Position numbers and translations under genes: made by a program | The notes under the pieces: model-generated | What the model was told of the DNA's origin: nothing | The model's database searches: none | The model's input: the letters and a program-made list of their open reading frames with translations, nothing else | Part shown: positions 1 through 64,000 of the stretch, one piece after another | How the letters are laid out: every line of letters starts with the position of its first letter | Numbering within the stretch: position 1 is the stretch's first letter | Assembly (NCBI GenBank): GCA_041649675.1 | Contig: JBAZMQ010000006.1 | Location: forward strand, 7,003 to 71,002 | DNA length: 64,000 bases | From: Patescibacteria group bacterium | GTDB taxonomy: Bacteria; Patescibacteriota; Patescibacteriia; Buchananbacterales; UBA6539 | Reading direction: 5' to 3'

Positions 1-86
1 AAAAATGAAAAAAATAAAGAAGGCGCACTGACCGATTTCTTCAATCGGAATCCAAAAATTGATTTTGCCAATCTCTAATCAATATT

Positions 87-689
87 ATGCATCACCAAAG
101 ACGATTTTTTTGTCGCTTTAGAAAAACCAAACCACTGTTTAACAAACAGCTTAAAGTCTTGCTGGTTACAAACTCAATGATTTTAGTGGCCATTGCTATG
201 CTGGGTCCAATTTATGCTCTCTTTGTCGGCAAAATCGGCGGCGACTTACTAGATGCGAGTTTAACCAGCGCCATGCTGGCGTTTGCTGCCGGCGTAACTT
301 CTTTGGCCACCGGGGTATTTTCGGACAAAGTTAAAGAAAATGAATTAATCGTTGTGGCTGGTTATATTATCGTTGGTATCGGATTTTTGCTTTACACTAT
401 TTGCGATTCAATTTGGTTTTTATTATTAATCCAAGTTATCATCGGTTTAGGTGAAGCCATTTATAATCCGGCTTTTGATGCGGTTTATTCAAAACATTGC
501 ACTGACGACCACGTTGGCAAACAATGGGGAGCTTGGGAATCAATTAATTCATTTTCTATTGCCGGCGGAGCGGTAATCGGCGGTTTAATTGCTACCTCCT
601 TAGGCTTTAATGCTTTATTTATCACTATGGCTTTGCTCTGTTTTTCCAGTGCCATTTATATCTATCAACTGCCCAGAAAACTACTCTAG
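87..689 (+). CDS. hypothetical polytopic membrane protein (MFS-like half-transporter?)
   Basis: 200-aa ORF with about 6 hydrophobic segments. An in-frame TGA at 60-62 precludes an upstream extension. Confidence 0.5.
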   Translation: MHHQRRFFCRFRKTKPLFNKQLKVLLVTNSMILVAIAMLGPIYALFVGKIGGDLLDASLTSAMLAFAAGVTSLATGVFSDKVKENELIVVAGYIIVGIGFLLYTICDSIWFLLLIQVIIGLGEAIYNPAFDAVYSKHCTDDHVGKQWGAWESINSFSIAGGAVIGGLIATSLGFNALFITMALLCFSSAIYIYQLPRKLL

Positions 690-690
690 T

Positions 691-719
691 TTGACAAAAG
701 AATTTTGATCTGCTAAATT
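691..719 (+). promoter_or_regulatory. candidate sigma70-type promoter TTGACA-17-TAAATT driving the T-box leader
   Basis: TTGACA at 691-696, a 17-nt spacer, TAAATT at 714-719. Confidence 0.4.
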
Positions 720-744
720 AGAATATATTCATTAACAACTACAA

Positions 745-1003
745 AACCTAGGAAGCGTGTCTCCGGCTTTACGTCGGAGGTTGGGCACGCTGAGGTGATT
801 GCTGCGCTAGTGGCAATCCGGGCCAGCCTGCCGTAATCACAGGCCACAGTGTGTTGGTCTTTTGACATAAAGCACTGAAAGTGAGCAGTTAACTGTTAAA
901 GAGTTAATTGTTAATCCAGGGTGGTACCGCGGAAAGTCCAAGACCTTTCGTCCCTTAATCTCGGTTTTTTATCGAGGCTAAGAGATGAGAGGTTTTTTTG
1001 TTT
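745..1003 (+). promoter_or_regulatory. T-box riboswitch leader (probably tRNA-Trp responsive) with terminator
   Basis: Canonical T-box sequence AATCCAGGGTGGTACCGCGG at 913-932. The first ~40 nt form a GC-rich stem (GCGTG/CACGC plus CTCCG/CGGAG). Downstream hairpins are followed by U-tracts at 968-977 and 993-1003. The downstream genes are trpB2 and trpS. Confidence 0.8.
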
Positions 1004-1052
1004 GCCCAATGATGAAATTTAAACGTTCTTTAAGCTAGAAGGAGAGGGCTTT

Positions 1053-1397
1053 ATGCCAAAAACAATAATCGCCGTGGTTGAAAAGATACCTTTAGCGGCT
1101 GCTAGCCAACGTTGGCGCGCCGAACTCAAAGGTAACAGTGAAATTAGTGTCTGCAAAGCTACTTGGCAGCAGGCCGCTGAGGCTTTAAGACAAATGCTTG
1201 AAGCGGAAGAATGCCAGGTTACAACCAAGACTTATGAAGTTGAACACCGCCTTTTTTACCCAGACACTGAACTCATCAGCTACCGAGACGGGAAACGAGC
1301 TTGTGGCGATCCCTTAATGACTTATCTGCGCAATAGTCATATTGAGAGTTGCCGTAAGTGCCAACAACGCCTGGCCGAGTTATCCATCAACCCTTAA
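1053..1397 (+). CDS. hypothetical protein (114 aa, C-terminal CxxC)
   Basis: Strong RBS AGGAGAG lies 7 nt upstream of the ATG. No recognisable family. First ORF after the T-box. Confidence 0.55.
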   Translation: MPKTIIAVVEKIPLAAASQRWRAELKGNSEISVCKATWQQAAEALRQMLEAEECQVTTKTYEVEHRLFYPDTELISYRDGKRACGDPLMTYLRNSHIESCRKCQQRLAELSINP

Positions 1398-1404
1398 ACA
1401 CATT

Positions 1405-1451
1405 GCTGTCAGAGGAAAAAATCAGCTTTCCTCTGACAGCCAACTTTTTCC
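1405..1451 (+). terminator. hairpin GCTGTCAGAGGA-N12-TCCTCTGACAGC followed by a weak T tract
   Basis: Perfect 12-bp inverted repeat at 1405-1416 and 1429-1440, then CAACTTTTTCC. Confidence 0.45.
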
Positions 1452-1584
1452 AACTAAATCAAATTAATATACCAAATTTTAAACCAAGACTATGGCAAAA
1501 AAATATTTATTTAAAAATCGGGCCCAAGAGTTCTGGCCTCCCAGCACCTAGAGCCTAAAACCTAACTTACTAACAACTAACCTT

Positions 1585-2880
<1,296 letters not shown>

Positions 2881-2890
2881 AAAATCAGTA

Positions 2891-2926
2891 ATTTGCAGGC
2901 GCGAAAGCACCCTCGCGCCTGCAAAT
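2891..2926 (+). other. 13-bp perfect stem hairpin between trpB2 and trpS (no T tract)
   Basis: TTTGCAGGCGCGA-N8-TCGCGCCTGCAAA. Confidence 0.4.
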
Positions 2927-3065
2927 AGGGGTTTGGCCCGTTAATTAGTGAAAACATTAATTTAAAATTATCCTTGTTGATTACCAATGGTTCTAAAAAA
3001 TGACTAGCTGTAAATTATTAAGCGATGGGGTTTACATCATCACTCACAAGTATTAAAATAAGTAT

Positions 3066-4037
3066 ATGTCTAAAGAAATAATTTTGTCGGGCATTAGACC
3101 GACAGGAAAATTGCATATTGGAAACTATTTAGGTTCCCTGGCCAACTTCGTGGAATTGCAAAATCAATACGAAGGCTATTTTTTTATTGCTGATTTACAT
3201 TCCCTAAATGAGCCGTTTGATCCCAAAACCAAATACCAACAAATAATTAATTTGGCCAAAGATTATATTGCCGCCGGTCTTGATCCAAAAAAATGTACGA
3301 TTTTTGTTCAATCTCACATTCCCCAACATGCCGAATTAGCAATAATTTTAGCCAACACCATCCCGGTTTCTTTCTTGTACCGAATGACTCAATTTAAAGA
3401 AAAATCAAATGACCGAGCCAAGGAAAATGTTAATGCCGGTTTATTATATTACCCAGTTTTAATGGCCGCCGACATTTTAGCTTATAAATCAACGATTGTA
3501 CCAGTTGGTCTAGATCAAACGCAACACGTTGAATTAGCCAGAGATGCTGCCGGATTTTTCAATAATAAATTTGGCAAGATTTTTCCCGAACCTAAACCGC
3601 TTTATACCAAGATTCCAAAAGTCATGAGCTTATTAGCACCAGACAAAAAAATGTCCAAAAGTTTGGGCGATAGTCATTGCATTTATATTGATGATGAGCC
3701 CGAAATAATTAAACAAAAATTAGCCAAAGCGGTAACGGATACTGGCGATGGTAAAAGTTTGGGTGCTAAAAATCTTTTAGACTTGGTAAAAATATTTTCC
3801 GATCAAAAAGTTTATTCCAAGCTAGCCGAGGACAGCAAAAATGGCAGTTTAAAATACTCAGAACTCAAACAACAACTAGCTGCTGATATTGCAAATTATT
3901 TTTCCGACTTTAGAAAAAAGAAAAAACAAATCACTGATGAGCAGATAGAAAAAATTCTGACTGGCGGAAACAAAAAGGCCCAAGCCATAGCCCAAAAAAC
4001 TCTGGACGAGGTCAGAAAAAAGATTGGAATTCGATGA
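3066..4037 (+). CDS. trpS: tryptophanyl-tRNA synthetase
   Basis: HIGN (HIGH-class) motif near the N-terminus. KMSKS present. The size and overall pattern fit TrpRS. Confidence 0.9.
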   Translation: MSKEIILSGIRPTGKLHIGNYLGSLANFVELQNQYEGYFFIADLHSLNEPFDPKTKYQQIINLAKDYIAAGLDPKKCTIFVQSHIPQHAELAIILANTIPVSFLYRMTQFKEKSNDRAKENVNAGLLYYPVLMAADILAYKSTIVPVGLDQTQHVELARDAAGFFNNKFGKIFPEPKPLYTKIPKVMSLLAPDKKMSKSLGDSHCIYIDDEPEIIKQKLAKAVTDTGDGKSLGAKNLLDLVKIFSDQKVYSKLAEDSKNGSLKYSELKQQLAADIANYFSDFRKKKKQITDEQIEKILTGGNKKAQAIAQKTLDEVRKKIGIR

Positions 4038-4594
4038 CCACTTTAATAATTGTTTTGTACTCTTTATTAATTATAGTCGCTACCTTTTCTTTACTGCTTT
4101 CACTGCTAATTGGTACTTCCGCTATTGCTGTGTTCATTGTTAAAGTCCCATTTGTTCCTACACCGCAAAAAAATGTAAAAATAGTAATTGATCAATTAGA
4201 TTTAAAACCGGGCCAAATTTTTTATGACTTAGGTTGTGGGGATGCCCGTTTTTTGATTGAAGCGGCTAAGCGCGGGGCGATGGCAACCGGTTTTGAAATC
4301 GCGCCTTGGGCGATTTGGCGGGCAAAACTAAATATCTTTTTTCAAAAAAGCCAAGCTAAAGTTTTATATAAAAATTTTTATAATGTTAATCTAACCGATG
4401 CTGATGCAGTATTTTGCTTTTTAATTGACGTGGTGATGCCAAAAGTTGAAAAGAAATTGCAACAAGAGCTAAAACCAGGAGCGCTAATTGCCTGCTATGG
4501 ATTCAAACTACCAAACTGGCCCCCGGAAAAAATAGTTGATCTTAAACCCTTTGATAAAAGAGCAAGTAAAATATATATTTATAAAAAACATTAA
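4034..4594 (+). CDS. class I SAM-dependent methyltransferase with N-terminal TM helix
   Basis: DLGCGDARF motif I. Overlaps the trpS stop by 4 nt (ATGA). Confidence 0.6.
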   Translation: MTTLIIVLYSLLIIVATFSLLLSLLIGTSAIAVFIVKVPFVPTPQKNVKIVIDQLDLKPGQIFYDLGCGDARFLIEAAKRGAMATGFEIAPWAIWRAKLNIFFQKSQAKVLYKNFYNVNLTDADAVFCFLIDVVMPKVEKKLQQELKPGALIACYGFKLPNWPPEKIVDLKPFDKRASKIYIYKKH

Positions 4595-4610
4595 TAAAAA
4601 ATAAATTTCT

Positions 4611-5858
4611 ATGACTGATCCGTTCAAAAATGCCATGCTGCAGCTAAACAAAGCGGCAAAAATCATGGGGTTAAAAAAAGATTTTCTTAAAAGCCTTTCC
4701 CAACCAAAAAGAATTTTAAAAGCTGAAATTCCCATTACTTTGGATAATGGCAAAAAAGTAAAGTTTAAAGCCTTTCGGGTTCAACACAACAATCGGCGCG
4801 GACCTTACAAAGGTGGCATAAGATTTCACCAACAAGTCAGCCTGGAAGAAGTTAAGGCTTTGTCTTTCTGGATGACAATAAAAACCTCGGTAGTAGGAAT
4901 CCCTTTTGGCGGCGGCAAAGGTGGCATAATTGTTGATCCGCACAAACTTAGCAAAACTGAATTAGAGAGACTCTCGCGGGGCTATATTAAAGCATTTTAT
5001 AAATATATTGGCCCGAAAGTTGACGTGCCAGCACCCGATGTCAATACCAATTCCCAAATTATGGATTGGATGACTGATGAATACACTAAACTGACTGGTA
5101 AAAAACAACCAGCGGTTATTACCGGAAAATCAATTGCGGCGGGCGGGTCGTTGGGCCGAAATACGGCCACAGCTGATGGTGGATTCTTTATTTTGATGAA
5201 TTTGGTCAAAAAATTAAAAATGAAACCGAAAAACACTCGGGTAATTATTCAAGGCTTTGGCAACGTCGGCGGCAATATGGCAGACTCGCTTTATCATGCC
5301 GGCTTTAAAATTGTTGGTGTTTCTGATGCCACCACTGCCATTATTGATCCTAAGAACAAAGGTTTTGACTCTCATGTAATTGAAAAAATAAAAGAAAAAC
5401 ATGGCCGAGTTGATATTTGCACTTGTGAAAAAATTTATTGTCAGTGTAAAAATCATAAACATATAATAAAAGAAAAACTCCTTGAATACCCTTGCGACAT
5501 CTTAATTTTGGCGGCTTTAGAAAATCAAATTACCAAAACCAACGTTAAAAAAATTAAAGCTAAAATTATTTTGGAATTAGCCAACGGACCAACCGCACCC
5601 CAAGCTGAACCGGAACTACTCAAAAAAGGAGTCATAATTATTCCTGATGTTTTGGCAAACGCCGGCGGGGTGACTGTCTCTTATTTTGAATGGCTGCAAA
5701 ACATGAAGAATCAAAAATGGAGTCAAAATCAGGTTAAAACCAAACTCAAACCAATTATGATTAAGGCTTTTGAACAAACTCAAAAAAATGCCAAGCGTTA
5801 CAAAACTGATTTGCGCACGGCAGCTTTTATCTCTGCCTTGGAGAGAATAATCAAATAA
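4611..5858 (+). CDS. gdh: Glu/Leu/Phe/Val dehydrogenase family (glutamate dehydrogenase)
   Basis: KGGIRFH plus GGGKGG motifs and a Rossmann GFGNVGG motif. Confidence 0.85.
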   Translation: MTDPFKNAMLQLNKAAKIMGLKKDFLKSLSQPKRILKAEIPITLDNGKKVKFKAFRVQHNNRRGPYKGGIRFHQQVSLEEVKALSFWMTIKTSVVGIPFGGGKGGIIVDPHKLSKTELERLSRGYIKAFYKYIGPKVDVPAPDVNTNSQIMDWMTDEYTKLTGKKQPAVITGKSIAAGGSLGRNTATADGGFFILMNLVKKLKMKPKNTRVIIQGFGNVGGNMADSLYHAGFKIVGVSDATTAIIDPKNKGFDSHVIEKIKEKHGRVDICTCEKIYCQCKNHKHIIKEKLLEYPCDILILAALENQITKTNVKKIKAKIILELANGPTAPQAEPELLKKGVIIIPDVLANAGGVTVSYFEWLQNMKNQKWSQNQVKTKLKPIMIKAFEQTQKNAKRYKTDLRTAAFISALERIIK

Positions 5859-5961
5859 GTTAAAGCTAAACAAAAACTGGTCGCCTGGGGTAACCGGTTT
5901 TTGTTATAAAAAAAGAGAGCTAGCAGCACAGAACTACTAGCTCTAAAACAACAAGGATCAA

Positions 5962-7458
5962 TCAGCGACCAACGCCGCCTTCGCAATTTCCTACATCGTA
6001 CAACTGATTCAAGATGTAGGCGGGCAAGCCATCTTCGTAAATGGCGATATTCCCAGTCAGCGCGGGCCCTAACTCGGCCTCGTCAACCGGGTAGCCATTG
6101 AAAGGAAAAACAAACGGCACTGGCACACTGGCTGGTTGGCCGTCTGTAATCTCAATCAGATAGCCCAGAAACCGCGCTTGGTCTCGGCCAAGGTCATCCT
6201 GGAACAGGTCGGCTTCAACGCTGGTAGCCAGCGGGGCTTCCAGCTTGGGATAAAGCTGAGGCGAAATTGGGCAGTTCAACCCGGTCTCGTCAGCCATATC
6301 ATATAAACCGCGGACTCTCACCCACAAGTTACTGTGAGCGACCACATCGAACCCGGGAAAGTCAATCACAAGAATTCCCGTCACTGGATCGGGTACCGGA
6401 TTAGTAAGAGAGATACCGGGAAACTCCGGAATTTCTCCCTCACCCTCACTGGCTGGATTGACTTGTACTGTCGCGAAAATCGTATTGTTAATCTCATCGA
6501 TTTCCGCTAATTCATCGGCTGCATCAACCTTCTGAAGCAGCTGTTTTACACCAGCCGAAGTGAAATGACCAGTTGATATTATACTGAATGTCCCGCCCGG
6601 AGGCAACGGCATATCGTGATCAATGCCAGGCAGTCCGTCAAAGACAAAGTCCTCAAAGTTCCGATAGCCACTACACAGCCCAATGCACGAGGTCAGCGGC
6701 TGTGAACCATAATAATGACCCCAAGCCGTAATCGTGACTTCCGCACCAACTGTTAATGGGGTGGCAAAAGTAAACTCGTCTAAGACAAGATCAGACCAGG
6801 CTTCTTGGCCGTCCAATCTAATCATTAAGGCTCGCAGACTGCCACCGGTTGTGAGTAACCAGGTGTCCCAGTTTGAGGAACGCCGGAATGCATTCGCGTA
6901 AGGTGTAAAGGGATTCCAATCCTCCCCAACGTAGAACGTCCCACCGGCTGCAAAAGGATTCCACTGAATCCCGGCAAAGACTTCTGTCTCATTGAGGGTG
7001 ATCCCGACTGGAACATTGAAAAAATTGTCCGCCGGCGAAGATAAATCCTTCACATCCGTTAACAGAGCCGGGATGGAAGCTAATAATACTCCAGGAGCAT
7101 TATCTTCCACGCTATAGAACACTATGTTGCAACTTAAGTCCGGATTTGGACTTTCTGGGACGTTACGCCCCATGGCGACACACAGGCTGTTGACTTGGTA
7201 TGGTACTGGCAAGGTAAAACGCTGAACGAATTCCGCGCTAGTTACTTCAGGGTTTGGCCCGTAACCGATACCACCGTCAATGCTGCCATCGTCCAGGGTG
7301 ATAGCATCGGTACACGTATTCCACTCACCCGTATCCTGATTGAATACGTTTTGGACGAAGTTCGTGTATGAGAACGCGGCGTACCGGAATCTTTCGTTGA
7401 ATGTGTTTGTGTCAAAGGTTTTGCCTTCTTGCAACACATACAACGTATCTACAAACAC
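5962..7458 (-). CDS. GC-rich protein without its own signal peptide; probable frameshifted continuation of 7449..8921
   Basis: Starts with GTG, overlapping the last 10 nt of the upstream ORF in a different frame. Same high-GC composition. No RBS is apparent. Confidence 0.5.
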   Translation of the reverse strand: MFVDTLYVLQEGKTFDTNTFNERFRYAAFSYTNFVQNVFNQDTGEWNTCTDAITLDDGSIDGGIGYGPNPEVTSAEFVQRFTLPVPYQVNSLCVAMGRNVPESPNPDLSCNIVFYSVEDNAPGVLLASIPALLTDVKDLSSPADNFFNVPVGITLNETEVFAGIQWNPFAAGGTFYVGEDWNPFTPYANAFRRSSNWDTWLLTTGGSLRALMIRLDGQEAWSDLVLDEFTFATPLTVGAEVTITAWGHYYGSQPLTSCIGLCSGYRNFEDFVFDGLPGIDHDMPLPPGGTFSIISTGHFTSAGVKQLLQKVDAADELAEIDEINNTIFATVQVNPASEGEGEIPEFPGISLTNPVPDPVTGILVIDFPGFDVVAHSNLWVRVRGLYDMADETGLNCPISPQLYPKLEAPLATSVEADLFQDDLGRDQARFLGYLIEITDGQPASVPVPFVFPFNGYPVDEAELGPALTGNIAIYEDGLPAYILNQLYDVGNCEGGVGR

Positions 7459-8921
7459 CGTTGCTTCGCCGGCGGTTGGGTAGACATCAGGCCTTGAATC
7501 ATCAAAGCCTTCACGAGGTGGTTAGTCAGAGTTGCGATAAACCGCGCCCGGGCATACCGCGAACCAACGTTAGCTGTAATAAAGATTCGCGGTTCAGTAG
7601 AATCCAGTTTGCACAAGAAGTTGTGGTCACCGGCTACTGATCGTAGGGTTAAAAGCGGATCGGTGGTAGAAAATCCATACCACACCATCATGCCGTCGTC
7701 ACTTAGCTGGACCTCGTCGGGAACAAAAATCCCGGCAAAGTTTTGGCCGCCAAGATGTGTGACCCGAACGCCATTACTGGCGTAATAAACGGGATTTTCC
7801 GGAGCAATAATGGTAAAGCCAGCCGCACCCGGCCAAGAATCACCAGGCGGGGCATAACGCCAACTGTACTCGCCAACAGACGTTAACATATAATCAAGGG
7901 TGTAGTCACCACCCGAGAATACGTCCGGGACCAACATTGCCACCATAAAGGTGTCCAAGTTACTGAGATGGATACTAAGTGGATTGAATGGTGAACTCCA
8001 GACAAAAGAGCTTTCATAGTCATCATACTGGGATTCAATCTCCAACCCTTTCCAAGTATCAAATTGCCAGCCAACTTGAGGAAAGCTTTGAATAGTGACA
8101 TCAGTCCCAACTTCAAATTTCATTCCATTGTTTGGCAATGAGTCAACGGCGGCGGGAGATAAAGAAAAGCCACCTTGACCCAAAGGAAATGATTTGACCC
8201 AGAGGTCAACGAGCTCTCCTTCGCCTTCTCCTTCTCCTTCGACACTTCCTTCACCTTCGGGTCGGCCTTCTCCTTCGGAAGGTATGCCAAAGACAGCATA
8301 GATCAACAAGTCACGAGTGACTGTTAGTGTCACTGTTGACTCGGCGCAGGTGTCACCTGAGTCGTGATCAGAATAATACAAAAAATTATCCCGACACGTT
8401 ACTACTGACAAGGTGACTTGGCTGCCAGCCGGATAGGTCGCCTGATTTGGCTCAATACTGACTTGACAGTCAGCTCCTTCCGGTATGAGCTGGACTTCCA
8501 CAAAGAAGCCCAACTCGCCTTCAGTGCCACCAAGACAAAAGCCATCTTCCGTGCCAGCTTCTGGACAAGCGTGATATACGCCAGCGTTGAATAACTGAAT
8601 CAGGCGCAGCAGCTCGGATAAGCTTATTTGCCAGTCCTGCGGCGCATAGTCACTGCTATGGGGTACGCAGTCCTGCGGCAAAGGACTTAATCCGGGAGCA
8701 AAGCCATCTTCCGTGCCGGCTTGGCAATGCAAACCATCCGAGTTAAAAAACTGGATAACGCGCAGTAATTCATTCAGACTGATGGCGCCGTTGCCATCCA
8801 AATCGGCGGAATAAACCGCCTCGGCTTGGTTACAGACAATGATCCCGACAAACACAATTAATGCCAGGATAAAGTTTTGGTTCGGCTTTAGGTTTTTCAA
8901 CGTCAATCTCCTTTTCTTCAA
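7449..8921 (-). CDS. GC-rich secreted protein with signal peptide, two dockerin-like Ca-binding repeats and an acidic EGEG repeat (N-terminal part of a split gene?)
   Basis: Signal peptide MKKRRLTLKNLKPNQNFILALIVFVGII. The repeats DLDGNGAISLNELLRVIQFFN and DWQISLSELLRLIQLFN, each followed by a CxAGTEDGF segment. EGEGRPEGEGSVEGEGEGEGE tract. GC content is clearly above the neighbouring DNA. Confidence 0.6.
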   Translation of the reverse strand: MKKRRLTLKNLKPNQNFILALIVFVGIIVCNQAEAVYSADLDGNGAISLNELLRVIQFFNSDGLHCQAGTEDGFAPGLSPLPQDCVPHSSDYAPQDWQISLSELLRLIQLFNAGVYHACPEAGTEDGFCLGGTEGELGFFVEVQLIPEGADCQVSIEPNQATYPAGSQVTLSVVTCRDNFLYYSDHDSGDTCAESTVTLTVTRDLLIYAVFGIPSEGEGRPEGEGSVEGEGEGEGELVDLWVKSFPLGQGGFSLSPAAVDSLPNNGMKFEVGTDVTIQSFPQVGWQFDTWKGLEIESQYDDYESSFVWSSPFNPLSIHLSNLDTFMVAMLVPDVFSGGDYTLDYMLTSVGEYSWRYAPPGDSWPGAAGFTIIAPENPVYYASNGVRVTHLGGQNFAGIFVPDEVQLSDDGMMVWYGFSTTDPLLTLRSVAGDHNFLCKLDSTEPRIFITANVGSRYARARFIATLTNHLVKALMIQGLMSTQPPAKQRCL

Positions 8922-9157
8922 TCTTTTTTTCAGCCATAAACAGCCACAAGCAACCTAGCTTCTAGCCATAATTTCACTATATTTAAACGGATTTTCAAGG
9001 TTCAATCCTAAAAAAATCCGACTTCTATTTTTAGCACTTTTTTTAAATTTTGTCAAGGTTAAAAAATATCCACCCTTAAATTAAAGATGGATATCGCTAT
9101 ATATAAATTTTAACTAAAATAATTACTATAAAATGCCCTAGCCTGCTCTTTTTTAAT

Positions 9158-9496
9158 TTATTCTTCCTCAGGTCTTTTTATCTCATTAACAAGCCGATAT
9201 CTCGCTTCTTTATCAACATATTTTCTGCCCGCCTCTAAATCAGAAGCTAATAATTCTTTTACCTTGTTACGCAAATTCCCAGTATTAGTAACCCACAAAA
9301 TATTCATTTTACCAGTCCTAACTTCATTAATAATTTCAATTAAAGATGAAGCGGAAAATATTTCTCGACTGCCAGCAATGCAATCGCAGGCCGTAATCAT
9401 TTTAAATAAACTTTGCCAGTTAGTAGCCAAATTAAAATCAATAGTTGGCTCTTCACCTTCGGTCGGATTTGGACCAAATTTTTTTTCCGCAACCAT
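9158..9496 (-). CDS. hypothetical protein (112 aa)
   Basis: ORF only. Its start lies 15 nt after the murI stop. Confidence 0.4.
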   Translation of the reverse strand: MVAEKKFGPNPTEGEEPTIDFNLATNWQSLFKMITACDCIAGSREIFSASSLIEIINEVRTGKMNILWVTNTGNLRNKVKELLASDLEAGRKYVDKEARYRLVNEIKRPEEE

Positions 9497-9511
9497 AAAA
9501 ATTGATAATTT

Positions 9512-10318
9512 TTAAATTAATTCTATTTTTTTTAATTCAATTTTTTGACCCAGCCAACGCTCGGCATTATTTGCAAAATTCTGAGTTAAATCAGTTACTA
9601 AAAATTGATGGTCTTTATTTTTTGCCAACTGCTTTTCAATTTCTGGATGACGGGCTAAATAATCTTTTAAACTGCTGGCAACGATAACGGCTGGATCAAA
9701 AACTTTAATATTTTTGCCGGCGGCTTTTTTAAACTGTTTCAGTAGCATTGGATAATGGGTGCAGCCCAAAATTAAAGTATCAATATTTTTGAGCTTTAGC
9801 GGTCGGACATAATAACGAACAATCTTTTGCGTTTCTGGCCGGTTAATAAAACCTTCTTCAACTAACGGCACTAAAAGCGGGCAGGCCTGCTGCAAAACCT
9901 TAACGGCCGGATTTAAAATTTGCAACTCTCTAATATAGGCATTGGAACTGATGGTTGCCTTTGTCCCAACCACACCAATTCTAGCCAAACTGGAAATCTT
10001 GGTTGCTTCTTGAGCTACCGGCCTGATTACGCCCAAAACTCTACCGGCTGGATAATGTTTAGGCAACCACTTTTGCTGAATTTTTCGCAGAGCTTCAGCT
10101 GAAGCGGTATTACAGGCAATAATAATTAACTTGCAACCCTGCTTGAATAAATAATCAACCGCTTGCTCGGTAAATTTATAAATCAGTTCCTGCGAACGAT
10201 TGCCGTAAGGTGCCCGAGCCGTATCACCCAAATACAAAATTTGGTAATTAGGCAACTGCCTCATTACCTCTTTGGTGACGGTTAAACCGCCAAGACCGGA
10301 ATCAAAAATACCAATCAT
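9512..10318 (-). CDS. murI: glutamate racemase
   Basis: N-terminal IGIFDSGLGGLTV and the second cysteine region GCTHYP. Confidence 0.85.
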   Translation of the reverse strand: MIGIFDSGLGGLTVTKEVMRQLPNYQILYLGDTARAPYGNRSQELIYKFTEQAVDYLFKQGCKLIIIACNTASAEALRKIQQKWLPKHYPAGRVLGVIRPVAQEATKISSLARIGVVGTKATISSNAYIRELQILNPAVKVLQQACPLLVPLVEEGFINRPETQKIVRYYVRPLKLKNIDTLILGCTHYPMLLKQFKKAAGKNIKVFDPAVIVASSLKDYLARHPEIEKQLAKNKDHQFLVTDLTQNFANNAERWLGQKIELKKIELI

Positions 10319-10355
10319 AATTCAGTAATTAAAGCTTGAGATTCGGATAAAAACT

Positions 10356-11120
10356 TTACTTTTTACCCCAGCCGTCAAAAGCGCGCAAAACTTCGGTTGG
10401 AATCATAAAGACAACGGTATTTGACTGATCAGAAGATATGTCGTTAATTGACTGCAAAGTCCGCAAGTGTAAAGCACCGGGCACTTTGGAAAGGGTTTCA
10501 GCTGCCTTGCTTAAATTTTCCGAAGCAATAACTTCACCTTCAGAATTAATAATCACCGCTCGCTTTTCTCTTTCAGCCTCAGCCTGCTTGGCAATCGTTC
10601 GCTTCATGCCTTCAGGCAAAGTAATATCTTTTAATTCAACGTCGGAAATTTGAATACCCCAAGATTCAGAAGATTTATCAACAATCTCTTTAATCCGGCC
10701 AGAAATTTTTTCTCGGTTGGCTAATAATTCATCCAAAGTCACTTCACCGCTAGTGTTTCTCATTGTGGTTTGGGCCAGCTGGGAAATAGCCTGGTTGTAA
10801 TTTTCAACCTCCAACTTAGCTTTGGCCGCATCCGCCACCCGGTAATAAATAACGGCATTGATTTTAACCGAGACATTATCGCGAGTAATCGCTTCTTGAT
10901 CCGGCACATCAGCTACCTTAATTCTGATATCAATCTTAAACATCCGCTGAATACTCAATAAACTGAAAATCCAAGTTAGTCCAGGCTGGCGGGTACCGGT
11001 ATATTTGCCTAAAGTTAAAATTACCGCTCTTTCGTTTTGATCAACTACGCGCAAACCAGACAAAACAATGATGATACCAAAAACAATGATGATACCAAAA
11101 ATAGATAATAGTCCTTCCAT
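10356..11120 (-). CDS. SPFH/band-7 (stomatin/prohibitin-like) membrane protein
   Basis: N-terminal TM helix, then an SPFH core (QNERAVILTLGKY...). Confidence 0.8.
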   Translation of the reverse strand: MEGLLSIFGIIIVFGIIIVLSGLRVVDQNERAVILTLGKYTGTRQPGLTWIFSLLSIQRMFKIDIRIKVADVPDQEAITRDNVSVKINAVIYYRVADAAKAKLEVENYNQAISQLAQTTMRNTSGEVTLDELLANREKISGRIKEIVDKSSESWGIQISDVELKDITLPEGMKRTIAKQAEAEREKRAVIINSEGEVIASENLSKAAETLSKVPGALHLRTLQSINDISSDQSNTVVFMIPTEVLRAFDGWGKK

Positions 11121-11156
11121 AGTTTTGATTTTTAAAAATTAATAAAATTATAATAA

Positions 11157-12503
11157 CTATTTAATCTGTTTAACAAAATTAACTAGCTCCTGCAATCTGT
11201 CAGCTGTCATTTGTTCAGATTCAGTCTCAACGGTAATTCTTAAGAGAGGTTCAGTATTAGAAGGCCTAACATTAAACCACCAATTAGGATATTGGACCGT
11301 TAGACCATCAAGCTCGTCTTGATTGCCAGCTTGATATTGTTTCTTTAATTTTTCAATAATACTTTGAATTTTACTTCGGTCTTCCAAAACCAAATTTTCT
11401 TCCGGCGATTTAAAGTATTTGTAAAATGGTTCAATAATTTCTGAAAGTGGCCGGCCGTCTTGAGAGAGTAACTGTAATAAAATTAAAAACGGAATAAAGC
11501 CGGAATCAGAATAAGCATTATCGCGAAAACAATAATGAGCTGAGACTTCTCCACCGACAATACCGTCATTTTGCCGCAAACCAGCTGAAACAAAAACAAA
11601 TCCGACCCTGGTCCGAATCGGCTTGCCGCCCCATTCTTTAATTTTTTCTGGTACAATTTTGGAACAGCTCAAATTATAAGCAATTCCCTTACCAGGTTCC
11701 CGGCGTAAAAATTCTTTGGCCAGTAATAATAAGGTGATATCGGCCCGAATAAATTTTCCGGTCTCATCAATGAAATTTAATCGATCGGTATCCCCGTCAA
11801 AAATTACCCCAAAATCCACTTTCTGTTCAAGCACTGACTTAGTTATTTGCACCTGACTTTCAGGCAAAAGCGGGTTAGACGGATGAGCCGGAAAACTACC
11901 ATCAAGCTCAAAATTCAACGGAATAATTTCAATCGGCAGATATGGTTTTAGTAAAGGAATAATTTTTCCCGCCATGCCATTTCCGGCATCAACTACAACT
12001 TTTAACGGCTTAATTTTTTTAAGATCACAAAAAGAAAGAACATGTTTAATATATTGCGGCAAAATATCAGACTCAATAATCTTGCCTTTAGTTTTGGCCT
12101 TGGCCTTGGGTAAATTCAAAACGTGATCACGCATCTCTTCTCCCCTGACCCATTGCATATCTTTTAAAACCATTTTGAAACCGTTATATTCAGAAGGATT
12201 ATGCGAAGCCGTAATCATAATTCCCGCCTCGTGTTTCAAAATACCAACTGCGTAATAAACAGCATCAACCGGAACTAAACCAATATCTAAGACATCAACT
12301 CCTTGATCAAGAATACCTTCAATTAATTTCTTTTTTATTGCTGGCCCAGAAAGCCTCATGTCGCTACCAATAGTTACTTGGGTAGCTTTAGATCTCAAGG
12401 CAAAAGCTCGGCCAACTTGGTAAGCTGCCTCTTGACTTAACTGATTAGGATAAGTTCCTCGGATATCGTAAGATTTAAAAATTTTTTGGTCAATACTTTT
12501 CAT
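11157..12503 (-). CDS. phosphoglucomutase/phosphomannomutase family (alpha-D-phosphohexomutase)
   Basis: Active-site TASHNPSEYNGFK and Mg-binding FDGDTDR. Confidence 0.8.
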   Translation of the reverse strand: MKSIDQKIFKSYDIRGTYPNQLSQEAAYQVGRAFALRSKATQVTIGSDMRLSGPAIKKKLIEGILDQGVDVLDIGLVPVDAVYYAVGILKHEAGIMITASHNPSEYNGFKMVLKDMQWVRGEEMRDHVLNLPKAKAKTKGKIIESDILPQYIKHVLSFCDLKKIKPLKVVVDAGNGMAGKIIPLLKPYLPIEIIPLNFELDGSFPAHPSNPLLPESQVQITKSVLEQKVDFGVIFDGDTDRLNFIDETGKFIRADITLLLLAKEFLRREPGKGIAYNLSCSKIVPEKIKEWGGKPIRTRVGFVFVSAGLRQNDGIVGGEVSAHYCFRDNAYSDSGFIPFLILLQLLSQDGRPLSEIIEPFYKYFKSPEENLVLEDRSKIQSIIEKLKKQYQAGNQDELDGLTVQYPNWWFNVRPSNTEPLLRITVETESEQMTADRLQELVNFVKQIK

Positions 12504-12526
12504 GTTTTTATCAATTGTTACAAATA

Positions 12527-13693
12527 TTAGCGATAATCACGAATAATATTCTTCTGAGTGGCCAAAAAAGCACCAAACGCCAACCAAACCAAACATAATT
12601 TAATTAACCAACCAAGCAAAGGTAAACTGGTGATAAAAACAAAAACAATAATTCCAAGTACCGTTGGCCACATTAGCGAACCTTTATATTTTTTTTCAGG
12701 GCTCAAACTATTAAGCAAGGCCAAACCGATTACGAAGCCGACAAAGACTTTAGAGACATACAAAACAATAATATAAAATGGAATGATAATCAAAGCCAAA
12801 GGAATACCAATGATTGTGCACATTAACAAAATGGCAACAATCGGAATTGCAATTGAATAAACTGCACCCGTTACCAAAGATGGCCAAGGCTTTTTTACTA
12901 TTTCTTCTCTGACTTCCAATAAAACTTTAGAGAATAAGGATACTACCACCATGCCAATTATTAAAAGGCTGAACAAAGAAATAATTTTCAAAAATAGAAA
13001 AGCGGTACCAAAAGCTTTACTGGCATCCAAACGATCCGGCATAACTGCGGTCTTTCTTGTCGTTTGACCAATGACTTTAGCGCCATCTTTCAAAACCAAC
13101 TGCTGATCATTTGGTGCCTGATAAGATAAGTTACCGCCAATTTTAGCTTGCGAACCTAAAACTAATTGGCCTTGTTTATCCAGCGAAGCATTAACGTCTT
13201 TGCCCACTTCGCTGCTCAAAGAAATTGCGTTAGCAGCGGCCCAAAGTCCGCCGGTAATTGGGCCCTTGATTTCCAAACTACTGGCCGCGGAAAAAACATC
13301 CCAAGCAACTTTGGCATTACTGCCTAAAACAACATTATTACCACCCGCCCAAACATTATGACCAACCTCGCTATCCACTTCAACCGAATTACCAATTACT
13401 CTAACGCTGCCCAAAACCGCTCCCGTAATTTTAATCGTACTGCCAGCAGCAATGACATCACCCGCTACCGGTCCCGAGATGGTAATGCTGTTACCGGCCA
13501 CAATCACGTCACCATGAACTGCTCCTTTAATATCAATGATGTTTCCGGCTTTTATAAAGTTACCTTCAATGATTTGATCGGCGCCAATCTCAACTGTCTG
13601 GTCTTGGACTTCGGCGGCCAAAACTAAAAAGGGCGCCGCTAGTAAAAATAGACAGATTAAAACCAAAAAAATGGGTTTTTTCATAATTTTCAT
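12527..13693 (-). CDS. secreted/membrane-anchored protein with bactofilin-like beta-helix repeats and a C-terminal multi-TM region
   Basis: Signal peptide. Repeated G(D/S)V-x-(A/V)G-x-(S/I) units. Four C-terminal hydrophobic helices. Confidence 0.55.
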   Translation of the reverse strand: MKIMKKPIFLVLICLFLLAAPFLVLAAEVQDQTVEIGADQIIEGNFIKAGNIIDIKGAVHGDVIVAGNSITISGPVAGDVIAAGSTIKITGAVLGSVRVIGNSVEVDSEVGHNVWAGGNNVVLGSNAKVAWDVFSAASSLEIKGPITGGLWAAANAISLSSEVGKDVNASLDKQGQLVLGSQAKIGGNLSYQAPNDQQLVLKDGAKVIGQTTRKTAVMPDRLDASKAFGTAFLFLKIISLFSLLIIGMVVVSLFSKVLLEVREEIVKKPWPSLVTGAVYSIAIPIVAILLMCTIIGIPLALIIIPFYIIVLYVSKVFVGFVIGLALLNSLSPEKKYKGSLMWPTVLGIIVFVFITSLPLLGWLIKLCLVWLAFGAFLATQKNIIRDYR

Positions 13694-13725
13694 AAATAAA
13701 AAATTATTATTAAATCACCAAAATT

Positions 13726-14457
13726 TTAACATTTTTTAGCAATAGTGACAAGATTAGCGGCTTTTAAGTATCTAAACCTCCTGGCCTTTTGGCCGCGCCA
13801 ATAAGCCAAATAATTACTGTCCAGTTTCAATCCCGATTGCTTTACTAGTTTCTTCAATTCACCCAGGGTAAAGGCATGATAATAACGATAGACTTTACCC
13901 TTCATCCAGGGCAAATAGATATCTTTAAAATCCAATTCGCTTTTACCAATAATTTTTAAAAAGGTATAATGAAAGATAAGAGGCAAAAACTTTTTCTGGT
14001 AACGATTCCAGTTAGCCATTACCAAAACTCCGCCCGGTTTTAAAACCCGCTTAATTTCCTGCAGAGCTTGCAAGCGTAATTGCTTACTAGGCAAATGATG
14101 CAAGACGGCGATAAAAAATACCACCTCAAAAGAATTATCAGCGAAAGGTAAATTAAAAACTTCCGCTTTTAAAAATTGTTGACTCTCAATTTTGAAATCA
14201 TTTCGGTTTTGAGCAAAATTAATTTGGTCATCACTATTATCCACGCCGATATAATCAATCTTGACATCTTTAAATAACAAGCGTAACTTACCATTACCGC
14301 AGCCCAAATCCAAAACTTTATCGCCAGATTTGACATATTTTTTTAAATCAGGCAGATTGGGCCAAAGATAGTTTCTGGTCCGATTAAAATCACTGGCGAT
14401 TTCATTATAATTATTTTTCGTCTGGGCCAAAATTTTTTCAACAGTCTGTGGCTTCAT
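13726..14457 (-). CDS. class I SAM-dependent methyltransferase
   Basis: VLDLGCGNGKL motif I. Confidence 0.7.
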   Translation of the reverse strand: MKPQTVEKILAQTKNNYNEIASDFNRTRNYLWPNLPDLKKYVKSGDKVLDLGCGNGKLRLLFKDVKIDYIGVDNSDDQINFAQNRNDFKIESQQFLKAEVFNLPFADNSFEVVFFIAVLHHLPSKQLRLQALQEIKRVLKPGGVLVMANWNRYQKKFLPLIFHYTFLKIIGKSELDFKDIYLPWMKGKVYRYYHAFTLGELKKLVKQSGLKLDSNYLAYWRGQKARRFRYLKAANLVTIAKKC

Positions 14458-14468
14458 AAACTACCCTT

Positions 14469-14578
14469 CTGTCATTCTGAGGGAGTGCCGACATATAGTC
14501 GGCCCGACCGAAGAATCTCATACTATTTTTATAGGGATAAGATTCTTCACCCCGACTAAGTCGGGGTTCAGAATGACA
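14469..14578 (+). repeat. MITE-like structured repeat, copy 1 (TIR TGTCATTCTGAG / CTCAGAATGACA, inner IR CGAAGAATC / GATTCTTC)
   Basis: Nested inverted repeats read directly from the sequence. An ATG of the Elp3 gene lies 12 nt downstream. Confidence 0.8.
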
Positions 14579-14589
14579 ACTGACAAATT

Positions 14590-16182
14590 ATGAATAAAAA
14601 ATTAGTTACAATAACAAAATCTTTAGCCAAAGCCAAGTTTAAATCTCGGCTGGATTTAGTTAAACTGAAAAAAAAATTATCCAACCAGCTAAAAATGAAC
14701 GCCCCGCTTAACTCTGACTTGTTACGAATTTATAAAAATTTATTGGCTAAAAAAATTATTTTACCAAATAAAACCTTAGAACAACTTTTATGCAAACGCG
14801 AAATTCGAACTCTTTCGGGTGTGGCGGTAATTACGGTTTTAACTAAACCCTATCCTTGTCCGGGCCAATGTATTTATTGTCCCAGCGAAAAAGACATGCC
14901 TAAAAGTTATTTAAAAAACGAGCCAGCGGCCGCCCGAGCGTTTGCTACCAAATTTGATCCGTTTGTCCAAACTAAAGTTAGGCTCGACGCTTTAAAAATT
15001 AACGGCCACTCAACCGATAAAATTGAACTGATAGTTTTAGGTGGCAGCTTTAGTGCTTACCCAAAAAATTATCAGGCTTGGTTTATCAAACGCTGCTTTG
15101 AGGCTTTAAACAAAAAACCGGCCAAGAATCTTGCAACTGCCCAAAAGCAAAATGAAACTGCTTTGCATCGCTGCGTTGGTTTAACTTTGGAAACCAGACC
15201 GGACATGATTACGCCTAAAGAAATTGAAAGAATGAGGAATTTGGGCTGTACTCGCGTTGAACTGGGCGTGCAAACAATTTACGACCCTATCTTAAAACTA
15301 AACAAAAGAGGCCAGACTGTCAAACAAACAATTGAGGCAACAAAAATGCTTAAAGCTGCCGGCTTTAAAGTAATGTACCATCTAATGCCTAATTTGCCCG
15401 GCTCAAACTTAAAGTTAGATCTGAAAATGTTTAAAGAAATATTTTCTGGACCAAATTTTCAGCCGGACTTACTAAAAATTTATCCTTGCGTGGTGACAAA
15501 AAATTCAGTTTTATATCACTGGTACCGGCAAAAAAAATTTAAGTCTTATTCAGACAAAGAATTAAAGAATTTATTAATTAAAGTTAAACGATTAATTCCC
15601 CAGTATGTCCGCATCACCCGTTTAATCCGCGATATCCCGGCCGAGAGTATAATTGCTGGCAATAAAATCACAAACTTAAGACAACTAATTGCCCAGGATT
15701 TCAAAGGTTGCAAATGTATCCGATGCCGCGAAGCCGGACATAGCTTAGGAATTAAGAATTATGAAGCAGGAATAAGGAAAAAAAGTTCCTCCATAATTCA
15801 TAATTCCTGCTTCATAATTCAAAAATATAAGGCTAGCGGAGGAACAGAATATTTTCTAAGCTATGACTCAAAGGACAAAAAAATTCTTTATGCTTTTTTG
15901 CGACTAAGAATTAACGGCGATATTAATAATAATTTTATACCCGAACTAAAAGGAGCGGCACTTATTCGCGAACTGCATACTTACGGGCAGATGGCGCAAT
16001 TAGGTCAAATTGGTAAAGTTCAACATCTGGGTTTAGGTAAAATGCTTTTGGCCCAGGCCGAAACCATTGCCAAAAAACAAAAAATAAAAAAAATCGCTGT
16101 AATCTCTGGCATTGGTGTCAGACAATATTATAAAAAATTCGGCTACCATTTAGCCGGTACGTACATGCTAAAAAATTTATAA
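14590..16182 (+). CDS. elp3: Elp3-like radical SAM / GNAT acetyltransferase (tRNA U34 carboxymethyluridine synthase homolog)
   Basis: 530 aa. N-terminal radical-SAM Cys cluster (PCPGQCIYCP). C-terminal GNAT-like region. The overall Elp3 architecture. Confidence 0.75.
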   Translation: MNKKLVTITKSLAKAKFKSRLDLVKLKKKLSNQLKMNAPLNSDLLRIYKNLLAKKIILPNKTLEQLLCKREIRTLSGVAVITVLTKPYPCPGQCIYCPSEKDMPKSYLKNEPAAARAFATKFDPFVQTKVRLDALKINGHSTDKIELIVLGGSFSAYPKNYQAWFIKRCFEALNKKPAKNLATAQKQNETALHRCVGLTLETRPDMITPKEIERMRNLGCTRVELGVQTIYDPILKLNKRGQTVKQTIEATKMLKAAGFKVMYHLMPNLPGSNLKLDLKMFKEIFSGPNFQPDLLKIYPCVVTKNSVLYHWYRQKKFKSYSDKELKNLLIKVKRLIPQYVRITRLIRDIPAESIIAGNKITNLRQLIAQDFKGCKCIRCREAGHSLGIKNYEAGIRKKSSSIIHNSCFIIQKYKASGGTEYFLSYDSKDKKILYAFLRLRINGDINNNFIPELKGAALIRELHTYGQMAQLGQIGKVQHLGLGKMLLAQAETIAKKQKIKKIAVISGIGVRQYYKKFGYHLAGTYMLKNL

Positions 16183-16206
16183 GCTTACTGCAACTTAAAA
16201 AAAGAG

Positions 16207-16236
16207 TGGTCTAATTTTTTGGATTAGACCACGTGA
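16207..16236. terminator. bidirectional hairpin GTGGTCTAAT-TTTTTGG-ATTAGACCAC between convergent genes
   Basis: 10-bp perfect stem with a T-rich loop or flank. Confidence 0.5.
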
Positions 16237-16256
16237 CTAGCAAGGAACTTGAGCCA

Positions 16257-16961
16257 TCAGACTTGCACCGTCGGATGGCTACGGCGCAATTGGACAACTG
16301 TCCCGTCGGATAAAACAACCGGCGTTGGGTTGTGCCACTCTACTCCTTGTTTCTGACAAGGCAAGGTTGGAAAACCGGCTGACTCACTAAAGGCCCTGAG
16401 CGGCTGGGTGATTGCGCCTACAACCGGGCTGCAAGCAACAGCTACACCACCAACAATAACTAATTCGCCGGCGCCAGAACATCCACTTCTGCAGACAGCA
16501 CACGACGGTTCAAAGACTATCTTTGAATCCAGTACTATCGCGTCTAGTACCGGTGCCCGATGAAAGACTTTCACATGACCTTTGACTGAGAGATTAACTC
16601 CCTCTTCACCTGGCTGACACTGCTGACAAGGCAAGCAGCTCAGTTCAACTTCTTCCGGAAACTGGCGATAAGCCAGTATGCTGTAATCAGGCGCCGTCAG
16701 TTGAGCGGCTGGAAAACAGCCAATGCATAATCCTGGCTGGTCGGCTTTGGTAATCGCAATACCCCGACCATGGCAAGCGGTACAACCATTCCAGGGCCAT
16801 TTGGTGTCTTTGCTCCGGTAGGTTTCTAACGGAGCCGCTGCCTGAGGCAAAACGATTTTTGCCCCGCCTGCGGCTGTTTTAACAATCCGATGATTTGTCT
16901 TGTTTGCCATAATCTGATAATCCTCATAGTTTTGGGTTCTGCCTTTATTAACCGGAAACAT
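16257..16961 (-). CDS. GC-rich Cys-rich protein with one CxxCH heme-binding-type motif (c-type cytochrome-like?)
   Basis: CTACH motif plus multiple CxxC pairs. GC content is clearly above the flanks. Confidence 0.45.
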   Translation of the reverse strand: MFPVNKGRTQNYEDYQIMANKTNHRIVKTAAGGAKIVLPQAAAPLETYRSKDTKWPWNGCTACHGRGIAITKADQPGLCIGCFPAAQLTAPDYSILAYRQFPEEVELSCLPCQQCQPGEEGVNLSVKGHVKVFHRAPVLDAIVLDSKIVFEPSCAVCRSGCSGAGELVIVGGVAVACSPVVGAITQPLRAFSESAGFPTLPCQKQGVEWHNPTPVVLSDGTVVQLRRSHPTVQV

Positions 16962-17076
16962 ATTTCCCAGCTAACTCCATAATATACATACAATCTATCC
17001 AATTGTCAATCCCTAAAACAAGAGCTATAATATATATGCCAATAACAAAAATATTATAAATTAATTATATTAAATT

Positions 17077-17231
17077 GTTATTCTGAGGCCGACTACTCTC
17101 ATTGTTAAGTGAGGCCGAAGAATCTCCTTAACTTAGTGGATCCTTTGGCCCCAAACCTAATTAAGCGGCGACCTCAGGATGACCAGAAGGAGATTCTTTA
17201 CTCTCAAGAATAGCTTGGAGCTCAGAATGAC
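17077..17231 (+). repeat. MITE-like structured repeat, copy 2 (composite; roughly the reverse complement of copy 3)
   Basis: GTTATTCTGAGG ... GAGCTCAGAATGAC, with internal CGAAGAATCTCC / GGAGATTCTT and TCATCCTGAGG sub-repeats. An ATG lies 9 nt downstream. Confidence 0.75.
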
Positions 17232-17240
17232 GGAAAAGAT

Positions 17241-17648
17241 ATGACCCAAAACATTAATTTTCATTTTAATAATGTCGTCATCGTCTGCGGCCCAGTGATT
17301 ATTAAAGATAATAAAGTTTTACTAAATAAACACGGCGAAAGTAACTTATGGAAATTTCCCGGCGGCGATATTACCCAAGCCTCTGACGATTTAGAAACTT
17401 GGGCTCAAAAAAAAGTTAAAGAGGAAATGGATTTGGCAGTTGAAATTATTAAGGCACTAAAACCCATGGTAATTTGGAAAAACGATGAAGTAATTTTGCT
17501 GTTTCATTATTTAGCCGAGTTAAAAAGTGAAACCATAAAACCAGCCGCTTATATTCGCGAATACGGCTGGCATGATATTAATAATTTACCGAGTGATTGT
17601 TCGCCAAACATTAAACCAATAATTGAGGAAGTAATCAACAGTAAATAA
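17241..17648 (+). CDS. NUDIX-like hydrolase
   Basis: Nudix-box-like GG-x5-E-x7-K-x-V-x-EE-x2-L segment. Weak. Confidence 0.45.
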   Translation: MTQNINFHFNNVVIVCGPVIIKDNKVLLNKHGESNLWKFPGGDITQASDDLETWAQKKVKEEMDLAVEIIKALKPMVIWKNDEVILLFHYLAELKSETIKPAAYIREYGWHDINNLPSDCSPNIKPIIEEVINSK

Positions 17649-17697
17649 ATTAAGATACAATCAACATAGCACCAGGATAATTATTAAACATAAGATT

Positions 17698-18108
17698 ATG
17701 GTCTGTGTTGAAAATCCAAATAACAAATTTCCAATTTCAAATCAAATCCAAAATCAAAATAATAAAAAACAATTCAATTTAGTTGAGCGCACAGCTAGGT
17801 TCGGAGAAAAAATAATTGATTTTGCCAAAACCATTAATAAAAACCTAATTACCCGATCTTTAATCATACAGCTAGTTAAAGCGGCTACCAGCATTGGTGC
17901 TAATTATATGGAGGCTGATTGCGCTGAATCAAGAAAAGATTTTCGACACAAAATTGGCATCTGCAAAAAAGAAGCCAAGGAAACATCGCATTGGCTAAGA
18001 ATGGTGGCAAAAGCCAATCCGGAATTAAGCAATGAATGTCGAAAACTTTGGCAGGAAGCTCATGAGCTAACCTTGATATTCTCAGCCATAAGAAATAAGA
18101 CCAAATAG
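17698..18108 (+). CDS. four-helix-bundle protein (23S rRNA intervening-sequence protein family)
   Basis: Characteristic LVKAATSIGANYMEADCAESRKDFRHKIGICKKEAKETSHWLRM. Confidence 0.85.
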   Translation: MVCVENPNNKFPISNQIQNQNNKKQFNLVERTARFGEKIIDFAKTINKNLITRSLIIQLVKAATSIGANYMEADCAESRKDFRHKIGICKKEAKETSHWLRMVAKANPELSNECRKLWQEAHELTLIFSAIRNKTK

Positions 18109-18328
18109 ATATATTTGAAATTAGAAATTTAGTCTTGGTTTGACATTGGTAATTAGAAATTTGACATTATCTAAGTTATCCATAATTATAATCTGCAATC
18201 TTAAACCTATGATTTATGAATCGCTAGAATTTAAATAATCATTACCGAAAAGAAAAACCGCTTTTACAGACGGTTTTTTATTTGCTAAACTTAACCTTAT
18301 CTAAGCTAATTTCCTAACCACTTAACCT

Positions 18329-19582
18329 ATGAAATACGAACAACTAAGAGCCCAGGACCCCCAAATAGCAGATCTGATTGCTTTGGAAATCAAAAGACAG
18401 CAAGACGGTTTGGTAATGATCCCTTCGGAAAATCATGCTTCCGTCGCGGTTTTGGAAGCGATGGCAACGGTTTTATCCAATAAATACGCCGAAGGCTATC
18501 CTAATAAACGCTACTATACTGGCAACCAATATATTGATCAAATTGAATTACTGGCAATCAGCAGAGCCAAAGAATTATTTGGCGCCGAGCATGCCAATGT
18601 TCAACCCAACGCCGGCAGCGGGGCCAACCTGGCAATTTATTTAGCCACTTTAAAACCGGGCGACAAAGTCATGGGTATGAAACTGGACCAAGGCGGTCAT
18701 TTGACTCACGGCCATCCGGTTAATTTATCCGGCCAACTTTATAATTTTGTCCAATACGGCGTTAGAAAAGACACCGAACTAATTGACTTGGAAGAAATTC
18801 GAACAATGGCGAAAAAAGAAAAACCGAAAATGATCGTCACCGGCGCTACCGCTTACCCCAGAATTTTTGACTTCAAAGCTTTTAAAGAAATTTGCGATGA
18901 AGTCGGCGCAATTCTATTGGCTGATATTTCTCATTTTGTCGGACTCTGTATTTCCGGTGATCACCCAAAGCCTTTCCCCTATGCCGACTTTGTCATGACT
19001 ACCACCCATAAAACTTTACGCGGACCAAGAAGTGCTATAATCCTAGCCAAAGAAAAATACGCCAAAGCCATTGATAAAGCAATTTTTCCTGGCACCCAGG
19101 GCGGACCGCTAGAGCATGTGATTGCGGCTAAAGCAGTTTGCTTTCAAGAAGCATTAAAACCGGAATTCAAAGATTATGCCAGTCAAATTGTTAAAAATGC
19201 CAAAGCCTTAGCTAAAACTTTCATTGACCAGGGATTGGAATTGGTTTCTGGTGGTACGGACAATCATTTAATGCTAATTAAATGCGCACCGCTTGGTTTA
19301 ACCGGTCGCCAAGGTTCGGAAGTTTTGGCCGAAGGCGGAATTTATACCAATCGCAACACCGTACCTTATGATACGGGTTCGGCCTTTGAACCAACCGGCA
19401 TTCGCCTAGGCACGCCAGCCTTAACTACCAGAGGAATGAAAGAACCAGAGATGGAAATTATTGGAAAAATTATTGCTAAAGTTCTAAAGAATGCCAATGA
19501 TGATAAAATTAAAAAAGAGCTCAAAGATACTGTTTTTCAATTAACCAAAAAATTCCCAACCTATCCGGGCATGTCTATTTAA
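18329..19582 (+). CDS. glyA: serine hydroxymethyltransferase
   Basis: PLP site TTTHKTLRGPR and the HLTHGH motif. Confidence 0.9.
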   Translation: MKYEQLRAQDPQIADLIALEIKRQQDGLVMIPSENHASVAVLEAMATVLSNKYAEGYPNKRYYTGNQYIDQIELLAISRAKELFGAEHANVQPNAGSGANLAIYLATLKPGDKVMGMKLDQGGHLTHGHPVNLSGQLYNFVQYGVRKDTELIDLEEIRTMAKKEKPKMIVTGATAYPRIFDFKAFKEICDEVGAILLADISHFVGLCISGDHPKPFPYADFVMTTTHKTLRGPRSAIILAKEKYAKAIDKAIFPGTQGGPLEHVIAAKAVCFQEALKPEFKDYASQIVKNAKALAKTFIDQGLELVSGGTDNHLMLIKCAPLGLTGRQGSEVLAEGGIYTNRNTVPYDTGSAFEPTGIRLGTPALTTRGMKEPEMEIIGKIIAKVLKNANDDKIKKELKDTVFQLTKKFPTYPGMSI

Positions 19583-19590
19583 TCCGCCCT

Positions 19591-19722
19591 CTGTCATTCT
19601 GAGCTCTAAGCTATTATTGAGCGCGAAGAATCTCTTTCTGGTCATCCTGAGGTCACCACTTAATTAGGTTTAGGACCGAAAGATCCACTAAGCCAAGGGA
19701 TTCTTCGGCCTCAGAATGACAA
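19591..19722 (+). repeat. MITE-like structured repeat, copy 3
   Basis: CTGTCATTCTGAGC ... CCTCAGAATGACAA with inner CGAAGAATCTC / GGATTCTTCGG. The folD ATG lies 12 nt downstream. Confidence 0.8.
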
Positions 19723-19732
19723 CCATAAAAAA

Positions 19733-20590
19733 ATGTCAAAACAAATTGCAAAAAAGATAGATGGCAAATTGATTGCCGAAAAAATATTACTTGACCTAAA
19801 AGCCAAGATTACTAAGCTTAAGCGGCCGCCAGGTTTGGCTGTGATTTTAATTGGCAATGATTCAGCTTCTCAGCTTTATGTCAGAAATAAAAAAAAGGCC
19901 AGCCAAAAAATCGGCATTGAATTTCACGACTACCTTTGCGGCGGTAAATGTTACCCTCATATCACGGAAAACGAAATTTTGCAAATGATTGATTTTTTAA
20001 ATGCTGACCAAACTGTTGATGGTATTATTGTTCAATTGCCAATCCCAAAAAAGTTTGACTCGCAAAAAATTATAAACCGAATCTCGCCGCAAAAAGACGT
20101 TGATGGTTTTCATCCCCAAAACAAAAAAAACTTTTTGGCCTCAAAACCAGGTATCATTCCCCCCTTAATGCAAGCAATTAACGAAGCTTTAATTTTTACG
20201 GGTGAGAATTTAAAAGGCAAAGAAGCGGTAATAGTGGTTAATAACCCAATTTACAGCGAGACCAGAAAAAAAGAATTTACCGATTTGGGTTTGAAGGTAA
20301 AAATTACTAAACCCGGACCAAACTTAGCTAATGAAACTAGAAAGGCAGATGTCTTGGTTGTAATTTTAGGCCAAAAAAACTTAATTAAAAAATCAATGGT
20401 CAAGCCCGGCGCCATTGTAATTGATGTTGGTACAAATTTAATTTCCAAAAACAACTGGACTGGCGACGTTGACCCCAAGGTCGCCCAAGTGGCTGGTTGG
20501 CTAACACCGGTGCCCGGTGGTATCGGTCCAATGACGGTGGCTTTCTTGCTAAAAAACACCTACGAACAAGCCAAAAACAAATTACAATAA
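19733..20590 (+). CDS. folD: bifunctional methylene-THF dehydrogenase / methenyl-THF cyclohydrolase
   Basis: FolD length and motifs (VILIGNDSASQLYV... and GGIGPMTVAFLLKNT). Confidence 0.9.
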   Translation: MSKQIAKKIDGKLIAEKILLDLKAKITKLKRPPGLAVILIGNDSASQLYVRNKKKASQKIGIEFHDYLCGGKCYPHITENEILQMIDFLNADQTVDGIIVQLPIPKKFDSQKIINRISPQKDVDGFHPQNKKNFLASKPGIIPPLMQAINEALIFTGENLKGKEAVIVVNNPIYSETRKKEFTDLGLKVKITKPGPNLANETRKADVLVVILGQKNLIKKSMVKPGAIVIDVGTNLISKNNWTGDVDPKVAQVAGWLTPVPGGIGPMTVAFLLKNTYEQAKNKLQ

Positions 20591-20593
20591 TAC

Positions 20594-20640
20594 AAAAACC
20601 TGTAGAGGCACATTGCAATGCGCCTCTACAGGTTTTTTAT
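20594..20640 (+). terminator. intrinsic terminator
   Basis: AAACCTGTAGAGGC-loop-GCGCCTCTACAGGTTTTTT. Confidence 0.8.
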
Positions 20641-20732
20641 TTATATAAAATAGATTATTTTTGAGGGGGCCGGAGAGATCTTCGCAAAGGATACGATCTC
20701 TCCGGTGAGGGTAACGGGTGGGGTGTTTGAGA

Positions 20733-21086
20733 CTACGCGATGGCGGTCTGCCGACGGGAAAACCGTTGCGGCATAAACGCGCGCGCTTTCTGGAAAACCC
20801 GTTTCGTCCAGGATTTCTCCGTCTTTTTGGACGGAACGATCACATCGGACATGATCTTGGGAGGGGCAAGGATGCCCTTCACGACGGTGTCGGTGGTCCG
20901 GCGCTTGCGCTTGGTGGTCCGGTTCAGCAGCTTGTTTGCGCTCTCCGTGGTCAGTTGACCGCGCTTCTGCAGAACCTTCACGGCGCGCTTTTGCGGGTCG
21001 CCATTGGGCATTAAGTAAGCGGGAATGAACTTATCACCGCGCCGTTGCCGAAGCCGCCGTTCAATATGACGTTGATGTGCATTCAT
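20733..21086 (-). CDS. small basic protein (117 aa, K/R-rich) inside a GC-rich insertion
   Basis: RBS AAGGAGA lies 6 nt upstream of the ATG. No family recognised. Region 20650-21110 is markedly GC-rich. Confidence 0.4.
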   Translation of the reverse strand: MNAHQRHIERRLRQRRGDKFIPAYLMPNGDPQKRAVKVLQKRGQLTTESANKLLNRTTKRKRRTTDTVVKGILAPPKIMSDVIVPSKKTEKSWTKRVFQKARAFMPQRFSRRQTAIA

Positions 21087-21263
21087 TGGCCATTCTCCTT
21101 ATTGTTGGCCTCCAAAAAAACCTAACGGTGTAACAGTAAAAAACAAACTTCCAAGGTACCGATTATTATAGCATAGTATAAAATATTTGTCAATAATATC
21201 ATTAAATATATACTGTATATTGGCTAAATTTAGATAAAAAAAGACGGGTGTGGAAACACTCGT

Positions 21264-22133
21264 CTACAATAAACAAAGGTCATATACTACTTTTTCATAG
21301 CCTGGTATCTCGGCTGCCTGATTAATTGACTGGTGGCTAACTCGCCAAACTTCAAATAGAAGCCGGAGGTAATCAGCTACCGGTTGACCGCATTCATCAA
21401 ACGGCTTACCACTACTGACTTTGAATATACCGGATTCCGGATCGGCGGCGGTATCAAGCGGTTTAGAGATATAAATGGTCACCTCGGTTCGACAAGGTAT
21501 TGATATTCCATGCCATTTTCGCCATTGCCAACCAGGAAACATCTTCCCTTTGGGCCAAACTTTACCACTACCAACATCGTTAACCAAAACTAAAAGTGGC
21601 TCAGTCTCAACCAAAGTACGGCCAACGCCTGGGTTAACCTGGGGTAAACCTTCCTGTCCGGCTTCGTTACGCGTTCCGGCCGCAAAGTTCAAAAGCACAC
21701 AATTGATTCGAGAATTTAGATAGTTAATCACTGCCCGAACCGCTTGGCTGCGTTTTCTTTTATCCGGGCTGACGCCAAAGATATTAAAGCGCAAAGCTAA
21801 TATCCACCAAAGCGGCTTGTAGGTGGTCTTGGCCAAAACGGCTGGTATCATTGACAGCTTGCCAGGAGCAAGCACCCAAGGCCAAAAAATGGCAATGACA
21901 ACGACAAAGATGCCAATGAACGATGGATGATCAGCAATCAACATAATCCGGCCGGAGCGAGGAAAATTTTCTTTGCCAACGACTTTGACTTTGCAAAAAA
22001 TTCTGGTCAAAGGGTAAAACAAGAGAACAAACAACGTCGCCATCAACCGATCCAACCACCAAAAGAGCAGGATCTGCCCTAACCAATTAATCATTTTCCA
22101 AGACTTCATGCATATCTCCTTTCCGAAATACAA
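21264..22133 (-). CDS. lysophospholipid (1-acylglycerol-3-phosphate) acyltransferase-like membrane protein
   Basis: H-x4-D-like block (IADHPSFIG) and FAAGTRNEAG (FPEGTR-like). N-terminal TM. Confidence 0.45.
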   Translation of the reverse strand: MYFGKEICMKSWKMINWLGQILLFWWLDRLMATLFVLLFYPLTRIFCKVKVVGKENFPRSGRIMLIADHPSFIGIFVVVIAIFWPWVLAPGKLSMIPAVLAKTTYKPLWWILALRFNIFGVSPDKRKRSQAVRAVINYLNSRINCVLLNFAAGTRNEAGQEGLPQVNPGVGRTLVETEPLLVLVNDVGSGKVWPKGKMFPGWQWRKWHGISIPCRTEVTIYISKPLDTAADPESGIFKVSSGKPFDECGQPVADYLRLLFEVWRVSHQSINQAAEIPGYEKVVYDLCLL

Positions 22134-22174
22134 CGTTGAGCTATTACAGATCTGTTACATCTTAATACAAAAAA

Positions 22175-22200
22175 ACCGCCCTGGCAACCAGGGCGGTCAA
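22175..22200 (-). terminator. intrinsic terminator for the 22212..22661 gene
   Basis: CCGCCCTGG-TTGC-CAGGGCGG followed by TTTTTTT on the minus strand. Confidence 0.75.
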
Positions 22201-22211
22201 AATTTTGTAAT

Positions 22212-22661
22212 TTAGACTTTTGGCGGAATTGGCGGCATAGGCAACGGAGTGGTATTTTGGCTTTTCATTAATTGCCCGCCATGAGTAATTTTAGCAGTGG
22301 CAATAATGCTAATAAGAGTCAGAACAAAACTAACCCATAAACTCCACATGCCATAAAAGCTTTTCAGACCGTCAAGGTAAGTACCGTCAGCTTTGACATA
22401 TTGAATAGTAATCAATAAATCCAAAACGGCACTAATTACTAACCAAAAAATTCCCAAGGCCAAAGCTTCTTTTAAATCACTTGGATATTTCTTAAAGTAA
22501 ATTCTGGACAAAATAAAGCTAGCTAAAACCGCTAAAATTATTTCCAAAATTCTTTGCCATAAAACCGCGATTGGCATAACCATAAAAGCCGAAACCCCAA
22601 TAAACATTATGGCCCAAAAACCAGCACCCAAGCCCAAAGCTAATTTCCAATTTTTAATCAT
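22212..22661 (-). CDS. hypothetical 4-TM membrane protein
   Basis: ORF with four hydrophobic helices and a Pro-rich C-terminus. Confidence 0.5.
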   Translation of the reverse strand: MIKNWKLALGLGAGFWAIMFIGVSAFMVMPIAVLWQRILEIILAVLASFILSRIYFKKYPSDLKEALALGIFWLVISAVLDLLITIQYVKADGTYLDGLKSFYGMWSLWVSFVLTLISIIATAKITHGGQLMKSQNTTPLPMPPIPPKV

Positions 22662-22675
22662 AAGTTTTTAGTTTA

Positions 22676-23059
22676 TTAATAAGATTTAATTACATTACAA
22701 TTGCCATCAACCTCAACAAAATGGCTGACTTTGCCTTGGCCAAAAGATTGACATTGATTAGCGGCCTCATTGTCAATTGACTGCCGAGGTGAATGGGCCA
22801 CATCGCAAGCCCAACCAGGAATAATTTCTTCGCTTAAACACGGTCCGCGATCAAAATCTTTACCATCGGTTGATAATCGGTTTTGGCATAACTCCTGGCA
22901 CTGCATAATGGCTAAAGTTTTATCGGCCTGCTTTTTTTGTTCAATTTGGACTTTACCACTAACATAATCAGCCGTGTCTTGAATGGGTTTAGTTACCGCA
23001 TTTTGACAACCGGAAAGAATAAGACTGCTAATTATTAGAACAACTATTCTTTTTAACAT
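22676..23059 (-). CDS. small secreted Cys-containing lipoprotein
   Basis: Lipobox LILSGC after a signal peptide. 7 Cys. Confidence 0.5.
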   Translation of the reverse strand: MLKRIVVLIISSLILSGCQNAVTKPIQDTADYVSGKVQIEQKKQADKTLAIMQCQELCQNRLSTDGKDFDRGPCLSEEIIPGWACDVAHSPRQSIDNEAANQCQSFGQGKVSHFVEVDGNCNVIKSY

Positions 23060-23084
23060 AAATTTAAAAATAAAAAGTCTTTCT

Positions 23085-23200
23085 GGCTCCCTCTCCCCTG
23101 GTGAAAGAGGGACTTAGTCTTCATATAGCGGGTGAGGGGGCTAAATTCATCAGTTTACCTCCCCCTCTCCTAGCCTCCCCCACAAGGGGGGGAGGAGGAA
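23085..23200. repeat. GC-rich palindrome cluster (CCCTCTCC family), locus A
   Basis: CCCTCT-N11-AGAGGG. GGGTGAGGGGG-N20-CCCCCTCTCC. CCTCCCCC-ACAA-GGGGGGGAGG. Confidence 0.7.
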
Positions 23201-23245
23201 ATCTTGGCGATTGCGCCTGCTTTAACTTACCTTCTTGCTGGTTTA

Positions 23246-23749
23246 TTATTTCATTTTAAATATCAACCAATTCTTTTTTTGGGGTGTAAATTGGGCCAAA
23301 ACATAAATCCCCTTTAATCTTTTTCCTTTTAATTTAAACTTCAAAGATTTTGCGGTGCTTTCCAATAATTCAAATTTACCTTTGTCCCAAATTTCTACCC
23401 GCCCAGCGCCGTAATTACCTTTAGGAATTACCCCAGAAAAATTAATATAGTCAACCGGATGATCTTCAACGGCCACGGCCAAATGTTTAATCCCAGACAC
23501 CGTGGGCAGACCTTTTGGCACGGCCCAAGATTTTAGCACAACCTGCCTACGCTCGCCTTCGGCGAGCTTCGGCAGGCGAGCCAGCTCTTTAAAAATATCT
23601 CCGGGTAACTCTAGACGGAAATCATAATGCAAATGACTGGCTTGATGTTTTTGAACCACAAAACGATTTAAACCTTTGGCCTTAGCTTGACCTTTTGGTT
23701 CTGGCGTTTTACTAAACTTTCTTTTTTGATTGTATTTTTTTAAAACCAC
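23246..23749 (-). CDS. stand-alone DNA ligase D 3'-phosphoesterase (LigD-PE) domain protein
   Basis: FVVQKHQASHLHYDFRLE signature of LigD phosphoesterase. Confidence 0.75.
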   Translation of the reverse strand: MVLKKYNQKRKFSKTPEPKGQAKAKGLNRFVVQKHQASHLHYDFRLELPGDIFKELARLPKLAEGERRQVVLKSWAVPKGLPTVSGIKHLAVAVEDHPVDYINFSGVIPKGNYGAGRVEIWDKGKFELLESTAKSLKFKLKGKRLKGIYVLAQFTPQKKNWLIFKMK

Positions 23750-23759
23750 AATGTTTTAA

Positions 23760-23950
23760 ATTAGAAAATCTAAGCACTAAATCCTAAACAAATCATAAAT
23801 CATAAATTTTAAATTCCAAACGTTTACTATTTATAATTTAAAAATTCGGATTTGTTTAGGATTTAGATATTCGGATTTAGAATTTAGTGCTTATTCTCTC
23901 CCTGCCTCCCTGTTCTCTGTTTTCTGTTCTCTGTTCTCTGTTTTCTGTAA
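23760..23950. repeat. complex AT-rich inverted repeat plus (TGTTCTC/TGTTTTC)n tandem heptamer tract
   Basis: CTAAGCACTAAATCCTAAACAAATC versus GATTTGTTTAGGATTTAG / GGATTTAGAATTTAGTGCTTA. About 5 tandem heptamers at 23915-23950. Confidence 0.7.
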
Positions 23951-24035
23951 ACTCCTATACTTTCATTGTAGTGCCACTGGCAAAAAAGGTCAAAAAAAAG
24001 AGACCAGTCAAATGCTTATAGCACTTAGCTGGTCA

Positions 24036-25133
24036 TTAGTTTACGGAAATGAACATATCCTCGCGCTGGAATTGCACCAAAGGCTTGCCCAGCATCTGGC
24101 CGCAGATCTTCAGGTAGATATTGGTAGTCTCCTCAACCGTCTCTTCGGGCCATTCCAGTTCCGAGACCCAATTGACGTGGGCTTCGTTCTCCGGATCGAG
24201 GTTGTCTATACCGATAATCTGCTCACCCTTGTGTTCACCCTTTTCGTAGAAAAACGGCGTAGGAACCTTGGCGCCGATAGCGCGGACATATTCTTTATCC
24301 GACGTTTCCAGGTTCGTACCGGCTGCCATTGCGGCATTATATTTCTCTTCCTCAATGAACCGCGATGAATCAGGGGTAAGAATCTCATCTGCCGCCACCA
24401 GCTCATTGTTGGCATTCAAACCAAACTCAAACTTGGTGTCAAAAAGGATGATTTTCTTAGATTTGGCATAGTCTGATCCCCGATCATACAACTTGAGCGA
24501 GAGATCCACTGCTTCCTGCGCCAACTGTTTTGGATCGCGGTTAATGCCATTTTCCCGCAGCCAGGCACCAAGAATCACCAGCATTTCGCCAAAAGTCAGA
24601 TGTTTATCGTGGCCGTCCTCGGATTTAGTCGTGGGGGTAGCAATTGCCGTAGATAATTTGCAACCCTTAGTGAGACCTTCAGGCAATAAAATGCCACAGA
24701 CTTCACGGGTCGCTTGGTAGCTTTTCCAACCGCTGCCACCCAAATAGCCGCGAACGACAAACTCGATGGGCAACATCCTGAGATTAAGAACAATCATGCC
24801 CCGCGATTGCAGGTCGGCGTTCCCACGCAATTCTTCGGGTAGATACTTGTCAATGGCCGCGCCATACGCCACGAGGTGGTTGGGGATATCCGCGAAGACA
24901 TTCAATAGCCAGTCGATGGTCATGGCGGTTAGGACCGAGCCCTTGAGCGAAATCAGCAGATTGAGGATGAAATCAAAAATGCTGATTCGGTCCGTGGCGA
25001 CGATAAGCCGCAAGTCGGGAAAACTAGGCAAGGCGTAGGAGTTGCGCACCTTGCCGACAGTCAATTCGTTGAGCTTTGTTGCCAGCAAGATGAATAGCGG
25101 CAACGCAAGCAGTCTGGGGTTAATCTTTTTCAT
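24036..25133 (-). CDS. purC: SAICAR synthetase (long form)
   Basis: FVVRGYLGGSGW and DTKFEFG motifs. GC-rich. Confidence 0.8.
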   Translation of the reverse strand: MKKINPRLLALPLFILLATKLNELTVGKVRNSYALPSFPDLRLIVATDRISIFDFILNLLISLKGSVLTAMTIDWLLNVFADIPNHLVAYGAAIDKYLPEELRGNADLQSRGMIVLNLRMLPIEFVVRGYLGGSGWKSYQATREVCGILLPEGLTKGCKLSTAIATPTTKSEDGHDKHLTFGEMLVILGAWLRENGINRDPKQLAQEAVDLSLKLYDRGSDYAKSKKIILFDTKFEFGLNANNELVAADEILTPDSSRFIEEEKYNAAMAAGTNLETSDKEYVRAIGAKVPTPFFYEKGEHKGEQIIGIDNLDPENEAHVNWVSELEWPEETVEETTNIYLKICGQMLGKPLVQFQREDMFISVN

Positions 25134-25175
25134 GGTTTCTTCTTTTCCTTCCTGTCTGTTGTAACTTGTTGTTTT

Positions 25176-25898
25176 CTATCCGAGAGCCGCAATGGCTTGG
25201 GTCCACGTTTGAAACGACGCTTCTTTGCCTTTGGCGTCGGCAATCCGTTGCCGTAAATCGTCAGGGATTTGGCCGTTAACCGCGAATTCGCAAGCGCGAG
25301 TAAAACCGTCGGGGCCAAAGTACTGTCCGGCTTCATCACCGCTAATAAGCAGATCCGCGCCGGGAAATTGCGTCATGGCCAGTAAGGCAGCCACATTTTT
25401 TCGCTGCTCATCATTCATTGCCGCCACAATCTCCTGGGGCGTCCGAGCGCTGTTGAGAACAACGTTGACTTCCGAGTCGGTTGTCGGCTCTTTTGGTTTC
25501 TCACACTTCAGAGCCACACCAATAACAATGATGTTTTTGGCGTGGAGTCCGTGGTACAAATAGCCTGCGGCTAAGCCGGGCAAAACTGCCAGCCAGCCAG
25601 CGGCCATGACCAAGACGTAATCGGTATCGAGATGGCTTTGCGCAATATTCGCCAGCCTGGTCAAAAACTCAAACAGGATGGCGAAGTTCCGATGGGCACT
25701 GATCGTGAAGTGCCCTGTGCCTCTGTGCTTGGGCTCAAGTACCAGCCGAACCGCCGGGTCCAGATCAATAATTTTCCCTGACTCGATCGCAGCCAAAGCT
25801 GCCGCCAGCGTTTTCCAACCGCCGCCTAACTGTTTGGCGTCGTTTGGCGAGCCAGCAATGGTTATAACTACCCTTTTTCTTGTTTCTTCAGTTGCCAC
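25176..25898 (-). CDS. purE: AIR carboxylase family (PurE-like) with C-terminal extension
   Basis: VVITIAGSPND (GSxSD-like) and AAGWLAVLPGLAAG...IIVIGVA (PurE core). GTG start. Confidence 0.65.
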   Translation of the reverse strand: MATEETRKRVVITIAGSPNDAKQLGGGWKTLAAALAAIESGKIIDLDPAVRLVLEPKHRGTGHFTISAHRNFAILFEFLTRLANIAQSHLDTDYVLVMAAGWLAVLPGLAAGYLYHGLHAKNIIVIGVALKCEKPKEPTTDSEVNVVLNSARTPQEIVAAMNDEQRKNVAALLAMTQFPGADLLISGDEAGQYFGPDGFTRACEFAVNGQIPDDLRQRIADAKGKEASFQTWTQAIAALG

Positions 25899-26126
25899 TG
25901 ATACTGTCCAACCTTTCTGGTTTTGTCCTTACGGACGCTTCGTTTTCTTTTCCATACCTCCCTTGTTTTGGGCGGTATCTTGCTTTGTCAATAAAATATA
26001 TTGTCAAAAAACAAAGTCTTTCCTCCTTGATCCGCCAAAGCCCGAGGGCAGAGGCAAACTCCTTGAAAAGACTAGTTTTGTACTCACAAATTAACAAAAA
26101 AATAATTAAATGTCAATGATCACCAA

Positions 26127-26214
26127 TTGTCATTCTGAAGAAGCGAAGCGGCTGAAAAATCCCAAAAGTTTAAGATTCTTCGCGCTAAAATATCGCTTAG
26201 AGCTCAGAATGACA
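26127..26214 (+). repeat. MITE-like structured repeat, copy 4
   Basis: TTGTCATTCTGAAG ... GAGCTCAGAATGACAG. An ATG lies 10 nt downstream (27-codon ORF). Confidence 0.75.
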
Positions 26215-26331
26215 GTAGGAGATATGCGCCTATTCGTTAATGTTATTTGGATAAAAAAAAGAAGCCAGTCAAACCCTCATGGATCTGACCGGCCGTTGAT
26301 TACTTAAACTTCCCTCCACCTCTTTCTTCGC

Positions 26332-28206
26332 CTAGTGCTTGGCAAAAAGCCGATCGGCGCTACTCAGGAAGGCGACAGAAAGCCCGGACTTGCTAAACAA
26401 AGCCTTGACGTTCTCGATCTCCTTGCCGTCAGCCGGCACCACGCCACCGATACAACCGGCGTCAATGAGCAATTCGGTTCCCTCTCGTCTATCCGATTGG
26501 GAAATCAGTGTGGCCATTTCGCCCAACAGCCTGATCGTCTCCAGTTGATTGCCAACCCGGTCAGCACTTCTCGCCTGAGCCAACAGCCACTCAATCTGGG
26601 CTAAGTCTACCGGCGGCTGTTCTCCGGTGGCATACGGGAAGAATGCATCCGAGGCAAAAACCGAACCTTGGGTGGTATGCCCAGCCCGTCTGGCCCGCTC
26701 AATGCAGAGCCTGACACAGGCAATCCGGTCTTGCTGGCCGCAGCCGAGACCAATTAACATCCGGTTCTTGGCCAAAGCCACGGTATTGCTGGAAGACCGA
26801 TAACAGGCCACCCAGGCAATCAGCAGATCTTCAAACCGGTCGTCGCTCAAAGGCACCCCGACCCAGGATTCAATCGTTTCCCTGGTCAGGATAAAACTTG
26901 GCGCCTTCTGTTTAAGGACATCACCGTTGCCAAGAAACTGCCACATCCATTCATTGGTTGGCATTTGCGGATCCAGTAATGCCAAATTGCTTAACAACCG
27001 GCGTTTCTCCCGCTTCCCTAGCTGCTCAACCGCGCCCGGGGAAAATGACGGAGCATAGATAATGTCCAGACCCCAGTTCTTCCGGCCAATCAACAGACTG
27101 AGTGGCGGGGACATCAATTCAACTCCAAGTTCATCGGTGATAGCGAAATTGGTAACTACTTCACCGCCCATTACCGCTACCTTGTCACCCGTCAAAGCTT
27201 TACGCAAAGCCGTTATGGGACTGGCCCAATCAACACCAATGCCGCAAACATTGCCGTGCTTTCCGGCAACAACAATGTACGGCACTTTACCGTAGACTCT
27301 TCGGTAAGCCTCGGCCAGAAAACGCAAAGCCCCGATCAGGCCGGCACCGTCTGCGATGCTGATGTAGCTAGGGTCGCCGGAAACGACTTGAAACTTGCTA
27401 GTTGCCAGCGGATCGTCGCTGTCGGTGGTAAACAGAAAAGCCGGGTCTTGGCGGTGATTTTCAGCATAGGCCAACTTTCGCGCCAACCGCATGAAGATGC
27501 CATCGAAATGACCGCCGCTGTGAAAACGGGCGGATTCCATCCGGTACCGAGACACGACGAAGTCAGCCTTGGCACAAAGGGCATTGCGGGTCTCTTCGGT
27601 AATCTCACCGTTATGCTCGCGCATCTGGTCAATCACCATCTGCCGGTCAGCCGGATCGCAAATCACAATTCGGCGACCCTTGGCTCCTTCGGAAACCATG
27701 GTCGGCCCGCCAATGTCAGTACCTTCGACAACCGACTCGGTTGTCGCGCCTTCCGCCTCGATTGCTCTCATTAGGGCATAGAAGTCGCAAACCACCATGT
27801 CGATGAAGGGGATACCAAACTTCGCCAGTTCCTTAAGATCAGAATCAATAGCCCGTGCGAGGAGTCCGGCTGATTTCGGCCGCGAAAGACTCACTACGCG
27901 ATGACCGAGCATCGGATTAGCATCAAGCAACTTTGCGACAGCTTTGGCTGAGAGCTTCCGACCACCCCTTTTGGTCTTAAAAGAAATACCGGCGCTAACA
28001 AATTCCTGAACCATGCTGCGCGTAATCATGTCAGCGATGTCTTGAACTTTGATACCGGCCGCCGCCAGATATTTGCACGTACCGGCCGAGCCAATAATGT
28101 GCCAGTTGCCCAATGCCTGCAACTGCCGAACAAAATCGACAATGTTAGGATTTTCCTTTTCAGTGACACTAATTAGCGCCACCCTCTGTCTCTGTTTTTC
28201 GGACAT
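26332..28206 (-). CDS. purH: bifunctional AICAR transformylase / IMP cyclohydrolase
   Basis: MGS domain ALISVTEK, DIGGPTMV, GCGQQDR and ASDAFFPYA motifs. GC-rich. Confidence 0.85.
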   Translation of the reverse strand: MSEKQRQRVALISVTEKENPNIVDFVRQLQALGNWHIIGSAGTCKYLAAAGIKVQDIADMITRSMVQEFVSAGISFKTKRGGRKLSAKAVAKLLDANPMLGHRVVSLSRPKSAGLLARAIDSDLKELAKFGIPFIDMVVCDFYALMRAIEAEGATTESVVEGTDIGGPTMVSEGAKGRRIVICDPADRQMVIDQMREHNGEITEETRNALCAKADFVVSRYRMESARFHSGGHFDGIFMRLARKLAYAENHRQDPAFLFTTDSDDPLATSKFQVVSGDPSYISIADGAGLIGALRFLAEAYRRVYGKVPYIVVAGKHGNVCGIGVDWASPITALRKALTGDKVAVMGGEVVTNFAITDELGVELMSPPLSLLIGRKNWGLDIIYAPSFSPGAVEQLGKREKRRLLSNLALLDPQMPTNEWMWQFLGNGDVLKQKAPSFILTRETIESWVGVPLSDDRFEDLLIAWVACYRSSSNTVALAKNRMLIGLGCGQQDRIACVRLCIERARRAGHTTQGSVFASDAFFPYATGEQPPVDLAQIEWLLAQARSADRVGNQLETIRLLGEMATLISQSDRREGTELLIDAGCIGGVVPADGKEIENVKALFSKSGLSVAFLSSADRLFAKH

Positions 28207-28234
28207 TGTTGTATCTTCCTCTCATTCTGTTTGA

Positions 28235-29821
28235 CTAAGCCGCGATAGGCTTGAGTCCGTTGGTTGTTTCCCGTCTTGCATCTTTAATCGCATCACCCAT
28301 GTAATGCGTTGGGTGCTTCAATAAATGAAGTTCCCGGCGCGTTAGGCCCTTCCAGGCGCGACGGAATTTCTGGTCGGTTTCATTAGCCTGCAGGTAAAGC
28401 TCAGCCGCGACACAAAGGTTTGGCGCTCCGGCCTTAACCCGGGCAATCAACTCCTTTTTGACAAAAGTATGAGCGCCGGCAAATCCCTCGCGCTGTAATG
28501 CATTATGAAGCAATTCCGCCAAAGACGCTGGCCCAAATGTCTGAACCCAGTGCAGACAGCGCTCTTCGTTGAAGGCTAGGACGCTCATCTGCCGCTTTAC
28601 GCTGTAAAGCTCCTGAGCAAAGTACTCCAAGGCTTCAATGAATGTCCTCATAACCGATGACCAACGCAAATCGCGTTGGAAATTGCTGCCGCGCGTCAAC
28701 CAAGGTCTTAAGGCGCAACTCAGTACGATTGTGTCTGCACCAATGGCATTTTCGGCCCGGATTGGATTAGCTTCTTTAGCCGCTCCGGCCGAAGAGGTGG
28801 AAGTGACATCCACCTCCTTTGAAGGAACAACCTCACCGAGTTCGGGCATATGCAAGATGCGAAGGTCTTCGCACAGACTCATCATCGGTCCGCCGATGGC
28901 AACAAGGTCACTATAAAAATGAACCGTATGATGAATCGGCGCAATCTGGGTGCTGCCTTTAGCGACTGGTAAGTCCAGAATGCTCATCAGTGTTCGTTCT
29001 GCTTTCTTGGGAATACCCACCGCTCGCTGGGATGCAGCCGTACCAACGAAACCGCAAAATTTGCCCGGCATAGCTAAAGCGGCCCGCTGCAGTTCAAGGG
29101 CACAATCGGTAAATTGCCGATGGGCACAAGCCAGGTAAAATCCGACGGTACCGGGTATGGCTGGCTGCAAGTGAGTGCGAAACATCTGGCGCGTCGTCAA
29201 ATATTCGTTGATCTTTGCCCGCCAGGTTTCATCAAGCGCCATCATCTTTGGCCACAGAACCAGACTGAACACGACTCGAAGCTGCAGGGCATATGCCGTT
29301 GAAATCGTATCATAGGAAGTTGCCGTATAGTGCAGCCACTTCCAAAGTCCTTTGGGCAAATACCGGCGCATCAAAGCCAACAACGCCAAGATGTCGTGAC
29401 CCATTCCCTTGGTCCCTTTCTTCTTGTCGCCGTATTCCAGCCGGTCTTGTTTGGTTGTAGTAACGTGCTTGAGCACATACAATAAACGTTCGGTGGTCAG
29501 AAGCCTGGCGTCTTTTTCGGGCATGACTCCGATGATGGCCAACGCCACCATCCAGAACCATTCCACGATGACCAACCAGGCCGCCCACTGGTCGTAACCA
29601 AGATACGGAACCAATTCAGGCTGCTGCTCTTCGTAGCGGTGATCCATATGCATCACTAAAACTCGCCGCGGATCCTCAGCCAGAACCGCCAGATAAGCAA
29701 TTGCGGCTGCCAACATCTCTCTTGCCTGTTTAATCGTCATACGCTTTGAACCTTTCTCCAATTTTTTTTCTATCAGCCATAGCCAAATGACCAATTCATC
29801 TAAACCTATATTTATTGTCAA
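28235..29821 (-). CDS. purB: fumarate-lyase superfamily, adenylosuccinate lyase-like
   Basis: SSAGAAKEANPIRAE resembles the GSSxMPxKxNP signature. About 100 aa N-terminal extension. GC-rich. Confidence 0.55.
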   Translation of the reverse strand: MTINIGLDELVIWLWLIEKKLEKGSKRMTIKQAREMLAAAIAYLAVLAEDPRRVLVMHMDHRYEEQQPELVPYLGYDQWAAWLVIVEWFWMVALAIIGVMPEKDARLLTTERLLYVLKHVTTTKQDRLEYGDKKKGTKGMGHDILALLALMRRYLPKGLWKWLHYTATSYDTISTAYALQLRVVFSLVLWPKMMALDETWRAKINEYLTTRQMFRTHLQPAIPGTVGFYLACAHRQFTDCALELQRAALAMPGKFCGFVGTAASQRAVGIPKKAERTLMSILDLPVAKGSTQIAPIHHTVHFYSDLVAIGGPMMSLCEDLRILHMPELGEVVPSKEVDVTSTSSAGAAKEANPIRAENAIGADTIVLSCALRPWLTRGSNFQRDLRWSSVMRTFIEALEYFAQELYSVKRQMSVLAFNEERCLHWVQTFGPASLAELLHNALQREGFAGAHTFVKKELIARVKAGAPNLCVAAELYLQANETDQKFRRAWKGLTRRELHLLKHPTHYMGDAIKDARRETTNGLKPIAA

Positions 29822-29904
29822 AAAACAAAGTCTTTCCCTCCCTGGAAAGACTGTTTTGTATTATTAATCTAACAAAATTGCCACTAAATGTCAAAATAAC
29901 CAAT

Positions 29905-30022
29905 TGTCATTCTGAGGGATCCACCCCCTGTCTACCAACAGACAGGCGGGGGTGGAGACCGAAGAATCTCAAACGTTTGGGATTCTTCGCACCCAGATAT
30001 TGCTTGGAGCTCAGAATGACAG
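29905..30022 (+). repeat. MITE-like structured repeat, copy 5
   Basis: TTGTCATTCTGAGG ... GAGCTCAGAATGACAG with inner palindrome CCACCCCCTGTC / GACAGGCGGGGGTGG and CGAAGAATC / GATTCTTCG. An ATG lies 10 nt downstream (15-codon ORF). Confidence 0.8.
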
Positions 30023-30106
30023 TACGAGATATGTACATATTCGTAATGCCATTCGCCTACAAAAAAAGACCAGCCTGAATATCTTTCAAGCTGGGATAAA
30101 AATCCA

Positions 30107-30742
30107 TTAAAGAGGCAGGTACATTTCCTCCAAATGCTGCCAAATAGTTTCTGGCGAGGAATCGACGTTAACGGTGACTTTAACAATAGTTACACTTCTT
30201 TCCCGATAAAAGTTGCTTAGTTTCAGGATTTCTTGGCTAAAAATAGCCAGCCTTTTTTTGACTTCATCCTCTGAGTCATCCTTTCGACCTTTACGATCAC
30301 CACTGGCATTAGTTCTTATTCGCTCAAGAGCAACTGAGTCAGTGCACTGCAAGCAAATAATAAATTTGACATCAACAATTTCTTGCAATTGGGTAGCCTG
30401 GTATAAATTCCGGGGTAAACCATTAAGCACTAAAAGACGATTTGGCCCAACTTTTTGCTCAAGGATAAACCGATCAAGAATTCTTGCAGCAATTAGGAAC
30501 TGGCCATTGGCCAAAAGGGTGCCATCTTTTAATACCTTTCGGATTGCCTGGATTTCAATTGGTTTCAGGTAACTTACTTGATTTTTGGGATCTGCTAGCC
30601 AACGCAAATGTTTGCCAAAGTCAAAATGAGAACACAAACGCTGTTTCAGTTTGTGCGACTCCAGCCAATCACAAAGTGGCGACTTGCCTGAGCCAGTTGG
30701 CCCGACTACCACTATTGCCGGATATTTGTAATGGGTTAACAT
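30107..30742 (-). CDS. adenylate-kinase-family nucleoside monophosphate kinase
   Basis: P-loop GPTGSGKS, NGLPRNLYQA (GFPR-like) and an R-x-DD lid. Start taken at the internal ATG with RBS AAGGAGAG. Confidence 0.6.
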   Translation of the reverse strand: MLTHYKYPAIVVVGPTGSGKSPLCDWLESHKLKQRLCSHFDFGKHLRWLADPKNQVSYLKPIEIQAIRKVLKDGTLLANGQFLIAARILDRFILEQKVGPNRLLVLNGLPRNLYQATQLQEIVDVKFIICLQCTDSVALERIRTNASGDRKGRKDDSEDEVKKRLAIFSQEILKLSNFYRERSVTIVKVTVNVDSSPETIWQHLEEMYLPL

Positions 30743-30920
30743 CTTTCCTCTCTCCTTATTTTCACCCAAATGGGTAACTTCCCTCAAGAAAAAGATCAAA
30801 ACTAAATTTAGATTAACAAGGAATAAAGCTAAAGTCAAACAATATCAGAGGCAAAAAGGTTGAAAAAACCCAGCCATTCTGCTAAACTTAGGAAGTTAAT
30901 TGTTAACTGTTAATTATTAT

Positions 30921-31970
30921 ATGTCATTTTCTATCGGCATTGTCGGTTTACCTAATGTCGGCAAGTCAACCTTATTTAAAGCATTAACTAAAAAACAAGT
31001 TGATGCGGCCAATTACCCTTTTTGTACCATTGACCCAAATGTTGGAGTTGTTGCCGTACCTGACCAGCGCTTAGAACAACTGACCAAGGTTTCCAAATCG
31101 GAAAAAACAATTTACACCACTATTGAATTTGTTGATATCGCCGGCCTGGTTAAAGGCGCGCACAAAGGTGAAGGCTTGGGTAATCAATTTTTGGCCAACA
31201 TTCGCGAGTGCGACGCCATTGTACAAGTTGTTCGCCAATTTTGTGATCCAAACGTTATCCATGTTGATGGTAAAATTGACCCTCAATCAGACAGAGAAAC
31301 TATAAATTTGGAATTAATTTTTGCCGACCTTAAAACTTTACAACAAAGAATTAGCAAAAATGCCAAGGACTTGCATGCTAACTTAAAAGAGGCTAAAGAA
31401 ATTGCCCCAGTTTTAGAAAAACTAAAAACCGGTTTAGACGAAGGCAAGCTCGCTTGCCAAATAATTACTGATTTGCAAGAAAAAGAAATGATTCGCGATT
31501 TACATTTATTAACAATGAAGCCGATGATTTACGTTTTGAATGTTGATGAAGATAAAATTTATCAGGAAACAGATTACATTGCCATTTCGGCTAAAATTGA
31601 ATCCGAGTTAGCCGAACTACCAGCCGAAGATGCCAAGGAATATTTAAAGGAATTAAAATTGGAATCATCCGGCTTGGATAAATTAATTAAAAAATCCTAC
31701 GAAATTTTAGACCTGGTAACTTTTTTAACTTCGGGACCAAAGGAATCGCGGGCTTGGACAATAAAAAAAGGTACCAAAGCCCCGCAGGCAGCCGGCGTTA
31801 TTCATACTGATTTTGAAAAAGGTTTTATTAAAGCCGAAGTGATTAACTGGCAAGAGTTTGTTGCCGCCGGTGGCGAAGGATCGGCTAAAGAAAAAGGCTT
31901 AATTAGAACTGAAGGTAAAGAATATGTTGTTTTGGACGGCGATGTTTGCCATTTCAAAGTCAACGTATAA
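30921..31970 (+). CDS. ychF: ribosome-binding ATPase YchF (Obg-like ATPase)
   Basis: [20 protein letters not shown]1 motif and a C-terminal TGS-type domain. Start chosen at MSFSIG. Confidence 0.85.
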
Positions 31971-32181
31971 AATAATAAATTTGGCCTCAGTAAAAAGGTA
32001 AAGGCATATCTTCTGCCTTTTTTATTATATTTATTTATAAACATCCAAAAAGTTGACATTTTATTAAAAATATATCAAGATATCAGGAGTTTAGCCTAAA
32101 ACCTAAAATCTTAGGTTAATAAATAATATTGATGGTTCGTTAACAACAAGCAAAAAGCTTGATTAGGAAGGAGAAAGCAGT

Positions 32182-34029
32182 ATGAATACAGATAACGGGT
32201 TGAAATCAAACTCTGAGGAAGCCAAACGATTTTCCGAAAAACTCAAGGCCCTTGGGCTACCGGTTCTTCCCATGGAAGACTCGTTTTTGAACATGGAACA
32301 CCTTCTTCGGACTATTGAAGAAGGCTGGCAAGATTGTTTGGCCGCAATGGAAAAGGATAACTTTGCGACGATGATGGCTCGTGGCTTACTGCCACTACTA
32401 GCCAATGAAAAAGGTGTCAGCCTGATTGGCATTAGCAGCCGGACGGACAATGGTCAGCCATACCCTGATGTCGAAGTGCTCTTTGATATGATCTCAGAAT
32501 ACTTCCGGTTTGCCAATATGAGTTGGCAAGACCCTCCCCGCCAATTTATGGTCATCCCAAACGATACTTTCCAGAAAATCATCAAAAATCATCTACTGAC
32601 CGACCAACAACAACGAATCAAATACCTGGTCGGAATTAACGAAGACATGTCAACGATTGAAACCTTCCTGGCGATAGTCTTAAAGGCAATTGAGTTGAAA
32701 GCCTCGGATATCCATATTGAGTTTGACGATGGCTTGCCAGTACCAGAATCATGGCAAGCGAAACTCAGCGGTCGGGCCAGCCAAACCAATGCCGGCCGAA
32801 TTCGGTTCCGGATAGACGGCAAACTGCAGGACGGAAATTATGTTTTGCCAAAAGAGTTGCTCAACCATCTGGTTGGCACGATAATGAATTTGGCCAGCGG
32901 CATAAATCCGATTGAACACCGCTTACCCCAAGACGGCAAAATCAGTTTTAGCAATCAAGTCCTTGAGGATAACCCTCAGTTGTTACCTGATCGAAAGATA
33001 CTGGAAGAGTATGAGTTACGTATAGCAATAATGCCGCCGGCTGATGGCGGGTTAAACGTGACTATAAGATTGCTTAAAAGTCATGGTGCAATCAAACCTT
33101 TAGGTGACCTTATTCCCTATCCTAGAATCATGGAACGGTTTACGACTTTAATTGAGGAATCTCAAGGCTTGGTTATTCTCTGCGGCCCGACTGGCTGCGG
33201 CAAAACCACAACGCTTTATGCGGCGCTAAACCTGATCAATGATCCGGACGTAAAAGTTCTTACGTTAGAAAATCCCCGAGAAATAAGATTACCGGGTGCT
33301 ACCCAGATAGAAATAAATGACAAAATTGGCAGAACATTTCCCGTTTGTCTAAGAGCTGCTCTCCGCTGCGATCCGGATATAATCCTGGTTGGTGAAATCC
33401 GTGATCCGGAAACCGCCCAAATAGCGGCTAGCGCGGCTGAAACTGGCCATTTGGTTTTTACCACGCTGCATACCGAGGGCAGCACAGAAGCAATTGTCCG
33501 GCTGCAAAGCCTGGGAGTGCATGCAGCAACAATTTCGGGTAGTATTCAAGCTATCTTATCCCAAAGACTGGTGCGCCACGTTTGTCCTAAATGCAGTACG
33601 CCAGTTGAAAGCAACGAATTATTAAAGGAGCTACTGGGCAAAAGAGCGCCGCTGCTAGGCTGGCCAATTTACTTTAGGCAAGCCAACCCTGAAGGGTGCC
33701 CTGAATGCAAGAGAGGCTATCTGTCCAGAGTCGTGATACCGGAATGGCTTGTATTTACAACAAAAATCAAGGATTTCATTTCTGCCGGCAAGGCCGGAGA
33801 TACTTCTGAGTTGCGCAAGTTGGCAATTGAAGAAGGTCTTAGACCTCTTGCCGTAGAGGCAATTTTGGCCGCCGCTTATGGCAAAACCACTATCCAGGAA
33901 ATCCTTAGCGAAGCTGTTACCAGTGAACAATTAACACGCTGTGGCGTCTTGGCCCATCACGCGCTTGAATCTTACAAAGAACAGATTCAAGCCTTTCAGC
34001 AACAGCACTTTCTTGGAGGGAGTAATTAA
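32182..34029 (+). CDS. type II/IV secretion (GspE/PilB-family) ATPase with long N-terminal extension
   Basis: Walker A GPTGCGKTT. ILVGEIRD Asp box. A C-terminal CxxC-x-CxxC tetracysteine. Confidence 0.75.
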   Translation: MNTDNGLKSNSEEAKRFSEKLKALGLPVLPMEDSFLNMEHLLRTIEEGWQDCLAAMEKDNFATMMARGLLPLLANEKGVSLIGISSRTDNGQPYPDVEVLFDMISEYFRFANMSWQDPPRQFMVIPNDTFQKIIKNHLLTDQQQRIKYLVGINEDMSTIETFLAIVLKAIELKASDIHIEFDDGLPVPESWQAKLSGRASQTNAGRIRFRIDGKLQDGNYVLPKELLNHLVGTIMNLASGINPIEHRLPQDGKISFSNQVLEDNPQLLPDRKILEEYELRIAIMPPADGGLNVTIRLLKSHGAIKPLGDLIPYPRIMERFTTLIEESQGLVILCGPTGCGKTTTLYAALNLINDPDVKVLTLENPREIRLPGATQIEINDKIGRTFPVCLRAALRCDPDIILVGEIRDPETAQIAASAAETGHLVFTTLHTEGSTEAIVRLQSLGVHAATISGSIQAILSQRLVRHVCPKCSTPVESNELLKELLGKRAPLLGWPIYFRQANPEGCPECKRGYLSRVVIPEWLVFTTKIKDFISAGKAGDTSELRKLAIEEGLRPLAVEAILAAAYGKTTIQEILSEAVTSEQLTRCGVLAHHALESYKEQIQAFQQQHFLGGSN

Positions 34030-34051
34030 CTTTCCAAAAATTTAAAAAACA

Positions 34052-34098
34052 CTCCGTTTGCGTTTTTACGCCAGCGGAGTCATTTTTTTTAATTTAGT
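34052..34098. terminator. bidirectional terminator between convergent genes
   Basis: ACTCCG-loop-CGGAGT flanked by A-run and T-run. Confidence 0.55.
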
Positions 34099-34105
34099 AA
34101 CTTAG

Positions 34106-35206
34106 TTATCTTTGAAAAATATAGATTTGCCGCCAGACTTTTTGGCCTTCACGGCTATAAATTAGCCTGTCTTTATTAACCTGAGTAAAACCTAACTTTT
34201 TGACTCTGGGTAAAACTGGCAACTCAATTACCTCTTTGCCAATTCGAAAAGCCGGAAAAACAATGACAATCCGACTGCCGGGGTTTAGAATTTTTAGAAA
34301 CTCAAAAAAGGCCGCATCATAAAGCTCAGCTAACTCATAAACAATTCTTTCAATTTCAGAAATTGTTTCTTTGCCTCTCAAAGCCGGACCTAGATATGGT
34401 TCAGTGACAATCGCATCAACTTGATTGACAAACTTTGAAACTTGTTTTACGTCGGATTGTAAAATTTTAAAATCAGAATCTCTAATTACTGTCTTGGAAT
34501 TACCTTTAAGCCAGTCCAAATTCTTTTTAGTATCGCTGATTGCTTTTTGGGAAATATCACTGCCAATTGCCTTATAGCCAAGCAACAAGGCTTCCTGCAA
34601 AACTGTGCCGGAACCACAAAATGGATCCAAGATAGTTTCGCCTTTTGGTAGCTGGGCTAAATTAATCATAATTTTTGCCAGCTTGGGCGGCATGCTGCCA
34701 GAAATCATATCGCGAACCGGCCGGCCATAATCACGATTGCCGTAATCTTCAAAATCTTGAACCACACAAGTTTGGCCCAGCCATTTTTTACCTAAGACTA
34801 AAAATTCGTGGCATTTATTCTTTTTTACCACCACTGAAGATAAGGCTTTGTCTTTGCTAACCACCAAGCGGCAACTCACTCCCGAATCTTTTAGTTCTTT
34901 TTTTACCATCATCCCCAAATTATTAGGCTGGCTATCATAATAACTAACGGCAAAATTCAACTTACTTTCGCTTTTAATCTGTTTTAATTTTTCAACCGTA
35001 ACCTTTTTGCTAATCTGATTGCCAATAATTGTTCCAATTTTAATCGTTCCGCCCAGCTGGTTTAAAATTTGAGCGCAATCAAATTCTTCATTTTCAACAA
35101 TTAGAAAAGAACTGGTCTCTTCAATAATTTTTGCCTGCGGTAATACCGCTAAAATTTCGGCCACAGAAAGCTTGAAATTCCTACCTAAAATAAAAACATA
35201 TTGCAT
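34106..35206 (-). CDS. THUMP-like N-terminal domain + class I SAM-dependent RNA methyltransferase
   Basis: DPFCGSGT motif I. N6/N2-type methyltransferase layout. Confidence 0.6.
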   Translation of the reverse strand: MQYVFILGRNFKLSVAEILAVLPQAKIIEETSSFLIVENEEFDCAQILNQLGGTIKIGTIIGNQISKKVTVEKLKQIKSESKLNFAVSYYDSQPNNLGMMVKKELKDSGVSCRLVVSKDKALSSVVVKKNKCHEFLVLGKKWLGQTCVVQDFEDYGNRDYGRPVRDMISGSMPPKLAKIMINLAQLPKGETILDPFCGSGTVLQEALLLGYKAIGSDISQKAISDTKKNLDWLKGNSKTVIRDSDFKILQSDVKQVSKFVNQVDAIVTEPYLGPALRGKETISEIERIVYELAELYDAAFFEFLKILNPGSRIVIVFPAFRIGKEVIELPVLPRVKKLGFTQVNKDRLIYSREGQKVWRQIYIFQR

Positions 35207-35290
35207 ATAAATCCATTATAGCACAAAAAGAAAACCCCGCCTAAGCGGGGCTTTCTTAAACTTTCGTCCTAAAACATTTTAAATATTATT

Positions 35291-35464
35291 TTAAAAGTGT
35301 CTTTTTGGTCGATCGCTTTTTCTCTGCCGATGACAATCCCGGCAAAAGATTGGCCTGGTGCCGTCTGGTTCAAATGGCAATTCAGTAATTGCCGCACCAC
35401 ATTGGGAACAGGTCCAATTGCCTTGGTACATTTGTCTTGGACCAAAGCTGCTTTGTCTATCCAT
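35291..35464 (-). CDS. small zinc-ribbon protein (57 aa, CxxC-x17-CxxC), not in the supplied ORF track
   Basis: Manual translation MDRQSSFGPRQMYQGNWTCSQCGAAITELPFEPDGTRPIFCRDCHRQRKSDRPKRHF. AAAGG lies 8 nt upstream of the ATG. Confidence 0.35.
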   Translation of the reverse strand: MDRQSSFGPRQMYQGNWTCSQCGAAITELPFEPDGTRPIFCRDCHRQRKSDRPKRHF

Positions 35465-35568
35465 TTAATTACCTTTAGTTTTGCTACTTAATTTTGAAAA
35501 ATCAGTTTGGCAAAACTCTTAATAATAACTTATCTCAGTTTAGCATATAAAGACTTTTTTGTCAACCC

Positions 35569-35597
35569 TTGACGATTCTACTACCTTATGATAAACT
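35569..35597 (+). promoter_or_regulatory. candidate promoter TTGACG-17-TAAACT for the rpsF operon, followed by a ~240-nt structured leader
   Basis: Hexamers read from the sequence. The leader contains the perfect hairpin CCTTATCAT-TTAAT-ATGATAAGG. Confidence 0.35.
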
Positions 35598-35846
35598 ATT
35601 TTTACCCTGCAAAACGTGGTAAATTTAACAATTTAACCTTTTCCCGCCCTGCAATAAACTAGGGCATTAACCTTATCATTTAATATGATAAGGAAAGGTG
35701 TTTTTTCCTGGCTAATAGAAGCCTGGTTGACGTAGCGCGCAAAACATCTTTGGGCGTTTTTAATTTAAAGTTAAGAATCAGAAGTAATGAATTGTGGAAA
35801 TGAATGGCAGTCACGATTCCTAATTTCTAATTCCTAATTTCTAGCT

Positions 35847-36302
35847 ATGACCAACCATTACGAATTGCTTTATTTAGTTGGCGCTAATTATACCGAAGAG
35901 GAACTGGCACCAATCAAAGAAAAAGTAAAAGAACTAATCAAAAAATTCGGCGGCGAAATTACAGCCGAAGATAGTTTTGGTAAGAAAAAATTGGCTTATC
36001 CTATCAAAAAGAATTATCAAGGCTATTATCTGCTTTATGAATTCAATTTAGATGGGCAAAATTTAAAAGACCTGACCAAAAATTTAAAACTGACCAACGA
36101 AGTCTTAAGACATATTATTGCCAAGAAAAAAATCAAGACTGCCAACGAAATCAAAGCAATTGAAGAAAGGGCGAAAAAAATGAAAGCCGCGGAAACCGCT
36201 TCGGAAGTTAAGGTTGAAAAGAAGGCTAAAGATGAAGGTAAAATCAAATTGGAAGATTTGGACCAAAAACTTGATGAAATTTTAGAGGGTGATATAATGT
36301 AA
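35847..36302 (+). CDS. rpsF: 30S ribosomal protein S6
   Basis: N-terminal YELLYLV S6 core and an acidic/Lys-rich C-terminal tail. Confidence 0.9.
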   Translation: MTNHYELLYLVGANYTEEELAPIKEKVKELIKKFGGEITAEDSFGKKKLAYPIKKNYQGYYLLYEFNLDGQNLKDLTKNLKLTNEVLRHIIAKKKIKTANEIKAIEERAKKMKAAETASEVKVEKKAKDEGKIKLEDLDQKLDEILEGDIM

Positions 36303-36365
36303 AACTGATTCCAACACCTTTAAATACAATCAACATAGAGCAGTTTAACTAATAAATCCAAAAAT

Positions 36366-36800
36366 ATGAATCTAAACAAGGCCATGATTATTGGCAATTT
36401 AACCCGGGAACCAGAGACCAGAACTACTCCTTCTGGCCAATCAGTGACAACCTTTGCTGTTGCGACTAATTTAATCTGGACCGATGCCAGTGGTAATAAA
36501 CAAAAAAAGGCTGAATATCATAATATTGTTGCCTGGAGAAAATTGGGCGAAATCTGCGCTCAATACCTTCATAAGGGAGACAAAGTTTATATTGAAGGCC
36601 GCTTACAAACCCGCGACTGGGAAGGACAAGACGGGGTCAAACGTTACCGAACTGAAATTATTGCCGAGAACATGATTATGCTGGGCACTAAAGGCGCTGC
36701 CACCGCTCCAAGCAGCAGCCCAGCTTCAGTTGATGAATTTTCCCAACCAGAAGCAGCCGCTGGAGTTGAAGAAATTCAAATTGAAGATATTCCATTTTAA
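36366..36800 (+). CDS. ssb: single-stranded DNA-binding protein
   Basis: OB-fold N-terminus and a C-terminal DIPF tip. Confidence 0.9.
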   Translation: MNLNKAMIIGNLTREPETRTTPSGQSVTTFAVATNLIWTDASGNKQKKAEYHNIVAWRKLGEICAQYLHKGDKVYIEGRLQTRDWEGQDGVKRYRTEIIAENMIMLGTKGAATAPSSSPASVDEFSQPEAAAGVEEIQIEDIPF

Positions 36801-36881
36801 CTTAAACCAATACCTACTCTCCTGCTCTCGGCCAGTTTTGGCCGAGAGCAGAAAAAATACCGACTAAATTAATTAATCAAT

Positions 36882-37118
36882 ATGACTATTATCAAAAAAG
36901 ATACCACCCTAGCTAAGCCAAAAAATTGTCATTTCTGCCAAAATAACATCCATGAGATTGACTACAAAGACAGTCAAACTTTACGGCGATTTATTTCTTC
37001 TTATGCCAAAATTGTTCCCCGCAAAAGAAGCGGCGTTTGTTCCAAGCATCAAAGAAAATTAGCCTTGGCTATCAAGCGAGCTAGAATTATGGCAATTTTA
37101 CCATTCACTAATAAATAG
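36882..37118 (+). CDS. rpsR: 30S ribosomal protein S18
   Basis: S18 family pattern within the rpsF-ssb-rpsR arrangement. Confidence 0.9.
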   Translation: MTIIKKDTTLAKPKNCHFCQNNIHEIDYKDSQTLRRFISSYAKIVPRKRSGVCSKHQRKLALAIKRARIMAILPFTNK

Positions 37119-37122
37119 AACT

Positions 37123-37698
37123 ATGCCTTTTTTAAATACTTTAAACGACATTAAACAGGGTTTGACTATTATCTATAATGGCGAACCATACAAAGTAGCG
37201 GAGGCCAACTTTGTTCGGATGCAACAAAGAAAACCGGTGATGCAAACTAAATTAAAAAATTTAATCACAGGCAAAGTTTTAGAATACAATTTTAAACCGG
37301 GCGAAAAAATTGAAACCGGCGAAATGACTTATAAAAAAGTAAACTTTTTGTATGCCGCTGGTGATGAATATGCTTTTATGGATAACGAAAGCTATGAACA
37401 ATTTTCTTTTACCAAAAATCAACTGGGTGATCAAACCAAATATTTAAAAGAGGGTGCTGAAGTTAAATTAATTTGCTTTGATGACAAAGCCATTAATATT
37501 GAGCTGCCGCCCAAGATGGATTTTAAAGTTGTCTCAACACCGGATGCGATTAAAGGCAATACCGCTTCCGGCCGGGTTTTAAAAACTGCCGAAATAGAAA
37601 CTGGTTCTGAAGTCTCTGTACCCTTATTTGTTAAACAAGGCGATATTGTCAGAATTAATACAGAAACCGGCGATTACGTTGAACGGGTAAGCCAATAA
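37123..37698 (+). CDS. efp: elongation factor P
   Basis: 191 aa with the EF-P KOW/OB architecture. Confidence 0.85.
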   Translation: MPFLNTLNDIKQGLTIIYNGEPYKVAEANFVRMQQRKPVMQTKLKNLITGKVLEYNFKPGEKIETGEMTYKKVNFLYAAGDEYAFMDNESYEQFSFTKNQLGDQTKYLKEGAEVKLICFDDKAINIELPPKMDFKVVSTPDAIKGNTASGRVLKTAEIETGSEVSVPLFVKQGDIVRINTETGDYVERVSQ

Positions 37699-37721
37699 TT
37701 TTTTTCTAAACATAAAAACCG

Positions 37722-37750
37722 TAGAAGCGACCGCCTCTACGGTTTTTTAT
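37722..37750. terminator. bidirectional intrinsic terminator (efp / recA convergent)
   Basis: AAAAACCGTAGAAGCGACCGCCTCTACGGTTTTTTAT. Confidence 0.75.
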
Positions 37751-37761
37751 TATATTTTTGG

Positions 37762-38811
37762 TTATTCTTCTTTTTTTTCTGGTACTTCACCGGCTTTAAA
37801 TTTCTGCCAAACCTGCTTTTTTATTTCCGCTATCAACTTAGGATTTTCGCGCAAAAATTGTTTGGCATTTTCCCGGCCCACGCCTAATTTATTTTCACCA
37901 AAGGCAAAAGTATTACCGGATTTTGTTACTACGCCATAAACTACTCCCGTATCCAAAACGTCACCGGAAATGGAAATTCCTTCATTATACATGATATCAA
38001 ATTCACAAGTTTGAAATGGTGGGGCGACTTTATTTTTGACAACCTTACATTTAACCCGGTTACCAATCATTTTTTCGCCTTGCTTAATTTGGGCCGCTCG
38101 CCTTACTTCAATTCTAACCGAGGAATAAAATTTCAAAGCGGTACCGCCGGTGGTAGTTTCGGGATTACCAAAAAAGATACCAATCCGCTGACGGGTTTGA
38201 TTAATAAAGATAACCATGGTGTTAGTCTTGGAAATTATGCCAGCTAATTTTCTTAAAGCCTGGCTCATTAAGCGCGCCTGCAAACCCATATGAGAATCAC
38301 CCATCTCACCTTCAATTTCCGCTTTTGGCGTCAAGGCAGCAACCGAATCAACAACGACCACGTCAACACCGTTTGACCGAACTAAAGTTTCAACAATTTC
38401 TAAAGCCTGCTCGCCGGTATCTGGCTGTGAAATCAATAAATCTTTAATGTTCACACCAATCTTTTTAGCATACTCCGGATCCAAGGCATGCTCAGCATCA
38501 ACAAAAGCTGCGATTCCACCGGCTTTTTGAACTTCAGCGACAATATGTTGAGCCAAAGTCGTTTTACCAGAAGCTTCCGGGCCATAGACTTCAATAATCC
38601 GGCCGCGCGGGACACCACCAACACCTAAGGCAATGTCAAGCGATAAACAGCCAGTAGAGATTGCTTCAACTTCCATTCTTTTGGCTTCGCCTAATTTCAT
38701 GATTGAACCATCGCCAAATCTTTCTTTAATTTGTTCAATTGCCTGCTGAGCCGCTGCCAGCCGGTCAGATATTTGTGAAGCGCCAGTTGATTTGTTTTCT
38801 TTTTTTGCCAT
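37762..38811 (-). CDS. recA: recombinase A
   Basis: GPEASGKTT Walker A. Strong RecA identity throughout. Confidence 0.95.
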
Positions 38812-38858
38812 AAAACTATTTTAATTATCCCGCAAACCGGGCCCCTCAAAGAGGGATT

Positions 38859-39554
38859 TTAATTATTATTTTCTTTATTAACGACAACTTGCCGATAAAT
38901 TTTAGTTTGGGTACCGTGTCTTTTCTCGGCCCTGATTTCAATAACGTTAGTTCCACTTTGCAAATCAATGGTTTCGGAAAAATTACCGTTCTGGTCAACC
39001 AAGACTTGCTGGCCATTTACCTCCAAGGTTGCCTCTTTTTCAACCTGGCCAACGACTGCGATAAAATTTTGATCAGTGACTAAATTATCAACTGGACTAA
39101 TTACGGTTAAGGCCGGTGGCGTCACAATCATTTTAATCTTAATTCCCAAATAAGTCAGACAAGCTAAAGCCAATAAGCCAATAATAATTCCCCGAACTAA
39201 GCGAGGGGTAACAATCAAATGCAAACGGGAAATACGTTCAACCGGTTTTTTAAAATCATTAGCACCACTATTTTTGGTTTTGGCATAAACTTTTTGTTCA
39301 CTTTCATAAAGCGAGCCAAGCTCATCAAAATCCAAACCTAAAAATTTCGTATAAACTTTTAAAAAACTTTTGGCATAAACTTCACCGGGTAAATCCTGAT
39401 ATTGCCCGGTTTCTAAAGCCTGCAAATATTTAACGGAAATATTTATTTCCCTGGCGGCCTGACTTAAATCAATACCTAACTTTTGCCGAACCGTTTTTAG
39501 TTGTTCTCCCAGCCTTGGTGGATTAGAAATTTCTTTAAAACTAAAACTAGCCAT
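38859..39554 (-). CDS. RodZ-like XRE-family HTH membrane protein
   Basis: N-terminal HTH, a central TM helix and a C-terminal beta-rich domain. Confidence 0.55.
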   Translation of the reverse strand: MASFSFKEISNPPRLGEQLKTVRQKLGIDLSQAAREINISVKYLQALETGQYQDLPGEVYAKSFLKVYTKFLGLDFDELGSLYESEQKVYAKTKNSGANDFKKPVERISRLHLIVTPRLVRGIIIGLLALACLTYLGIKIKMIVTPPALTVISPVDNLVTDQNFIAVVGQVEKEATLEVNGQQVLVDQNGNFSETIDLQSGTNVIEIRAEKRHGTQTKIYRQVVVNKENNN

Positions 39555-39568
39555 AAGTTTAACAACCT

Positions 39569-41848
39569 TTATTCTTGATATTCATCGTCTGAATCGGATT
39601 CTTCGCTATCTAAATCATCTTGGGATTCAAAATCGGATTCTTCACTAGCAATTGAGGCGCGGCTAATCAATACTTCTCTTGGCTTAGCTCCGTCACCAGG
39701 GCCAATTATTCCTTGCTGCTCCAATAAATCCAAAATTCTTGCCGCCCGAGCATAGCCAACGCGCAACCGCCGCTGGAGCAAAGACGCTGAAGCTTTTTTG
39801 GCTTGCAAGATTACTTCCTTAGCTTCATTTAACAATGGATCGCCGTCTTCGCTGTCTAAGGAAGTAACTCCAGGCATACTTAAAGCCTGCTTTTCAACTA
39901 CTTCTTCTAAATAATCGGGTTCAGCCTGTTCTTTTAAATACTCGGCCACTTTTTTAATTTCATTATCAGAGGCAAAGGCGCCTTGCAGCCGTTTGGGCTT
40001 AGAAATATCGGCCGAAACATAAAGCATGTCACCACGGCCAAGTAATTTTTCCGCACCAGACATGTCCAAAATTGTTCTTGAATCAACCAGCGACGCAACA
40101 GAAAAAGCAATCCGTGAAGTGATATTAGCTTTAATCAAACCAGTAATTACATCAACTGACGGCCGTTGAGTGGCCAAGACCAAATGGATACCAACCGCCC
40201 GAGACATTTGAGCCAAGCGAACAATGGCTGCTTCCACTTCAGCGCCAGCGGCGGCCATTAAATCGGCAAGCTCATCAATAATGATAACAATATATGGCAT
40301 TTTATCCGGCATGACAGCATTAAAACTACCAATATTACGATGATGGGCTTGGGATAAAATATCAAACCTTTTTTCCATTTCGGTAATTGCCCATCGTAAA
40401 GCATTAACGGTTTTTTTGACATCGGTAATAACCGGAGTTAACAAATGAGGAATGCCGTTGTAAATGGGCAATTCAACCCGCTTAGGATCAACCATAATGA
40501 ATTTCAAATCGCCCGGACCGTTTTGGTATAGTAAGCTGACAATGACTGTATTAATACAAACACTTTTACCAGAGTTGGTGGCACCGGCAATAAGCAAATG
40601 GGGCATTCTGTCCAGCTCAGCTAGCCAAGGCCGACCCATAACGTCTTTGCCCAAAGCCACAGCTAAATTTGACTTGCGGGCTTTGAATTGGTCGCTGTTT
40701 AAAATATCGGCCAACGGGACAATTGAAGTTGATTGGTTAGGCACTTCAATTCCCACCAATGACCGGCCGGGAATTGGCGCTTCAATTCTAATTGGATGAG
40801 CGGCTAAGGCTAAAGCTAAATTATCACTTAAAGCCGTAATCCTTGATAGTTTAACTCCTTCAGCCGGCTTGAAAGTGTATTGAGTCACAGTCGGCCCAAC
40901 TTGGGCATCGCTCATTTCTGCCGGAATACCAAAATTTTCTAAAGTTTTTTGAATAATTAATTTGTTAGCTTTAATATCACCACCTTTAGGCGCAGTTGTC
41001 TTACCGTCCAACAAGCTTAAAGGCAAATCAATTTTCTTGGCTTTAAATTTAGTAACACCTAAATCTAGTTGTTTAGCTTCCTTGGTGTCCTCACTTACTT
41101 CATCATCAGATTCAGTAGAATCATCTTGATCAGTTCCGGCTTGTTCAACCTCCACGCGCTGGCGGGAAAAATTAGGCTCTGGCGGCTCAATTATTATTTC
41201 TTCAGTTGCCGTTCGGTCACGCTTGGCTTGAATCTTTTTAATTTTACGCTGTGATTTAATTTCACCCAACCGTTCAAACCAAGATTTAACTTGCCCTTGA
41301 TTTTCTGGCAACTGCTGCATCCAATTTAAAATTGAACTTTCAAAAAGCAACAGTAAACCAATAATTGCCAAAGCTAATAAGACAATGGCTGATGCCCAAA
41401 ACCCCATGATTTTTAAAAACGGATAAGCCAAAACTAGGCCTAAATAGCCACCACCCAGTCCTGATTGGGCCGCTGGCAATAAATCAGTTTGGTGAAAAAT
41501 TACATGAATTAAACCGTTAAAACTTAAAATAAAAATAACTACCCCTAAAAAATTAGATAGCTTGAACCCATGTTTTGCCCGGCGCAGTAAAAAATAACCA
41601 ATAACCAAAAAAACTATTGGCACATACCAACGATTAATACCAAAACCTAGCTGCAAAAAATTATTTAAGTAAACACCCAAAGTTCCAGCCAAATTGATTA
41701 AACTCAAAAACGTCAAAATACCGCAAGTTAGCAAAAAAATGATGATTATAACACGCTTAGTTTCGGGTGACAATTCAAACTTCGGACCGGAAAAATTCAG
41801 GTCGCGAATGCTCTCAAATTTATTGAATCTTTTTTTACGTCTAGCCAT
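39569..41848 (-). CDS. ftsK: DNA translocase FtsK/SpoIIIE
   Basis: N-terminal TM helices. Walker A GATNSGKS. C-terminal gamma winged helix. Acidic tail. Confidence 0.9.
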   Translation of the reverse strand: MARRKKRFNKFESIRDLNFSGPKFELSPETKRVIIIIFLLTCGILTFLSLINLAGTLGVYLNNFLQLGFGINRWYVPIVFLVIGYFLLRRAKHGFKLSNFLGVVIFILSFNGLIHVIFHQTDLLPAAQSGLGGGYLGLVLAYPFLKIMGFWASAIVLLALAIIGLLLLFESSILNWMQQLPENQGQVKSWFERLGEIKSQRKIKKIQAKRDRTATEEIIIEPPEPNFSRQRVEVEQAGTDQDDSTESDDEVSEDTKEAKQLDLGVTKFKAKKIDLPLSLLDGKTTAPKGGDIKANKLIIQKTLENFGIPAEMSDAQVGPTVTQYTFKPAEGVKLSRITALSDNLALALAAHPIRIEAPIPGRSLVGIEVPNQSTSIVPLADILNSDQFKARKSNLAVALGKDVMGRPWLAELDRMPHLLIAGATNSGKSVCINTVIVSLLYQNGPGDLKFIMVDPKRVELPIYNGIPHLLTPVITDVKKTVNALRWAITEMEKRFDILSQAHHRNIGSFNAVMPDKMPYIVIIIDELADLMAAAGAEVEAAIVRLAQMSRAVGIHLVLATQRPSVDVITGLIKANITSRIAFSVASLVDSRTILDMSGAEKLLGRGDMLYVSADISKPKRLQGAFASDNEIKKVAEYLKEQAEPDYLEEVVEKQALSMPGVTSLDSEDGDPLLNEAKEVILQAKKASASLLQRRLRVGYARAARILDLLEQQGIIGPGDGAKPREVLISRASIASEESDFESQDDLDSEESDSDDEYQE

Positions 41849-41914
41849 ATATAACTATTATATTTTAACATAAAATTATAACTGCGTAAACCCTAAAACT
41901 ATAAATTCAGACGC

Positions 41915-42000
41915 CCTTCCCTTTAACCTCTCCCCCAGCTTTTTACTGCTAATTCTCCCCCCTCTCCTTTAAAAGGAGAGGGGGTCGGGAGAGAGGTTAA
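41915..42000. repeat. GC-rich palindrome cluster (CCCTCTCC family), locus B, nested hairpins
   Basis: Inner CCCCTCTCC-TTTAAAA-GGAGAGGGG (perfect 9-bp stem). Outer AACCTCTCCC ... GGGAGAGAGGTT. Confidence 0.75.
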
Positions 42001-42359
42001 AAAGCCTTAAAATTTTTTTCAATACTCTGCAATACATCATCTATCTGACTTAGAATCTCTGGGTTAGTAAATCTTAAAAACTTAATCCCTAGTTGCTCAA
42101 CTTCCGTCTGCCTGGCTTTATCATAGGCCACAATTTTACTGTTTAGATGATAATTGCCATCTACCTCAATTGCCAGTTTTAATTTCGGACAATAAAAATC
42201 CAAAACATACTTATTAACGCTAAATTGCCTTTTGAATTTATAACCCTTCAACTTACGACTTCTTAAATAATACCAAAGGATATTTTCAGCCACTGTCGAA
42301 TTCTTTCTCAGAATTCTTCTTTTTTCCATTTCCGAGGTCTTATTAAAAATTAAAGTCAT
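41997..42359 (-). CDS. DUF559 (Vsr-like endonuclease fold) domain protein
   Basis: LDFYCPKLKLAIEVDGNYH core. Confidence 0.8.
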   Translation of the reverse strand: MTLIFNKTSEMEKRRILRKNSTVAENILWYYLRSRKLKGYKFKRQFSVNKYVLDFYCPKLKLAIEVDGNYHLNSKIVAYDKARQTEVEQLGIKFLRFTNPEILSQIDDVLQSIEKNFKAF

Positions 42360-42436
42360 AAAATTTTAAATAAAAGCGCCCACTAAGGGTGGGCGCTATG
42401 TTGATTAGTTTATTTTTAAGGAGTGCCTAAGCTACT

Positions 42437-45400
42437 CTATTCCTGAAAGCCAGTGCCGGCTGGAATCAAGCGACCAATAATGACATTTTCCTTCAAGCCG
42501 CGCAGATAATCAATCCGGCCTTCAACAGCGGCATTGATCAAAACTCTGGAAGTTTCCTGGAAAGAGGCAGCTGAAAGGAAGCTGGAAGTTGATAGAGAGA
42601 CTTTGGAAATTCCCAAAAGCAATTCTTCAAATTCAGCCGGTAGATTGCCGGCCTTTACGGCTTTGTCATTAAAATCTAGCAGCTCGTCGCGTTCAATTTT
42701 TTGGCTAGCTAATAATTCAGTGTTACCGGTAGTTTTAATCAAAACGCGAGAAAACATTTGCTTAACGATTAATTCAATATGGCGATTGTCTAGCTTCTGA
42801 CCTTGAGAAGAATAAATCAATTGAATTTCATCAACAACATAACGCTGAGTTTCTTGTTTGCCACGCAAAGTATACAATTGCCGCAAATCCAAGCTACCAT
42901 TGGTCAAAGCCGTACCTTTAGTCACTAATTCACCATCTTTAACTAGCAAATGAAATTCCGGAGGAATCTGGTAAATTTGCGCTTTTTGCTCTTTGACCAT
43001 AACCACTAACTTTTCTTTTTCAACCTTGACTACTCCCGATCTGAGAGCGACTACTTCCTCGCCATTTTTATCAAGGAAAAGTAAATCACCTTTTTTGACT
43101 TTTTGGTTATCCTTAACTTCAGTTTTCAATTTTGATTTATCTTTTTTATCAGCCGAACCTAAAGGATAAATATCTTGATCCAAATCTTCATGTAAAATTT
43201 TAACAACATTGAAACGACCAGACTTAGCCCCTTCGCGTTTTGATTCTTCCATTTTTATCAAGCCATCAACTTCAGCGACAAAGGCCCGATGTTTTGGCGG
43301 CCGCGCTTCAAAAACTTCTTCAACTCTTGGCAAACCTTGGGTAATATCCAAACCAGCCACACCACCAGTATGAAAAGTTCTCATTGTCAGCTGAGTGCCC
43401 GGTTCACCAATACTTTGAGCAGCAATTATACCAACGGCTGTTCCCATTGCCACTGGTTTGTTATGAGCTAAATCCCAACCATAGCATTTTTGGCAAACAC
43501 CACGGCGAGTTTTGCAATTCATAACTGAACGAATATGAATTTGGGGTAAATCTAATTCTCTGAGTAAAGCTAATTTTTCAGAATTGATCAATTCACCAAC
43601 GTCAATAATGGTTTTTTTGGTTTTAGGATCAACAATTTTTTCTAAAACATATCTACCCTTAACTCGTTCAACTAAATTTAAGCCCATGGCTTCGCTGGCT
43701 TTTTTGGTCATAACAATCCCTTCGGTATCGCCACAATCAATTTCATTAATTACCATATCTTGAGAAACGTCAACCAACCGACGGGTTAAATAACCAGCAT
43801 TGGCAGTTCTTAAGGCAGTATCGGATAAACCCTTTCTAGCACCATGAGTAGAAATAAAGTATTCCAAAACGTCAAAGCCTTCTTTAAAATTACCTTTAAC
43901 CGGCAATTCAATAATGTCGCCAGCCGGATTGGTCACCAATCCTTTCATACCAATAATCTGAATCAACTGACTCCAACTACCTCTGGCACCGGATTCAACC
44001 ATGGTAAAAATCGTACCGTGAGGATCCAAAGTATTTTGACTCATCTTTACAATTTTATCTTTAACTCCCATCCAAATTTCAATAATCTTGGTATGGCGTT
44101 CACTATCGGTTAACAAACCGGAGTTAAATTGATTTTCTACTTCTTCAACTTCCTGTTCACCTTCCAAAATAATTTCTTTTTTATTTTCAATTTTTGGGAC
44201 ATCATCCATACCCCAAGAATAACCGGATTGGGTCAGGTATTTAAAGCCCAAGTTTTTAATTTCATCCAAAAGTTTAGCCACATCAGCTTCATCATACTTT
44301 TCCAAAAATTCAGAGACTAACTGGCGTAAACTTTTACTATCAACAACTTTATTTTGGAAGGGATAATCGTCAGGCAGAACTTGGTTAAATATAATCCGGC
44401 CAACGGAAGTTTCGTAAATTTTATCTTTAATCCCAGCGACTTTCAATTTCTTTTCCAACCAACTATCAGCCCGGACTTTAATTGTTTGTTGAATTTTAAC
44501 TTTCTTTAGGTTATAAGCCAAAATTGCTTCCTGGCAATCAGCAAAAATTTTAACTTTATCGTTCTTGTCATTTTCAATTAAAGTTAAATAATGACAGCCC
44601 CAAACCATATCTTTGGTCGGACGGGCAACCGGGTCGCCGGTGGCCGGTTTTAAGATATTGCGAGAAGCAATCATTAAATTAGCTGCTTCCCATTTGGCAT
44701 TTTCGGTCAAGGGAACGTGAACAGCCATTTGATCACCGTCAAAGTCAGCGTTGAAAGCTTCGCAAACCATTGGATGAATTTGGATAGCCTTACCTTCAAT
44801 TAAAACCGGCTTGAAAGCTTGAATGCCTAAACGGTGCAAAGTTGGTGCCCGGTTTAACAAAACATGGGCATCTTTAACAATCTCTTCCAAAATATCCCAA
44901 ACTTCATTGCGGCCGCTTTCAATAAAACGGTTTGCGCTTCTGACGTTATGAACATATTCACGCTTAATTAACTGACTGATGACAAAAGGTTTAAATAATT
45001 CTAAAGCCATGCGCTTGGGTAAACCGCACTGATCAATTCTCAATTTCGGACCAACCACAATGACGCTGCGGCCGGAATAGTCAATTCTTTTACCTAATAA
45101 ATTTTGGCGGAAACGCCCTTGTTTACCTTTTAAAATATCGGCTAAAGATTTAAGCATCCGTTTTTGGCCGGTTGAAGCCACAACTGTTTTGCCATGGCGG
45201 GCACTGTTGTCAATCAAAGCATCAACGGCTTCCTGCAACATTCTCTTTTCATTTCGAGTAATAACTTCCGGCGCGTTTAAATCTTTAAGTTGCTTTAACC
45301 GATTATTTCGATTAATAATTCGCCGATATAAATCATTCAAATCGGAAGTGGCAAACCGACCGCCGTCCAAAGGTACCATTGGTCTTAAATCTGGCGGGAT

Positions 45401-46354
45401 TACCGGTACCACAGTTAAAATCATCCATTCCGGACGGATTTTAGTTTTTTGAAAATTCTTGACCAACTTTAACCGCTTAATAAGTTTCTCTCTTTGCGGC
45501 GGAGTATTATTGTTATTAAGTTCTTGCTCTAGTTCAACAGCGACTTTGTCCAAATCAATTTTTTCCAAAAGACTTCTGATCGCTTCGGCACCGATATCAG
45601 CATCAAAAATATGACCATACTTCAAAGACAAATCGTGATAAACATGTTCGGAAATTATTCTCAATGGTTTTAATTCTTTAAGCTCTTGCTCGGCCAAACG
45701 TAGAATTTGTTCCAACTCTTTGGTTTTTTCTGTTTTTAAATTTTCCAAAGTCAAAGATTCTTTGGCAATCAAGGCATCAATCTCTTCTGGCTTAACATCT
45801 TTTTTGCCTTGGCCAACTCGGCTCTTGATTAAATTAAGCTGGTTATTAAAATCATTTTCAATTTTTTTCTTTTTGGCTTTAAACTCCTGTTTAATTTGTT
45901 CCAAGGTTTCTCGTTTTAAATCTTCATCAACCCGGGTAATGATAAAATCGGCAAAATAAATAACTTTTTCTAAAGCCATTGGTGACAAATCCAAAATCAA
46001 ACCAATCTTGGAAGGTACACCGCGCAAAAACCAGATATGGGAAGCCGGCGAAGCCAAATCAATATGGCCCATGCGTTCCCGCCGAACAATTGAGCGGGTA
46101 ACTTCAACACCGCATTTATCGCAAACTATACCTTTGTAACGGATTTTTTTGTATTTACCACAGTAACATTCCCAATCTTTTGAGGGACCAAAAATTCTTT
46201 CGCAAAACAAACCATCCTTCTCGGGTTTTTGCGTCCGATAATTAATTGTTTCCGGCTTAATCACCTCGCCATGGGACCACTCATGAATTATATCTGGTGA
46301 GGCTAAAGTCAGCTTTAGGGCGTCAAAATCGATTATACTTTTTTCTTCAACCAT
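42437..46354 (-). CDS. rpoC: DNA-directed RNA polymerase subunit beta'
   Basis: NADFDGDQM catalytic motif. Zn-binding Cys clusters. 1305 aa. Confidence 0.95.
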   Translation of the reverse strand: MVEEKSIIDFDALKLTLASPDIIHEWSHGEVIKPETINYRTQKPEKDGLFCERIFGPSKDWECYCGKYKKIRYKGIVCDKCGVEVTRSIVRRERMGHIDLASPASHIWFLRGVPSKIGLILDLSPMALEKVIYFADFIITRVDEDLKRETLEQIKQEFKAKKKKIENDFNNQLNLIKSRVGQGKKDVKPEEIDALIAKESLTLENLKTEKTKELEQILRLAEQELKELKPLRIISEHVYHDLSLKYGHIFDADIGAEAIRSLLEKIDLDKVAVELEQELNNNNTPPQREKLIKRLKLVKNFQKTKIRPEWMILTVVPVIPPDLRPMVPLDGGRFATSDLNDLYRRIINRNNRLKQLKDLNAPEVITRNEKRMLQEAVDALIDNSARHGKTVVASTGQKRMLKSLADILKGKQGRFRQNLLGKRIDYSGRSVIVVGPKLRIDQCGLPKRMALELFKPFVISQLIKREYVHNVRSANRFIESGRNEVWDILEEIVKDAHVLLNRAPTLHRLGIQAFKPVLIEGKAIQIHPMVCEAFNADFDGDQMAVHVPLTENAKWEAANLMIASRNILKPATGDPVARPTKDMVWGCHYLTLIENDKNDKVKIFADCQEAILAYNLKKVKIQQTIKVRADSWLEKKLKVAGIKDKIYETSVGRIIFNQVLPDDYPFQNKVVDSKSLRQLVSEFLEKYDEADVAKLLDEIKNLGFKYLTQSGYSWGMDDVPKIENKKEIILEGEQEVEEVENQFNSGLLTDSERHTKIIEIWMGVKDKIVKMSQNTLDPHGTIFTMVESGARGSWSQLIQIIGMKGLVTNPAGDIIELPVKGNFKEGFDVLEYFISTHGARKGLSDTALRTANAGYLTRRLVDVSQDMVINEIDCGDTEGIVMTKKASEAMGLNLVERVKGRYVLEKIVDPKTKKTIIDVGELINSEKLALLRELDLPQIHIRSVMNCKTRRGVCQKCYGWDLAHNKPVAMGTAVGIIAAQSIGEPGTQLTMRTFHTGGVAGLDITQGLPRVEEVFEARPPKHRAFVAEVDGLIKMEESKREGAKSGRFNVVKILHEDLDQDIYPLGSADKKDKSKLKTEVKDNQKVKKGDLLFLDKNGEEVVALRSGVVKVEKEKLVVMVKEQKAQIYQIPPEFHLLVKDGELVTKGTALTNGSLDLRQLYTLRGKQETQRYVVDEIQLIYSSQGQKLDNRHIELIVKQMFSRVLIKTTGNTELLASQKIERDELLDFNDKAVKAGNLPAEFEELLLGISKVSLSTSSFLSAASFQETSRVLINAAVEGRIDYLRGLKENVIIGRLIPAGTGFQE

Positions 46355-46394
46355 ATTATTAAATTGAAATTAAAGGTGGATTAGATTTAGTAAT

Positions 46395-49300
46395 TTATTG
46401 TCCTGTTACTTCTTTTTCTTCTTTAACAACATTTTTTTCAACTGGTTTGTTACCTGACATCAATTCAATGTTTAGGCATAAACCATTTAATTCGCGAAGT
46501 AATACGTTAAATGACTCGGGAATATTTAACTTTTTAATTGGTTCACCTTTAATAATTGATTCGTAAGCTTTTGAACGGCCGGAAACGTCATCGGATTTAA
46601 TAGTCAAAATTTCTTGCAGAGTATGAGCCGCACCATAGGCTTCAAGCGCCCAGACTTCCATTTCACCAAACCGCTGACCGCCGAATTGGGCTTTACCGCC
46701 TAATGGCTGCTGAGTGATTAAGGAGTATGGACCGATTGACCGCTGATGAATTTTATCTTCAACCATATGGTTTAATTTCATCATATAGATTTGGCCAACT
46801 GTTATCCGCTGTTCAAACTGCTCACCGCTGCGGCCATCATAAACATTCATTTTTCCATCAGCACTGTAGCCAGCTCTGACTAATTCGGATTTGATCGTTT
46901 CTTCGGATACACCATCCAAAACCGGACTCATTACTTTATAACCGAGTTTAGCCGCGGCTAAGCCTAAATGAGTTTCCAAAATTTGACCAAGGTTCATACG
47001 AGAAACAACGCCCAATGGACTTAAAATTATATCAACCGGCATACCATCGCTTAAAAATGGCATATCTTCAACCGGTAAAACAATTGAAACCACACCTTTG
47101 TTTCCGTGCCGGCCAGCCATTTTATCACCAACTTGAATTTTTCTTAAATTAGCAATTGACACCTGATACATTTTAATTACGCCGGAAGGCAATTTATCAC
47201 CATTTTCCCGGCTAAATATTTTGACATCAACAACTTTACCTTTCTCACCATGTTCCAGGTACAAAGAACTGTCACGGACGTCTCTGGCTTTTTCACCAAA
47301 GATGGCCCGCAGCAATTTTTCTTCGGCTGAAAGTTCAGTTTCACCTTTAGGCGTAATTTTACCAACTAAAATATCACCCGAAGAAACAGAAGCCCCAATT
47401 CGGACCACGCCTTCGGAATCTAAATCTTTTAATTTTTCTTCACCAATATTAGGAATATCGGAAGTGACAATTTCTGGCCCTAATTTGGTATCACGAACTT
47501 CAACTTGGAAGTCCTCTATATAGATAGAAGTAAAAGCATCTTTTTGGACTAATCTTTCGGATAAAATAATAGCATCTTCGTAGTTATAACCTTCCCAAGG
47601 CATAAAAGCCACCAAAATGTTTTGGCCCAAGGCCAATTCACCTTTATCGCTAGCTGGGCCATCGGCTAAAACATCACCCTTTTTAATCACTTCACCCTTA
47701 TCAACTACTGGCCGTTGGTTAATACAAGTTGAGGCATTGGAACGGACAAATTTATTTAAACGATAACTTTTAACCTCGCCATTTTTATCTAAAACATCAA
47801 TTCGGTCGGATTGAACTTCTGATATTTTTCCATCAGTTTTGGAAACGATGACGTGGCCGGAATCTTGAGCTGATTTGGCTTCCAAGCCGGTACCGACAAT
47901 CGGCGAGCTTGGTTTAATAACTGGTACGGCTTGGCGCTGCATGTTTGAGCCCATTAAAGCACGAACCGCGTCGTCATGCTCCAAAAATGGAATTAAAGAA
48001 GTGGCCACCGAAACGATTTGGTTAGGCGCTACATCCATATAATCAATGAAATTAACGTGTTCAATTTCCGGTTCCCCATATTTTCTTACTTCAGCTCTTT
48101 CCACCATAAAATAGCCTTTCTCGTCAATTGGCGTGGTGGCAGCAGTCGTAATGGAATTTTCGCTTTGGAAAGCAGTCAAATAAACAACCTGTTCGGTTAC
48201 TCTTGGTTTAACCGGTATTTTTTTAAGTTCAGCAATTTTTTCTAAATCTTTGGCCAGTTTGGCAGAAATAGTTTCACCCGCTTTAGCAATGATTGAATTA
48301 TTGCCTGGATTTAAAATATCAACTCGGGCAATTTCACCTTCAGTTTCAGCGGCCAAGTTGGCAATATCGTGTTTTACTTTTCTGAAAGGCGTTTCAATAA
48401 AACCATATTCATTAATTCTGGCATAGCAAGCCAAATGACCGACTAAGCCAATGTTTGGACCTTCAGGCGTGGCAATTGGACAGATCCGGCCGTAGTGAGT
48501 CGGATGTACATCACGAACATCAAAGCCAGCCCGTTCGCGAGAAAGACCGCCTGGACCCATGGCTGATAAACGGCGCTTATGCTCAAGTTCGGCTAACGGA
48601 TTGGTTTGATCCATAAACTGCGACAGCTGAGAAGACATGAAAAATTCTTTAACTGAACCAATGACTGGCCGCGCATTGATTAAACGGTTAGGCGTGATTT
48701 CAGCAATATCCAAAGTACTCATGCGATCTTTGGCAATTCTTTCCATCCGAGCCAAGCCAATCCGGAATTTATTTTGAACTAATTCACCAATGGCTCTGAC
48801 CCGCCGATTACCCAAATGATCAATATCATCAGGATCTTTTTGCGTAATATTCAAACGAATAATTTCTGAGACCACTTCCGCTAAATCCTGAACCAACAAA
48901 ACCCGATTTTCTTTGGTGATTGGCAAATCGTGGTTAAAGCGCTGATTAATTTTATAACGGCCAACTTTACCAAAATCATAACGTTCAAAATTGAAAAACA
49001 TGGCATAGATTAAAGACTTGGCATTATCAGCCGTGGCTAAATCACCGGGCCGAATTCTTTTGTAAACTTCAATTAAGCCATCAGCTTCGTTGGTGGAAAC
49101 ATCTTTGGCTAAAGTATTTTTGATATAAGAAATTTCTGGATGAGTATCAACGTCTTTAAAAATTTCTAAAATTTCATCGTCGGTTGGATAACCAAAAATT
49201 CTAAACAAAGAAGTAACCGCAATTTTTCTTTTCCGGTCAATTTTTACCCAAATTACGTTATTAATATCGGTTTCTAATTCCAACCAAGAACCACGGTTAG

Positions 49301-49772
49301 GAATGATTTTAGCACCATAATAGCGCTTCTCGCCGTAAACTTCAGAGGTAAAGAAAATCCCAGCTGATCTAATTAACTGGGAAACAACAACTCTTTCAAT
49401 GCCATTGATAATAAAAGTTCCCCTTTCGGTCATCAAAGGAAAATCACCGAGATAAACTTCTTGTTCGAGTTTTTTATTCAATTTTCGGTTAACCAATTTG
49501 GCTGTGACGCGCAAAGGCGCTTCATAACTTAAATTTTTAATTCGGCTGGTGACTTCATCAAATTTTGGTTCATCAAGATAATATTTACCAAAATATAATT
49601 CAAAATCACGACCGATAAAATCTTTAATTGGTGATACTTCTTCAAATAATTCTTGCAAACCGTGCTGCAAAAACCAGTTGTAAGAGTCTTTCTGGGCTTC
49701 AATCAGATCCGGTATAGGTACTGCTTCTTTAAGAATGGTAAAAACTTGTCGGTTTGGATTTTTTGAAGCCAT
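46395..49772 (-). CDS. rpoB: DNA-directed RNA polymerase subunit beta
   Basis: 1125 aa. Rif-region and catalytic motifs. Immediately upstream of rpoC. Confidence 0.95.
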
Positions 49773-50196
49773 AAGTATGTATTAATCTAAGATTAGTAAA
49801 TATTTTATAATTATAGATAGACAACAAAAATGTCTCCCAGCCTTCATTCTCAGGATGCGAGTTTAACGATTTCTTTAATTAAGTTTTAGAAAAAAAGAAG
49901 CCCACTACCTATTTTTTTAAAAATGAAACGTGAATAAGACACTGTTTTACAATAGCGGGAAGCTAAAAAATCAATGTTGATTGAATTGATTTAACCTAGC
50001 TATATTAGCAAATTATTAAAACTTTGTCAATGTTTTTATGTCCCAGATTAACTCTTAAGACAAAAGGTGCTAATCTAAGCCAAAAAATGGATTAAACCTA
50101 AACAGTTATCCACAATTTATCAAGAATTTGGCTTAGATGATTTTTTAAATAAAAACCTGCCAAATTCAAGTTGACCTTAAATCAAATTGCTCAGAT

Positions 50197-51516
50197 TTAT
50201 TTTTTTAGATTCTTTAATTCTTCTCTAACCACCTGCCGGTCATCCCAAGGAATTAATTTACCATCTTTGACCGCCATAACCGGTTCGCAACCTTTGCCGG
50301 AAACCAAAACCAAATCGCCCGCTTGAGCCAAGCTCAAAGCTTTACTTATTCCTTGGCGCCGGTCCAAAATACTAAATAAATTTTTATTATTAACTTTTCC
50401 GGCTTTTATTGCGCCGGCGGCTACCTGATCAATAATTCGCTGCGGATCTTCATCGTAAGGATCTTCATTGGTAACAATTACATAATCGGCTAATTTAGCA
50501 GCAAGCTCACCTAAAACCGGCCGCCGCCAGCAATCCCGGCCGCCGCCGCAAGAACCTAAAACATGAATAACTTTTTTATGATCAATTAATTTTACCATTT
50601 CATATAAAGCTAAAACAGCTTTGGGCTCGTAAGCATAATCAACAATGATTTTAAACGGCTGACCAGCTTCAATAAATTCAATTCGGCCTGGCACGCCTTG
50701 AATAGCTGATAAAATTTCAGACATTTTAGACAAACTCAAGCCTTGGGATAAACCAAGAGTAACAGTTGCCAGGGTATTATAAATATTATGACGGCCAAAA
50801 AGTTTTAGATTAAACGGCTGACCAGCAACTGTAAATTCAACACCCGATCCGGAGATTACTTCGTTTTCGGCTCGCACTACCCGGCCTTGATCGCTGGACT
50901 GTTGGGTCAGAGTAAAACCAAATTTGTCTTGGGCCCAATTAGCCAAAAAATCTTTAGCGTGTTCATCATCCAAATTAGCAATAATGGTTTTTTTAATTTT
51001 TTGGTTTGCCAAAATTTTTATCGTCTCTTCTTTGAGTTTAGCAAAAAGTTTTAGTTTCGCTTTTTTGTAATTTTCAAAATTGCCATGAGCTTCAATATGC
51101 TCAGGGTATAAATTAGTAAAAATTAAAATATCATAATTAATCCCTAAATGCCGGAATTGCTCAATCCCCTGAGAACTGGTTTCAATAATTGCATACTGAC
51201 AATTTGCTTTAGTCATCTGTTTAATCAACTTCTGCAAAGCAAAGCGACCAATCATAGTCATCTTTTTGTCGTTTAACCATTCTTTTTTATCAACTTTAAA
51301 GAGAAAAGTTGAGGCCGCGCCAACCCTAAAACCGGCATTTTGTAGCATTTTGGCAATTAAATAAACTACCGTTGATTTACCCGAAGTGCCGGTAACCCCA
51401 ATGACAATTAACTTGTCCGATGGACTGCCGTAAAAAAAATTAGCCGCTATGGCGAGGGAATAGTGGTAGAGTTTTAATAATGGTTGAGGAATAAATTGTT
51501 TTAAGCGGTTTAACAT
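50197..51516 (-). CDS. Mur ligase family protein (MurE-like)
   Basis: GVTGTSGKST P-loop. Mur ligase middle and C-terminal domains. Confidence 0.7.
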   Translation of the reverse strand: MLNRLKQFIPQPLLKLYHYSLAIAANFFYGSPSDKLIVIGVTGTSGKSTVVYLIAKMLQNAGFRVGAASTFLFKVDKKEWLNDKKMTMIGRFALQKLIKQMTKANCQYAIIETSSQGIEQFRHLGINYDILIFTNLYPEHIEAHGNFENYKKAKLKLFAKLKEETIKILANQKIKKTIIANLDDEHAKDFLANWAQDKFGFTLTQQSSDQGRVVRAENEVISGSGVEFTVAGQPFNLKLFGRHNIYNTLATVTLGLSQGLSLSKMSEILSAIQGVPGRIEFIEAGQPFKIIVDYAYEPKAVLALYEMVKLIDHKKVIHVLGSCGGGRDCWRRPVLGELAAKLADYVIVTNEDPYDEDPQRIIDQVAAGAIKAGKVNNKNLFSILDRRQGISKALSLAQAGDLVLVSGKGCEPVMAVKDGKLIPWDDRQVVREELKNLKK

Positions 51517-51590
51517 TGATGAATTATGAATTATGAATTATGAATCGGGAGAGTTGCCATAATTCCTGATTCATAATTCCTAATTCTAGA
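51517..51590. repeat. AT-rich inverted repeat (GAATTAT x3.5 ... ATTCATAATTCCTAATTC)
   Basis: Left arm GAATTATGAATTATGAATTATGAATC is complementary to right arm GATTCATAATTCCTAATTC. Confidence 0.65.
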
Positions 51591-52193
51591 TTATTTTTTG
51601 CCTAAAATCTTCAATGCTTCGCGAATACACGTACTAGCATCATTACTCTTTTTATCAATCTGACTAATTACTTGCTTGGCTTCGGCAGCTGAATAACCAA
51701 AGCCCACCAAGGCATCAAAGATATCAGTATCCAAACTGACCTCATTTTTCTCACCAGCAATTTTTGGCCGCACAGTTAAACTTTGAACTTTATCTTTTAA
51801 ACCAAGAACTATTTTTTCCGCTGTCTTGGAAGTTAAGCCTGACATTTTAGTTAAGAGAGTCGGATTATTTTCCAAAATCGCTTGCTGAACTTCAGCCATA
51901 GTGGTTTTTTCCAAAATCGCCATGGCCGATTTGGGGCCGATTTGGGGCACGTCCAAAAGCAACGTAAAAAAAGTTTTGTCCGCTGGATTTAAAAAACCAT
52001 ATAAATCCATGGCATTTTCCGAAACGGCCAAATAAGTATAAACCGTTATTTTTTCGCCTTCTTTTACTTTTTTCAAATTACTGGCGGGGCTATAAACTTT
52101 GTAGCCCACGCCAGAAACATCAACAATAAAATAAGCGTCTTTGCGCAGCTCGGAAGTCTTGTAGCTAATTGTACCAGCAAGAGAGGCAATCAT
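51591..52193 (-). CDS. ruvA: Holliday junction branch-migration protein RuvA
   Basis: N-terminal OB. Two HhH domains. A C-terminal RuvB-binding domain. Confidence 0.85.
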   Translation of the reverse strand: MIASLAGTISYKTSELRKDAYFIVDVSGVGYKVYSPASNLKKVKEGEKITVYTYLAVSENAMDLYGFLNPADKTFFTLLLDVPQIGPKSAMAILEKTTMAEVQQAILENNPTLLTKMSGLTSKTAEKIVLGLKDKVQSLTVRPKIAGEKNEVSLDTDIFDALVGFGYSAAEAKQVISQIDKKSNDASTCIREALKILGKK

Positions 52194-52207
52194 TGAACAG
52201 AATAATG

Positions 52208-52290
52208 AATAGTGAATTAAGAATTATGAATTACGAATGATTTAGAGACCTTAATTCCTAATTCTTAATTCCTAATTCTTAATTACATTT
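52208..52290. repeat. AT-rich inverted repeat, second locus (GAATTAAGAATTATGAATTACGAAT ... TTAATTCCTAATTCTTAATTCCTAATTCTTAATTAC)
   Basis: Same word family as 51517-51590. Confidence 0.6.
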
Positions 52291-52421
52291 TACCGCAAAA
52301 ATCTAACTTTTACCAATATTTTTAAATTGACAAAAACTCCTTATTTAGCTAAGATTTTAAAGATCTGAAAAATCGTGCAACCTACAACTAAAACAAAGTT
52401 ATCACATTGGAGGAAGAGTCT

Positions 52422-53759
52422 ATGAAAGTAATTGTTGTAATTTTTGGAGCAAGTAGCGGATTGACTGTTGGCTATTTCGCCGGTGGCAAGTTCTGTGTGC
52501 TGGTTAAAGCCAAAATACCTTTCAGGCAAGATGCAAATGGCATCAAGTATTGGCCGTTAGCTTGGTTGAAAAAACAATTGGCAGCGGTGATGGAATATGC
52601 CCAGCCCGGCGACATTGTTGCCCCGGCTACTTGGGGCGCTGATTATGCCGCCTTTGCTGACGACAGTGCAGTCTTTGGCGGAATGAATCTTGGCTGGGCC
52701 AAGTTCTATGCTTCGGTGCCTGAGCATTACTTGAAACAAGTAACGGATATTATTCCCGCAGAAGAACTTTATTTGAGAACTGGCGGCGCCAACGTAGACT
52801 GGTTTCAGATGTACAGCCAGCTAAAATGCGACCTGGGCTTGCAGGCCAATGTGCTGTTGGCTAAAACCACCACCGGATTGATCCCGATGGCCGATGTCAT
52901 CACCTACCTTTTGACCGGCCAAAAAGGTCATGACCAAACGATGTTAAAAAGCTATGGCTTAACTGAGCCTGGCTGGCGGAAAATTTATCTCCAACTCTTT
53001 GGGTCAGAAATTGCAAACAAAATTGCGCCCTGGCCAGTGTTCCCTGAAAATCAACTGCTGACCAGACCAAACGGCGTAAGAGTCTGCCCAACAACTCACG
53101 ACTCAGTCCCTTCCCGGAGAGTTGGTTTTACCCTTTGCCCCTGGGACTTATGGACCGGAACTTGGGGCGGCGATGCCTTAGATCTAACCGCATTCCCTAA
53201 CGTGACTCCGTCAAAAAAATCATTTGGCGCCAACGTTGCCTTTGAAGGTATTGGTAATTCAGCCGCGGCAATCACCAACTTCGGCATGTTTGGAACCATC
53301 TGGGATGCCATCAAGACAGAAGGCGGTTGGCCAAGTTATGATGCAATAGCTCAATCAGCGCTGGAATTTTTAGGCGCTTCAGAGATTAGCATGATAATGG
53401 GAAATAATCCCACGCCAAACCTGACCCGTATGATGGAGCATCTGGAAAAAACATTTAGCGCCGGTAACTGGCCGCTAAAAGCCGCCTATTTCATCACAGT
53501 CGTTGCCCAAATCTGCAAGAATGGGTTGGAGGGCACTGCCAAACTTTTTGACCTGCCAAAGCCGGTTTCAGTTGCCGTCACTGGCGGCTGGACGGAAAAC
53601 GAGGCATTCCTTGCTCAGCTTGAAAATCTGGGCATAGCGCCGCTCATTCCACCTTTGGCTACCGAAGCAACCCATGCCGGAGTAGCGGCTCAAGCGTTGG
53701 TTATGGCTGATGAAGCCAACACTTTTGCCGAAGCGCTGGAATTGCTAGCCAGCATGTAA
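52422..53759 (+). CDS. FGGY-family carbohydrate kinase (rhamnulokinase-like)
   Basis: N-terminal GASSG ASKHA phosphate-1 motif and a C-terminal VTGGW...A actin-fold motif. GC-rich. RBS GGAGGAAG before the ATG at 52422. Confidence 0.6.
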   Translation: MKVIVVIFGASSGLTVGYFAGGKFCVLVKAKIPFRQDANGIKYWPLAWLKKQLAAVMEYAQPGDIVAPATWGADYAAFADDSAVFGGMNLGWAKFYASVPEHYLKQVTDIIPAEELYLRTGGANVDWFQMYSQLKCDLGLQANVLLAKTTTGLIPMADVITYLLTGQKGHDQTMLKSYGLTEPGWRKIYLQLFGSEIANKIAPWPVFPENQLLTRPNGVRVCPTTHDSVPSRRVGFTLCPWDLWTGTWGGDALDLTAFPNVTPSKKSFGANVAFEGIGNSAAAITNFGMFGTIWDAIKTEGGWPSYDAIAQSALEFLGASEISMIMGNNPTPNLTRMMEHLEKTFSAGNWPLKAAYFITVVAQICKNGLEGTAKLFDLPKPVSVAVTGGWTENEAFLAQLENLGIAPLIPPLATEATHAGVAAQALVMADEANTFAEALELLASM

Positions 53760-53828
53760 TTGTTATTTGTATCCTACTGCTAAACCCGGTAGGATTTTTT
53801 TATTACAAATTAACTTTTATCTATTTCT

Positions 53829-53888
53829 AAATTCTTGGCACCGCGCCAGGAAAGTTCATAAATTTGTTTCATAACCTGCATGCCGGGC
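53829..53888 (-). pseudogene. duplicated 3' fragment of the paralogous TrmB-family gene (encodes MKQIYELSWRGAKNLEIDKS)
   Basis: About 38 nt nearly identical to the 3' end of CDS 55392..56138. Confidence 0.5.
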
Positions 53889-54685
53889 TAGTGACCTTGG
53901 TTTAAATTATTGTTACTAATTTTTTTAGTTTTAGAGTAATTCCAAAAAAACTCAAACAGTGACTTTAACATCTCGGCGAACTCCTGACTTTCAATAATGA
54001 AACCAACATTTTCTTTACGGGATGAAATAAACGCCACCTTATTTCCATAAATCATAAAACCCATTGAGAAATTTATTTCTTTGGGAAGAAATCTAACTTC
54101 TCTTTTAAATTGAGGGCTGGATTCCATGTAGGGAAAATCCCTGAGATCAATTTTTTGTTTTATTGGCCAAAGCGCTCTAACGGAAACATTTTTTTCAACT
54201 CTTTTTTTCTGAGTGTATTCAAAAAATTCAGAAGTTAATATTTCTATCATTGGTTTTGGCGGCCAAAAAGTAACAAATTCACCTGCACTATAAACGATAA
54301 CATCTCGCATTATATTCTTAAGCGCGTCTTTGCCTTCATACATTTGAAATTTCGGACTGATGAATTTTGAAATAATATTTTTTTCCAACATTGGAATCAT
54401 AGCCTGATAATTCTTTTGGCTCTGAGTTATATTGTCAATCATTTGTTGAAAAATAAAATCGACCTTCTTGGGCGGTTGAGCTTGAAATATTTTGACGCTA
54501 AGATTGGATGATTGTGTGACCAAGCCCTTTTCCTGCAATCTTTTAAGAAAGCCATATAGTGACGGGCGGGGCTTTCCGATTTTTTTTGCCAGCTTACCAA
54601 CAGAAATTGGACCAAATTCTAAAAGAGCCAGATATGTTTCTGCTTCCTCTTTTCCAATCCCTAATGAATTAAATATATTTTCCAT
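53888..54685 (-). CDS. TrmB-family sugar-responsive transcriptional regulator, paralog 1
   Basis: N-terminal wHTH (ETYLALLEFGPISVGKLAKK...LKRLQEKGLV) and a C-terminal sensor domain. Confidence 0.7.
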   Translation of the reverse strand: MENIFNSLGIGKEEAETYLALLEFGPISVGKLAKKIGKPRPSLYGFLKRLQEKGLVTQSSNLSVKIFQAQPPKKVDFIFQQMIDNITQSQKNYQAMIPMLEKNIISKFISPKFQMYEGKDALKNIMRDVIVYSAGEFVTFWPPKPMIEILTSEFFEYTQKKRVEKNVSVRALWPIKQKIDLRDFPYMESSPQFKREVRFLPKEINFSMGFMIYGNKVAFISSRKENVGFIIESQEFAEMLKSLFEFFWNYSKTKKISNNNLNQGH

Positions 54686-54888
54686 TTGACTGACTGTTGT
54701 CGCGGTACCACAACACTATTGTTTATTAAATTATATCGTAATAATATAACTAAATTGGGGATTATGTCAATATTGTTGTTTAAATGCAACAGTAATTATA
54801 TTGACTATCTTCTTATGAACTTTATCACAAAAGAATAATGAATTTGCGGAGAAATGTCCTATTTATCTAAATGTTAAAAGGAGAAAAC

Positions 54889-55308
54889 ATGAATACGATA
54901 GAACCGAAACCGATCAGAACCCTAGTCTTAAAAGCCCATGAAATTTTTGTGGCTTCAGAGAGATTTATTGTCGGCGATAGTGAAGGACTTCGCATCTCTG
55001 AAATCACGGATTTATGGCGCCAGGTTTACATGAAGGTAATTGAGAGGAATATACCCGAAAAAACCGCGGAAGTATATCCAAATGGTTGCAAAAAGAAAGA
55101 TACGGGAATCAATTTAGCTCATGTGTATGATGTTCTTCTTGCTCAGGGTCATGGCCAAGACGGTTTACTAGAAATTGATGGCACCCGGCGGCCGTGTCAT
55201 GTCACCGGAGTTAACAATTTTATGCTCATTGTCAGCTGGGAAAATGATGGCTGGAAGCTGGATGCCAGGGCAGTAGTATCTGTTTTGGAAATTTTTATGT
55301 CTCGATAA
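54889..55308 (+). CDS. hypothetical protein (139 aa)
   Basis: RBS AAAAGGAG lies 5 nt before the ATG at 54889. No family recognised. Confidence 0.45.
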   Translation: MNTIEPKPIRTLVLKAHEIFVASERFIVGDSEGLRISEITDLWRQVYMKVIERNIPEKTAEVYPNGCKKKDTGINLAHVYDVLLAQGHGQDGLLEIDGTRRPCHVTGVNNFMLIVSWENDGWKLDARAVVSVLEIFMSR

Positions 55309-55355
55309 CATATCTTTACCGTCCATCACACCTAGCGCTTAATTTCGAGATTCAC

Positions 55356-55394
55356 GGGACGAAATTGATTTCCATTGATTTCGCCCTTTTTTTA
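55356..55394 (+). terminator. terminator hairpin GGGACGAAA-loop-TTTCGCCC + T8
   Basis: Read from the sequence. Same stem family as 57147 and 59568. Confidence 0.65.
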
Positions 55395-56138
55395 TTTTAT
55401 TTCCATTGTTTTGGCGCCGCGCCAGGAAAGTTCATAAATTTGTTTCATGGCTTGGGCAATCGCTTTACTTTCAATAATGACAGACATACTTTCGGCATAA
55501 TTCATGAAGGCAATTTTATTATTATAGATATTAACTTCAATTTGGGAAGACAACATTTCTTTGGGCACAATAATGGTTTGTGAAAGTTCAGCTTCATCCT
55601 TTTTTTTATGGCGAGTTTCCCAAAACGAACCTTTTTCGGCAATACGCTTGGCGTGAATATTTAAAGCCACGCGTTTTCCCAAATAAACATAATCTTTATC
55701 CACATAAGGATTTGCAAAATAAGCATTGGTATTCCATTCCAAAATTTCCGGCGGCCTTTCAGCCAAGGTATCATCATAAACTTTTTGGATAGCATAGTCA
55801 CCTTCATAAAATAAAATTTTTGGTTTGATTTCACTCTTATTATAAACCGCTTCCAGCTGGGGCAGGGCTTTTTTTAGTTTGGCCTGGAGTTCGCTTAATA
55901 AATACAAAAGTTTATCCGGGCTTTCAGCCAAAAATCGGCTCTTGCCTTTGACTTTGGTTTTAGCCACCACGCCGCGACTAACCAAAGCGCTTAAAACAGA
56001 ATAAGTGGTAGTGCGCTGCAGTCCGGCTTTTTGGGCAATATTTTGAGCCGAGGCTAAACCCGATTCCAAGGCGGCTAAATAGACTTTAGATTCATTTTGA
56101 GAAAAGCCTAATTGGCTTAATAAACGGTCAAATTGCAT
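55392..56138 (-). CDS. TrmB-family transcriptional regulator, paralog 2
   Basis: N-terminal wHTH (ESKVYLAALESGLASAQNIAQKAG...LSALVSRGVV). Similar C-terminal domain. Confidence 0.7.
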   Translation of the reverse strand: MQFDRLLSQLGFSQNESKVYLAALESGLASAQNIAQKAGLQRTTTYSVLSALVSRGVVAKTKVKGKSRFLAESPDKLLYLLSELQAKLKKALPQLEAVYNKSEIKPKILFYEGDYAIQKVYDDTLAERPPEILEWNTNAYFANPYVDKDYVYLGKRVALNIHAKRIAEKGSFWETRHKKKDEAELSQTIIVPKEMLSSQIEVNIYNNKIAFMNYAESMSVIIESKAIAQAMKQIYELSWRGAKTMEIK

Positions 56139-56160
56139 AGTTTTATGAAGTCATTGTTTT

Positions 56161-56255
56161 GAATTCCCTCTCCGAAAACGGAGAGGGTTAGGGTGAGGTT
56201 ACGAAGTCAGTTACCTCATCCCTAGCCCTTCTCCCAAATGGGAGAAGGGAATTCT
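56161..56255. repeat. GC-rich palindrome cluster (CCCTCTCC family), locus C, bounded by GAATTCCC / GGGAATTC
   Basis: CCCTCTCC-GAAAAC-GGAGAGGG. GGGTGAGGT ... ACCTCATCCC. CCCTTCTCCC-AAAT-GGGAGAAGGG. Confidence 0.75.
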
Positions 56256-56376
56256 AAAAACATCTTTTTTAAAGAAGTGACGAAAAAACTTTAGTCATTT
56301 GTGATTAATTATTTAGCTTGTTTAATAGATTAATTGTAGCATATCTAAAGTTGTTCGTCAATACTGACGAAAATGA

Positions 56377-56405
56377 TTGACATTTTAGCGATTTTTTCTT
56401 ATAAT
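56377..56405 (+). promoter_or_regulatory. consensus sigma70 promoter TTGACA-17-TATAAT
   Basis: Perfect hexamers at 56377-56382 and 56400-56405. Followed by repeated TTGACGAAAA / TTTGACAGC words before the ATG at 56484. Confidence 0.6.
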
Positions 56406-56483
56406 AACCAGTCAAGATGTTCTTGACGAAAAAAACGTTCTTTGACAGCTCAAAAAGCTGTTAACTACTAGAAAGGAACTACG

Positions 56484-57113
56484 ATGAAAAAGATGCATAT
56501 GGCAGTGGAATGGGCGAGGAAATACAGTTGGTTTGCCATGGTATTTCTTTTCAAAAGAATTACTGTTGATGGTGTGGTAGTCTATTTGGGACTTGAACCG
56601 CCAACCTGGACTGACAGTCGAACTTTCCATGTCGGGCGGTTTAATCGGACACGAATTTTTTGTGGCAATGTGTCTCATTACATCAGTTGGCTGATTAGCT
56701 GGTTTCGTTTTAGACAAGAAATTTATCCGCGCTACCCCCGTCATCGAATTGAAATCAAGCTCCTCCAAGAAAAAAAAGCCGACGTTTCATTCCGCTTTTT
56801 TCGGGAAGATCATGCCCAAACATTGATCGTTTTGGATTCACAGTATACTTTGGTTTATTTACGGGGCGAAGGAAAAAAGTATATTGATCGCCCCTGGGCG
56901 ATCGCCAAAGCAAAAGATGAAAAAATGACCTGGGCGGCTGAACTGGACGCTTTTCAAGCCTGGCTGGAAAAAGAAGCCACCGAACTACTTGAAAAAGAAA
57001 AAAACGGCTCTCGGCTTGACTTTGGCTTTTATCAAGCTCAAGTCATCCACAAAAAAGCCGCACAACTTTTAAAAATACCGGCAGAAGTTCTGAATTTTCC
57101 AAAAGATTACTAA
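56484..57113 (+). CDS. hypothetical aromatic-rich protein (209 aa)
   Basis: RBS AAAGGA. No family recognised. First gene of the radical-SAM island. Confidence 0.5.
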   Translation: MKKMHMAVEWARKYSWFAMVFLFKRITVDGVVVYLGLEPPTWTDSRTFHVGRFNRTRIFCGNVSHYISWLISWFRFRQEIYPRYPRHRIEIKLLQEKKADVSFRFFREDHAQTLIVLDSQYTLVYLRGEGKKYIDRPWAIAKAKDEKMTWAAELDAFQAWLEKEATELLEKEKNGSRLDFGFYQAQVIHKKAAQLLKIPAEVLNFPKDY

Positions 57114-57146
57114 TCAGTCACGGCCACAAGGCAATGGCTCAATTCT

Positions 57147-57199
57147 GGGGCGAAATCAAAAGGCCAAACCTTGCGATTTCGCCCTCTTTTCCCCGGCTT
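57147..57199 (+). terminator. hairpin GGGGCGAAATC-loop-GATTTCGCCC + TCTTTTCCCCGGCTT
   Basis: The sequence ATTTCGCCCTCTTTTCCCCGGCTT is repeated at 59589-59612. Confidence 0.55.
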
Positions 57200-57295
57200 G
57201 GAGATGGTCTCAAAGTCGGAGAGAAAATAATGTTCTTTAAAATAAACAAACCAGAATAACTCAAGTTATTCTGGCAAGCCTCGGAAAGGAAAGTC

Positions 57296-58426
57296 ATGAA
57301 AACGATACGTGATTATATTATCGCTGATTCGGTATTAGGCACCGTTATTTCCGGCTCAGGCATAAAACAAAGCGAGTGCCAGGTGGCAAAAAAATTGAAA
57401 TATTACTCATCCGATTCAACCACGGCGAAAATCATCAAGCATAACCGGCAGTGGGCTGAAACTGGTGTCGGTTCGCCCCGATTCCAGTTTATTTATCTGA
57501 TGGTGCCATGCGGCTGCAATCAGAAATGCCGCGGCTGTTTCATGGGTCAAGACAAGAGTCGCCTGCCCCAAGAACTCGATGGGCCATTTTATGCCGACAA
57601 AGAACTCGCTGACATCTGCAGTTTTGCCAAAAAGCATGGAGCGCTGGCGGCTGTTCACGCCGGTGGCGGTGAATTATTCACCTGGTCTGGTGCACTTGAC
57701 TATATCAAATTCATCAAACGCCAAGGTTTATCAATGATGATTTTCACCAACGGCACGCTGATTGACCGGGCCATGATGCGCCGGCTAAACGAGTTGGAAG
57801 TGGCTCTGACGATATCAATGCGCGACCCGGCCGAAAAATGGCATAACGAAATCGTCGGGACCGGCGGTTTCAAAGCTAGTTTAAACGCCATTGAACTGGC
57901 CATGACTGAAGGTTTGCATCTGGATAACCGGTTATGCGTGGAAATGCCGGTGACGATTAATAACGAAGACCGGGTGATTAATGACCTGCTGCCAGTTTTG
58001 CGAGCGCTAGGCGTGGTGCCGATGATTGAGGAATATATCTTGACCAAAACTTCAGCCGAAGAAAACCAGTGCAGTCACTCTTTCACCCAGGCCCGTGAAT
58101 TTTTCCGCCGCTTGGCGCGAAAAGACGCCGAACTGGGAATAAACTGGTGGCCAGAATTCGGCCAGCGCATGATCGTCGAACCAAAATGCCAGCGGCCGTT
58201 GTTCTCATTTACGGTTTTTCCAAACGGCGAGGTGGTGGATTGTCCCACCAACATCGTTTCTTACGGCAATTTCCGTAAATTACCTCTGCCAGAGATTATT
58301 TATTCGGACCTTTTCCGAAAGACTCTGGCCAATTATCAACTGTGTCCCTGCTCAAAATTTTACACCGATGGCGACGCCGACATTCCAGTTGGATTGCCTG
58401 ACTATCTTAAGGAGAAATATGAATGA
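57296..58426 (+). CDS. radical SAM / SPASM-domain protein 1
   Basis: CNQKCRGC (CxxxCxxC) and a C-terminal Cys-rich SPASM-like region. GC-rich. Confidence 0.8.
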   Translation: MKTIRDYIIADSVLGTVISGSGIKQSECQVAKKLKYYSSDSTTAKIIKHNRQWAETGVGSPRFQFIYLMVPCGCNQKCRGCFMGQDKSRLPQELDGPFYADKELADICSFAKKHGALAAVHAGGGELFTWSGALDYIKFIKRQGLSMMIFTNGTLIDRAMMRRLNELEVALTISMRDPAEKWHNEIVGTGGFKASLNAIELAMTEGLHLDNRLCVEMPVTINNEDRVINDLLPVLRALGVVPMIEEYILTKTSAEENQCSHSFTQAREFFRRLARKDAELGINWWPEFGQRMIVEPKCQRPLFSFTVFPNGEVVDCPTNIVSYGNFRKLPLPEIIYSDLFRKTLANYQLCPCSKFYTDGDADIPVGLPDYLKEKYE

Positions 58427-59562
58427 GACCAAACATCGCGATTGAAAAAAATCTGGCCGATGAAAACGTTGTCCAATACTGGGGTTTTTTCACGCCAGAA
58501 GAAATTTCGGCGGCTGCTAAATCCGGCGAAATCTTGATGTTAGATATTGATTTTGGCCGCCAGTGTTCGCTGAGTTGTCCCGGCTGTTTTCGCCGCAAAA
58601 ATCTTGTTGACCTGGCTGGACAGACCGACCTGTCATACGAAAAGCTGCTTGCCGTTTTAGCCGAAGCGGCTGCTAATGGCCTAAAATCAGTTAAAATCTG
58701 CGGTGCCGGCGAACCATTCGAAAATCCGCGACTACTGGAGCTGGCCAAAGATTTAACATCTATGAATGTCGGCCTGGCGATTTTTACCAAAGGTCACGTT
58801 ATCGGCGATGATATCTGGACTAAAAAAATTTTCGGCCAGCAAGGCATTACCGACGGTCTGACTTTATGCCAAAAACTGTTTGAGTTAAAAACTTCAGTGA
58901 TGCTGTATTATCCCACCCTATCTAACAATGAACTGTTTTCCCGGCTGGTTGGTGATCGGACAAGTAGACACCCCCAGCGCGCCTGCCTGGCGGCTGAACG
59001 ATTGGCTTTAGCTGGATTTAATAAAACGCGACCGACACGTCTGATGTTGGTTCATACCCCTGTCACTAAAGATAGTGTTGGTGGGGCTCTCGCCGTCTAT
59101 AAATTCGCCCGCCAGAGAAATATTCTACCGCTGATTGCGTTTTATATGGTTAGCGGCACGCAGATTACCAAAGAGTTTCTTGAACGCTATGATCCGTCCG
59201 ATAAACAAAAACTGGAACTTTTTTGGCAGGTATATCGGTACAATCTGGATCACGGCATCCAGTCTCCAGAGCAGCTTGTTGCCGAAGGCATTTCCTGTAT
59301 GCCCGGTATTCACCCTTGCAACCAAATCGCCGTCGGGATGTATCTGACAGCCAACGGCAACGTCATTCGCTGTCCTGGCGACTGCGCTGGAGTACTGGGC
59401 AATGTCCAACAGGAAAGCCTTATAGCCATCTGGCAGCGTGTCCGGCAGTGGCCGTTTGCCGGACGGTCCAACTGCGGCTGTCCCTATAAAGACGGCCGGA
59501 CGGTGCCCCTTGAAATTTATAGACCAGATTTCTTTCATAAAATTCTGGATCCAAATAAATAA
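58423..59562 (+). CDS. radical SAM / SPASM-domain protein 2
   Basis: CSLSCPGC (CxxxCxxC) and a C-terminal Cys cluster (CPGDC...CGCPYKDGR). Overlaps the upstream gene by 4 nt. Confidence 0.8.
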   Translation: MRPNIAIEKNLADENVVQYWGFFTPEEISAAAKSGEILMLDIDFGRQCSLSCPGCFRRKNLVDLAGQTDLSYEKLLAVLAEAAANGLKSVKICGAGEPFENPRLLELAKDLTSMNVGLAIFTKGHVIGDDIWTKKIFGQQGITDGLTLCQKLFELKTSVMLYYPTLSNNELFSRLVGDRTSRHPQRACLAAERLALAGFNKTRPTRLMLVHTPVTKDSVGGALAVYKFARQRNILPLIAFYMVSGTQITKEFLERYDPSDKQKLELFWQVYRYNLDHGIQSPEQLVAEGISCMPGIHPCNQIAVGMYLTANGNVIRCPGDCAGVLGNVQQESLIAIWQRVRQWPFAGRSNCGCPYKDGRTVPLEIYRPDFFHKILDPNK

Positions 59563-59567
59563 GTTTT

Positions 59568-59612
59568 GGGCGAAACTGATTTAATTACATTTCGCCCTCT
59601 TTTCCCCGGCTT
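59568..59612 (+). terminator. hairpin GGGCGAAA-loop-TTTCGCCC + TCTTTTCCCCGGCTT
   Basis: Paralogous to 57147..57199. Confidence 0.55.
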
Positions 59613-59691
59613 TAAAAAAATGTTAAAGTTAAAGCCAGAGAAAAGAACTTCATAATATCTTTAAGCTACTAATTTAATCTAAAAAAAATTT

Positions 59692-60024
59692 ATGATCACC
59701 ATTCAAGATTTTCAAAAAGTTGACATTCGCGTGGGCAAAGTAATTGACGTTCAAGATTTTCCCCAAGCCAAAAAACCGGCTTACAAACTAACCATTGATT
59801 TTGGTCCAGAAATTGGCATTAAAAAATCAAGCGTCCAGTTGCCACAAAATTATTCCAAAGAAGAGCTGCTCAATAAGCAGGTTTTAGGCGTGGTTAATTT
59901 TGCACCCAGGCAAATCGGACCTTTCATTTCCGAGGTTTTAACTTTAGGCGTGCCCGACGGTCAAGGCAATTGTTTTCTAATCACGCCGGACAAACAGGTA
60001 CCTTTGGGCGGACAGCTTTACTAA
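59692..60024 (+). CDS. csaA: tRNA-binding protein CsaA/Trbp111 family (EMAP-like domain)
   Basis: IRVGKVIDVQDFPQAKKPAYKLTIDFG OB-fold tRNA-binding signature. Confidence 0.75.
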   Translation: MITIQDFQKVDIRVGKVIDVQDFPQAKKPAYKLTIDFGPEIGIKKSSVQLPQNYSKEELLNKQVLGVVNFAPRQIGPFISEVLTLGVPDGQGNCFLITPDKQVPLGGQLY

Positions 60025-60285
60025 TTTATGCAACTGTTGGTTTTATTATTTTTTCACGCCAACTAAATTTTTTATTATCCAAAAGATTGACAAAAATGAA
60101 ATAATCCTTTAAAGTCTTGGGTATGGAAAAGGGTTGCCGTTAAGCCAAAGCCTTCCGATCACCCGGATTGGCCTTTAGCACTCCCGGAGGGATAAGGCAA
60201 AATAATAGCAATTTCCGCCCTTTTCTTGGGCAGGCATTAACAAATTCTAGTTGAGTTTGATGCCTGCCCCCCATTTCTACATACC

Positions 60286-60312
60286 AAAACCGAGGCAAAT
60301 GGGCCTCGGCTT
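60286..60312. terminator. bidirectional terminator ACCGAGGC-AAATGGG-CCTCGGCTTTATTATTT
   Basis: Serves the minus-strand nif3 gene and the + strand candidate RNA. Confidence 0.6.
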
Positions 60313-60333
60313 TATTATTTAATTTTGGTTTGT

Positions 60334-61287
60334 TTATTTTTTTCTTTTCTTATTGCGGCTGACTCTGATTAAACCAGAGCAAGGGATAATTTGAATTCCC
60401 TTCTTTTCCAATTCATCCAAAAAATGATTAACACCGAGAGAATCTGAAGAAATATGGCCGGCAATTACGACATTAATATGATACTTGGCTGCTTCTTTTT
60501 TACGTTCTTCATCCATATGCATACCAATAATCGTACCAATTCCCGCTTGCGACATCTTTTCGTAAATACCCACCGCCCCTTCGGTACCACCGGTAATTTC
60601 GGTCACTACAATTTTGCCGGCGGAATTGTCCGGGGAGCCAACAAAAATTTTGGGACCGGTTTTTCTTTTTATGGCTTCTTGATATTCAGGTACTTTCTTT
60701 AAAACCGCAACCACTTCACCAACAGTTTCTGGCTTGGCTTTTTTGATTAAATTGTCCAAAAATGTCGCAGCCATATTGTCAGCCGGCGTATGAACGCACA
60801 TTAGACCAATATCCAAAAGTTTAGCCGCATCCACGGTCCGGTAATGATTGGAAGCCGAAACTCCCCTGGCAACTTCCGAAATTCTTTCTTTGGTCAAAGA
60901 CTCAGCTACATTGATTGGCACACCGTACATGGCCAAAAGATCAGCTTGCAAATGCATGACGTTACCCAAATCGGCCAAAGCCGAACCTAAAGGATGATGA
61001 GCAATAACTAAATCAACGCCCATTTGTTTAGCAATTAAAAGTTCAGCCGGTTGGATATCAATTCCGACCATCACCTTTTTAATTTCTTTTTTGGAATCAA
61101 CTAAAACTCGGGTGTCCGAATACGGGTTGGTTAACCGCTCGGTATCAAATTCTTTTTTACTTTCCGTTCCCAATTTGTCATATTTGTCTTTGATTTTTCC
61201 AAGAATTTTTTTTACTTTCGCTTCCCCCCGCAGATCGTTAGCAATACCGAGTTTAATTGCCAACGAATAAATTTGTTGGATGTTCAT
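60334..61287 (-). CDS. Nif3-family dinuclear metal-centre protein
   Basis: DLVIAHHP and C-terminal IAGHISSD motifs. Confidence 0.8.
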   Translation of the reverse strand: MNIQQIYSLAIKLGIANDLRGEAKVKKILGKIKDKYDKLGTESKKEFDTERLTNPYSDTRVLVDSKKEIKKVMVGIDIQPAELLIAKQMGVDLVIAHHPLGSALADLGNVMHLQADLLAMYGVPINVAESLTKERISEVARGVSASNHYRTVDAAKLLDIGLMCVHTPADNMAATFLDNLIKKAKPETVGEVVAVLKKVPEYQEAIKRKTGPKIFVGSPDNSAGKIVVTEITGGTEGAVGIYEKMSQAGIGTIIGMHMDEERKKEAAKYHINVVIAGHISSDSLGVNHFLDELEKKGIQIIPCSGLIRVSRNKKRKK

Positions 61288-61312
61288 AATTTAGGAGTTT
61301 AGAAATTAGTGA

Positions 61313-61937
61313 GTTAAGCCAGCTTAACAGCCTTTAGGCTGTTATTCCTTAATATAATCTATAATTGGATAATTTGCAAAACAATCATCGAGCCAGTCTT
61401 GACCAAATTTTTTCAGATAATCTTTATAACTACAAAACTGATAACCTACTAGCTCGTCTAAATTCTTTATTAAATTATGTTTGATCGGATTTTGGTGAAT
61501 ATAGTTCAAATGGCAATAAAAACTTTTCTCATCACTAACAATCTTATCCCAATATTGATACCAAATTTTACGTCCTTTCCGGTTTTCAATTTTATTTAAT
61601 AAATATGAACTTTTACCATTAACTTGACTTATCAGTTTAGCTAAATCAATCCCATTTTCTGCTTTTAACAGTAGATGATAATGATTATTCAAAACAACCC
61701 AACCGGACAAACTAAATTCAAATTCTCTAATTTTTTCAAAAATAACTTTTAATAATATTTCTTTTTTTAATTCATCACGGAAATAAGCTAACCCACCATA
61801 AGTCCTACTGCTAATAAAATAATAAGCAGGTTCCGGCAAATACAGATGTAATGGCCGATGGATACTTCTGTCTTTTGGAAAATTCAACATAGCTTTTTTA
61901 TAACACGCTAAAGCGTGTTAGCCAGCTAAAGACTGGC
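61313..61937 (-). mobile_element. REP-associated tyrosine transposase (RAYT / IS200-like Y1) unit with flanking hairpins
   Basis: CDS 61342..61890 flanked by GTTAAGC-C-AGCTTAAC + ACAGCC-TTTA-GGCTGT on one side, and TAACACGC-TAAA-GCGTGTTA + GCCAG-CTAAAGA-CTGGC on the other. Confidence 0.65.
61342..61890 (-). CDS. REP-associated tyrosine transposase (IS200/IS605 Y1 HuH family)
   Basis: HuH motif NHYHLLLK. About 180 aa. A conserved Tyr region near the C-terminus (YIHQNP). Confidence 0.8.
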   Translation of the reverse strand: MLNFPKDRSIHRPLHLYLPEPAYYFISSRTYGGLAYFRDELKKEILLKVIFEKIREFEFSLSGWVVLNNHYHLLLKAENGIDLAKLISQVNGKSSYLLNKIENRKGRKIWYQYWDKIVSDEKSFYCHLNYIHQNPIKHNLIKNLDELVGYQFCSYKDYLKKFGQDWLDDCFANYPIIDYIKE

Positions 61938-61977
61938 TAAAGGTGGCTATGTTGATTGTATATAGATATTCTAATTC

Positions 61978-64000
61978 CTAACCTTCTAACTTCCTAATTC
62001 CTAGTTTTCCGCCCTGGACTTCAATCATTTTTTCAGCCAAACCCAAAACAATATCATCGGCCAAAGTGGCTTTTTTAAGTTCCAAACCGAATTTGGAAAA
62101 AAATTGATCTAAGCCTTGATGATAAATTACAATCCGATCATTAATTGACAAGCCTGATTCTTTTCGCAATTGATTAATTTGTCTAATTAATTCGCGCAAC
62201 TGGCCTTCCTGTTTTAATTCTTCAGTAAGTTCTATATCTAAACCATCGTTGATATTAAACAAAACTTTTTTGACATTAAGCTCGTCTTCAATTAAGGCCT
62301 GTATCTCCTTGGGTAATTTATTAGCCAAAGAAGTGGTGTAGCTATTTAACGGCTGACGAATTTTAATGCCAGCTTCGGCTCTGGCGGCCAAACCATTTTG
62401 AACAATTTGCAAAGTTAGATCCATTTGCTTAATTAAATCATGATCAATTAATTTCTTGTTTAAATCCGGCCAATCCTCCAGATGAACTGATTCTTTTTTG
62501 CCACCAATTTTTTGATAAATATCTTCAGCGACAAAAGGCATGAATGGCGCAATCAATTTGGAAAATTCCTGCAAAACATAGCCCAAGGTATTAACACCCG
62601 AGGTATCACCGGCCTTAAAACGTTCCCGGGATCGGCGTAAATACCAAGTTGAAAGTTCATTGATAAAGCCACTGATTGGCCGGGCGGCTTTTAAAACATT
62701 ATAATCTTTAAGTTGGGTGGTAATTTCTTCGTTGAGCAAATTTAGCTTGGCTAAAATCCAATGATCCAAAATATTCTTTGGTTTCGGGACAGAAATAGTG
62801 TCATTCTTATACATTAAATAAAAACTTAAAATGTTACCAATCAGCATGACATTTTTTTGCAAAACTTCTTTAACGCCAGTTTCGGAAAAATTCAAACTTT
62901 CAGCCTCAATGACCGGTGAAGTCAACATATAATAACGCAAGGCATCGGCGCCGTAAGTTTCCACTACCAAATCCGGTTCCGGATAATTTTTTAAGCGCTT
63001 GGCCATTTTCTGGCCATCTTGGGCCAAAACTATTCCGTTGACAATCACGTTTTTAAACGCCGGTTTATTAAACAACGCCGTGGCTAAAACCATGAGTGTA
63101 TAAAACCAGCCGCGGGTTTGATCAACACCTTCAGCAATAAATTCAGCTGGAAAATTCTTTTCAAACCACTTTTTATTTTCAAACGGATAATGAACTTGAG
63201 CATAAGGCATGGAACCGGATTCAAACCAACAATCCAAAACATCAGGAATTCGTTTCATCTTCTGGCCGCACTTTTCGCATTTGAATTTTATTTCATCAAT
63301 AATGTGTTTATGTAAATCAACCACTTTTTGGCCGCTTAACTTTTCTAGCTCTTCAATTGAACCAGCAACTTTGATTTCACCACACTCACATTTCCAAACC
63401 GGCAAAGGTGTGCCCCAATAGCGTTGGCGGGAAATTGCCCAATCCGTGGCCCCTTCCAACCATTTACCAAACCGACCCTGCTGCAAATGAGCCGGCGTCC
63501 AATGAACTTTTTTATTGTTGGCAATTAATTTATCTTTAATGGCGGTAACGTCAACAAACCAAGAGTCAGTTGAGTAATTCAAAAGCGGCGTGTCGCAGCG
63601 CCAACAAAACGGATAGCTGTGGGTGAATTCAGCCGCGGCAAATAATAAACCTTTGGTTTCCAAATAAACAACAATTTTTTTGTCCATCAATTGAGGATCG
63701 TCTTTAGATTTAACCAATTGACCCGGCCAATCGGTAACGGCGCTGGTAAATTTACCGGCGGAATCAACATGCAAAATTGTTGGTAATTTTTTTTCCTTAC
63801 CTAAATTCATATCGTCCTGGCCAAAACCAGGGGCAATATGAACTACACCAGTACCATCTTCAGTGGTAACAAAATCAGCGGTTTGAATCGTATAAATATT
63901 TTCCTTGTTTTCTAAATTAGCATTTACAAAGTAATCAAACAACGGTTTGTAGTGCTTACCGATTAAATTTTTGATATCCACAGCGCCAACAATTTTAAAA
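61978..64000 (-). CDS. ileS: isoleucyl-tRNA synthetase (C-terminal ~670 aa; the gene continues beyond the window end)
   Basis: KMAKR (KMSKS variant), VLDCWFESGSMPYAQ, and C-terminal Zn-finger Cys pairs. Confidence 0.85.
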   Translation of the reverse strand, partial: FKIVGAVDIKNLIGKHYKPLFDYFVNANLENKENIYTIQTADFVTTEDGTGVVHIAPGFGQDDMNLGKEKKLPTILHVDSAGKFTSAVTDWPGQLVKSKDDPQLMDKKIVVYLETKGLLFAAAEFTHSYPFCWRCDTPLLNYSTDSWFVDVTAIKDKLIANNKKVHWTPAHLQQGRFGKWLEGATDWAISRQRYWGTPLPVWKCECGEIKVAGSIEELEKLSGQKVVDLHKHIIDEIKFKCEKCGQKMKRIPDVLDCWFESGSMPYAQVHYPFENKKWFEKNFPAEFIAEGVDQTRGWFYTLMVLATALFNKPAFKNVIVNGIVLAQDGQKMAKRLKNYPEPDLVVETYGADALRYYMLTSPVIEAESLNFSETGVKEVLQKNVMLIGNILSFYLMYKNDTISVPKPKNILDHWILAKLNLLNEEITTQLKDYNVLKAARPISGFINELSTWYLRRSRERFKAGDTSGVNTLGYVLQEFSKLIAPFMPFVAEDIYQKIGGKKESVHLEDWPDLNKKLIDHDLIKQMDLTLQIVQNGLAARAEAGIKIRQPLNSYTTSLANKLPKEIQALIEDELNVKKVLFNINDGLDIELTEELKQEGQLRELIRQINQLRKESGLSINDRIVIYHQGLDQFFSKFGLELKKATLADDIVLGLAEKMIEVQGGKLGIRKLEG

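Follow-up and report, generated by a model that had tools for sequence, protein, structure and literature searches.

Type I dockerins (Pfam accession PF00404) are modules of about 70 residues in which tandem calcium-binding-type loops are followed by a helix and lack an entering helix, and they are hung by a flexible linker on the ends of many secreted proteins per organism. EF-hand loops (Pfam accessions PF13202, PF13405 and PF00036) follow the pattern D-x-[DNS]-x-[DNS]-G-x-[ILV]-x-x-x-E and lead into a helix. CPR bacteria are regarded as living in attachment to other cells, and for most of their lineages the host is not known.

We analyzed a 64,000-nucleotide stretch (hereafter, the window) of a contig labeled ‘Patescibacteria group bacterium’ by NCBI. 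RpoB of the contig is 84–86% identical to Patescibacteria/Candidatus Buchananbacteria proteins, and on sequence grounds the host is a Buchananbacteria-like Patescibacterium (CPR). One gene in the window encodes a twin-repeat module that resembles type I dockerins in its tandem loop-then-helix plan, in the absence of an entering helix, and in the use of its relatives as linker-borne appendages of many secreted proteins per organism. Its first loop (DLDGNGAISLNE, residues 33–44 of the intact protein P0124) fits the EF-hand pattern and is followed by a helix. Our main reading, to which we assign a probability of about 0.85, is that this is one gene, passed from a Hydrogenedentes-type donor to the Patescibacterium and broken by the loss of a single C (through mutation or consensus error) rather than interrupted by a programmed frameshift. 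The break itself is ordinary and a matter of annotation hygiene; the inter-phylum acquisition is moderately interesting.

Gene model and domain architecture

The locus contains the two minus-strand open reading frames described in an initial sequence-only reading: ORF1 (7449..8921, 490 aa) and ORF2 (5962..7458, 498 aa), which lie in different frames and overlap by 10 nt. We identified an intact 979-aa single ORF (P0124) on ENA contig ERZ27247363:k141_2826939 (L001), found through the 90% cluster of ORF2. Base-by-base comparison of L001 with window positions 1..18900 gave 99.947% identity, with nine SNPs and one 1-nt indel at 7523/7524, and the gene DNA is identical in the two bar one base. Judged from these sequences, the ORF pair is one gene, because the near-identical contig has the intact ORF and differs by one indel. 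NCBI proteins MFA5022033.1 and MFA5022032.1 are pieces of it. The intact copy bears out the initial proposal of a single protein of about 985 aa, but the accompanying label ‘giant’ overstates a product that is large at 979 aa. The start at TTG 8921 implied by the 490-aa ORF1 also needs revision: TTG 8900, with AAGGAG 7 nt upstream, is likelier, yields 979 aa, and was chosen by both the ENA and JGI gene callers (P0124 and P0125).

The NCBI and JGI pipelines each annotated two proteins here (P0122/P0123 and P0125/P0121), as would be expected if the locus held two truly separate genes, one for a secreted N-terminal protein and one for a C-terminal protein translated on its own. The pipelines nevertheless differ on the ORF2 start (GTG 7458 versus ATG 7173), and a Shine-Dalgarno sequence is absent upstream of both. 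The two-gene reading is therefore disfavored. ORF2 also lacks a signal peptide though it encodes domains of kinds found outside the cell (CARDB-like), and the intact fusion P0124 is known. The sequence-only reading had named homologs consistently split in two, the second with its own start and ribosome-binding site, as evidence that would count against a single gene; the intact fusion and the bare ORF2 starts are the reverse of that pattern. We consider separate genes extremely improbable.

Table 1. Features of the 979-aa gene and its surroundings (window coordinates).
Feature	Position	Strand	Details
Single gene, 979-aa secreted multidomain protein	5962..8900	(-)	1-nt deletion in this assembly; intact in P0124
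Stop codon of the 979-aa gene	5962-5964	(-)	
Sigma-70-like promoter candidate (TTGACA, 18 nt, AAAAAT)	9027..9056	(-)	AT-rich upstream DNA; consensus scan, 10/12 positions
Shine-Dalgarno AAGGAG	8908..8913	(-)	7 nt 5' of probable start TTG 8900; read from sequence
Predicted signal peptide, residues 1-27 (MKNLKPNQNFILALIVFVGIIVCNQAEA, then VY)	8820..8900	(-)	Basic n-region, hydrophobic core, AxA; judged from sequence
Twin-repeat module, residues 28-124, 4 conserved Cys	8529..8819	(-)	Profile HMM 152.8 bits; AF2 pLDDT 93.5
Module layout	8529..8819	(-)	(DLDGNGAISLNE loop)-helix-hairpin, then (DYAPQDW loop)-helix-hairpin
Two InlB-B-repeat-like (Flg_new_2-like) beta domains, residues ~138-337	7911..8489	(-)	EGEG linker between
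EGEG acidic linker (PSEGEGRPEGEGSVEGEGEGEGE)	8215..8277	(-)	Degenerate 18-nt tandem repeat; Tandem Repeats Finder and repeat search
Frameshift site, one C missing	7523..7524	(-)	Window CTGACT-AACCACC; intact CTGACTCAACCACC; codon 460 (CAA, Gln)
Strings distinguishing the two alleles at the frameshift site	within 7500-7545		CTGACTCAACC, CTGACTAACC
Out-of-frame ORF1 tail from the deletion (HLVKALMIQGLMSTQPPAKQRCL, then stop)	7449..7520	(-)	Three-frame translation; other frame gives true residues 461-484
Uncharacterised domain, residues ~524-700	6802..7332	(-)	HMMER matches at query 393-577; no Pfam match
CARDB-like Ig-type domain, residues ~701-842	6376..6801	(-)	P0127, P0128, P0131, P0139, 35-47% identity
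C-terminal region, residues ~843-979	5965..6375	(-)	Past second short EGEGE linker
Intrinsic-terminator-like hairpin (12 pairs), then T-run	5916..5944	(-)	18 nt past stop; terminator scan and sequence

The product is probably a Sec-exported surface or adhesin-type protein. Its predicted domain order is a signal peptide, the 96-residue module, two InlB-B-repeat-like domains split by the EGEG linker, an orphan region, an uncharacterised domain, a CARDB-like Ig domain and an orphan C-terminus. The signal peptide is confined to ORF1, as first reported: ORF1 has a K-rich n-region, FILALIVFVGIIV and a cleavage site between AEA and VY, while ORF2 begins MFVDTLYVLQEGK and has no hydrophobic stretch. 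The previously noted EGEG tract was recovered as the product of a degenerate tandem repeat (Table 1), and an acidic linker of this kind also precedes the module in Hydrogenedentes proteins.

The InlB-B-repeat-like region scores 21.8 bits against Flg_new_2 (Pfam accession PF18998), under the 23.6 cut-off. Its HMMER matches (query 14–100 and 106–213) are multi-repeat proteins, and P0005 carries PF18998. HMMER found no homologs of the orphan region (residues ~338–523). The uncharacterised domain is shared with small secreted proteins and with the N-termini of Hydrogenedentes module proteins; residues 530–715 of P0124 are 26% identical to residues 46–223 of P0011 (BLASTP, E 6e-5). The CARDB-like domain of P0124 has no direct above-threshold Pfam match, but its relatives P0127, P0128, P0131 and P0139 carry Pfam CARDB (Pfam accession PF07705), and in P0128 and P0139 the match is above threshold and overlaps the aligned stretch. 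For the C-terminal region, an exhaustive HMMER search returned P0124 itself alone, and sequence inspection showed no motif for anchoring to the membrane or cell wall. The complete 979-aa protein was not modeled reliably by AlphaFold2 from a single sequence (mean pLDDT 31).

The interruption at codon 460

The C loss at 7523/7524 is the sole indel between the window and L001 across 18.9 kb. In three-frame translation the ORF2 frame is open upstream as far as 7521 (PPREGFDD...), and the shift therefore lies inside 7449–7523. A ribosome on the deleted allele would produce a 460-residue N-terminal fragment with a 23-residue nonsense tail, and the C-terminal 519 residues would be left without start signals of their own.

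Three causes had been named for the break: a sequencing error, recent pseudogenization and a programmed frameshift. The last of these, a −1 ribosomal frameshift in which regulated slippage would make the full-length protein from the interrupted sequence, agrees with the required change (−1) and with an ORF overlap of just 10 nt. The real junction, however, lies 65 nt 5' of the ORF1 stop, away from the overlap; no X_XXY_YYZ heptamer is present in the ORF1 frame within 7440–7560; and the same protein is encoded in one frame in the near-identical strain. The −1 configuration is not conserved, the gene’s sole relative (P0124 on L001) being single-frame. With the sister in frame and no slippery heptamer, a programmed frameshift is therefore disfavored, and we judge it highly unlikely.

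The other two causes both stand: the C either was lost very recently through an inactivating mutation carried by part of the population or is missing from the consensus by error. A pure consensus or assembly error, with the organism’s gene intact and expressed, has a real chance of being correct, if somewhat below even odds. An otherwise identical intact allele exists, the gap is a lone indel in 18.9 kb, and no other independent assembly was found to carry the deletion. Against this, the site (ACT[C]AACC) lies outside any homopolymer, a slight point against the usual kind of sequencing error, and a dispensable foreign gene is a place where a true frameshift would be tolerated. The window and L001 are also different genotypes, separated by nine SNPs (eight of them synonymous and clustered), so a real polymorphism is equally plausible. 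A DNA pattern across the junction that permitted either allele had no match in metagenome contigs. The Logan contig of SRR8542065 stops in the EGEG repeat, short of the frameshift site, and the ENA GDH allele was traced back solely to the same ENA contig. Exact look-ups of the window's GDH and of P0121 gave no match in the contig index, which does not include the contig of the window itself.

The locus resembles frameshifted pseudogenes of recently acquired genes in its single-base indel, foreign composition, probable dispensability and intact sister allele. It differs from them in that the deletion is known here from consensus sequence alone.

Composition, genomic context and origin

The GC excess reported for this region was confirmed: the gene has a GC of 0.499, the remainder of the window 0.396 (GC3 0.50–0.52 versus a background of 0.36). 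The gene’s GC is reached by 5.6% of equal-sized segments, the highest of which falls in a second GC-rich block at 24–30 kb. A purC / purH-like / purB-like block occupies 24036..29821. Sampled Hydrogenedentes loci have a GC of 0.55–0.59 and a GC3 of 0.64–0.70. The gene’s GC lies between those of the host and the putative donor, so one has to suppose either partial amelioration or a donor of lower GC.

Three related CPR loci (L031, L019 and L022), found by a GlmM scan of metagenome contigs, keep the flanking synteny and lack the gene; the module HMM gave no match in them. Related genomes have other cargo in the slot between murI and gdhA, again with flanking gene order kept. A MurI scan of genome contigs returned only matches of at most 46% identity from other phyla, which gave no synteny information. 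Composition, named homologs that are all Candidatus Hydrogenedentes, and syntenic relatives without the gene together support the horizontal origin first suggested. A second domain of the gene also matches the Hydrogenedentes-type module protein P0011. The donor is assigned from the named matches only (14 of the 120 listed, out of 788), and the orphan regions (residues ~338–523 and 843–979) have no homolog, so the exact donor gene is unsampled.

The composition and homologs would likewise point to Hydrogenedentes if a GC-rich gene of such a genome had been wrongly joined to a CPR contig through mis-assembly or contamination. Both junctions, however, are present in the ENA MEGAHIT contig, and the upstream junction is present in the Logan contig of SRR8542065, identical to this assembly. 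The flanks that hold the promoter-like region, Shine-Dalgarno sequence and terminator are AT-rich, host-like DNA, and the gene’s GC3 of 0.50 is well under that of the sampled Hydrogenedentes genes. We give a chimeric contig almost no weight.

We propose that a Buchananbacteria-like Patescibacterium took up the gene by horizontal transfer, with a Candidatus Hydrogenedentes-type organism as the donor, and that the acquired gene, with its own promoter-like site and terminator, occupies a variable slot between murI and gdhA. This would be a concrete inter-phylum transfer of a surface-protein gene into a Patescibacterium, in which domains other than the module are also Hydrogenedentes-like. The flanks of the gene show no convincing repeats, direct or inverted, that would mark a mobile element. 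A 20-nt, 75%-complementary AT-rich pair (5897–5916 and 8922–8941) is probably due to chance.

The twin-repeat module and its relatives

We identified at least 788 matches to the module in one capped search. Among the 120 that were listed, 14 are named, and all 14 are Candidatus Hydrogenedentes; identity to these 120 is 55–73%. Overall, the module is 50–74% identical to that of Candidatus Hydrogenedentes secreted proteins, and 51–74% identical to the members of alignment A1. The two SELLRxIQFFN repeats picked out in the sequence-only reading are present at ORF1 residues 36–58 and 95–113, and a 23-nt repeat with 96% identity persists in the DNA that encodes them. The profile HMM score of the window module covers positions 2–94 of 95. 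The family’s conserved Cys, two SELLRxIQFFN helices and TEDG[FY] motifs are all present, as are (by construction) 17 of the 17 invariant columns of alignment A1. Mean identity of the window module to the family is 65%, compared with 68 ± 6% among family members themselves.

AlphaFold2 modeled the module with a pLDDT of 93.5 and a pTM of 0.82. This large family has no Pfam, NCBIfam or PDB match: a Foldseek search against the PDB gave nothing significant (best E 0.57), and a profile hmmsearch of PDB sequences gave only a chance match to GIGANTEA (E 0.72). Literature searches did not find a description of the module. A C-terminal sorting signal (T9SS-CTD-like) was also considered; the module occurs N-terminally and internally as well, sometimes twice in a protein, and this reading was therefore set aside.

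We infer a docking role for the module. After export and cleavage of the signal peptide, it may bind Ca2+ through the canonical first loop and dock the protein to a partner that is itself conserved. Hundreds of different passenger domains in Hydrogenedentes would be tethered by the module, each joined to it by a flexible acidic linker, and our analysis suggests a role in the Hydrogenedentes secretome like that of a dockerin-type tether. A more speculative extension, which we think is probably wrong, is that the CPR cell displays or secretes a captured Hydrogenedentes surface ‘address tag’ to dock onto Hydrogenedentes as its host. If true, the gene would be a host-recognition adhesin, Hydrogenedentes would be the host of this CPR lineage, and the frameshifted allele would represent strain-level loss or variation of host-attachment capacity. 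A host-derived docking module would then define a specific candidate pairing of a Buchananbacteria-like cell with Hydrogenedentes. Evidence of co-occurrence was not obtained: the top module matches (P0001 and P0002) come from ERZ25074695 and ERZ24794679, and the intact CPR contig comes from ERZ27247363. Literature searches did not find a described Patescibacteria-Hydrogenedentes association.

The repeats had first been described as dockerin-like or EF-hand-like, and this likeness holds in a weak form, with all Pfam matches sub-threshold and the Foldseek dockerin matches non-significant. EF-hand_6 is matched weakly and sub-threshold by 39 of 44 modules. The module departs from EF-hands in scoring 19–21 bits (under the 25–26 bit cut-offs), in a second repeat (DYAPQDWQISLSE) that is off the loop pattern, in a model without an entering helix (residues 1–13 form a loop), and in belonging to an extracellular, disulfide-bearing protein.

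Type I dockerins dominate the module’s non-significant Foldseek list (TM up to 0.55 on target), and 8 of 44 family members match Dockerin_1 sub-threshold (best E 0.0012, none significant). The window module itself, however, gives no Dockerin_1 match at E<=1, and neither sequence nor structure comparison yields a significant match. The module is also longer than a dockerin (~96 versus ~70 residues), a beta hairpin with Cys comes after each repeat (four Cys are conserved overall), and the canonical ligand pattern is missing from the second loop (DYxPQDW). In one protein, P0004, the twin-repeat module is accompanied by a Pfam cohesin and by a motif that, by eye, resembles a classical dockerin, which suggests that the module is a distinct system.

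The closest known relatives are the SELLRVIQFFN module proteins of Candidatus Hydrogenedentes, an unnamed paralogous family of secreted multidomain proteins (e.g. P0007, P0011, P0020 and P0037). The window gene differs from these in belonging to a Patescibacterium, in its GC3 (0.50 versus 0.64–0.70), in two regions without counterpart (residues ~338–523 and 843–979), and in its N-terminal module, whereas 111 of 128 family copies are C-terminal. It shares with them EGEG-type acidic linkers and passenger types, including InlB-B-repeat-like domains and the uncharacterised domain common to P0011. In five members (P0020, P0037, P0063, P0075 and P0112) the module likewise comes right after the signal peptide, and these proteins have the same order of signal peptide, module, EGEG linker and passenger.

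One gene interrupted by a single missing base

ORF1 and ORF2 are adjacent, overlap by 10 nt and lie in different frames. Only ORF1 has a signal-peptide-like N-terminus. In the same ORF, an xSLxELLRxIQxFN motif occurs twice, with DLDGNG ahead of its first occurrence, together with an EGEG-rich tract. These features, along with high GC content, had been described in a sequence-only reading, and all were found in the sequence. The ORF2 frame is open upstream as far as 7521 (PPREGFDDSRPDV...) and resembles genuine protein, which places the frame change inside 7449-7523 and makes it a -1 shift, such as the loss of one base would produce. Judged from an AAGGAG 7 nt upstream, the likely start is TTG 8900 and not TTG 8921.

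The same reading had proposed a single protein split by a frameshift and had listed the search for an intact single-ORF homolog among its checks. When ORF1 and ORF2 were joined at the inferred junction and used as query, each match spanned only about 10% of the query, and the sole match to residues 136-986 was ORF2 itself (P0121). The 90%-identity cluster of P0121 includes P0124, a single 979-aa protein from a 48,215-bp ENA contig (ERZ27247363:k141_2826939) that reads across the junction as ...ARFIATLTQPPREGFDDSRPDV... The remaining cluster members come from the window's own contig (77,508 bp), where the gene is annotated in two pieces by JGI and by NCBI (MFA5022033.1 and MFA5022032.1, 'Patescibacteria group bacterium').

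The ENA contig is 99.947% identical to window 1..18900, differing by nine substitutions and by a single indel, a C absent from the window (CTGACT[C]AACCACC, between 7524 and 7523) within codon 460 (CAA, Gln). All nine substitutions lie outside the 2.94-kb gene, which is otherwise identical. The two ORFs are thus one gene, and the break is one missing base. The nine SNPs indicate two distinct, very close genotypes. Eight are synonymous and clustered within 208 bp of a PLP-dependent enzyme gene (window 2397..2604); the other 18.7 kb contains a single substitution, Val/Ala in GDH. The cluster resembles a short tract of recombination between strains.

Positions of the split gene and of its protein features
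Feature	Position	Strand	Remarks
ORF1	7449..8921	-	490 aa, TTG start
ORF2	5962..7458	-	498 aa, GTG start
Twin-repeat module	residues 28-124		96-residue segment of the 979-aa protein
EGEG-rich tract (ORF1)	8215..8277		coding DNA is a degenerate 18-nt tandem repeat
InlB-B-repeat-like domains	residues about 138-337		Pfam Flg_new_2 21.8 bits vs 23.6 cut-off
Uncharacterised domain	residues about 517-701		also in small secreted proteins
Domain with CARDB-bearing relatives (Pfam)	residues about 701-842		

Residues 125-979, searched exhaustively with HMMER, gave domain-level relatives and no full-length relative; residues about 338-523, which contain the frameshift site, and 843-979 were orphan in this search. 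The 979-aa protein shows no motif for anchoring to a membrane or cell wall.

Nature of the break

We favor a real variant as the explanation of the missing C, with a probability of roughly 0.6. An assembly error is a serious if weaker contender, as no second assembly with the deletion was found, but the deletion site is not a homopolymer and a foreign, dispensable gene is where a real frameshift is most easily tolerated. Any third cause is very improbable. A DNA pattern permitting either allele gave zero matches in the JGI metagenome collection. The Logan assembly of SRR8542065 supplies a contig (SRR8542065_438447) that matches window 13966..8233 at 100% identity and stops at 8233, inside the EGEG-coding tandem repeat, which implies that short-read assemblies of this protein family are likely fragmented at linkers.

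Programmed frameshifting, one of the options first raised, is disfavored and should be dropped: the sister allele is plainly in frame, the ORF1 frame has no X_XXY_YYZ heptamer near the site, and the true junction lies 65 nt upstream of the ORF1 stop, not at the overlap. ORF2 is also unlikely to be translated on its own, because the two annotation pipelines differ on its start (GTG 7458 vs ATG 7173), neither candidate is preceded by a Shine-Dalgarno sequence, and ORF2 has no signal peptide yet carries domains of extracellular types. The allele in this assembly would yield only the first 460 residues, which span the signal peptide, the module, the InlB-like domains and a portion of the orphan region. 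The break itself is mundane, an ordinary frameshift in an accessory gene.

A foreign gene in a variable slot

The window belongs to a Patescibacteria (CPR) genome. Its RpoB shares 84-86% identity with proteins from Patescibacteria, including several labelled Candidatus Buchananbacteria, and further genes encode RpoC, FtsK, a PilB-type ATPase, MurE, IleS and GlyA. GC content is 0.499 in the split gene vs 0.396 in the remainder of the window, and GC3 is 0.50-0.52 vs about 0.36 in adjoining genes. Only 5.6% of equal-sized windows reach the gene's GC, and the most GC-rich of them lies in another such block, at 24-30 kb. This block (24036..29821, minus strand; GC 0.50-0.54, GC3 0.56-0.62 vs 0.40 background) encodes purC, a 240-aa ORF without a family, and purH-like and purB-like genes, all with NCBIfam scores below equivalog cut-offs. 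This block, too, was probably acquired horizontally, as an island that provides late purine-biosynthesis steps to the CPR genome.

A GlmM-based scan retrieved related CPR contigs. In L031 (GlmM 72% identical), L019 and L022, flanking gene order is largely preserved (radical-SAM, methyltransferase, bactofilin-like, GlmM, MurI). An SPFH gene separates GlmM and MurI in L031 only; beyond MurI, GDH and a methyltransferase follow in L031 and L019, and an aaRS in L031 and L022. The cargo after murI, corresponding to window 5859..9511, differs in each relative: a 441-aa gene in L031 (12999-14628; GC 0.54 vs 0.45), three small ORFs in L019 (12149-14230), and, in L022 (12783-14948), two ORFs without annotation (268 and 351 aa). 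The split gene and an adjacent 112-aa ORF are absent from all three, and a module profile search of these loci gave no match. The gene thus occupies a variable slot, with AT-rich, promoter-like DNA on one side and a terminator hairpin on the other. A chimeric contig was ruled out, as both junctions recur in the ENA assembly and the upstream one in the Logan contig, each an exact match to the window.

The 112-aa ORF (9158..9496, minus strand), directly upstream of the gene, has no family match and a host-like GC of about 0.34, which makes its transfer together with the gene improbable. An inverted pair of AT-rich 20-nt sequences (5897-5916 / 8922-8941, 75% complementary) brackets the gene almost exactly at both insertion boundaries, probably by chance.

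The module matches at least 788 proteins at 55-73% identity. Among the 120 matches listed, 14 have named organisms, all 14 Candidatus Hydrogenedentes. These proteins share a layout of signal peptide, diverse passengers (LRR, InlB-B repeats, PASTA, Ig, beta-helix, alpha-2-macroglobulin, peptidases), a long Glu/Gly-rich EGEG linker and then the module. In the listed matches plus P0124 (128 copies in 121 proteins), the module is C-terminal in 111 cases, internal in 11 and N-terminal in six; the N-terminal cases (P0020, P0037, P0063, P0075, P0112 and the window protein) are all arranged as the window protein is. With a mean identity of 65% to other modules (vs 68 +/- 6% among those), the window module does not stand out. 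Residues 530-715 resemble the N-terminal domain of P0011, an unnamed module-bearing match (26% identity, E 6e-5). Sampled Hydrogenedentes loci have GC of 0.55-0.59 and GC3 of 0.64-0.70, and the gene's GC, between host and donor-like values, suggests partial amelioration or a lower-GC donor.

By sequence comparison, then, the gene is foreign, with Hydrogenedentes-type module and domains. The horizontal acquisition proposed earlier is supported by the module and P0011-like domain, the intermediate GC and the gene's absence from syntenic relatives. The protein belongs to an undescribed family of Hydrogenedentes proteins; we found no paper on the module or on a Patescibacteria-Hydrogenedentes link.

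Seven Hydrogenedentes matches (P0012, P0026, P0029, P0036, P0038, P0039 and P0046) also contain a recurrent domain without a Pfam label, spotted by eye (CPxxS[IV]F[SA]QPP...W...YENFSG...PI..V.WWG...F.I.FYxDxxGxPG), often twice per protein and immediately ahead of the EGEG linker.

The module and its possible role

The module has no NCBIfam match and no solved relative by sequence. AlphaFold2, run with a 44-sequence alignment, modelled it confidently (pLDDT 93.5, pTM 0.82) as two successive loop, helix and beta-hairpin units. Four cysteines are conserved. Its two halves share a 23-nt DNA repeat (8538-8560 and 8700-8722, 162 nt apart, 96% identity) encoding (A)GTEDGF, a remnant of internal duplication or of gene conversion.

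We propose that the protein is exported via Sec and cleaved after AEA, and that its downstream Ig-like and beta domains would form an adhesive or binding part. The module may be a Ca-dependent docking unit, as a flexible linker ties it to the ends of hundreds of unrelated passengers; its apparent ability to work in N-terminal and internal as well as C-terminal positions speaks against a C-terminal sorting signal. Attachment of the CPR cell to Hydrogenedentes cells through a host-derived docking tag is a speculative and rather improbable extension. Transfer of a surface protein between phyla and the uncharacterised module family are noteworthy, and they yield a testable host hypothesis for the CPR cell.

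Foldseek against the PDB returned nothing significant (best E 0.57); dockerins made up about 16 of the 50 top-ranked matches shown, none significant. Pfam EF-hand matches to the module all fall below threshold, as do the Dockerin_1 matches found in a minority of family members. P0004 (1349 aa, JGI) carries a Pfam cohesin (PF00963), a classical dockerin-like GDLNGDG...DGDGGVNSGD segment and two twin-repeat modules, so the module coexists with a conventional cohesin-dockerin system. Although the module falls outside both families at curated thresholds, its first loop (DLDGNGAISLNE) has the textbook form of an EF-hand loop, unlike the second (DYAPQDWQISLSE), and it shares with dockerins a loop-helix duplication, a resemblance that further argues for a docking unit.

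Follow-up and report, generated by a model that had tools for sequence, protein, structure and literature searches.

A 64-kb stretch of a Patescibacteria MAG, referred to here as the window, contains five repeat elements at 14470-14578, 17076-17232, 19592-19721, 26128-26214 and 29905-30021 (window numbering throughout). They had been noticed in a sequence-only reading, and five repeat elements are indeed found where it placed them: 12 of the 14 window matches to TGTCATTCTGAG (≤2 mismatches) lie inside them, where chance expects 3.4 and the maximum in 100 shuffles was 8. The inner inverted repeats reported with them, the CGAAGAATC/GATTCTTCG boxes, were found as well. Hits at 62799 and 39597 lie within coding sequence and are due to chance, and no sixth copy is present in the 64 kb. 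All five elements are intergenic. Element 1 occupies 109 of the 132 nt between a divergent methyltransferase gene (start 14457, minus strand) and an ELP3-like gene (start 14590, plus strand). Element 2 lies 3' of a promoter-like site (17003-17031, 11/12) and ends 8 nt ahead of the NUDIX start at 17241, and element 3 takes up 130 of the 150 nt that separate the end of glyA (stop, 19582) from the folD start codon at 19733. Element 4 has the purH terminator (minus strand, 26294-26263) on one side and the promoter of a purE-like gene, also on the minus strand, on the other, and element 5 lies between the minus-strand terminator of an adk-like gene (30094-30070) and the purB minus-strand promoter (29894-29866). 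As single strands, the elements fold into structures much stabler than those of shuffled sequences, on either strand (z -4.3 to -10.6).

The five elements are built from twelve copies of a smaller module, two or three per element, arranged as inverted pairs. The module has the form GTC-ATTCT-GA-(hairpin)-GA-AGAAT-C and a length of 22-63 nt. The tag is GTC in 11 of the 12 copies and GTT in one, the stem is ATTCT/AGAAT or ATCCT/AGGAT, and the inner part is a long hairpin of 19-45 nt instead of a mini-hairpin; the trailing C is seen in 12/12, a count that is not independent as the scan itself demanded that base. Element 1 is an inverted doublet of two intact modules, 1L (14471-14517, plus; GTC ATTCT GA, a 29-nt hairpin, GA AGAAT C) and 1R (14541-14577, minus), the latter with an A:T pair replacing G:C, by compensated change, as the closing pair of its inner hairpin. 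Element 2 has three modules in the order plus, minus, minus: 2L (17077-17124), which carries the GTT tag, the nested 2M (17139-17183) with the stem ATCCT/AGGAT, and 2R (17192-17231), both minus-strand modules having AA in place of the second GA. The order in element 3 is plus, plus, minus: the intact 3L (19593-19632), whose inner hairpin type is common to 2R, 4R and 5R, the nested 3M (19641-19685; ATCCT/AAGAT, one mismatch) and the minimal 3R (19699-19720), whose inner part is just GGCC. Elements 4 and 5 are doublets. Their plus-strand modules are the degenerate 4L (26129-26161; ATTCT/AAAAT, one mismatch) and the intact 5L (29906-29968; inner hairpin 45 nt), and their minus-strand modules, 4R (26174-26213) and 5R (29981-30020), are intact.

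The copies had been described as all in the same orientation. The module order does not agree with this, as element 3 is the reverse complement of element 2: the segments 17126-17234 and 19590-19698 form the arms of a 109-nt inverted repeat (86%). In addition, the right module in elements 4 and 5, read as its reverse complement, matches the left end of element 3. Because the outer ends are symmetric, an orientation of the whole element hardly exists.

An ATG does follow every right end, after 8-11 nt, and three of the five are real starts, those of the ELP3-like radical SAM (14590), NUDIX (17241) and FolD (19733) proteins. The two tiny ORFs that follow elements 4 and 5 are present but are not independent, since both lie in a paralogous flank of ~290 nt; an indel after ATTCGT breaks the frame between them. 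The spacing follows from short spacers, shared flanks and a genome mostly without Shine-Dalgarno sites. An AT-rich repeat family of the same window likewise abuts start codons, so closeness to an ATG is a property of this genome. Elsewhere, in 2 Mb from other genomes, the start codon lies at a median distance of 82-100 nt and just 5 of 75 pair ends fall 6-15 nt from one, which speaks against the proposal that the element targets translation-initiation regions. At other CPR loci the module-to-start distance is 41-600 nt.

Comparison with relatives reveals empty sites. The orthologous spacer for element 1 is 62 nt long in L258 and has no element, that for element 3 measures 7 nt in L255 and 68 nt in L256, in both cases element-free, and L256 has the promoter and leader of element 5 without the doublet. 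Thus four orthologous sites lack the element and the copies are insertions, which upholds the earlier description of a structured, repeated, non-coding, insertion-like element. The idea of a mobile promoter cassette is lost in the same comparison, as the promoter and leader found beside elements 4 and 5 also occur in a relative that has no element there. One insertion is shared with L254, a relative whose FolD is 78% identical.

The module is found in at least 120 viral-contig loci and at least 120 genome-contig loci, spanning over 20 phyla. Among the hosts are Nitrospirae, Chloroflexi, Acidobacteria, Bacteroidota, Firmicutes, Proteobacteria, Verrucomicrobia, Planctomycetes, Omnitrophota and seven CPR genomes. 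Among the matches listed, 542 strict modules were counted in 2.04 Mb, against 1 in shuffled sequence; 362 of the 542 are intergenic, the intergenic share of that sequence being ~14%. The 5-nt stem co-varies. In a non-circular test on non-ascertained matches to GTC-N5-GA-N7-GA-N5-C, 49 of 122 had 5/5 Watson-Crick stems, in nine stem variants, where chance expects ~0.1. The closing pair of the inner part is G:C in 468 census modules, A:T in 35 and C:G in 18. The flanking bases are each conserved in more than 90% of 170 non-ascertained modules (upstream G 154, T 161 and C 158; downstream C 157). The two modules of a doublet have different stems in 100 of 130 cases; it is therefore the local hairpin that is conserved, not end-to-end pairing, and 293 census modules have no strict partner at all. 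The inner part is GCGNAGC in 119 of 176 seven-nt cases and GCGNNAGC in 21 of 35 eight-nt cases. As DNA, d(GCGNAGC) and d(GCGNNAGC) form extraordinarily stable mini-hairpins, the RNA versions being much less stable (Hirao and co-workers; review PMC13037366), and judged by these core sequences the module hairpin is of the DNA type. The literature, searched by sequence strings, returned plasmid and primer matches and nothing else. The lineage-specific inner hairpin GCTTRGAGCTCAGAATGAC gave six matches in a metagenome scan, all of them chance hits in coding sequence.

Hairpin repeats of this kind have been described in Neisseria. The NTS, CGTCATTCCCGCGMAVGCGGGAATCYRG, was characterized by Chenal et al. 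(2025, Nat Commun 16:2388, PMC11893778), and its hairpins are bound and cleaved by SsnA, a GIY-YIG nuclease specific for single-stranded DNA. The GTC directly 5' of the palindrome governs cleavage, the C directly 3' of it is the most critical base for SsnA binding, the cut is made on the tag-bearing strand alone, a few nucleotides 5' of the tag, and RNA is not bound (PMC11893778). In the same study, Ssn-related motifs flank ssn genes in an IS-like manner and solitary or paired modules gather between genes; Patescibacteria are not mentioned in it. The claim of a new family is accordingly not supported: the module is pan-bacterial and is to be placed with the hairpin repeats of NTS/Ssn-related type that were described in 2025, of which the window elements are an unlisted variant. 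The published degenerate SRM search sequence, HGTCWYN(0-2)YYVSBRHN(0-5)WNVSBRGN(0-2)RNCYNB, matches none of the window modules, because these have a G.A step in place of two base pairs and longer inner hairpins; its sole match in the window, at 6954-6982 on the minus strand, is unrelated. This search also misses the commonest GA-type module but recovers the NTS consensus, and counts of Ssn-related repeats, and of the genomes carrying them, are thus probably underestimates.

GIY-YIG genes abut the module or are bracketed by it at four other loci. Single-domain GIY-YIG ORFs (93-109 aa, PF01541) lie 4-19 nt from modules at L125 (Saccharibacteria), L150 (Gracilibacteria) and L240, and a decayed GIY-YIG copy at L253 lies between GTCATCCTGAG...CGAAGGAC modules. 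The link from the module-adjacent proteins to Ssn is their 45% identity (E 1e-28) to a homolog at L251 that is bracketed by exact NTS consensus sites; a PDB sequence search with one of these proteins returned no solved relative, and NCBIfam has no specific model for them. Only four GIY-YIG genes occur among the 120 genome loci listed, three of them within 19 nt of a module, so most modules lie far from any ssn gene. A profile search of all six frames found no GIY-YIG gene in the 64-kb window, and none was found in 6.3 kb of further contig leftward, so that no ssn was seen in ~70 kb in total. The four-helix-bundle (23S rRNA IVS) gene at 17698-18108 was considered as a partner and rejected, a single distant homolog lying near a module among the 240 loci listed.

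The reading that best joins these observations, with a probability of roughly 0.75, is that the elements represent a pan-bacterial single-stranded DNA hairpin repeat, arranged in inverted doublets (with a third, nested module in two of the five), and that this repeat groups with the Neisseria NTS/dRS3-type Ssn-related motifs. One rival is a transcribed cis-regulatory RNA just before start codons (a leader, a riboswitch-like structure or a ribozyme), an RNA of this kind being one of three possibilities named in the sequence-only reading. Elements 1-3 do end 8-11 nt ahead of real starts, element 2 lies downstream of the 11/12 promoter-like site, element 3 falls within a probable glyA-folD transcript, and the folds are very stable. 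However, Rfam 15 has no match in the window at the gathering score, and none on the elements even at E≤10. Elements 2 and 3 are mutual reverse complements, transcription from the minus-strand promoters beside elements 4 and 5 leads away from these elements, which lie upstream, and solitary modules show no bias relative to flanking genes (53 same, 47 opposite). Other genomes do not conserve the start-codon distance, and the AT-rich repeats of the window abut start codons as well. SsnA does not bind RNA (PMC11893778), and GNA-triloop mini-hairpins are a DNA-stable motif. An RNA leader is thus very unlikely. Among stems with one mismatch G:U is not in excess of A:C, but imperfect stems are too few for this to be informative. 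A resemblance to hammerhead and k-turn motifs was dropped, as CUGA...GAA is not spaced as in a hammerhead core and Rfam gave no match; so was an outward promoter in the element ends, where CAGAAT resembles a -10 box but elements 1-3 have no consistent -35 box.

Two rivals concern mobile DNA. A classical MITE, derived by deletion from a DDE-transposase IS, recognized via its terminal inverted repeats and duplicating its target sites, would fit the TG...CA termini, the 11-12-nt terminal inverted repeats, the element size (87-157 nt), the intergenic location and the presence or absence between relatives. Yet the flanks, read directly, are free of target-site duplications at all five elements, and the "TIR" makes up one half of a hairpin module that is complete in itself and is also found singly, as in the 293 census modules mentioned above. 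The ends are unlike in most doublets (100/130), and no recurrent transposase family accompanies the modules in 2 Mb of loci, GIY-YIG being the only recurrent neighbor; nor was a parental IS found there that has these ends and encodes a transposase. A MITE origin is therefore highly improbable. REP/REPIN-type repeats mobilized by a REP-associated tyrosine transposase (RAYT) come closer, although they too are unlikely. The window does encode a RAYT at 61342-61890 (NF047646 equivalog, 84.3 bits against a cut-off of 80; PF01797), inverted hairpin doublets are the REPIN architecture, and the parallel with REP/REPIN-RAYT is drawn in PMC11893778 itself. That gene, however, is flanked by TAACAsGC hairpins (61325-61345 and 61900-61920) and AT-rich repeats (61288-61309 and 61971-61992), not by the GTC-tagged module, the nearest copy of which is 31 kb off. 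A single weak RAYT-like match (E 6.5e-5), 3.9 kb from a module, was found among the 240 module-bearing loci listed, in contrast to the GIY-YIG genes, three of four within 19 nt. The module tag, GTC, also differs from the known REP tags GTAG and CGTC (PMC3733652).

Each module thus starts with a 5' GTC tag and ends with a 3' C, and between them has a 5-bp stem (ATTCT/AGAAT in this genome), a tandem G.A/A.G step and, closed by G:C, an inner hairpin that varies. If the elements are Ssn-related doublets, as preferred here, the hairpin would form in single-stranded DNA, and a small single-domain GIY-YIG nuclease (Ssn) would bind it and cut a few nucleotides upstream of the tag on one strand. The doublets entered short intergenic spacers of this Patescibacteria genome after its divergence from relatives, and their closeness to start codons (8-12 nt) follows from the small spacers and the near absence of Shine-Dalgarno sites. 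A candidate cognate Ssn may act on the window copies, Ssn or another enzyme may spread them, and neighboring genes may be affected. A doublet has one module per strand in the cleavable sense at its 5' side, so the cuts would fall just outside both ends on opposite strands. Such an arrangement, if true, is what one would expect were a hairpin element to be excised or inserted. It is offered tentatively, as a possibility with the odds against it, that GA-type doublets are mobile elements of a non-autonomous kind and that an Ssn-type GIY-YIG nuclease mobilizes them in trans. To our knowledge, GIY-YIG-driven transposition of single-stranded DNA hairpin repeats has not been demonstrated for any system.

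The window itself adds little, namely five further copies of a repeat whose class was described in 2025. The wider comparison adds that the commonest repeat form in the sampled metagenome-derived genomes has a tandem G.A step round a DNA mini-hairpin core, and that the repeat and its putative nuclease extend to Patescibacteria. The clean filled and empty orthologous sites bear on whether such repeats are mobile and on what moves them, and this lineage, in which four or five insertions can be dated and have their empty counterparts in relatives, would be a place to test whether GIY-YIG enzymes move doublets. Annotators should be cautious, as the elements break assemblies (L242 and L254 begin inside one) and give spurious small ORFs, such as a 65-aa gene that had been called across element 4.

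Among known systems, Correia/NEMIS, ERIC, RUP and BOX elements resemble the window elements in size (~100-150 nt), inverted ends, co-transcription with neighbors and presence or absence between strains. The window elements differ from them in having no target duplication and no parental IS, in being built of modular hairpins rather than simple TIRs, and in their pan-bacterial range. REP/REPIN repeats are also short tagged intergenic hairpins, single or in inverted doublets that form a longer hairpin, and are tied to a small enzyme that acts on single-stranded DNA hairpins and whose gene is flanked by the repeats. That enzyme is HUH-Y1, however, where the module-linked one is GIY-YIG, and REPs are generally specific to a genus or species whereas the module sequence is the same across phyla. 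The d(GCGNAGC)/d(GCGNNAGC) mini-hairpins are identical in sequence to the commonest core of the module family, but they are a structural motif, not a genetic element, and the inner hairpins of the window modules are longer. NTS/dRS3/SRM repeats differ in several respects: the module has the tandem G.A/A.G step where they have two C-G pairs, its inner part is formed by a GNA/GNNA mini-hairpin or, in the window, a 19-45-nt hairpin, the window modules form inverted doublets and triplets, and the host is a Patescibacteria MAG with no ssn seen in ~70 kb. With these repeats the module shares the GTCAT tag, the ATTCY...RGAAT palindrome and the trailing C, as well as the 20-50-nt hairpin, high copy number and intergenic location across phyla. 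In other genomes the modules bracket small single-domain GIY-YIG genes, and the conserved module positions are those found important in SsnA/NTS mutagenesis.

The five repeats noticed by the sequence-only reading are real, but their orientation and meaning were misread. The outer boxes TGTCATTCTGAG / CTCAGAATGACA and inner boxes CGAAGAATC / GATTCTTCG are present in the sequence as described, at 14470-14578, 17076-17232, 19592-19721, 26128-26214 and 29905-30021 (elements 1 to 5). When up to two mismatches are allowed, the outer box has 14 matches in the window, a number reached by no shuffle, vs 3.4 by chance, and 12 of the 14 are inside the five elements. All five fold much more stably than shuffled sequence on both strands (z -4.3 to -10.6). 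No further copy was found elsewhere in the 64 kb, and weaker matches at 62799 and 39597 are within coding sequence. The elements lie in 15.6 of the 64 kb, which is mild clustering (p ~0.014, as we calculate for five points placed uniformly).

The five elements consist of 12 modules, each having the order GTC, ATTCT, GA, a G:C-closed inner hairpin, GA, AGAAT and C; seven are intact and five show one deviation each. Elements 1, 4 and 5 are inverted doublets, a plus module followed by a minus module. Element 2 reads plus, minus, minus and element 3 plus, plus, minus, the middle module of both carrying an ATCCT stem. Since a doublet is symmetric, both strands read a GA-sense module first and then its complement. 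The common orientation proposed for the five copies is wrong: elements 2 and 3 are mutually inverted, forming a 109-nt inverted repeat of 86% (arms 17126-17234 and 19590-19698), and the left end of copy 3, reverse-complemented, matches the right end of both copy 4 and copy 5.

Comparison with relatives showed that the copies are recent insertions in this Patescibacteria lineage. The named sequences closest to the window FolD are from Candidatus Buchananbacteria (61%) and Komeilibacteria (52%), which makes the source a Patescibacteria MAG. Another assembly from the same population shows no difference throughout the region. Syntenic relatives have four element-free orthologous sites. Without the element, glyA and folD are 7 nt apart in L255 (FolD identity 73%) and 68 nt apart in L256 (67%), and the methyltransferase and ELP3 genes are 62 nt apart in L258 (70%), which also has no module upstream of NUDIX. 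In L256 the pur promoter and leader hairpin found in the flanks of elements 4 and 5 adjoin the adk terminator directly, and the doublet is missing. One insertion is common to L254, a 78% relative, whose contig opens with ...GAATGACA, 9 nt, and then the folD ATG. Contigs L242 and L254 both begin within an element, showing that the repeats break assemblies.

Around elements 4 and 5 lie two paralogous intergenic cassettes of ~290 nt (window 25990-26331 and 29790-30106; L256 18107-18341), each carrying a promoter on the minus strand plus a leader hairpin, AGTCTTTCC...GGAAAGACT, and then a T-run. The leader has no Rfam match and resembles a conserved pur-gene attenuator. In the window the two cassettes bracket purH-purB (3.8 kb); in L256 a single cassette is present and purH-purB is missing between adk and the fused purC-purE gene. 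The G+C content rises to 0.51 at 24001-30000, the purine-synthesis genes, against a window mean of ~0.41, and Shine-Dalgarno-like motifs are commoner there, which suggests a foreign origin. Between a LigD_N-like gene and purC is a 130-nt palindrome (23757-23886) whose 65-nt arms match at 74%. A four-helix-bundle (23S rRNA intervening-sequence protein) gene at 17698-18108 (TIGR02436), between NUDIX and glyA, is an inserted gene, as it is missing from the same spot in L258 (70-nt spacer).

A family local to the window was not borne out. The pattern GTCATTCTGAG-N(0-30)-CGAAGAATC was found in at least 120 loci of viral contigs and at least 120 loci of one-genome-per-species contigs. Hosts among the matches listed include Nitrospirae, Chloroflexi, Acidobacteria, Bacteroidota, Firmicutes, alpha-, gamma- and delta-Proteobacteria, Campylobacterota, Verrucomicrobia, Planctomycetes, Omnitrophota, Melainabacteria, Actinobacteria and seven CPR genomes. 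In these listed matches there are 542 strict modules in 2.04 Mb vs 1 in shuffled sequence. Pairing was also tested without presupposing it, on GTC-N5-GA-N7-GA-N5-C matches with the ascertained stem left out. All five positions form Watson-Crick pairs in 49 of 122 such matches, with nine stem variants, and the rest look like chance background. In modules of the matches listed the base pair that closes the inner hairpin co-varies (G:C 468, A:T 35, C:G 18), and the two modules of a listed inverted doublet have differing stems in 100 of 130 cases, so it is the local hairpin that is kept and not end-to-end pairing. The commonest inner parts there are GCGNAGC (119/176) and GCGNNAGC (21/35), both known as "extraordinarily stable" DNA mini-hairpins, which lose much of that stability as RNA (PMC13037366). 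The search pattern is also fitted by GTCATTCTGAGGAGCGCCATTTACACGAAGAATC within a conserved ~396-aa phage ORF (L009, L010, L014, L015, L032, L040, L043 and other loci), which looks like coding sequence and not an element.

One of the three possibilities raised by the sequence-only reading was a transcribed 5'-UTR RNA, a regulatory leader or ribozyme-like structure. An ATG does follow 8-11 nt after all five copies, but this literally true spacing is no pointer to function, because two cases are a single paralogous flank and the other three elements fill short spacers. Element 1 takes up 109 nt of the 132-nt spacer that separates a divergent methyltransferase gene from the ELP3-like radical-SAM gene, element 2 sits between the NUDIX start and a promoter-like site at 17003-17031 (11/12), and element 3 takes up 130 nt of the 150-nt glyA-folD spacer. 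Both element 4 and element 5 are outside transcription units, each between two minus-strand genes, after the upstream gene's terminator (26294-26263; 30094-30070) and before a minus-strand promoter (near 26120-26090; 29894-29866) that points away from the element. Their surroundings are homologous across ~290 nt, and the two "tiny ORFs" reported after them are in this homologous flank, where an indel destroys the common frame; they are thus a single event and non-coding. A 65-aa gene annotated over element 4 in the public assembly (window 26110-26307; L241 16378-16575) is almost certainly spurious. Shine-Dalgarno-like motifs are few (9 of 44 window genes), so nothing upstream of a start needs keeping, and an AT-rich repeat family unrelated to the modules likewise abuts start codons. 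In the wider census of listed matches, made with a crude ORF caller, the median module-to-start distance is 82-100 nt and 5 of 75 pair ends lie 6-15 nt from a start; in other CPR loci the distance is 41-600 nt. With no orientation bias of the modules in that census, elements 2 and 3 inverted relative to each other, elements 4 and 5 outside transcription units, and no Rfam match at all, an RNA element is contradicted.

The repeats are unlikely to be hairpins of the REP-associated tyrosine transposase (RAYT) encoded in the same window, on the minus strand at 61342-61890 (NF047646, 84.3 bits; PF01797). That gene is flanked, at 61288-61345 and 61900-61992, by other repeats, hairpins TAACAGCCTTTAGGCTGTTA / TAACACGCTAAAGCGTGTTA and an outer 22-nt AT-rich inverted repeat of TTAGGA/TAATTCC type, and no clear RAYT lies beside modules in 240 loci of the matches listed. 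The outer repeats resemble the AT-rich palindromic family, GAATTAAGAATTATGAA...TTCATAATTCCTAATTC, at 15741-15835, 35757-35839, 51515-51607, 52200-52299 and the RAYT flanks; by this likeness that family may be the REPIN family of the window's RAYT. One of its copies is within the ELP3-like ORF and several adjoin start codons. A DDE-type MITE is also unlikely: among the matches listed there is no parental IS and the ends do not match, and the check for target-site duplications proposed earlier revealed none at the copies.

ORF clustering beside modules in the matches listed gave a single recurrent neighbor, a single-domain GIY-YIG protein of 93-109 aa. In Neisseria the hairpin repeat NTS, CGTCATTCCCGCGMAVGCGGGAATCYRG, is bound by SsnA, a 94-aa GIY-YIG protein that recognizes the hairpin as ssDNA only and cuts upstream, leaving dsDNA, RNA and the opposite strand alone (Chenal et al. 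2025, PMC11893778). Cleavage is governed by the three nucleotides (GTC) just before the palindrome, and binding depends most on the C after it; NTS-like repeats of other phyla, named "Ssn-related motifs", lie near 71% of ssnA homologs and on both sides of 42% (PMC11893778). The ssn gene and the number of these motifs are reported to go together across genomes, with a figure of 81% for genomes holding more than 200 repeats. The positions critical in NTS are >90% conserved in 170 listed modules not selected for them. At locus L251 exact NTS consensus sites stand on both sides of a GIY-YIG gene, and the encoded protein shares 45% identity (E 1e-28) with the L125 protein, whose gene is 6 nt from a GA-type module. 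L150 and L253 show a module-gene-module order with GA-type modules. The L253 gene (2881-3116) is decayed, with stop codons and a truncation, yet keeps intact GA-type modules on both sides, which suggests a route from a gene-bearing element to an empty doublet. The published degenerate motif finds no match in the window repeats, and neither the window nor the 6.3 kb past its left end has a GIY-YIG gene. From the conserved critical positions and the GIY-YIG adjacency elsewhere, we would file the window repeats with the Ssn-related ssDNA hairpin repeats, as a variant form. The repeat class is already known (Chenal et al. 2025, PMC11893778); the form described here lies outside its published motif.

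Follow-up and report, generated by a model that had tools for sequence, protein, structure and literature searches.

Triplex-motif palindromes of the BoxC/PIT/TM_ECO type in a Patescibacteria genome and their association with DUF559 endonuclease genes

The 64-kb stretch of DNA analysed here (the window), within which copies were looked for, contains three GC-rich palindrome clusters, loci A, B and C, all of them intergenic and lying where a preliminary description had placed them (Table 1). All three contain hairpins in which the 5' arm is made up of pyrimidines and the 3' arm of purines throughout. Two to three perfect hairpins had been counted at each locus, which holds for C and is slightly generous for A and B, since these have one perfect hairpin each and the remaining stems are imperfect. 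The window has five pyrimidine-first (Y-first) hairpins whose stems reach 8 bp or more, against a mean of 0.02 and a maximum of 1 in 200 first-order Markov simulations. Loci B and C folded far better than shuffled sequences (z = -4.8 to -8.7), the fold of locus C being a three-hairpin junction of -32.9 kcal/mol (z = -8.7), whereas locus A did not (z = -0.9 to -1.5). The heptamer CCTCTCC alone was not significantly enriched in the window (8 copies, 3.1 expected), where its occurrence at 1041 is a ribosome-binding site. Two motifs had been said to be common to loci A and C. Of these, GGGTGAGG indeed occurs on the plus strand only at 23130 and 56191, while the other is CAGTTACCTC at 56208 in C and, with one extra T, CAGTTTACCTC at 23151 in A.

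An alignment of the three loci became informative only after they had been read unit by unit. Each unit consists of an all-pyrimidine arm of 8-12 nt (Y-arm), a loop of 3-6 nt, a complementary all-purine arm (R-arm), a linker of 2-3 nt and a G/T-rich segment that is a mirror of the purine arm. For the four perfect hairpins the mirror scores were 8/9 and 9/10 (locus C), 11/12 (locus B) and 7/8 (locus A). The mirror segment was present in 155 of 185 hairpins, as compared to 34 by a direct-copy rule and 16 by a shuffled template, and the relation holds across divergent arm sequences. With such a layout, a single strand could turn back on itself twice and form a triple helix of the purine motif, with G.G-C and A/T.A-T triads; the folds computed here take only Watson-Crick pairing into account. 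Loci A and C are inverted pairs of units, decayed in A and intact in C, and locus B has one unit joined to the 3' end of a DUF559 gene, the stop codon of which is overlapped by the mirror segment. At locus B there is also an outer imperfect stem, in which AACCTCTCCCCC (41925-41936) pairs with GGGAGAGAGGTT (41987-41998; fold z = -4.8 to -5.2).

Table 1. Features of the three palindrome loci and the adjoining gene (positions in the window)
Feature	Position	Strand	Description
Locus A, decayed left unit	23088..23140	+	TCCCTCT, 11-nt loop, AGAGGGA (imperfect stem, 23088-23112), 17-nt insertion, mirror GGGTGAGGGGG
Locus A, spacer	23141..23157	.	CTAAATTCATCAGTTTA; TCAGTT(T)-ACCTC in common with locus C
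Locus A, right unit	23158..23195	-	Read on minus strand: CCTCCCCC-CCTTGT-GGGGGAGG-CTA-GGAGAGGGGGAGG; perfect hairpin CCTCCCCC/GGGGGAGG at 23174-23195, linker CTA
Locus B, distal segment	41925..41936	-	GGGGGAGAGGTT, perfect 12/12 mirror of R-arm, 21 nt off
Locus B, core unit	41958..41998	+	Y-arm CCCCCTCTCCTT, loop TAA, R-arm AAGGAGAGGGGG (perfect hairpin, 41958-41984), linker TC, mirror GGGAGAGAGGTT
DUF559 gene	41997..42359	-	Vsr-like PD-(D/E)XK endonuclease; Pfam DUF559, 1e-31
Locus C, whole	56161..56254	.	Two intact triplex-motif units in inverted ("face-to-face") orientation, bounded by GAATTC...GAATTC
Locus C, left unit	56166..56199	+	Y-arm CCCTCTCCG, loop AAAA, R-arm CGGAGAGGG (perfect hairpin, 56166-56187), linker TTA, mirror GGGTGAGGT
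Locus C, spacer	56200..56212	.	TACGAAGTCAGTT; position of the DUF559 gene in gene-bearing cassettes
Locus C, right unit	56213..56249	-	Read on minus strand: CCCTTCTCCC-ATTT-GGGAGAAGGG-CTA-GGGATGAGGT; perfect hairpin CCCTTCTCCC/GGGAGAAGGG at 56226-56249, linker CTA

The database form of the DUF559 protein is 110 aa long, starts at 42329 (Met11 of the long ORF) and is matched by P0001 with 100% identity. The protein is 43% identical to YcjD of E. coli, contains the conserved D-F...E-x-D-G..H residues, and gave profile matches to PDB 3hrl (4e-31) and to the homing endonuclease I-Bth0305I (3r3p, 1e-5); its best match in the genome collection was 58% identical. A unit is located downstream of the gene only, and no DUF559 remnants were found at loci A and C with tblastn. 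We propose this protein as a candidate partner enzyme of the elements. Both the gene and the identity of the repeats described below were overlooked in the preliminary description.

The BoxC or PIT elements of E. coli were reportedly described by Bachellier in the 1990s and by Hoyne and Maher in 2000 and 2002. As TM_ECO, the hairpin has a consensus of a C-rich arm CCCTCNCCC, a loop of 3-6 nt and a complementary G-rich arm GGGNGAGGG. The family, its inverted A+B pairs and triplex formation in vitro were defined by Holder 2015 (PMC4666352), where the evidence for an intramolecular triplex came from CD and NMR of E. coli oligonucleotides in vitro and no triplex was seen in vivo. Judged by sequence, loci A, B and C are copies of this intrastrand-triplex motif. 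The left unit of locus C differs from the TM_ECO consensus by 3 mismatches, all at arm ends, with 0 matches in 100 shuffles, and the arms CCTCCCCC of locus A and CCCCCTCTCCTT of locus B are variants of the TM_ECO arm. Locus C is colinear, arm for arm, with the BoxC inverted pair between hrpB and mrcB in E. coli, including the type-A TTA linker, and the G.A mismatch in the arms of the commonest E. coli type recurs in one relative. The near-identical core together with this shared mismatch points to horizontal spread of the motif rather than convergence.

The repeats here and in E. coli have in common the order of C-rich arm, loop, G-rich arm, 3-nt linker and second G-rich mirror arm, the core CCCTCTCC / GGAGAGGG / GGGTGAGG with its TTA linker, a strictly intergenic location, inverted pairs with a spacer of 12-16 nt and a presence that varies among relatives. 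They differ in arm length, which is 8 nt in locus C and 12 nt in locus B against 9 nt in E. coli, and in host, which here is represented by a Patescibacteria (CPR) MAG with a GC content of about 40%, whereas TM_ECO was counted in 262 genomes of proteobacteria and similar G/C-rich motifs were mentioned for cyanobacteria (PMC4666352). The same study reported flanking genes without a common function and found no association with mobile elements; a link to DUF559 is absent from it. The loci thereby add the candidate phyla radiation to the hosts of a repeat family that is known but has had no explanation.

The presence of the elements is polymorphic among relatives. Two of these (L084 and L086, with 70-72% FtsK identity) have kept the rpoC terminator and the ftsK promoter and have neither the DUF559 gene nor locus B. 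In the trmB leader, the locus C site is empty in the closest relative (L091, 83% identity), while different triplex units were found in L092 and L117 and an unrelated palindrome in L090. The elements have inverted ends and show presence/absence polymorphism, and the relatives are too divergent for target duplications to be read. The comparisons indicate that the elements are insertions into spacers and not sequences retained for host benefit.

DUF559 genes are strongly associated with the motif, and in a preferred orientation. Our survey covered 80 DUF559 loci, from 80 genomes that represent more than 10 phyla; all of the loci belong to one DUF559 subfamily with 45-58% identity to the window protein. 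A Y-first hairpin was located no more than 150 nt from the start of DUF559 in 43 of 77 loci, as compared to 6 of 437 other ORFs (Fisher p = 7e-35), and within 150 nt of the stop in 33 of 79 loci, as compared to 4 of 456 (Fisher p = 2e-26), while purine-first control hairpins were found near 2 of 79 stops and 2 of 77 starts. Hairpins occurred beside DUF559 80-90 times oftener than beside the other ORFs of those loci. At least one flanking hairpin was present in 53 of 75 loci; the other 22 had a strict hairpin on neither side. Of the nearest upstream units, 31 face the gene and 11 do not (p = 0.003), the median distance from the ATG being 34 nt, and the bias downstream was not significant (21 versus 13). 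The units face the DUF559 gene as they face the spacer in solo pairs, and both arm types of locus C also flank DUF559 in loci of Ignavibacteriaceae (L017, L027 and L046). Many homologues have C-terminal tails, such as PPRPSLSQREGV, that are translated hairpin sequence. In viral contigs, 18 of 18 hairpins in 445 kb fall in 4 loci, each with a full-length DUF559 gene that mostly adjoins them directly.

Clean cassette boundaries were not found among contigs with identical DUF559 proteins. One such contig has an IS5-family element inserted exactly in the CTAG linker of a unit, and others diverge inside the hairpin, which in short metagenome contigs is indistinguishable from assembly breaks at a repeat. 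Nor was there a clean case of an occupied and an empty allele with exact boundaries or target duplications. In E. coli, ycjD ends inside a hairpin, which is followed by a duplicated C-terminal fragment of DUF559 and then by TM_ECO #9. The median number of TM sites was 20 in genomes with ycjD and 3 in those without, a correlation confounded by phylogeny. Strains without ycjD were rejected as a source of the empty site, since they have the eefRABC operon in place of the region; the breakpoint between ycjD and eefRABC is about 35 nt from TM #9. Observations that go against a DUF559 partnership are the copies at loci A and C without a gene remnant, the lone downstream unit in the window, the 22 loci without a strict hairpin, and E. 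coli O157:H7, which keeps about 13 TM sites without ycjD. We found no literature linking DUF559 or YcjD to BoxC, PIT or triplex motifs; coverage was incomplete and an earlier description is possible.

The loci might instead be RNA or DNA structures that serve the host as mRNA stabilisers, regulatory leaders or, as had been suggested, intrinsic terminators. Loci A and B are situated 3' of genes, and the very stable locus C lies between divergent genes within the 5' leader of trmB, downstream of a promoter-like site (TTGACG-17-TACAAT, 56361-56333). We nevertheless regard a host function of this kind as very improbable: the stems have no T-run, no terminator was called at any of the three loci although the true rpoC terminator was called at 42375-42397, the orthologous sites of the closest relatives are without elements, and the window gave no match to Rfam at gathering thresholds. 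According to PMC4666352, which cites Hoyne and Maher 2002, the PIT elements of E. coli reportedly act neither as promoters nor as terminators. A tRNA scan of the window found nothing. We give still less credence to mobilisation of the loci as REP sequences by the gene at 61342-61890, even though a true RAYT is encoded there (NCBIfam REP_Tyr_transpos, 84.3 bits, cut-off 80), at a distance of 5 kb from locus C, and the elements are dispersed intergenic palindromes. The preliminary term "REP-like" suits them in the broad sense of short, dispersed, intergenic, palindromic and insertion-polymorphic, but not in that of RAYT substrates. The RAYT has hairpins of its own (TAACAGCC-TTTA-GGCTGTTA, TAACACGC-TAAA-GCGTGTTA and TTAGCCAG-CTAAAGA-CTGGCTAA), unrelated in stem, loop and composition, and is flanked by no triplex unit. 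No RAYT was found within 5 kb of the 80 related DUF559/triplex loci in other genomes (600 kb), and the units of loci A, B and C are without the GTAG or CGTC tag as defined in PMC3733652.

A stronger competitor, although we still think it unlikely, is that the BoxC/PIT-type repeats are not mobilised by DUF559, that they originated and spread otherwise (by replication or repair slippage, or through another enzyme), and that they are fragile, recombination-prone hot spots on which small selfish genes, DUF559 among them, and insertion sequences land by preference. In E. coli, TM loci vary to an unusual degree (PMC4666352), and several unrelated small inserts have gathered in the trmB leader; the IS5-family element in a CTAG linker, the eefRABC breakpoint near TM #9 and the O157:H7 sites without ycjD fit as well. 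Against landing at hot spots stand the 80-90-fold preference for DUF559 over other ORFs, the tight spacing to the ATG, the fixed orientation, the joint insertion of gene and unit at rpoC-ftsK, where relatives are without the unit, and the presence of both arm types beside DUF559 in another phylum. Apart from the one IS5 case, we met no other gene class beside hairpins, an incidental observation.

The explanation that we favour, with reasonable though far from full confidence, is that the loci are one family of small, non-coding, selfish palindromes of the BoxC/PIT/TM_ECO type, with a DUF559 endonuclease and not a RAYT as partner. Most probably they are DUF559 cassettes in empty form, or the non-coding ends of such cassettes, in a relationship resembling that of REP and RAYT. 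A complete cassette would have the order (Y-arm, R-arm, mirror) - DUF559 gene - (mirror', Y-arm, R-arm), and solo pairs would be the same structure minus the gene, either as empty target sites or as gene-less derivatives. We infer that the DUF559 nuclease may nick or cut the folded motif, and that host recombination could copy the element or the gene between sites with the units of about 35 bp as homology; the repeats would then depend on DUF559 as REP depends on RAYT. A role as recombination sites, which had been raised earlier, is plausible. A lone PD-(D/E)XK nuclease is, to our knowledge, not a transposase, which leaves the spread to new loci unexplained.

For the general case we consider the chances evenly balanced that BoxC/PIT repeats and the widespread DUF559 (YcjD-like, Vsr-fold) proteins belong together as the two components of a single selfish system, present in more than 10 bacterial phyla and some viral contigs, in which the gene for a structure-specific nuclease is framed by, and propagates through, triplex-capable palindromes. 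This would constitute a nuclease-based counterpart of the REP/RAYT relationship and would account for TM loci as hot spots of genome variation. The association provides a candidate enzyme for a 30-year-old orphan repeat and a candidate substrate for a large family of unknown function, and it is directly testable in E. coli K-12, which has ycjD and 23 TM_ECO sites.

As in REP/REPIN systems, a single-copy enzyme gene has an inverted copy of a short palindromic repeat on each side, and the repeat is also scattered in intergenic DNA, singly or as inverted pairs, as non-autonomous selfish DNA. In place of an HUH Y1 transposase, however, the proposed enzyme is a Vsr-like PD-(D/E)XK nuclease. The repeats lack the GTAG/CGTC tag, are homopurine/homopyrimidine in composition and contain a third, mirror segment, and the RAYT of the window has other repeats. 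Free-standing homing endonuclease genes are likewise small selfish nuclease genes inside a bipartite DNA site with a patchy distribution across phyla, and I-Bth0305I (EDxHD family) has a related, Vsr-like catalytic domain; in classical homing the target is a unique conserved gene sequence, whereas the site here is a multi-copy repeat and cleavage is putative. The elements resemble MITEs in their size of about 95 nt, terminal inverted repeats, insertion polymorphism and structure when transcribed. They differ from MITEs in that no target-site duplication is definable and no DDE transposase parent is known, and in that each terminal repeat is a hairpin plus a mirror segment.

Three palindrome clusters (loci A, B and C) are present in the window as described previously. 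A scan for perfect hairpins recovered four with an all-pyrimidine 5' arm and an all-purine 3' arm, here called Y-first, and since a hairpin reads alike on either strand, the order "pyrimidine first" is a real property rather than an artefact of orientation. In the window, five Y-first hairpins reach a stem length of 8 bp or more, versus a mean of 0.02 in 200 Markov simulations. Loci B and C fold better than shuffled sequences (z = -4.8 to -8.7), and the decayed locus A folds no better than its shuffles. The preliminary description had also noted sequence shared by loci A and C, which was recovered as GGGTGAGG, found on the + strand of the window only at 23130 and 56191, and as CAGTT(T)ACCTC at 23151 and 56208.

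Palindromic elements of the window and their settings (window coordinates)
Feature	Position	Sequence	Context or source
Locus A	23085-23200		between co-directional LigD_N and 127-aa ORF
Imperfect stem, locus A	23088-23112		
Perfect Y-first hairpin, locus A	23174-23195	CCTCCCCC/GGGGGAGG	perfect-hairpin scan
Locus B	41915-42000		between DUF559 gene and ftsK
Imperfect stem around locus B	41925-41936 pairing with 41987-41998		
Perfect Y-first hairpin, locus B	41958-41984	CCCCCTCTCCTT/AAGGAGAGGGGG	perfect-hairpin scan
Locus C	56161-56255		between divergent trmB and 209-aa ORF
Perfect Y-first hairpin, locus C left	56166-56187	CCCTCTCCG/CGGAGAGGG	perfect-hairpin scan
Perfect Y-first hairpin, locus C right	56226-56249	CCCTTCTCCC/GGGAGAAGGG	perfect-hairpin scan
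Locus C unit 1, + strand		CCCTCTCCG-AAAA-CGGAGAGGG-TTA-GGGTGAGGT	
Locus C unit 2, - strand		CCCTTCTCCC-ATTT-GGGAGAAGGG-CTA-GGGATGAGGT	
RAYT-flanking hairpins	61313-61344 and 61901-61940		both sides of RAYT gene; AT-richer than triplex units

Beyond each hairpin, a gap of 2-3 nt leads to a G/T-rich mirror of its purine arm, in which G stands against G and A or T against A, with scores of 8/9, 9/10, 11/12 and 7/8 for the four perfect hairpins. Across arm families, this mirror rule fits 155 of 185 hairpins, compared with 34 for a direct-copy rule and 16 for a shuffled template. Locus C consists of two such units face to face with a 13-nt spacer between them; in its fold the two mirror segments pair together and GAATTC/GAATTC closes the whole element. 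Locus A is a decayed version of this arrangement; locus B is a single 12-bp hairpin with a mirror segment on either side.

This anatomy is that of the E. coli triplex motif TM_ECO, formerly named BoxC and then PIT, with the consensus CCCTCNCCC-N3-6-GGGNGAGGG-N3-GGGNGAGGG (Holder et al. 2015, PMC4666352). E. coli MG1655 has 23 copies, all intergenic, including five inverted pairs; in vitro the motif folds into an intrastrand triplex of the purine-motif type, which was not detectable in vivo, and its loci are unusually variable among strains (PMC4666352). Neither a function shared by the flanking genes nor a connection with mobile elements emerged in that study, and the motif is reported to lack promoter and terminator activity (PMC4666352). 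The left unit of locus C fits the TM_ECO consensus but for three mismatches, which are confined to arm ends; 100 shuffles gave no match. The whole of locus C can be aligned, arm against arm, to the hrpB-mrcB inverted pair of MG1655, and the two share the type-A TTA linker. A G.A arm mismatch (CCCTCGCCCC vs GGGGAGAGGG) is found both in a CPR unit in a trmB leader (locus L092, one of those fetched from other genomes and given L-numbers) and in the commonest E. coli type, accounting for 13 of the 23 K-12 units. Its conservation is notable because Vsr, a relative of the candidate enzyme DUF559, is a mismatch endonuclease.

The suggestion that the clusters might be terminators was not borne out, as no terminator-like site was called at locus A, B or C, though the true rpoC terminator at 42375-42397 was detected. 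Comparison with related loci shows the elements to be insertions. The window FtsK is recorded from a Patescibacteria group MAG and has Buchananbacteria- and Falkowbacteria-like relatives; in loci with FtsK 70-72% identical (L084-L087), ftsK comes immediately after rpoC. These loci retain the rpoC terminator (tcaacatagcgcccacc...) and the promoter region of ftsK (ttatgttaaaatata); about 470 nt containing DUF559 and locus B are missing from the spacer, and the empty site has no triplex unit. In L084, the position held in the window by DUF559 and locus B is occupied by another GC-rich direct repeat, ACCGCCGCCACGG(A/G)C(A/G)GCG..AGAAG, present twice at 2810-2890.

A good promoter-like site for trmB (56361-56333) is found upstream of locus C, which would thus sit in the mRNA leader. 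Locus C is inserted between the trmB ATG and an operator-like box, tgactaaag...ttcgtcat, which lies near the ATG in about 27 relatives and is probably the TrmB operator. The leader site is empty in L091 (83% identity), holds an unrelated palindrome in L090 (83%) and one unit, CCCCTCGCCCCG-TCTCAAA-CGGGGAGAGGGG-TT-GGGGGTGAGGGG, in L092 (76%), and a unit in the opposite orientation in L117. About 15 further units were found in 187 kb of related CPR loci. The short stretch between box and ATG carries small palindromic inserts that differ among lineages; that of L090, situated about 130 nt before trmB (gtcattccgcacttgc...gatgcggaat and attcccgcttccgcgggaatgac), suggests that these CPR genomes contain a second family of small mobile repeats. 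Inverted TGACGAA/TTCGTCA motifs are repeated at 56270-56430 in the window, e.g. at 56354-56371, and upstream of trmB in L090-L118. Another recurrent insertion site lies about 40-130 nt past the trmB stop, where L096, L101, L102 and L118 have a triplex-type hairpin.

The mirror segment of locus B overlaps the stop codon of the DUF559 gene (41997-42359, - strand), which encodes a Vsr-like nuclease with profile matches to PDB 3hrl (4e-31) and the homing endonuclease I-Bth0305I (1e-5), as well as to the PADLOC homing-endonuclease model. E. coli ycjD, whose product shares 43% identity with the window protein, has the same arrangement: its end lies within a CCCCCTCGCTC-TTTCA-GGGAGAGGG hairpin, followed by a duplicated DUF559 C-terminal fragment and then TM_ECO #9. 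Translated hairpins form C-terminal tails, e.g. PPRPSLSQREGV or PHPSPLLSKERG, in many of 120 database homologues. Of 5426 complete E. coli genomes, 3378 carry ycjD. A spread sample gave 12-27 TM sites (median 20) for 37 genomes with ycjD and 1-17 (median 3; p = 1e-9) for 23 genomes without it, a difference confounded by phylogeny; O157:H7, which lacks ycjD, has kept 13. In the fabI-sapF region of E. coli (L002, L124, L125), a single site is taken up either by ycjD with its BoxC units or by the eefRABC efflux operon, and homology to K-12 breaks off about 35 nt from TM_ECO #9.

To quantify the association, we used 80 genomic loci encoding homologues that share 45-58% identity with the window protein, all of one DUF559 subfamily, from Ignavibacteriota, Cyanobacteria, several CPR groups, Bacteroidota, Nitrospirota, Gammaproteobacteria, Planctomycetota and others. 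Under a strict definition (perfect Y-first hairpins) and with p values that ignore the kinship of loci, a hairpin was located within 150 nt of the DUF559 stop in 33 of 79 loci versus 4 of 456 for the remaining ORFs of these loci that reach 100 aa (p = 2e-26), and within 150 nt of the start in 43 of 77 versus 6 of 437 (p = 7e-35). As a control, purine-first hairpins were counted and found at 2/79 stops and 2/77 starts. At least one flanking hairpin was present in 53 of 75 loci. The nearest upstream unit, at a median of 34 nt from the ATG, directs its mirror segment toward the gene in 31 cases vs 11 (p = 0.003); the nearest downstream unit, at a median of 15 nt from the stop and frequently overlapping it, faces the gene in 21 vs 13, which is not significant. 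These frequencies and orientations yield a typical cassette of [Y, R, mirror] - gene - [mirror', Y, R], arranged like a solo pair in which the DUF559 gene replaces the spacer. The arm types of locus C (CCCTCTCC..GGGTGAGG and CCCTTCTCC..GGGATGAGG) flank DUF559 in three Ignavibacteriaceae loci (L017, L027, L046), and tandem DUF559 remnants occur in L008, L012, L019 and E. coli. In 445 kb of viral contigs, all 18 hairpins were in four loci with a full-length DUF559 gene, mostly adjoining it. No exact pair of occupied and empty alleles was found for a DUF559 insertion.

The best-supported interpretation sees the three loci as selfish palindromes of BoxC/PIT type with the DUF559 nuclease as their partner. 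Units are associated with DUF559 genes, oriented relative to them and inserted together with them; DUF559 would cleave the motif, and spread between units may proceed by recombination or homing. The main rival is that triplex units are fragile hot spots on which DUF559 genes and insertion sequences merely land; an IS5-family insertion sequence is found at a triplex unit in L217/L218. The partnership of palindromes and nuclease, a link that may already have been described in other literature, would be analogous to that of REP and RAYT.

In L217/L218, cyanobacterial contigs rich in GCGATCGC, the IS5-family transposase gene is upstream of an identical DUF559 gene and ends exactly at the CTAG of the triplex unit (linker and mirror segment), the hairpin being replaced. 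IS5-family elements prefer a YTAR target, which the CTA/TTA+G linker of the unit matches.

The ORF at 61342-61890 scores above the NCBIfam cut-off for REP-associated tyrosine transposases (REP_Tyr_transpos) and is a true RAYT. The palindromes had been proposed as its possible substrates, and comparison of the hairpins speaks against this: those flanking the RAYT (GTTAAG-CCAG-CTTAAC; TAACAGCC-TTTA-GGCTGTTA; TAACACGC-TAAA-GCGTGTTA; TTAGCCAG-CTAAAGA-CTGGCTAA) have nothing in common with the triplex units. They have no other copy in the 64-kb window, the part of the source genome analysed, and together with the RAYT look like a separate REP/RAYT unit.

Two near-identical terminator-like elements at 57148-57194 and 59568-59607, GGGCGAAAT...ATTTCGCCC then TCTTTTCCCC, follow + strand genes ending at 57113 and 59562. 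The GC content is about 50-52% at 6001-8000 and 24001-30000 and 37-42% in the rest of the genome. The ORFs in these two segments overlap long antisense ORFs, as GC-rich coding DNA would, and the segments may represent recently acquired DNA or highly expressed or otherwise atypical genes.

Follow-up and report, generated by a model that had tools for sequence, protein, structure and literature searches.

A GC-rich block of late purine genes in a Patescibacteria genome, probably an ancestral slot with genes displaced in place by distant CPR versions

Four genes for late steps of purine biosynthesis form a GC-rich block in a stretch of 64,000 nucleotides from a Patescibacteria (CPR) bacterium, here called the window. 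The locus raises the question of whether these genes were recently imported from outside the lineage or belong to an older set. A sequence-only reading had proposed that a partial set was acquired by horizontal transfer and converts an imported intermediate such as AIR or AICAR into IMP. Whether such cells carry out full or finishing-only purine synthesis bears on their dependence on a host. The features of the locus are listed in Table 1.

Table 1. Features of the purine block and its surroundings (positions in the window)
Feature	Position	Strand	Remarks
glyA (SHMT) and folD	18329..20590	+	context genes, native GC, Pfam families
purine block	24036-29821	-	four ORFs: purB-purH and purE-like-purC
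purC, SAICAR synthetase, 365 aa	24036..25133	-	Pfam SAICAR_synt 1.6e-51
purE-like, 240 aa, GTG start, two insertions	25176..25898	-	divergent AIR carboxylase / N5-CAIR mutase fold
putative 8-codon upstream ORF, MEKKTKRP then stop	25929..25955	-	read from sequence
5' module of predicted purE-purC operon	25996..26237	-	about 80% identical to module upstream of purB
intrinsic-terminator-like hairpin, 14-bp stem and T-run	26263..26294	-	ends purB-purH unit
purH, bifunctional AICAR formyltransferase / IMP cyclohydrolase, 624 aa, CPR type	26332..28206	-	Pfam MGS and AICARFT_IMPCHas
purB, adenylosuccinate/SAICAR lyase, CPR-specific clade, 501 aa	28235..29740	-	Pfam Lyase_1 1e-15
5' module of predicted purB-purH operon	29810..30044	-	nested-hairpin repeat 29905-30021
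terminator-like hairpin after adk	30070..30094	-	upstream edge of island
adk (adenylate kinase)	30107..30742	-	context gene, GC 0.40, native here

The block was described earlier as two cassettes, and this is correct: it consists of two bicistronic units, each with its own terminator-like hairpin at the 3' side and a paralogous module of about 240 nt at the 5' side. The units would be two co-oriented operons, each with a copy of the same private promoter/hairpin leader. The upstream end had been placed at 29821, where the TTG belongs to a TTGACA box; purB probably starts with the ATG at 29740, which a GGAGAAAGG ribosome-binding site precedes, and the gene caller of one assembly also gives a protein of 501 aa. 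The purB-purH module contains a promoter-like TTGACA-17-TAGATT (29894-29866), a stem with a T-run (29852-29829) and a second TTGACA (29821-29816). In the purE-purC module lie a nested-hairpin repeat (26128-26214), a promoter-like box of the TTGACA type and, at 26002-26023, a motif made up of stem, T-run and TTGACA; the module has no Rfam match. The hairpin repeats flanking the island belong to a genome-wide family, and the 22-nt motif GGAAAGACTTTGTTTTTTGACA occurs within the window only in the two pur modules. The putative upstream ORF has a strong AAGGGAGG ribosome-binding site and immediately precedes the purE-like start. Searches at the two predicted operons gave neither a PurR box nor a purine or ZTP riboswitch.

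Homology identifies the block as real late purine genes. Pfam agrees with the earlier calls of PurC, PurH and PurB; the protein called PurE is a remote homologue and not a clear PurE. PurC passes the Pfam profile PF01259 (175.8 bits, cut-off 20) and falls slightly below the cut-off of NCBIfam NF010568 (236.3 bits against 251), and its best PDB sequence matches are PurC of M. abscessus and yeast (1.7e-42). About 80 aa at its C-terminus form an extension that can be aligned to the linker in PurC-PurE fusion proteins of CPR; one such fusion (locus L004) is 38% identical to PurC over 364 aa.

The PurE-like protein has no Pfam match at default thresholds; it scores 15.6 bits against AIRC (PF00731; E=0.012), below the cut-off of 30. 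The AIRC domain of the L004 fusion matches it by BLASTP (E=1e-7). Among 1.84 billion proteins, a profile search picked out nine long-type relatives and about 100 proteins of ~180 aa, and five of the six AIRC-containing ~180-aa proteins tested pass the Pfam cut-off. PurE active sites are marked by a GSxSD phosphate loop, the histidine of an S-x-H-R '40s loop' and an AGGAAHLPG '70s loop'. The first two are invariant across the family alignment, as GSxxD (GSPND here) and S-x-H-R (SAHRN). The 70s loop reads AGWLAVLPG, its histidine being replaced throughout the long subfamily and present in several of the ~180-aa relatives. The three best PDB fold matches of an AlphaFold2 model (pLDDT 90.8), namely 2YWX, 1O4V and 2H31, are all PurE or PAICS, with a probability of 1.00 and modest TM-scores of 0.25-0.55. 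Profile search, motifs and structure model thus support a very divergent protein that probably has the AIRC fold.

PurB passes Lyase_1 (PF00206; 58.4 bits, cut-off 27) and stays below the cut-offs of TIGR00928 (116.9 bits against 326) and ASL_C (23.5 against 35). Its best-scoring NCBIfam model is purB, and all its top PDB matches are adenylosuccinate lyases, the best being 1DOF from P. aerophilum (1.6e-21). Adenylosuccinate lyases are recognised by catalytic histidines and by the serine of the SSxMPxKxNP signature loop. In the alignment to 1DOF the motifs GHDIL, TSxD and THxQxAxP are kept; the signature loop, SSAGAAKEANP, retains Ser-Ser, Lys and Asn-Pro and has other residues in place of Met-Pro-His. 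About 90 CPR homologues were found, the closest 86% identical, and those named among the matches listed belong to Patescibacteria groups or unclassified bacteria.

PurH passes both of its Pfam profiles (PF01808, 129.8 bits, cut-off 25; PF02142, 34 bits, cut-off 24.1) and lies far below the cut-offs of the NCBIfam purH models (226 and 209 bits against 402 and 528). Its best PDB sequence matches are ATIC/PurH (3e-36), and its cyclohydrolase domain and the region close to its C-terminus contain insertions. Catalysis depends on a Lys-His pair in the transformylase and, in the cyclohydrolase of human ATIC, on Lys66, Tyr104, Asp125 and Lys137. The motifs KH, SNT, GxGQQDR, SDAFFP and a terminal H are conserved, the KH pair (K316, H317) is invariant, and equivalents of the Tyr (DFY), Asp (TDIGG) and second Lys (GAKG) are present. 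The position of Lys66 (RVKTLHP) is occupied by Val (RVVSLSR) in the window protein and in 12 of the 14 other aligned CPR sequences, and one further sequence of the 14 is without the motif.

Judged from sequence, then, the block encodes divergent CPR-type versions of known enzyme families. PurB, PurH and PurC all score below NCBIfam equivalog cut-offs, and the PurE-like protein has no NCBIfam match. Annotation with Pfam and NCBIfam misses the purE-like gene altogether and leaves PurB and PurH under equivalog cut-offs; automated pathway calls in CPR may therefore under-count purine synthesis.

By their presumed activities the four proteins would catalyse the last five reactions of IMP synthesis. 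The PurE-like protein would convert AIR (or N5-CAIR) to CAIR, PurC CAIR to SAICAR, and PurB SAICAR to AICAR, and PurH would take AICAR through FAICAR to IMP with 10-formyl-THF, which glyA and folD, 4-10 kb from the pur genes, can supply. These two genes are close to the pur slot in many CPR loci.

The early steps are a separate matter. None of purF/D/N/L/M was found in the window and the 6.3 kb of contig upstream of it (about 70 kb). Elsewhere, purF adjoins the pur cluster in Berkelbacteria CP011213, and purM-like genes do so in four Paceibacterota loci. Buchananbacteria belong to the GTDB class ABY1. A freshwater survey gave PRPP-to-IMP capacity for Gracilibacteria, Microgenomatia and Paceibacteria, not for ABY1 (PMC9166423). 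The premise that CPR usually lack de novo purine synthesis is only partly true: one survey found the complete module in 32% of 399 CPR genomes (PMC11608272). That AIR or AICAR is imported is a speculation.

The base composition bears out the earlier claim of GC richness. The pur genes have a GC of 0.50-0.54 (purC 0.503, purB 0.513, purE-like 0.539, purH 0.540) and a GC3 of 0.56-0.62 (purC 0.620), against 0.422 GC in recA, 0.394 in rpoB, 0.387 in rpoC and 0.363 in trpS. The dinucleotide signature distance of the island from the rest of the window is 106.8 (for other 5.8 kb segments the median is 31 and the highest value 62), and its tetranucleotide correlation with the rest is 0.54 against at least 0.93 elsewhere. 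The change in GC falls at the ORF borders, with 0.37-0.40 GC in the spacer that separates the gene pairs, and codon and amino-acid usage are shifted as is typical of a GC-richer genome. The block is the strongest compositional outlier in the window and looks foreign. The window also holds further GC-rich sequence outside the pur genes.

This excess is found well beyond the window. All related loci examined show it, the closed Berkelbacteria genome CP011213 among them, and pur genes are richer in GC than the flanking ORFs in 69 of 75 CPR loci. The median excess over the 75 loci is +4.8 GC points and +6.3 GC3 points, rising to +9.0 and +11.8 in AT-rich loci; for other conserved ORFs the values are +0.7 and 0.0 (Mann-Whitney p=5e-9). 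High GC characterises the late purine genes of CPR as a family and is no mark of recent outside import, so it cannot serve at this locus as a time-stamp of recent foreign origin. We found no description of a CPR-wide, pur-specific GC excess in the literature. In purB, the excess may be what neutral decay has left of the composition of a very GC-rich ancestor, with a GC3 of about 0.76-0.79.

The position of the genes is likewise shared. Related Buchananbacteria-like genomes have the order ychF-adk / purB-purH ... LigD_N ... folD-glyA in common, and synteny of the slot is seen in L008, L012/L021, L018, L003, L004, L014, L090 and L075. When the site of the island was checked, pur genes were present at the same slot in L008, L018 and L012/L021, not absent from the relatives. 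At the island borders no mobility gene, integrase, tRNA or direct repeat was found; the window has no tRNA, and its only transposase-like gene lies 31 kb from the island.

Identities to these relatives form a mosaic. Compared with L008, the core proteins are well conserved (RecA 87%, YchF 79%, EF-P 72%, LigD_N 71%, FolD 65%), whereas of the island proteins PurB is 86% identical, PurH 29%, and PurC has no match; Adk is only 37% identical to the product of a GC-rich adk at the same position. Against its nearest relatives (SHMT 83-84%, YchF 73-83%) PurH is 29-49% identical, and against distant CPR genomes (SHMT 53-63%) it is 50-54% identical. PurC and PurE differ between relatives in type and fusion state. 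By pairwise identities PurH, PurC/PurE and Adk are incongruent with the core genes and PurB is not. At the nucleotide level purB, the only island gene with DNA homology to L008, is 78.2% identical over 29744-28267, next to 78.3% for recA, and has probably not moved at least since the split from this closest relative found. The conserved slot and the divergence of purB in step with recA indicate that the set is ancestral to the lineage and not newly gained.

A search of 5.8 billion proteins found 618 PurH homologues with identities of at most 53%, and all those named among the matches listed are from Patescibacteria groups or unclassified bacteria, most of the matches being unnamed. In a GTDB scan the best PurH locus is 54% identical, and the best 80 loci are mostly CPR by record title. 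With no donor above 54% identity, the displacements are old or their sources unsampled. The best matches fall in the same lineage and share the elevated GC of the island; the outcome that the sequence-only reading itself had named as its refutation has largely come about. What remains of the proposed transfer is replacement within CPR, as the incongruence of PurH indicates; the outside donor and the new capability are not borne out, given the CPR homologues and the conserved slot. Pairwise identities point to transfer that is real, within CPR and at an ancestral locus, with its direction probably from distant CPR genomes.

We therefore favour, with a probability of about 70%, the view that a Buchananbacteria-like host has an ancestral slot for late purine genes, flanked by ychF/adk and LigD_N...folD-glyA, in which individual genes would have been swapped repeatedly for distant CPR versions (xenologous displacement), their high GC being family-wide. 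This view starts from a compositional island, a synteny, a mosaic of identities and a CPR-wide GC excess that are all directly observed, and it would make the locus a clear case of genes being replaced at one fixed position on the chromosome of ultra-small bacteria. A recent GC-rich donor outside CPR, giving the four genes and with them a new half-pathway from imported AIR or AICAR to IMP, is highly improbable. The strong contrast in composition, codon and amino-acid usage would suit it, as would the lack of early genes on about 70 kb of contig and the omission of ABY1 from the freshwater survey's PRPP-to-IMP groups (PMC9166423), but its donor and its timing are both contradicted: the named close matches include no non-CPR protein, related genomes have the same slot and are equally GC-rich there, and purB has diverged in step with recA. 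Nor was an AIR or AICAR transporter or kinase seen. Purely vertical descent, with no exchange, very fast evolution and GC held up by selection or biased gene conversion, agrees with the slot and gene order conserved across the clade, the pur-specific excess and the clear orthology of purB with L008. It is nevertheless very unlikely, since rate variation alone cannot give a PurH that is closer to far more distant genomes than to one with 87% RecA identity, a PurB type that differs between close relatives (ASL_C here, ADSL_C passing TIGR00928 in L012), or a PurC-PurE pair that is fused in L008 and separate, in the opposite order, here.

An assembly or binning artefact, in which a GC-rich foreign fragment was joined to a CPR contig, could produce the abrupt GC switch; it is hardly conceivable when assemblies made independently from different read sets (ENA ERZ27247363, Logan SRR8542065, NCBI, JGI) have identical junctions, relatives including a closed genome share the arrangement, and host-type hairpin repeats lie between the cassettes. 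The function of the block invites a different doubt. Its genes might be paralogues with other roles, the lyase and the AIRC-like protein acting on other substrates, or only PurB and PurH might matter, in AICAR/SAICAR salvage and adenylosuccinate cleavage, with no working route from AIR to IMP. Sub-threshold scores of PurB, PurH and the PurE-like protein and the altered signature loops lend this some weight, and so do the closest relatives, L012 and L021, which have purB-purH at the slot without purC/purE, and the many CPR loci with purH alone. We consider it unlikely, as the four functions co-occur in many CPR loci, often adjacent or with PurC and PurE fused, PurM or PurF adjoins the cluster in some, catalytic motifs are largely kept, and the glyA and folD linkage fits a need for formyl-THF. 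A more far-reaching idea, tentative and on balance doubtful, is that PurE/C/B/H are a compositionally distinct set exchanged among CPR, and perhaps DPANN archaea, that stays about 10-15 GC points above AT-rich hosts even when inherited vertically. If true, some gene-specific force would have to maintain the GC, either selection or biased gene conversion at a recombination hot spot, or else a GC-richer reservoir, so far unsampled, would have to re-seed the genes constantly, and ABY1-type lineages might run a stand-alone AIR/AICAR-to-IMP half-pathway on a host-derived intermediate.

Genomic islands, and gene transfer mostly within the phylum, are reported to be common among Patescibacteria (PMC12455944) and offer a comparison for displacement in place. 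There, too, an atypical block carries metabolic genes and is exchanged among Patescibacteria. The window differs in having no integrase, tRNA or direct repeats and in keeping the same functions at a conserved site; the process would be replacement at a fixed slot and not insertion of a novel island.

The pur operons of E. coli and B. subtilis contain the same four enzyme families, with AIR-to-IMP chemistry, in clustered and co-oriented genes. In contrast, the window has two bicistronic units with a duplicated private leader, all four proteins are divergent, CPR-type and below NCBIfam equivalog cut-offs, and there is no purK or early-step gene near the block.

PAICS-like fusions occur in animals (PAICS) and in CPR (L003, L004, L008, L011). 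The PurC extension of the window aligns to the CPR linkers, the AIRC domain of the CPR fusions is homologous to the PurE-like protein, and human PAICS is among the top fold matches of its model; here, however, the genes are separate, with purE ahead of purC. In its 40s loop, S-A-H-R-N, the PurE-like protein resembles class I PurE; it would then be an N5-CAIR mutase, whereas PAICS has a class II carboxylase.

Xenologous, or in situ, gene displacement has been described in bacteria for aminoacyl-tRNA synthetases and operon genes. The present locus is alike in that close relatives have distant copies of a gene with the same function at the same position. It differs from the known cases in that several adjacent genes appear to have been hit independently, and all versions are elevated in GC.

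The pur island consists of four ORFs, all on the minus strand, whose products (the PurE-like protein, PurC, PurB and PurH) are predicted to cover the steps from AIR to IMP. The sequence-only reading had named these four genes and all are present, the purE call standing only as a divergent PurE-like protein. PurH retains the Lys-His pair and most cyclohydrolase residues, with Val replacing Lys in RVKTLHP, and PurB retains its His motifs and the Ser-Ser loop. The products are divergent yet recognisable late purine enzymes. The TTG at 29821, where that reading had ended the block, is part of a TTGACA box; the likely purB start is the ATG at 29740, preceded by a GGAGAAAGG ribosome-binding site. 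Two genes able to provide 10-formyl-THF, glyA and folD, are located 4-10 kb from the pur genes in the window and close to the cluster in many CPR loci.

Coordinates of the pur genes and of other features discussed in the text (positions in the window unless a locus is named)
Feature	Coordinates	Strand	Remarks
PurC	24036-25133	-	SAICAR synthetase; Pfam 1.6e-51; PDB PurC matches 1.7e-42
purE-like ORF	25176-25898	-	240 aa
Upstream ORF (MEKKTKRP, stop)	25929-25955	-	8 codons; strong ribosome-binding site
PurH	26332-28206	-	MGS-like cyclohydrolase domain and AICARFT domain
PurB	28235-29740	-	class II lyase; best family model and all top solved-structure matches are adenylosuccinate lyases
Terminator-like hairpin	26294-26263	-	strong; 3' of purH
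Terminator-like hairpin	30094-30070	-	strong; 3' of adk
Nested-hairpin repeats	14470-14578, 17076-17232, 19592-19721, 26128-26214, 29905-30021; L018 11631-11689		TGTCATTCTGAG..CGAAGAATC..GATTCTTCG..CTCAGAATGACA
IS200-like Y1 transposase	61342-61890	-	PF01797, 4e-9; GC 0.28, very low
Other GC-rich accessory-looking genes	5962-8921, 16257-16961, 20733-21086, 32182-34029, 52407-53759, 57296-59562		GC 0.47-0.58; genome at 0.36-0.40
PALP-family gene and adjoining trpS	1585-2880 and 3066-4037	+	
Non-purine genes inside relatives' pur islands	L008 13731-15612; L018 8870-10078; L017 5328-6536; L014 8240-9364		
purF, closed Berkelbacteria genome	L011/L025 14752-16206		bona fide; after cluster
CPR-like purH, contig labelled archaeal	L049 3385-4893		GC 0.50, flanks 0.34; GC3 0.46, flanks 0.22

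The 240-residue ORF has no Pfam or NCBIfam match at normal thresholds. It matches Pfam AIRC only at E=0.012, and the AIRC domain of a related genome's PurC-PurE fusion at E=1e-7. Direct family assignment failed, so the protein had to be placed by full HMMER profile search, structure modelling and fold search. Among 5.8 billion proteins, a word-indexed search returned one relative only; the profile search of 1.84 billion representatives returned nine relatives of the long type and about 100 proteins of about 180 residues. Most sampled members of the shorter group clear the Pfam AIRC cut-off, and they are also found fused to SAICAR synthetase, in both orders. A GSxxD loop and an S-x-H-R loop are invariant in the family, and the histidine of the AGGAAHLPG loop is absent from the long subfamily. 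The AlphaFold2 model is confident (pLDDT 90.8), and the three best fold matches in the PDB comprise human PAICS and two PurE structures, with TM-scores that are modest because of two insertions. From the alignments and the model, the product is called a divergent PurE-like protein with putative activity. The short upstream ORF directly precedes its GTG start.

The genes had been described as two cassettes, and this is correct: there are two gene pairs, each with its own 5' module of about 240 nt. One module precedes purB and the other the purE-like gene; they share about 80% identity, and in each there is a promoter-like TTGACA box, a stem / T-run / TTGACA motif and a single nested-hairpin repeat (TGTCATTCTGAG...CTCAGAATGACA). 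The 22-nt core of the stem motif occurs at two sites only in the window, both in these modules. This shared private leader suggests that the cassettes are co-regulated. The idea that a riboswitch or another known leader RNA precedes the operons was rejected, Rfam giving no match on the whole window at gathering thresholds or on 25850-30150 at E up to 1. The repeat family likewise has no Rfam match. Its five copies in the window are all intergenic, the arms giving ten matches where 0.14 are expected by chance, and the L018 copy lies at the island edge of a related genome. The Y1 transposase might be REP-associated and linked to these hairpin repeats; its flanks contain no matching palindromes.

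The island genes have a GC content of 0.50-0.54 and a GC3 of 0.56-0.62, compared with a GC content of 0.42 for recA, 0.39 for rpoB and 0.36 for trpS, which confirms the higher GC first noted. Tetranucleotide analysis also finds a strong outlier, with a correlation of 0.54 against at least 0.93 elsewhere in the window. The island is the window's most extreme compositional outlier, its dinucleotide distance being 106.8 (median 31 and maximum 62 for the others). The shift is abrupt at the ORF borders, the spacer between the gene pairs being AT-rich, and it involves both G- and C-ending codons, with Ala and Arg increased and Lys and Ile decreased. GC richness is not unique to the island, several other accessory-looking genes being GC-rich too. 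These include two unknown proteins of about 490 residues, which another assembly calls as a single 979-aa gene, a T2SSE/PilB-type ATPase that the close relative L008 lacks at that site, and a radical SAM/SPASM pair.

Such a composition could point to a foreign donor, as the sequence-only reading had proposed. The window comes from a Patescibacteria MAG. PurH has 618 detectable homologues, at identities of up to 53%; most matches listed are unnamed, and the names given are Patescibacteria, Buchananbacteria, Parcubacteria, Moranbacteria or unclassified bacteria. About 90 proteins, CPR wherever named, make up the clade of PurB, beyond which the next-best matches are ordinary adenylosuccinate lyases (E ~1e-12). 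There are no close non-CPR homologues of PurH or PurB among the named matches, and the relatives' pur genes are likewise GC-rich, so best-hit taxonomy speaks against the foreign donor. GTDB species representatives, a set that leaves out the window's own species, were also scanned with the PurH alignment; 80 loci were kept, mostly CPR by record title, and the best has a PurH 54% identical to that of the window. One of the loci, a 7 kb contig labelled Candidatus Aenigmarchaeota archaeon (L049), has a CPR-like PurH that shares 39% identity with the window's, reflecting either transfer between domains, into a DPANN archaeon, or wrong binning of the contig. Phage-borne auxiliary metabolic genes were rejected, since neither the PurH protein nor the PurH alignment found relatives when scanned against viral contigs. 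The classical island markers (tRNA, integrase, transposase) were rejected also: there is no tRNA in the window and no integrase near the island.

The order of genes places the island at a site shared with related genomes. L008 (RecA 87%, YchF 79%, EF-P 72%, LigD_N 71% and FolD 65% identical) has the order recA-efp-rpsR-ssb-rpsF-MTase-ychF-adk-purB-purH-(two extra genes)-purC~purE fusion-LigD_N-...-folD. Between ychF and LigD_N/folD/glyA, L012/L021 have purB-purH in this slot and L018 has purB-purH-purC, and looser versions are found in L003, L004, L014, L075 and L090. The slot is common to these genomes, and the locus is therefore ancestral to the Buchananbacteria-like group. Its contents are a mosaic. 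PurB is 86% identical to that of L008, PurH only 29% and Adk 37%, and PurC has no match in the L008 locus; DNA homology to L008 inside the island is confined to purB (78.2% over 29744-28267; recA 78.3%). Compared with L018 (SHMT 83%), the identities are 42% for PurB, 49% for PurH and 30% for PurC. Compared with L012 (SHMT 84%), PurB is 26% identical, the L012 protein being a different lyase type that passes the purB equivalog model. The window's PurH shares 50-54% identity with that of genomes in which SHMT identity is only 53-63%. Judged from these identities, rate variation alone cannot give such a pattern, and slot genes appear to have given way in situ to distant CPR versions. The mosaic thus supports horizontal transfer, but within CPR and at a pre-existing pur locus. 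Non-purine genes are lodged inside the relatives' islands and are equally GC-rich; they encode a GFO/IDH/MocA-type oxidoreductase, a BFN-domain protein and, in L014, a type I GAPDH.

The pur genes are GC-richer than their flanks in every related locus examined. In the closed Berkelbacteria genome CP011213 they have a GC content of 0.48-0.53 with flanks of 0.33-0.41, and the purF adjoining the cluster has native GC, unlike the neighbouring pur genes. In 69 of the 75 usable loci from the GTDB scan (L014-L093, by record title mainly CPR), the genes for PurH, PurB and PurC/E surpass the surrounding ORFs in GC. The excess has a median of 4.8 GC and 6.3 GC3 points, rising to 9.0 and 11.8 in AT-rich loci, and the gap reaches 16 GC points where the genome is AT-rich. 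For other ORFs shared across loci the figures are +0.7 and 0.0 (p=5e-9), with SHMT and FolD near zero. The GC excess is a family-wide trait of these genes across CPR, and this gene-family-specific pattern is worth following up. In the two genomes, the window's and L008, GC3 of purB is 0.56 and 0.61, and its synonymous divergence is near saturation (pS 0.685; recA 0.696). Since purB was in the lineage before the L008 split and its synonymous sites are nearly saturated, a recent arrival is argued against. Retained GC3 is suggestive of active maintenance but does not prove it, because neutral decay could suffice: a four-fold-site identity of 46% gives, by our rough estimate, only about 0.67 turnovers per lineage, and the gene could have decayed from an ancestor with a GC3 of about 0.76-0.79. 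Candidate causes of the excess are continued exchange in a GC-richer CPR pool, biased gene conversion at a slot prone to recombination, and selection.

Early-step purine genes are absent from the window and from the 6.3 kb of contig upstream. At the other end, a 14.4 kb stretch of a separate 23 kb contig, which carries the same genes as the window's last ~14 kb, contains no pur gene; the first gene of that contig, of 918 aa and with no recorded Pfam entry, may pass the window's end. A stand-alone late half-pathway is one possibility for the window's genome. Early genes do accompany the cluster elsewhere. The CP011213 purF scores 427 bits with TIGR01134 (cut-off 350), and four Paceibacterota loci (L047, L069, L079 and L089) have divergent purM-like genes directly beside purH-purB-purCE, at 136-185 bits, under the TIGR00878 cut-off of 236. 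The PALP-family protein beside trpS looks like a putative TrpB-type enzyme; the two stand alone as tryptophan-related genes in a genome poor in biosynthetic genes.

Acquisition of foreign genes by a streamlined symbiont gives way to an ancestral syntenic slot with xenologous displacement within CPR. A complete de novo purine module has been reported in 32% of 399 CPR MAGs (PMC11608272), and a freshwater survey reported a capacity for PRPP-to-IMP synthesis in Gracilibacteria, Microgenomatia and Paceibacteria, ABY1 not being named (PMC9166423). Genomic islands and intra-phylum exchange have already been described in Patescibacteria (PMC12455944).
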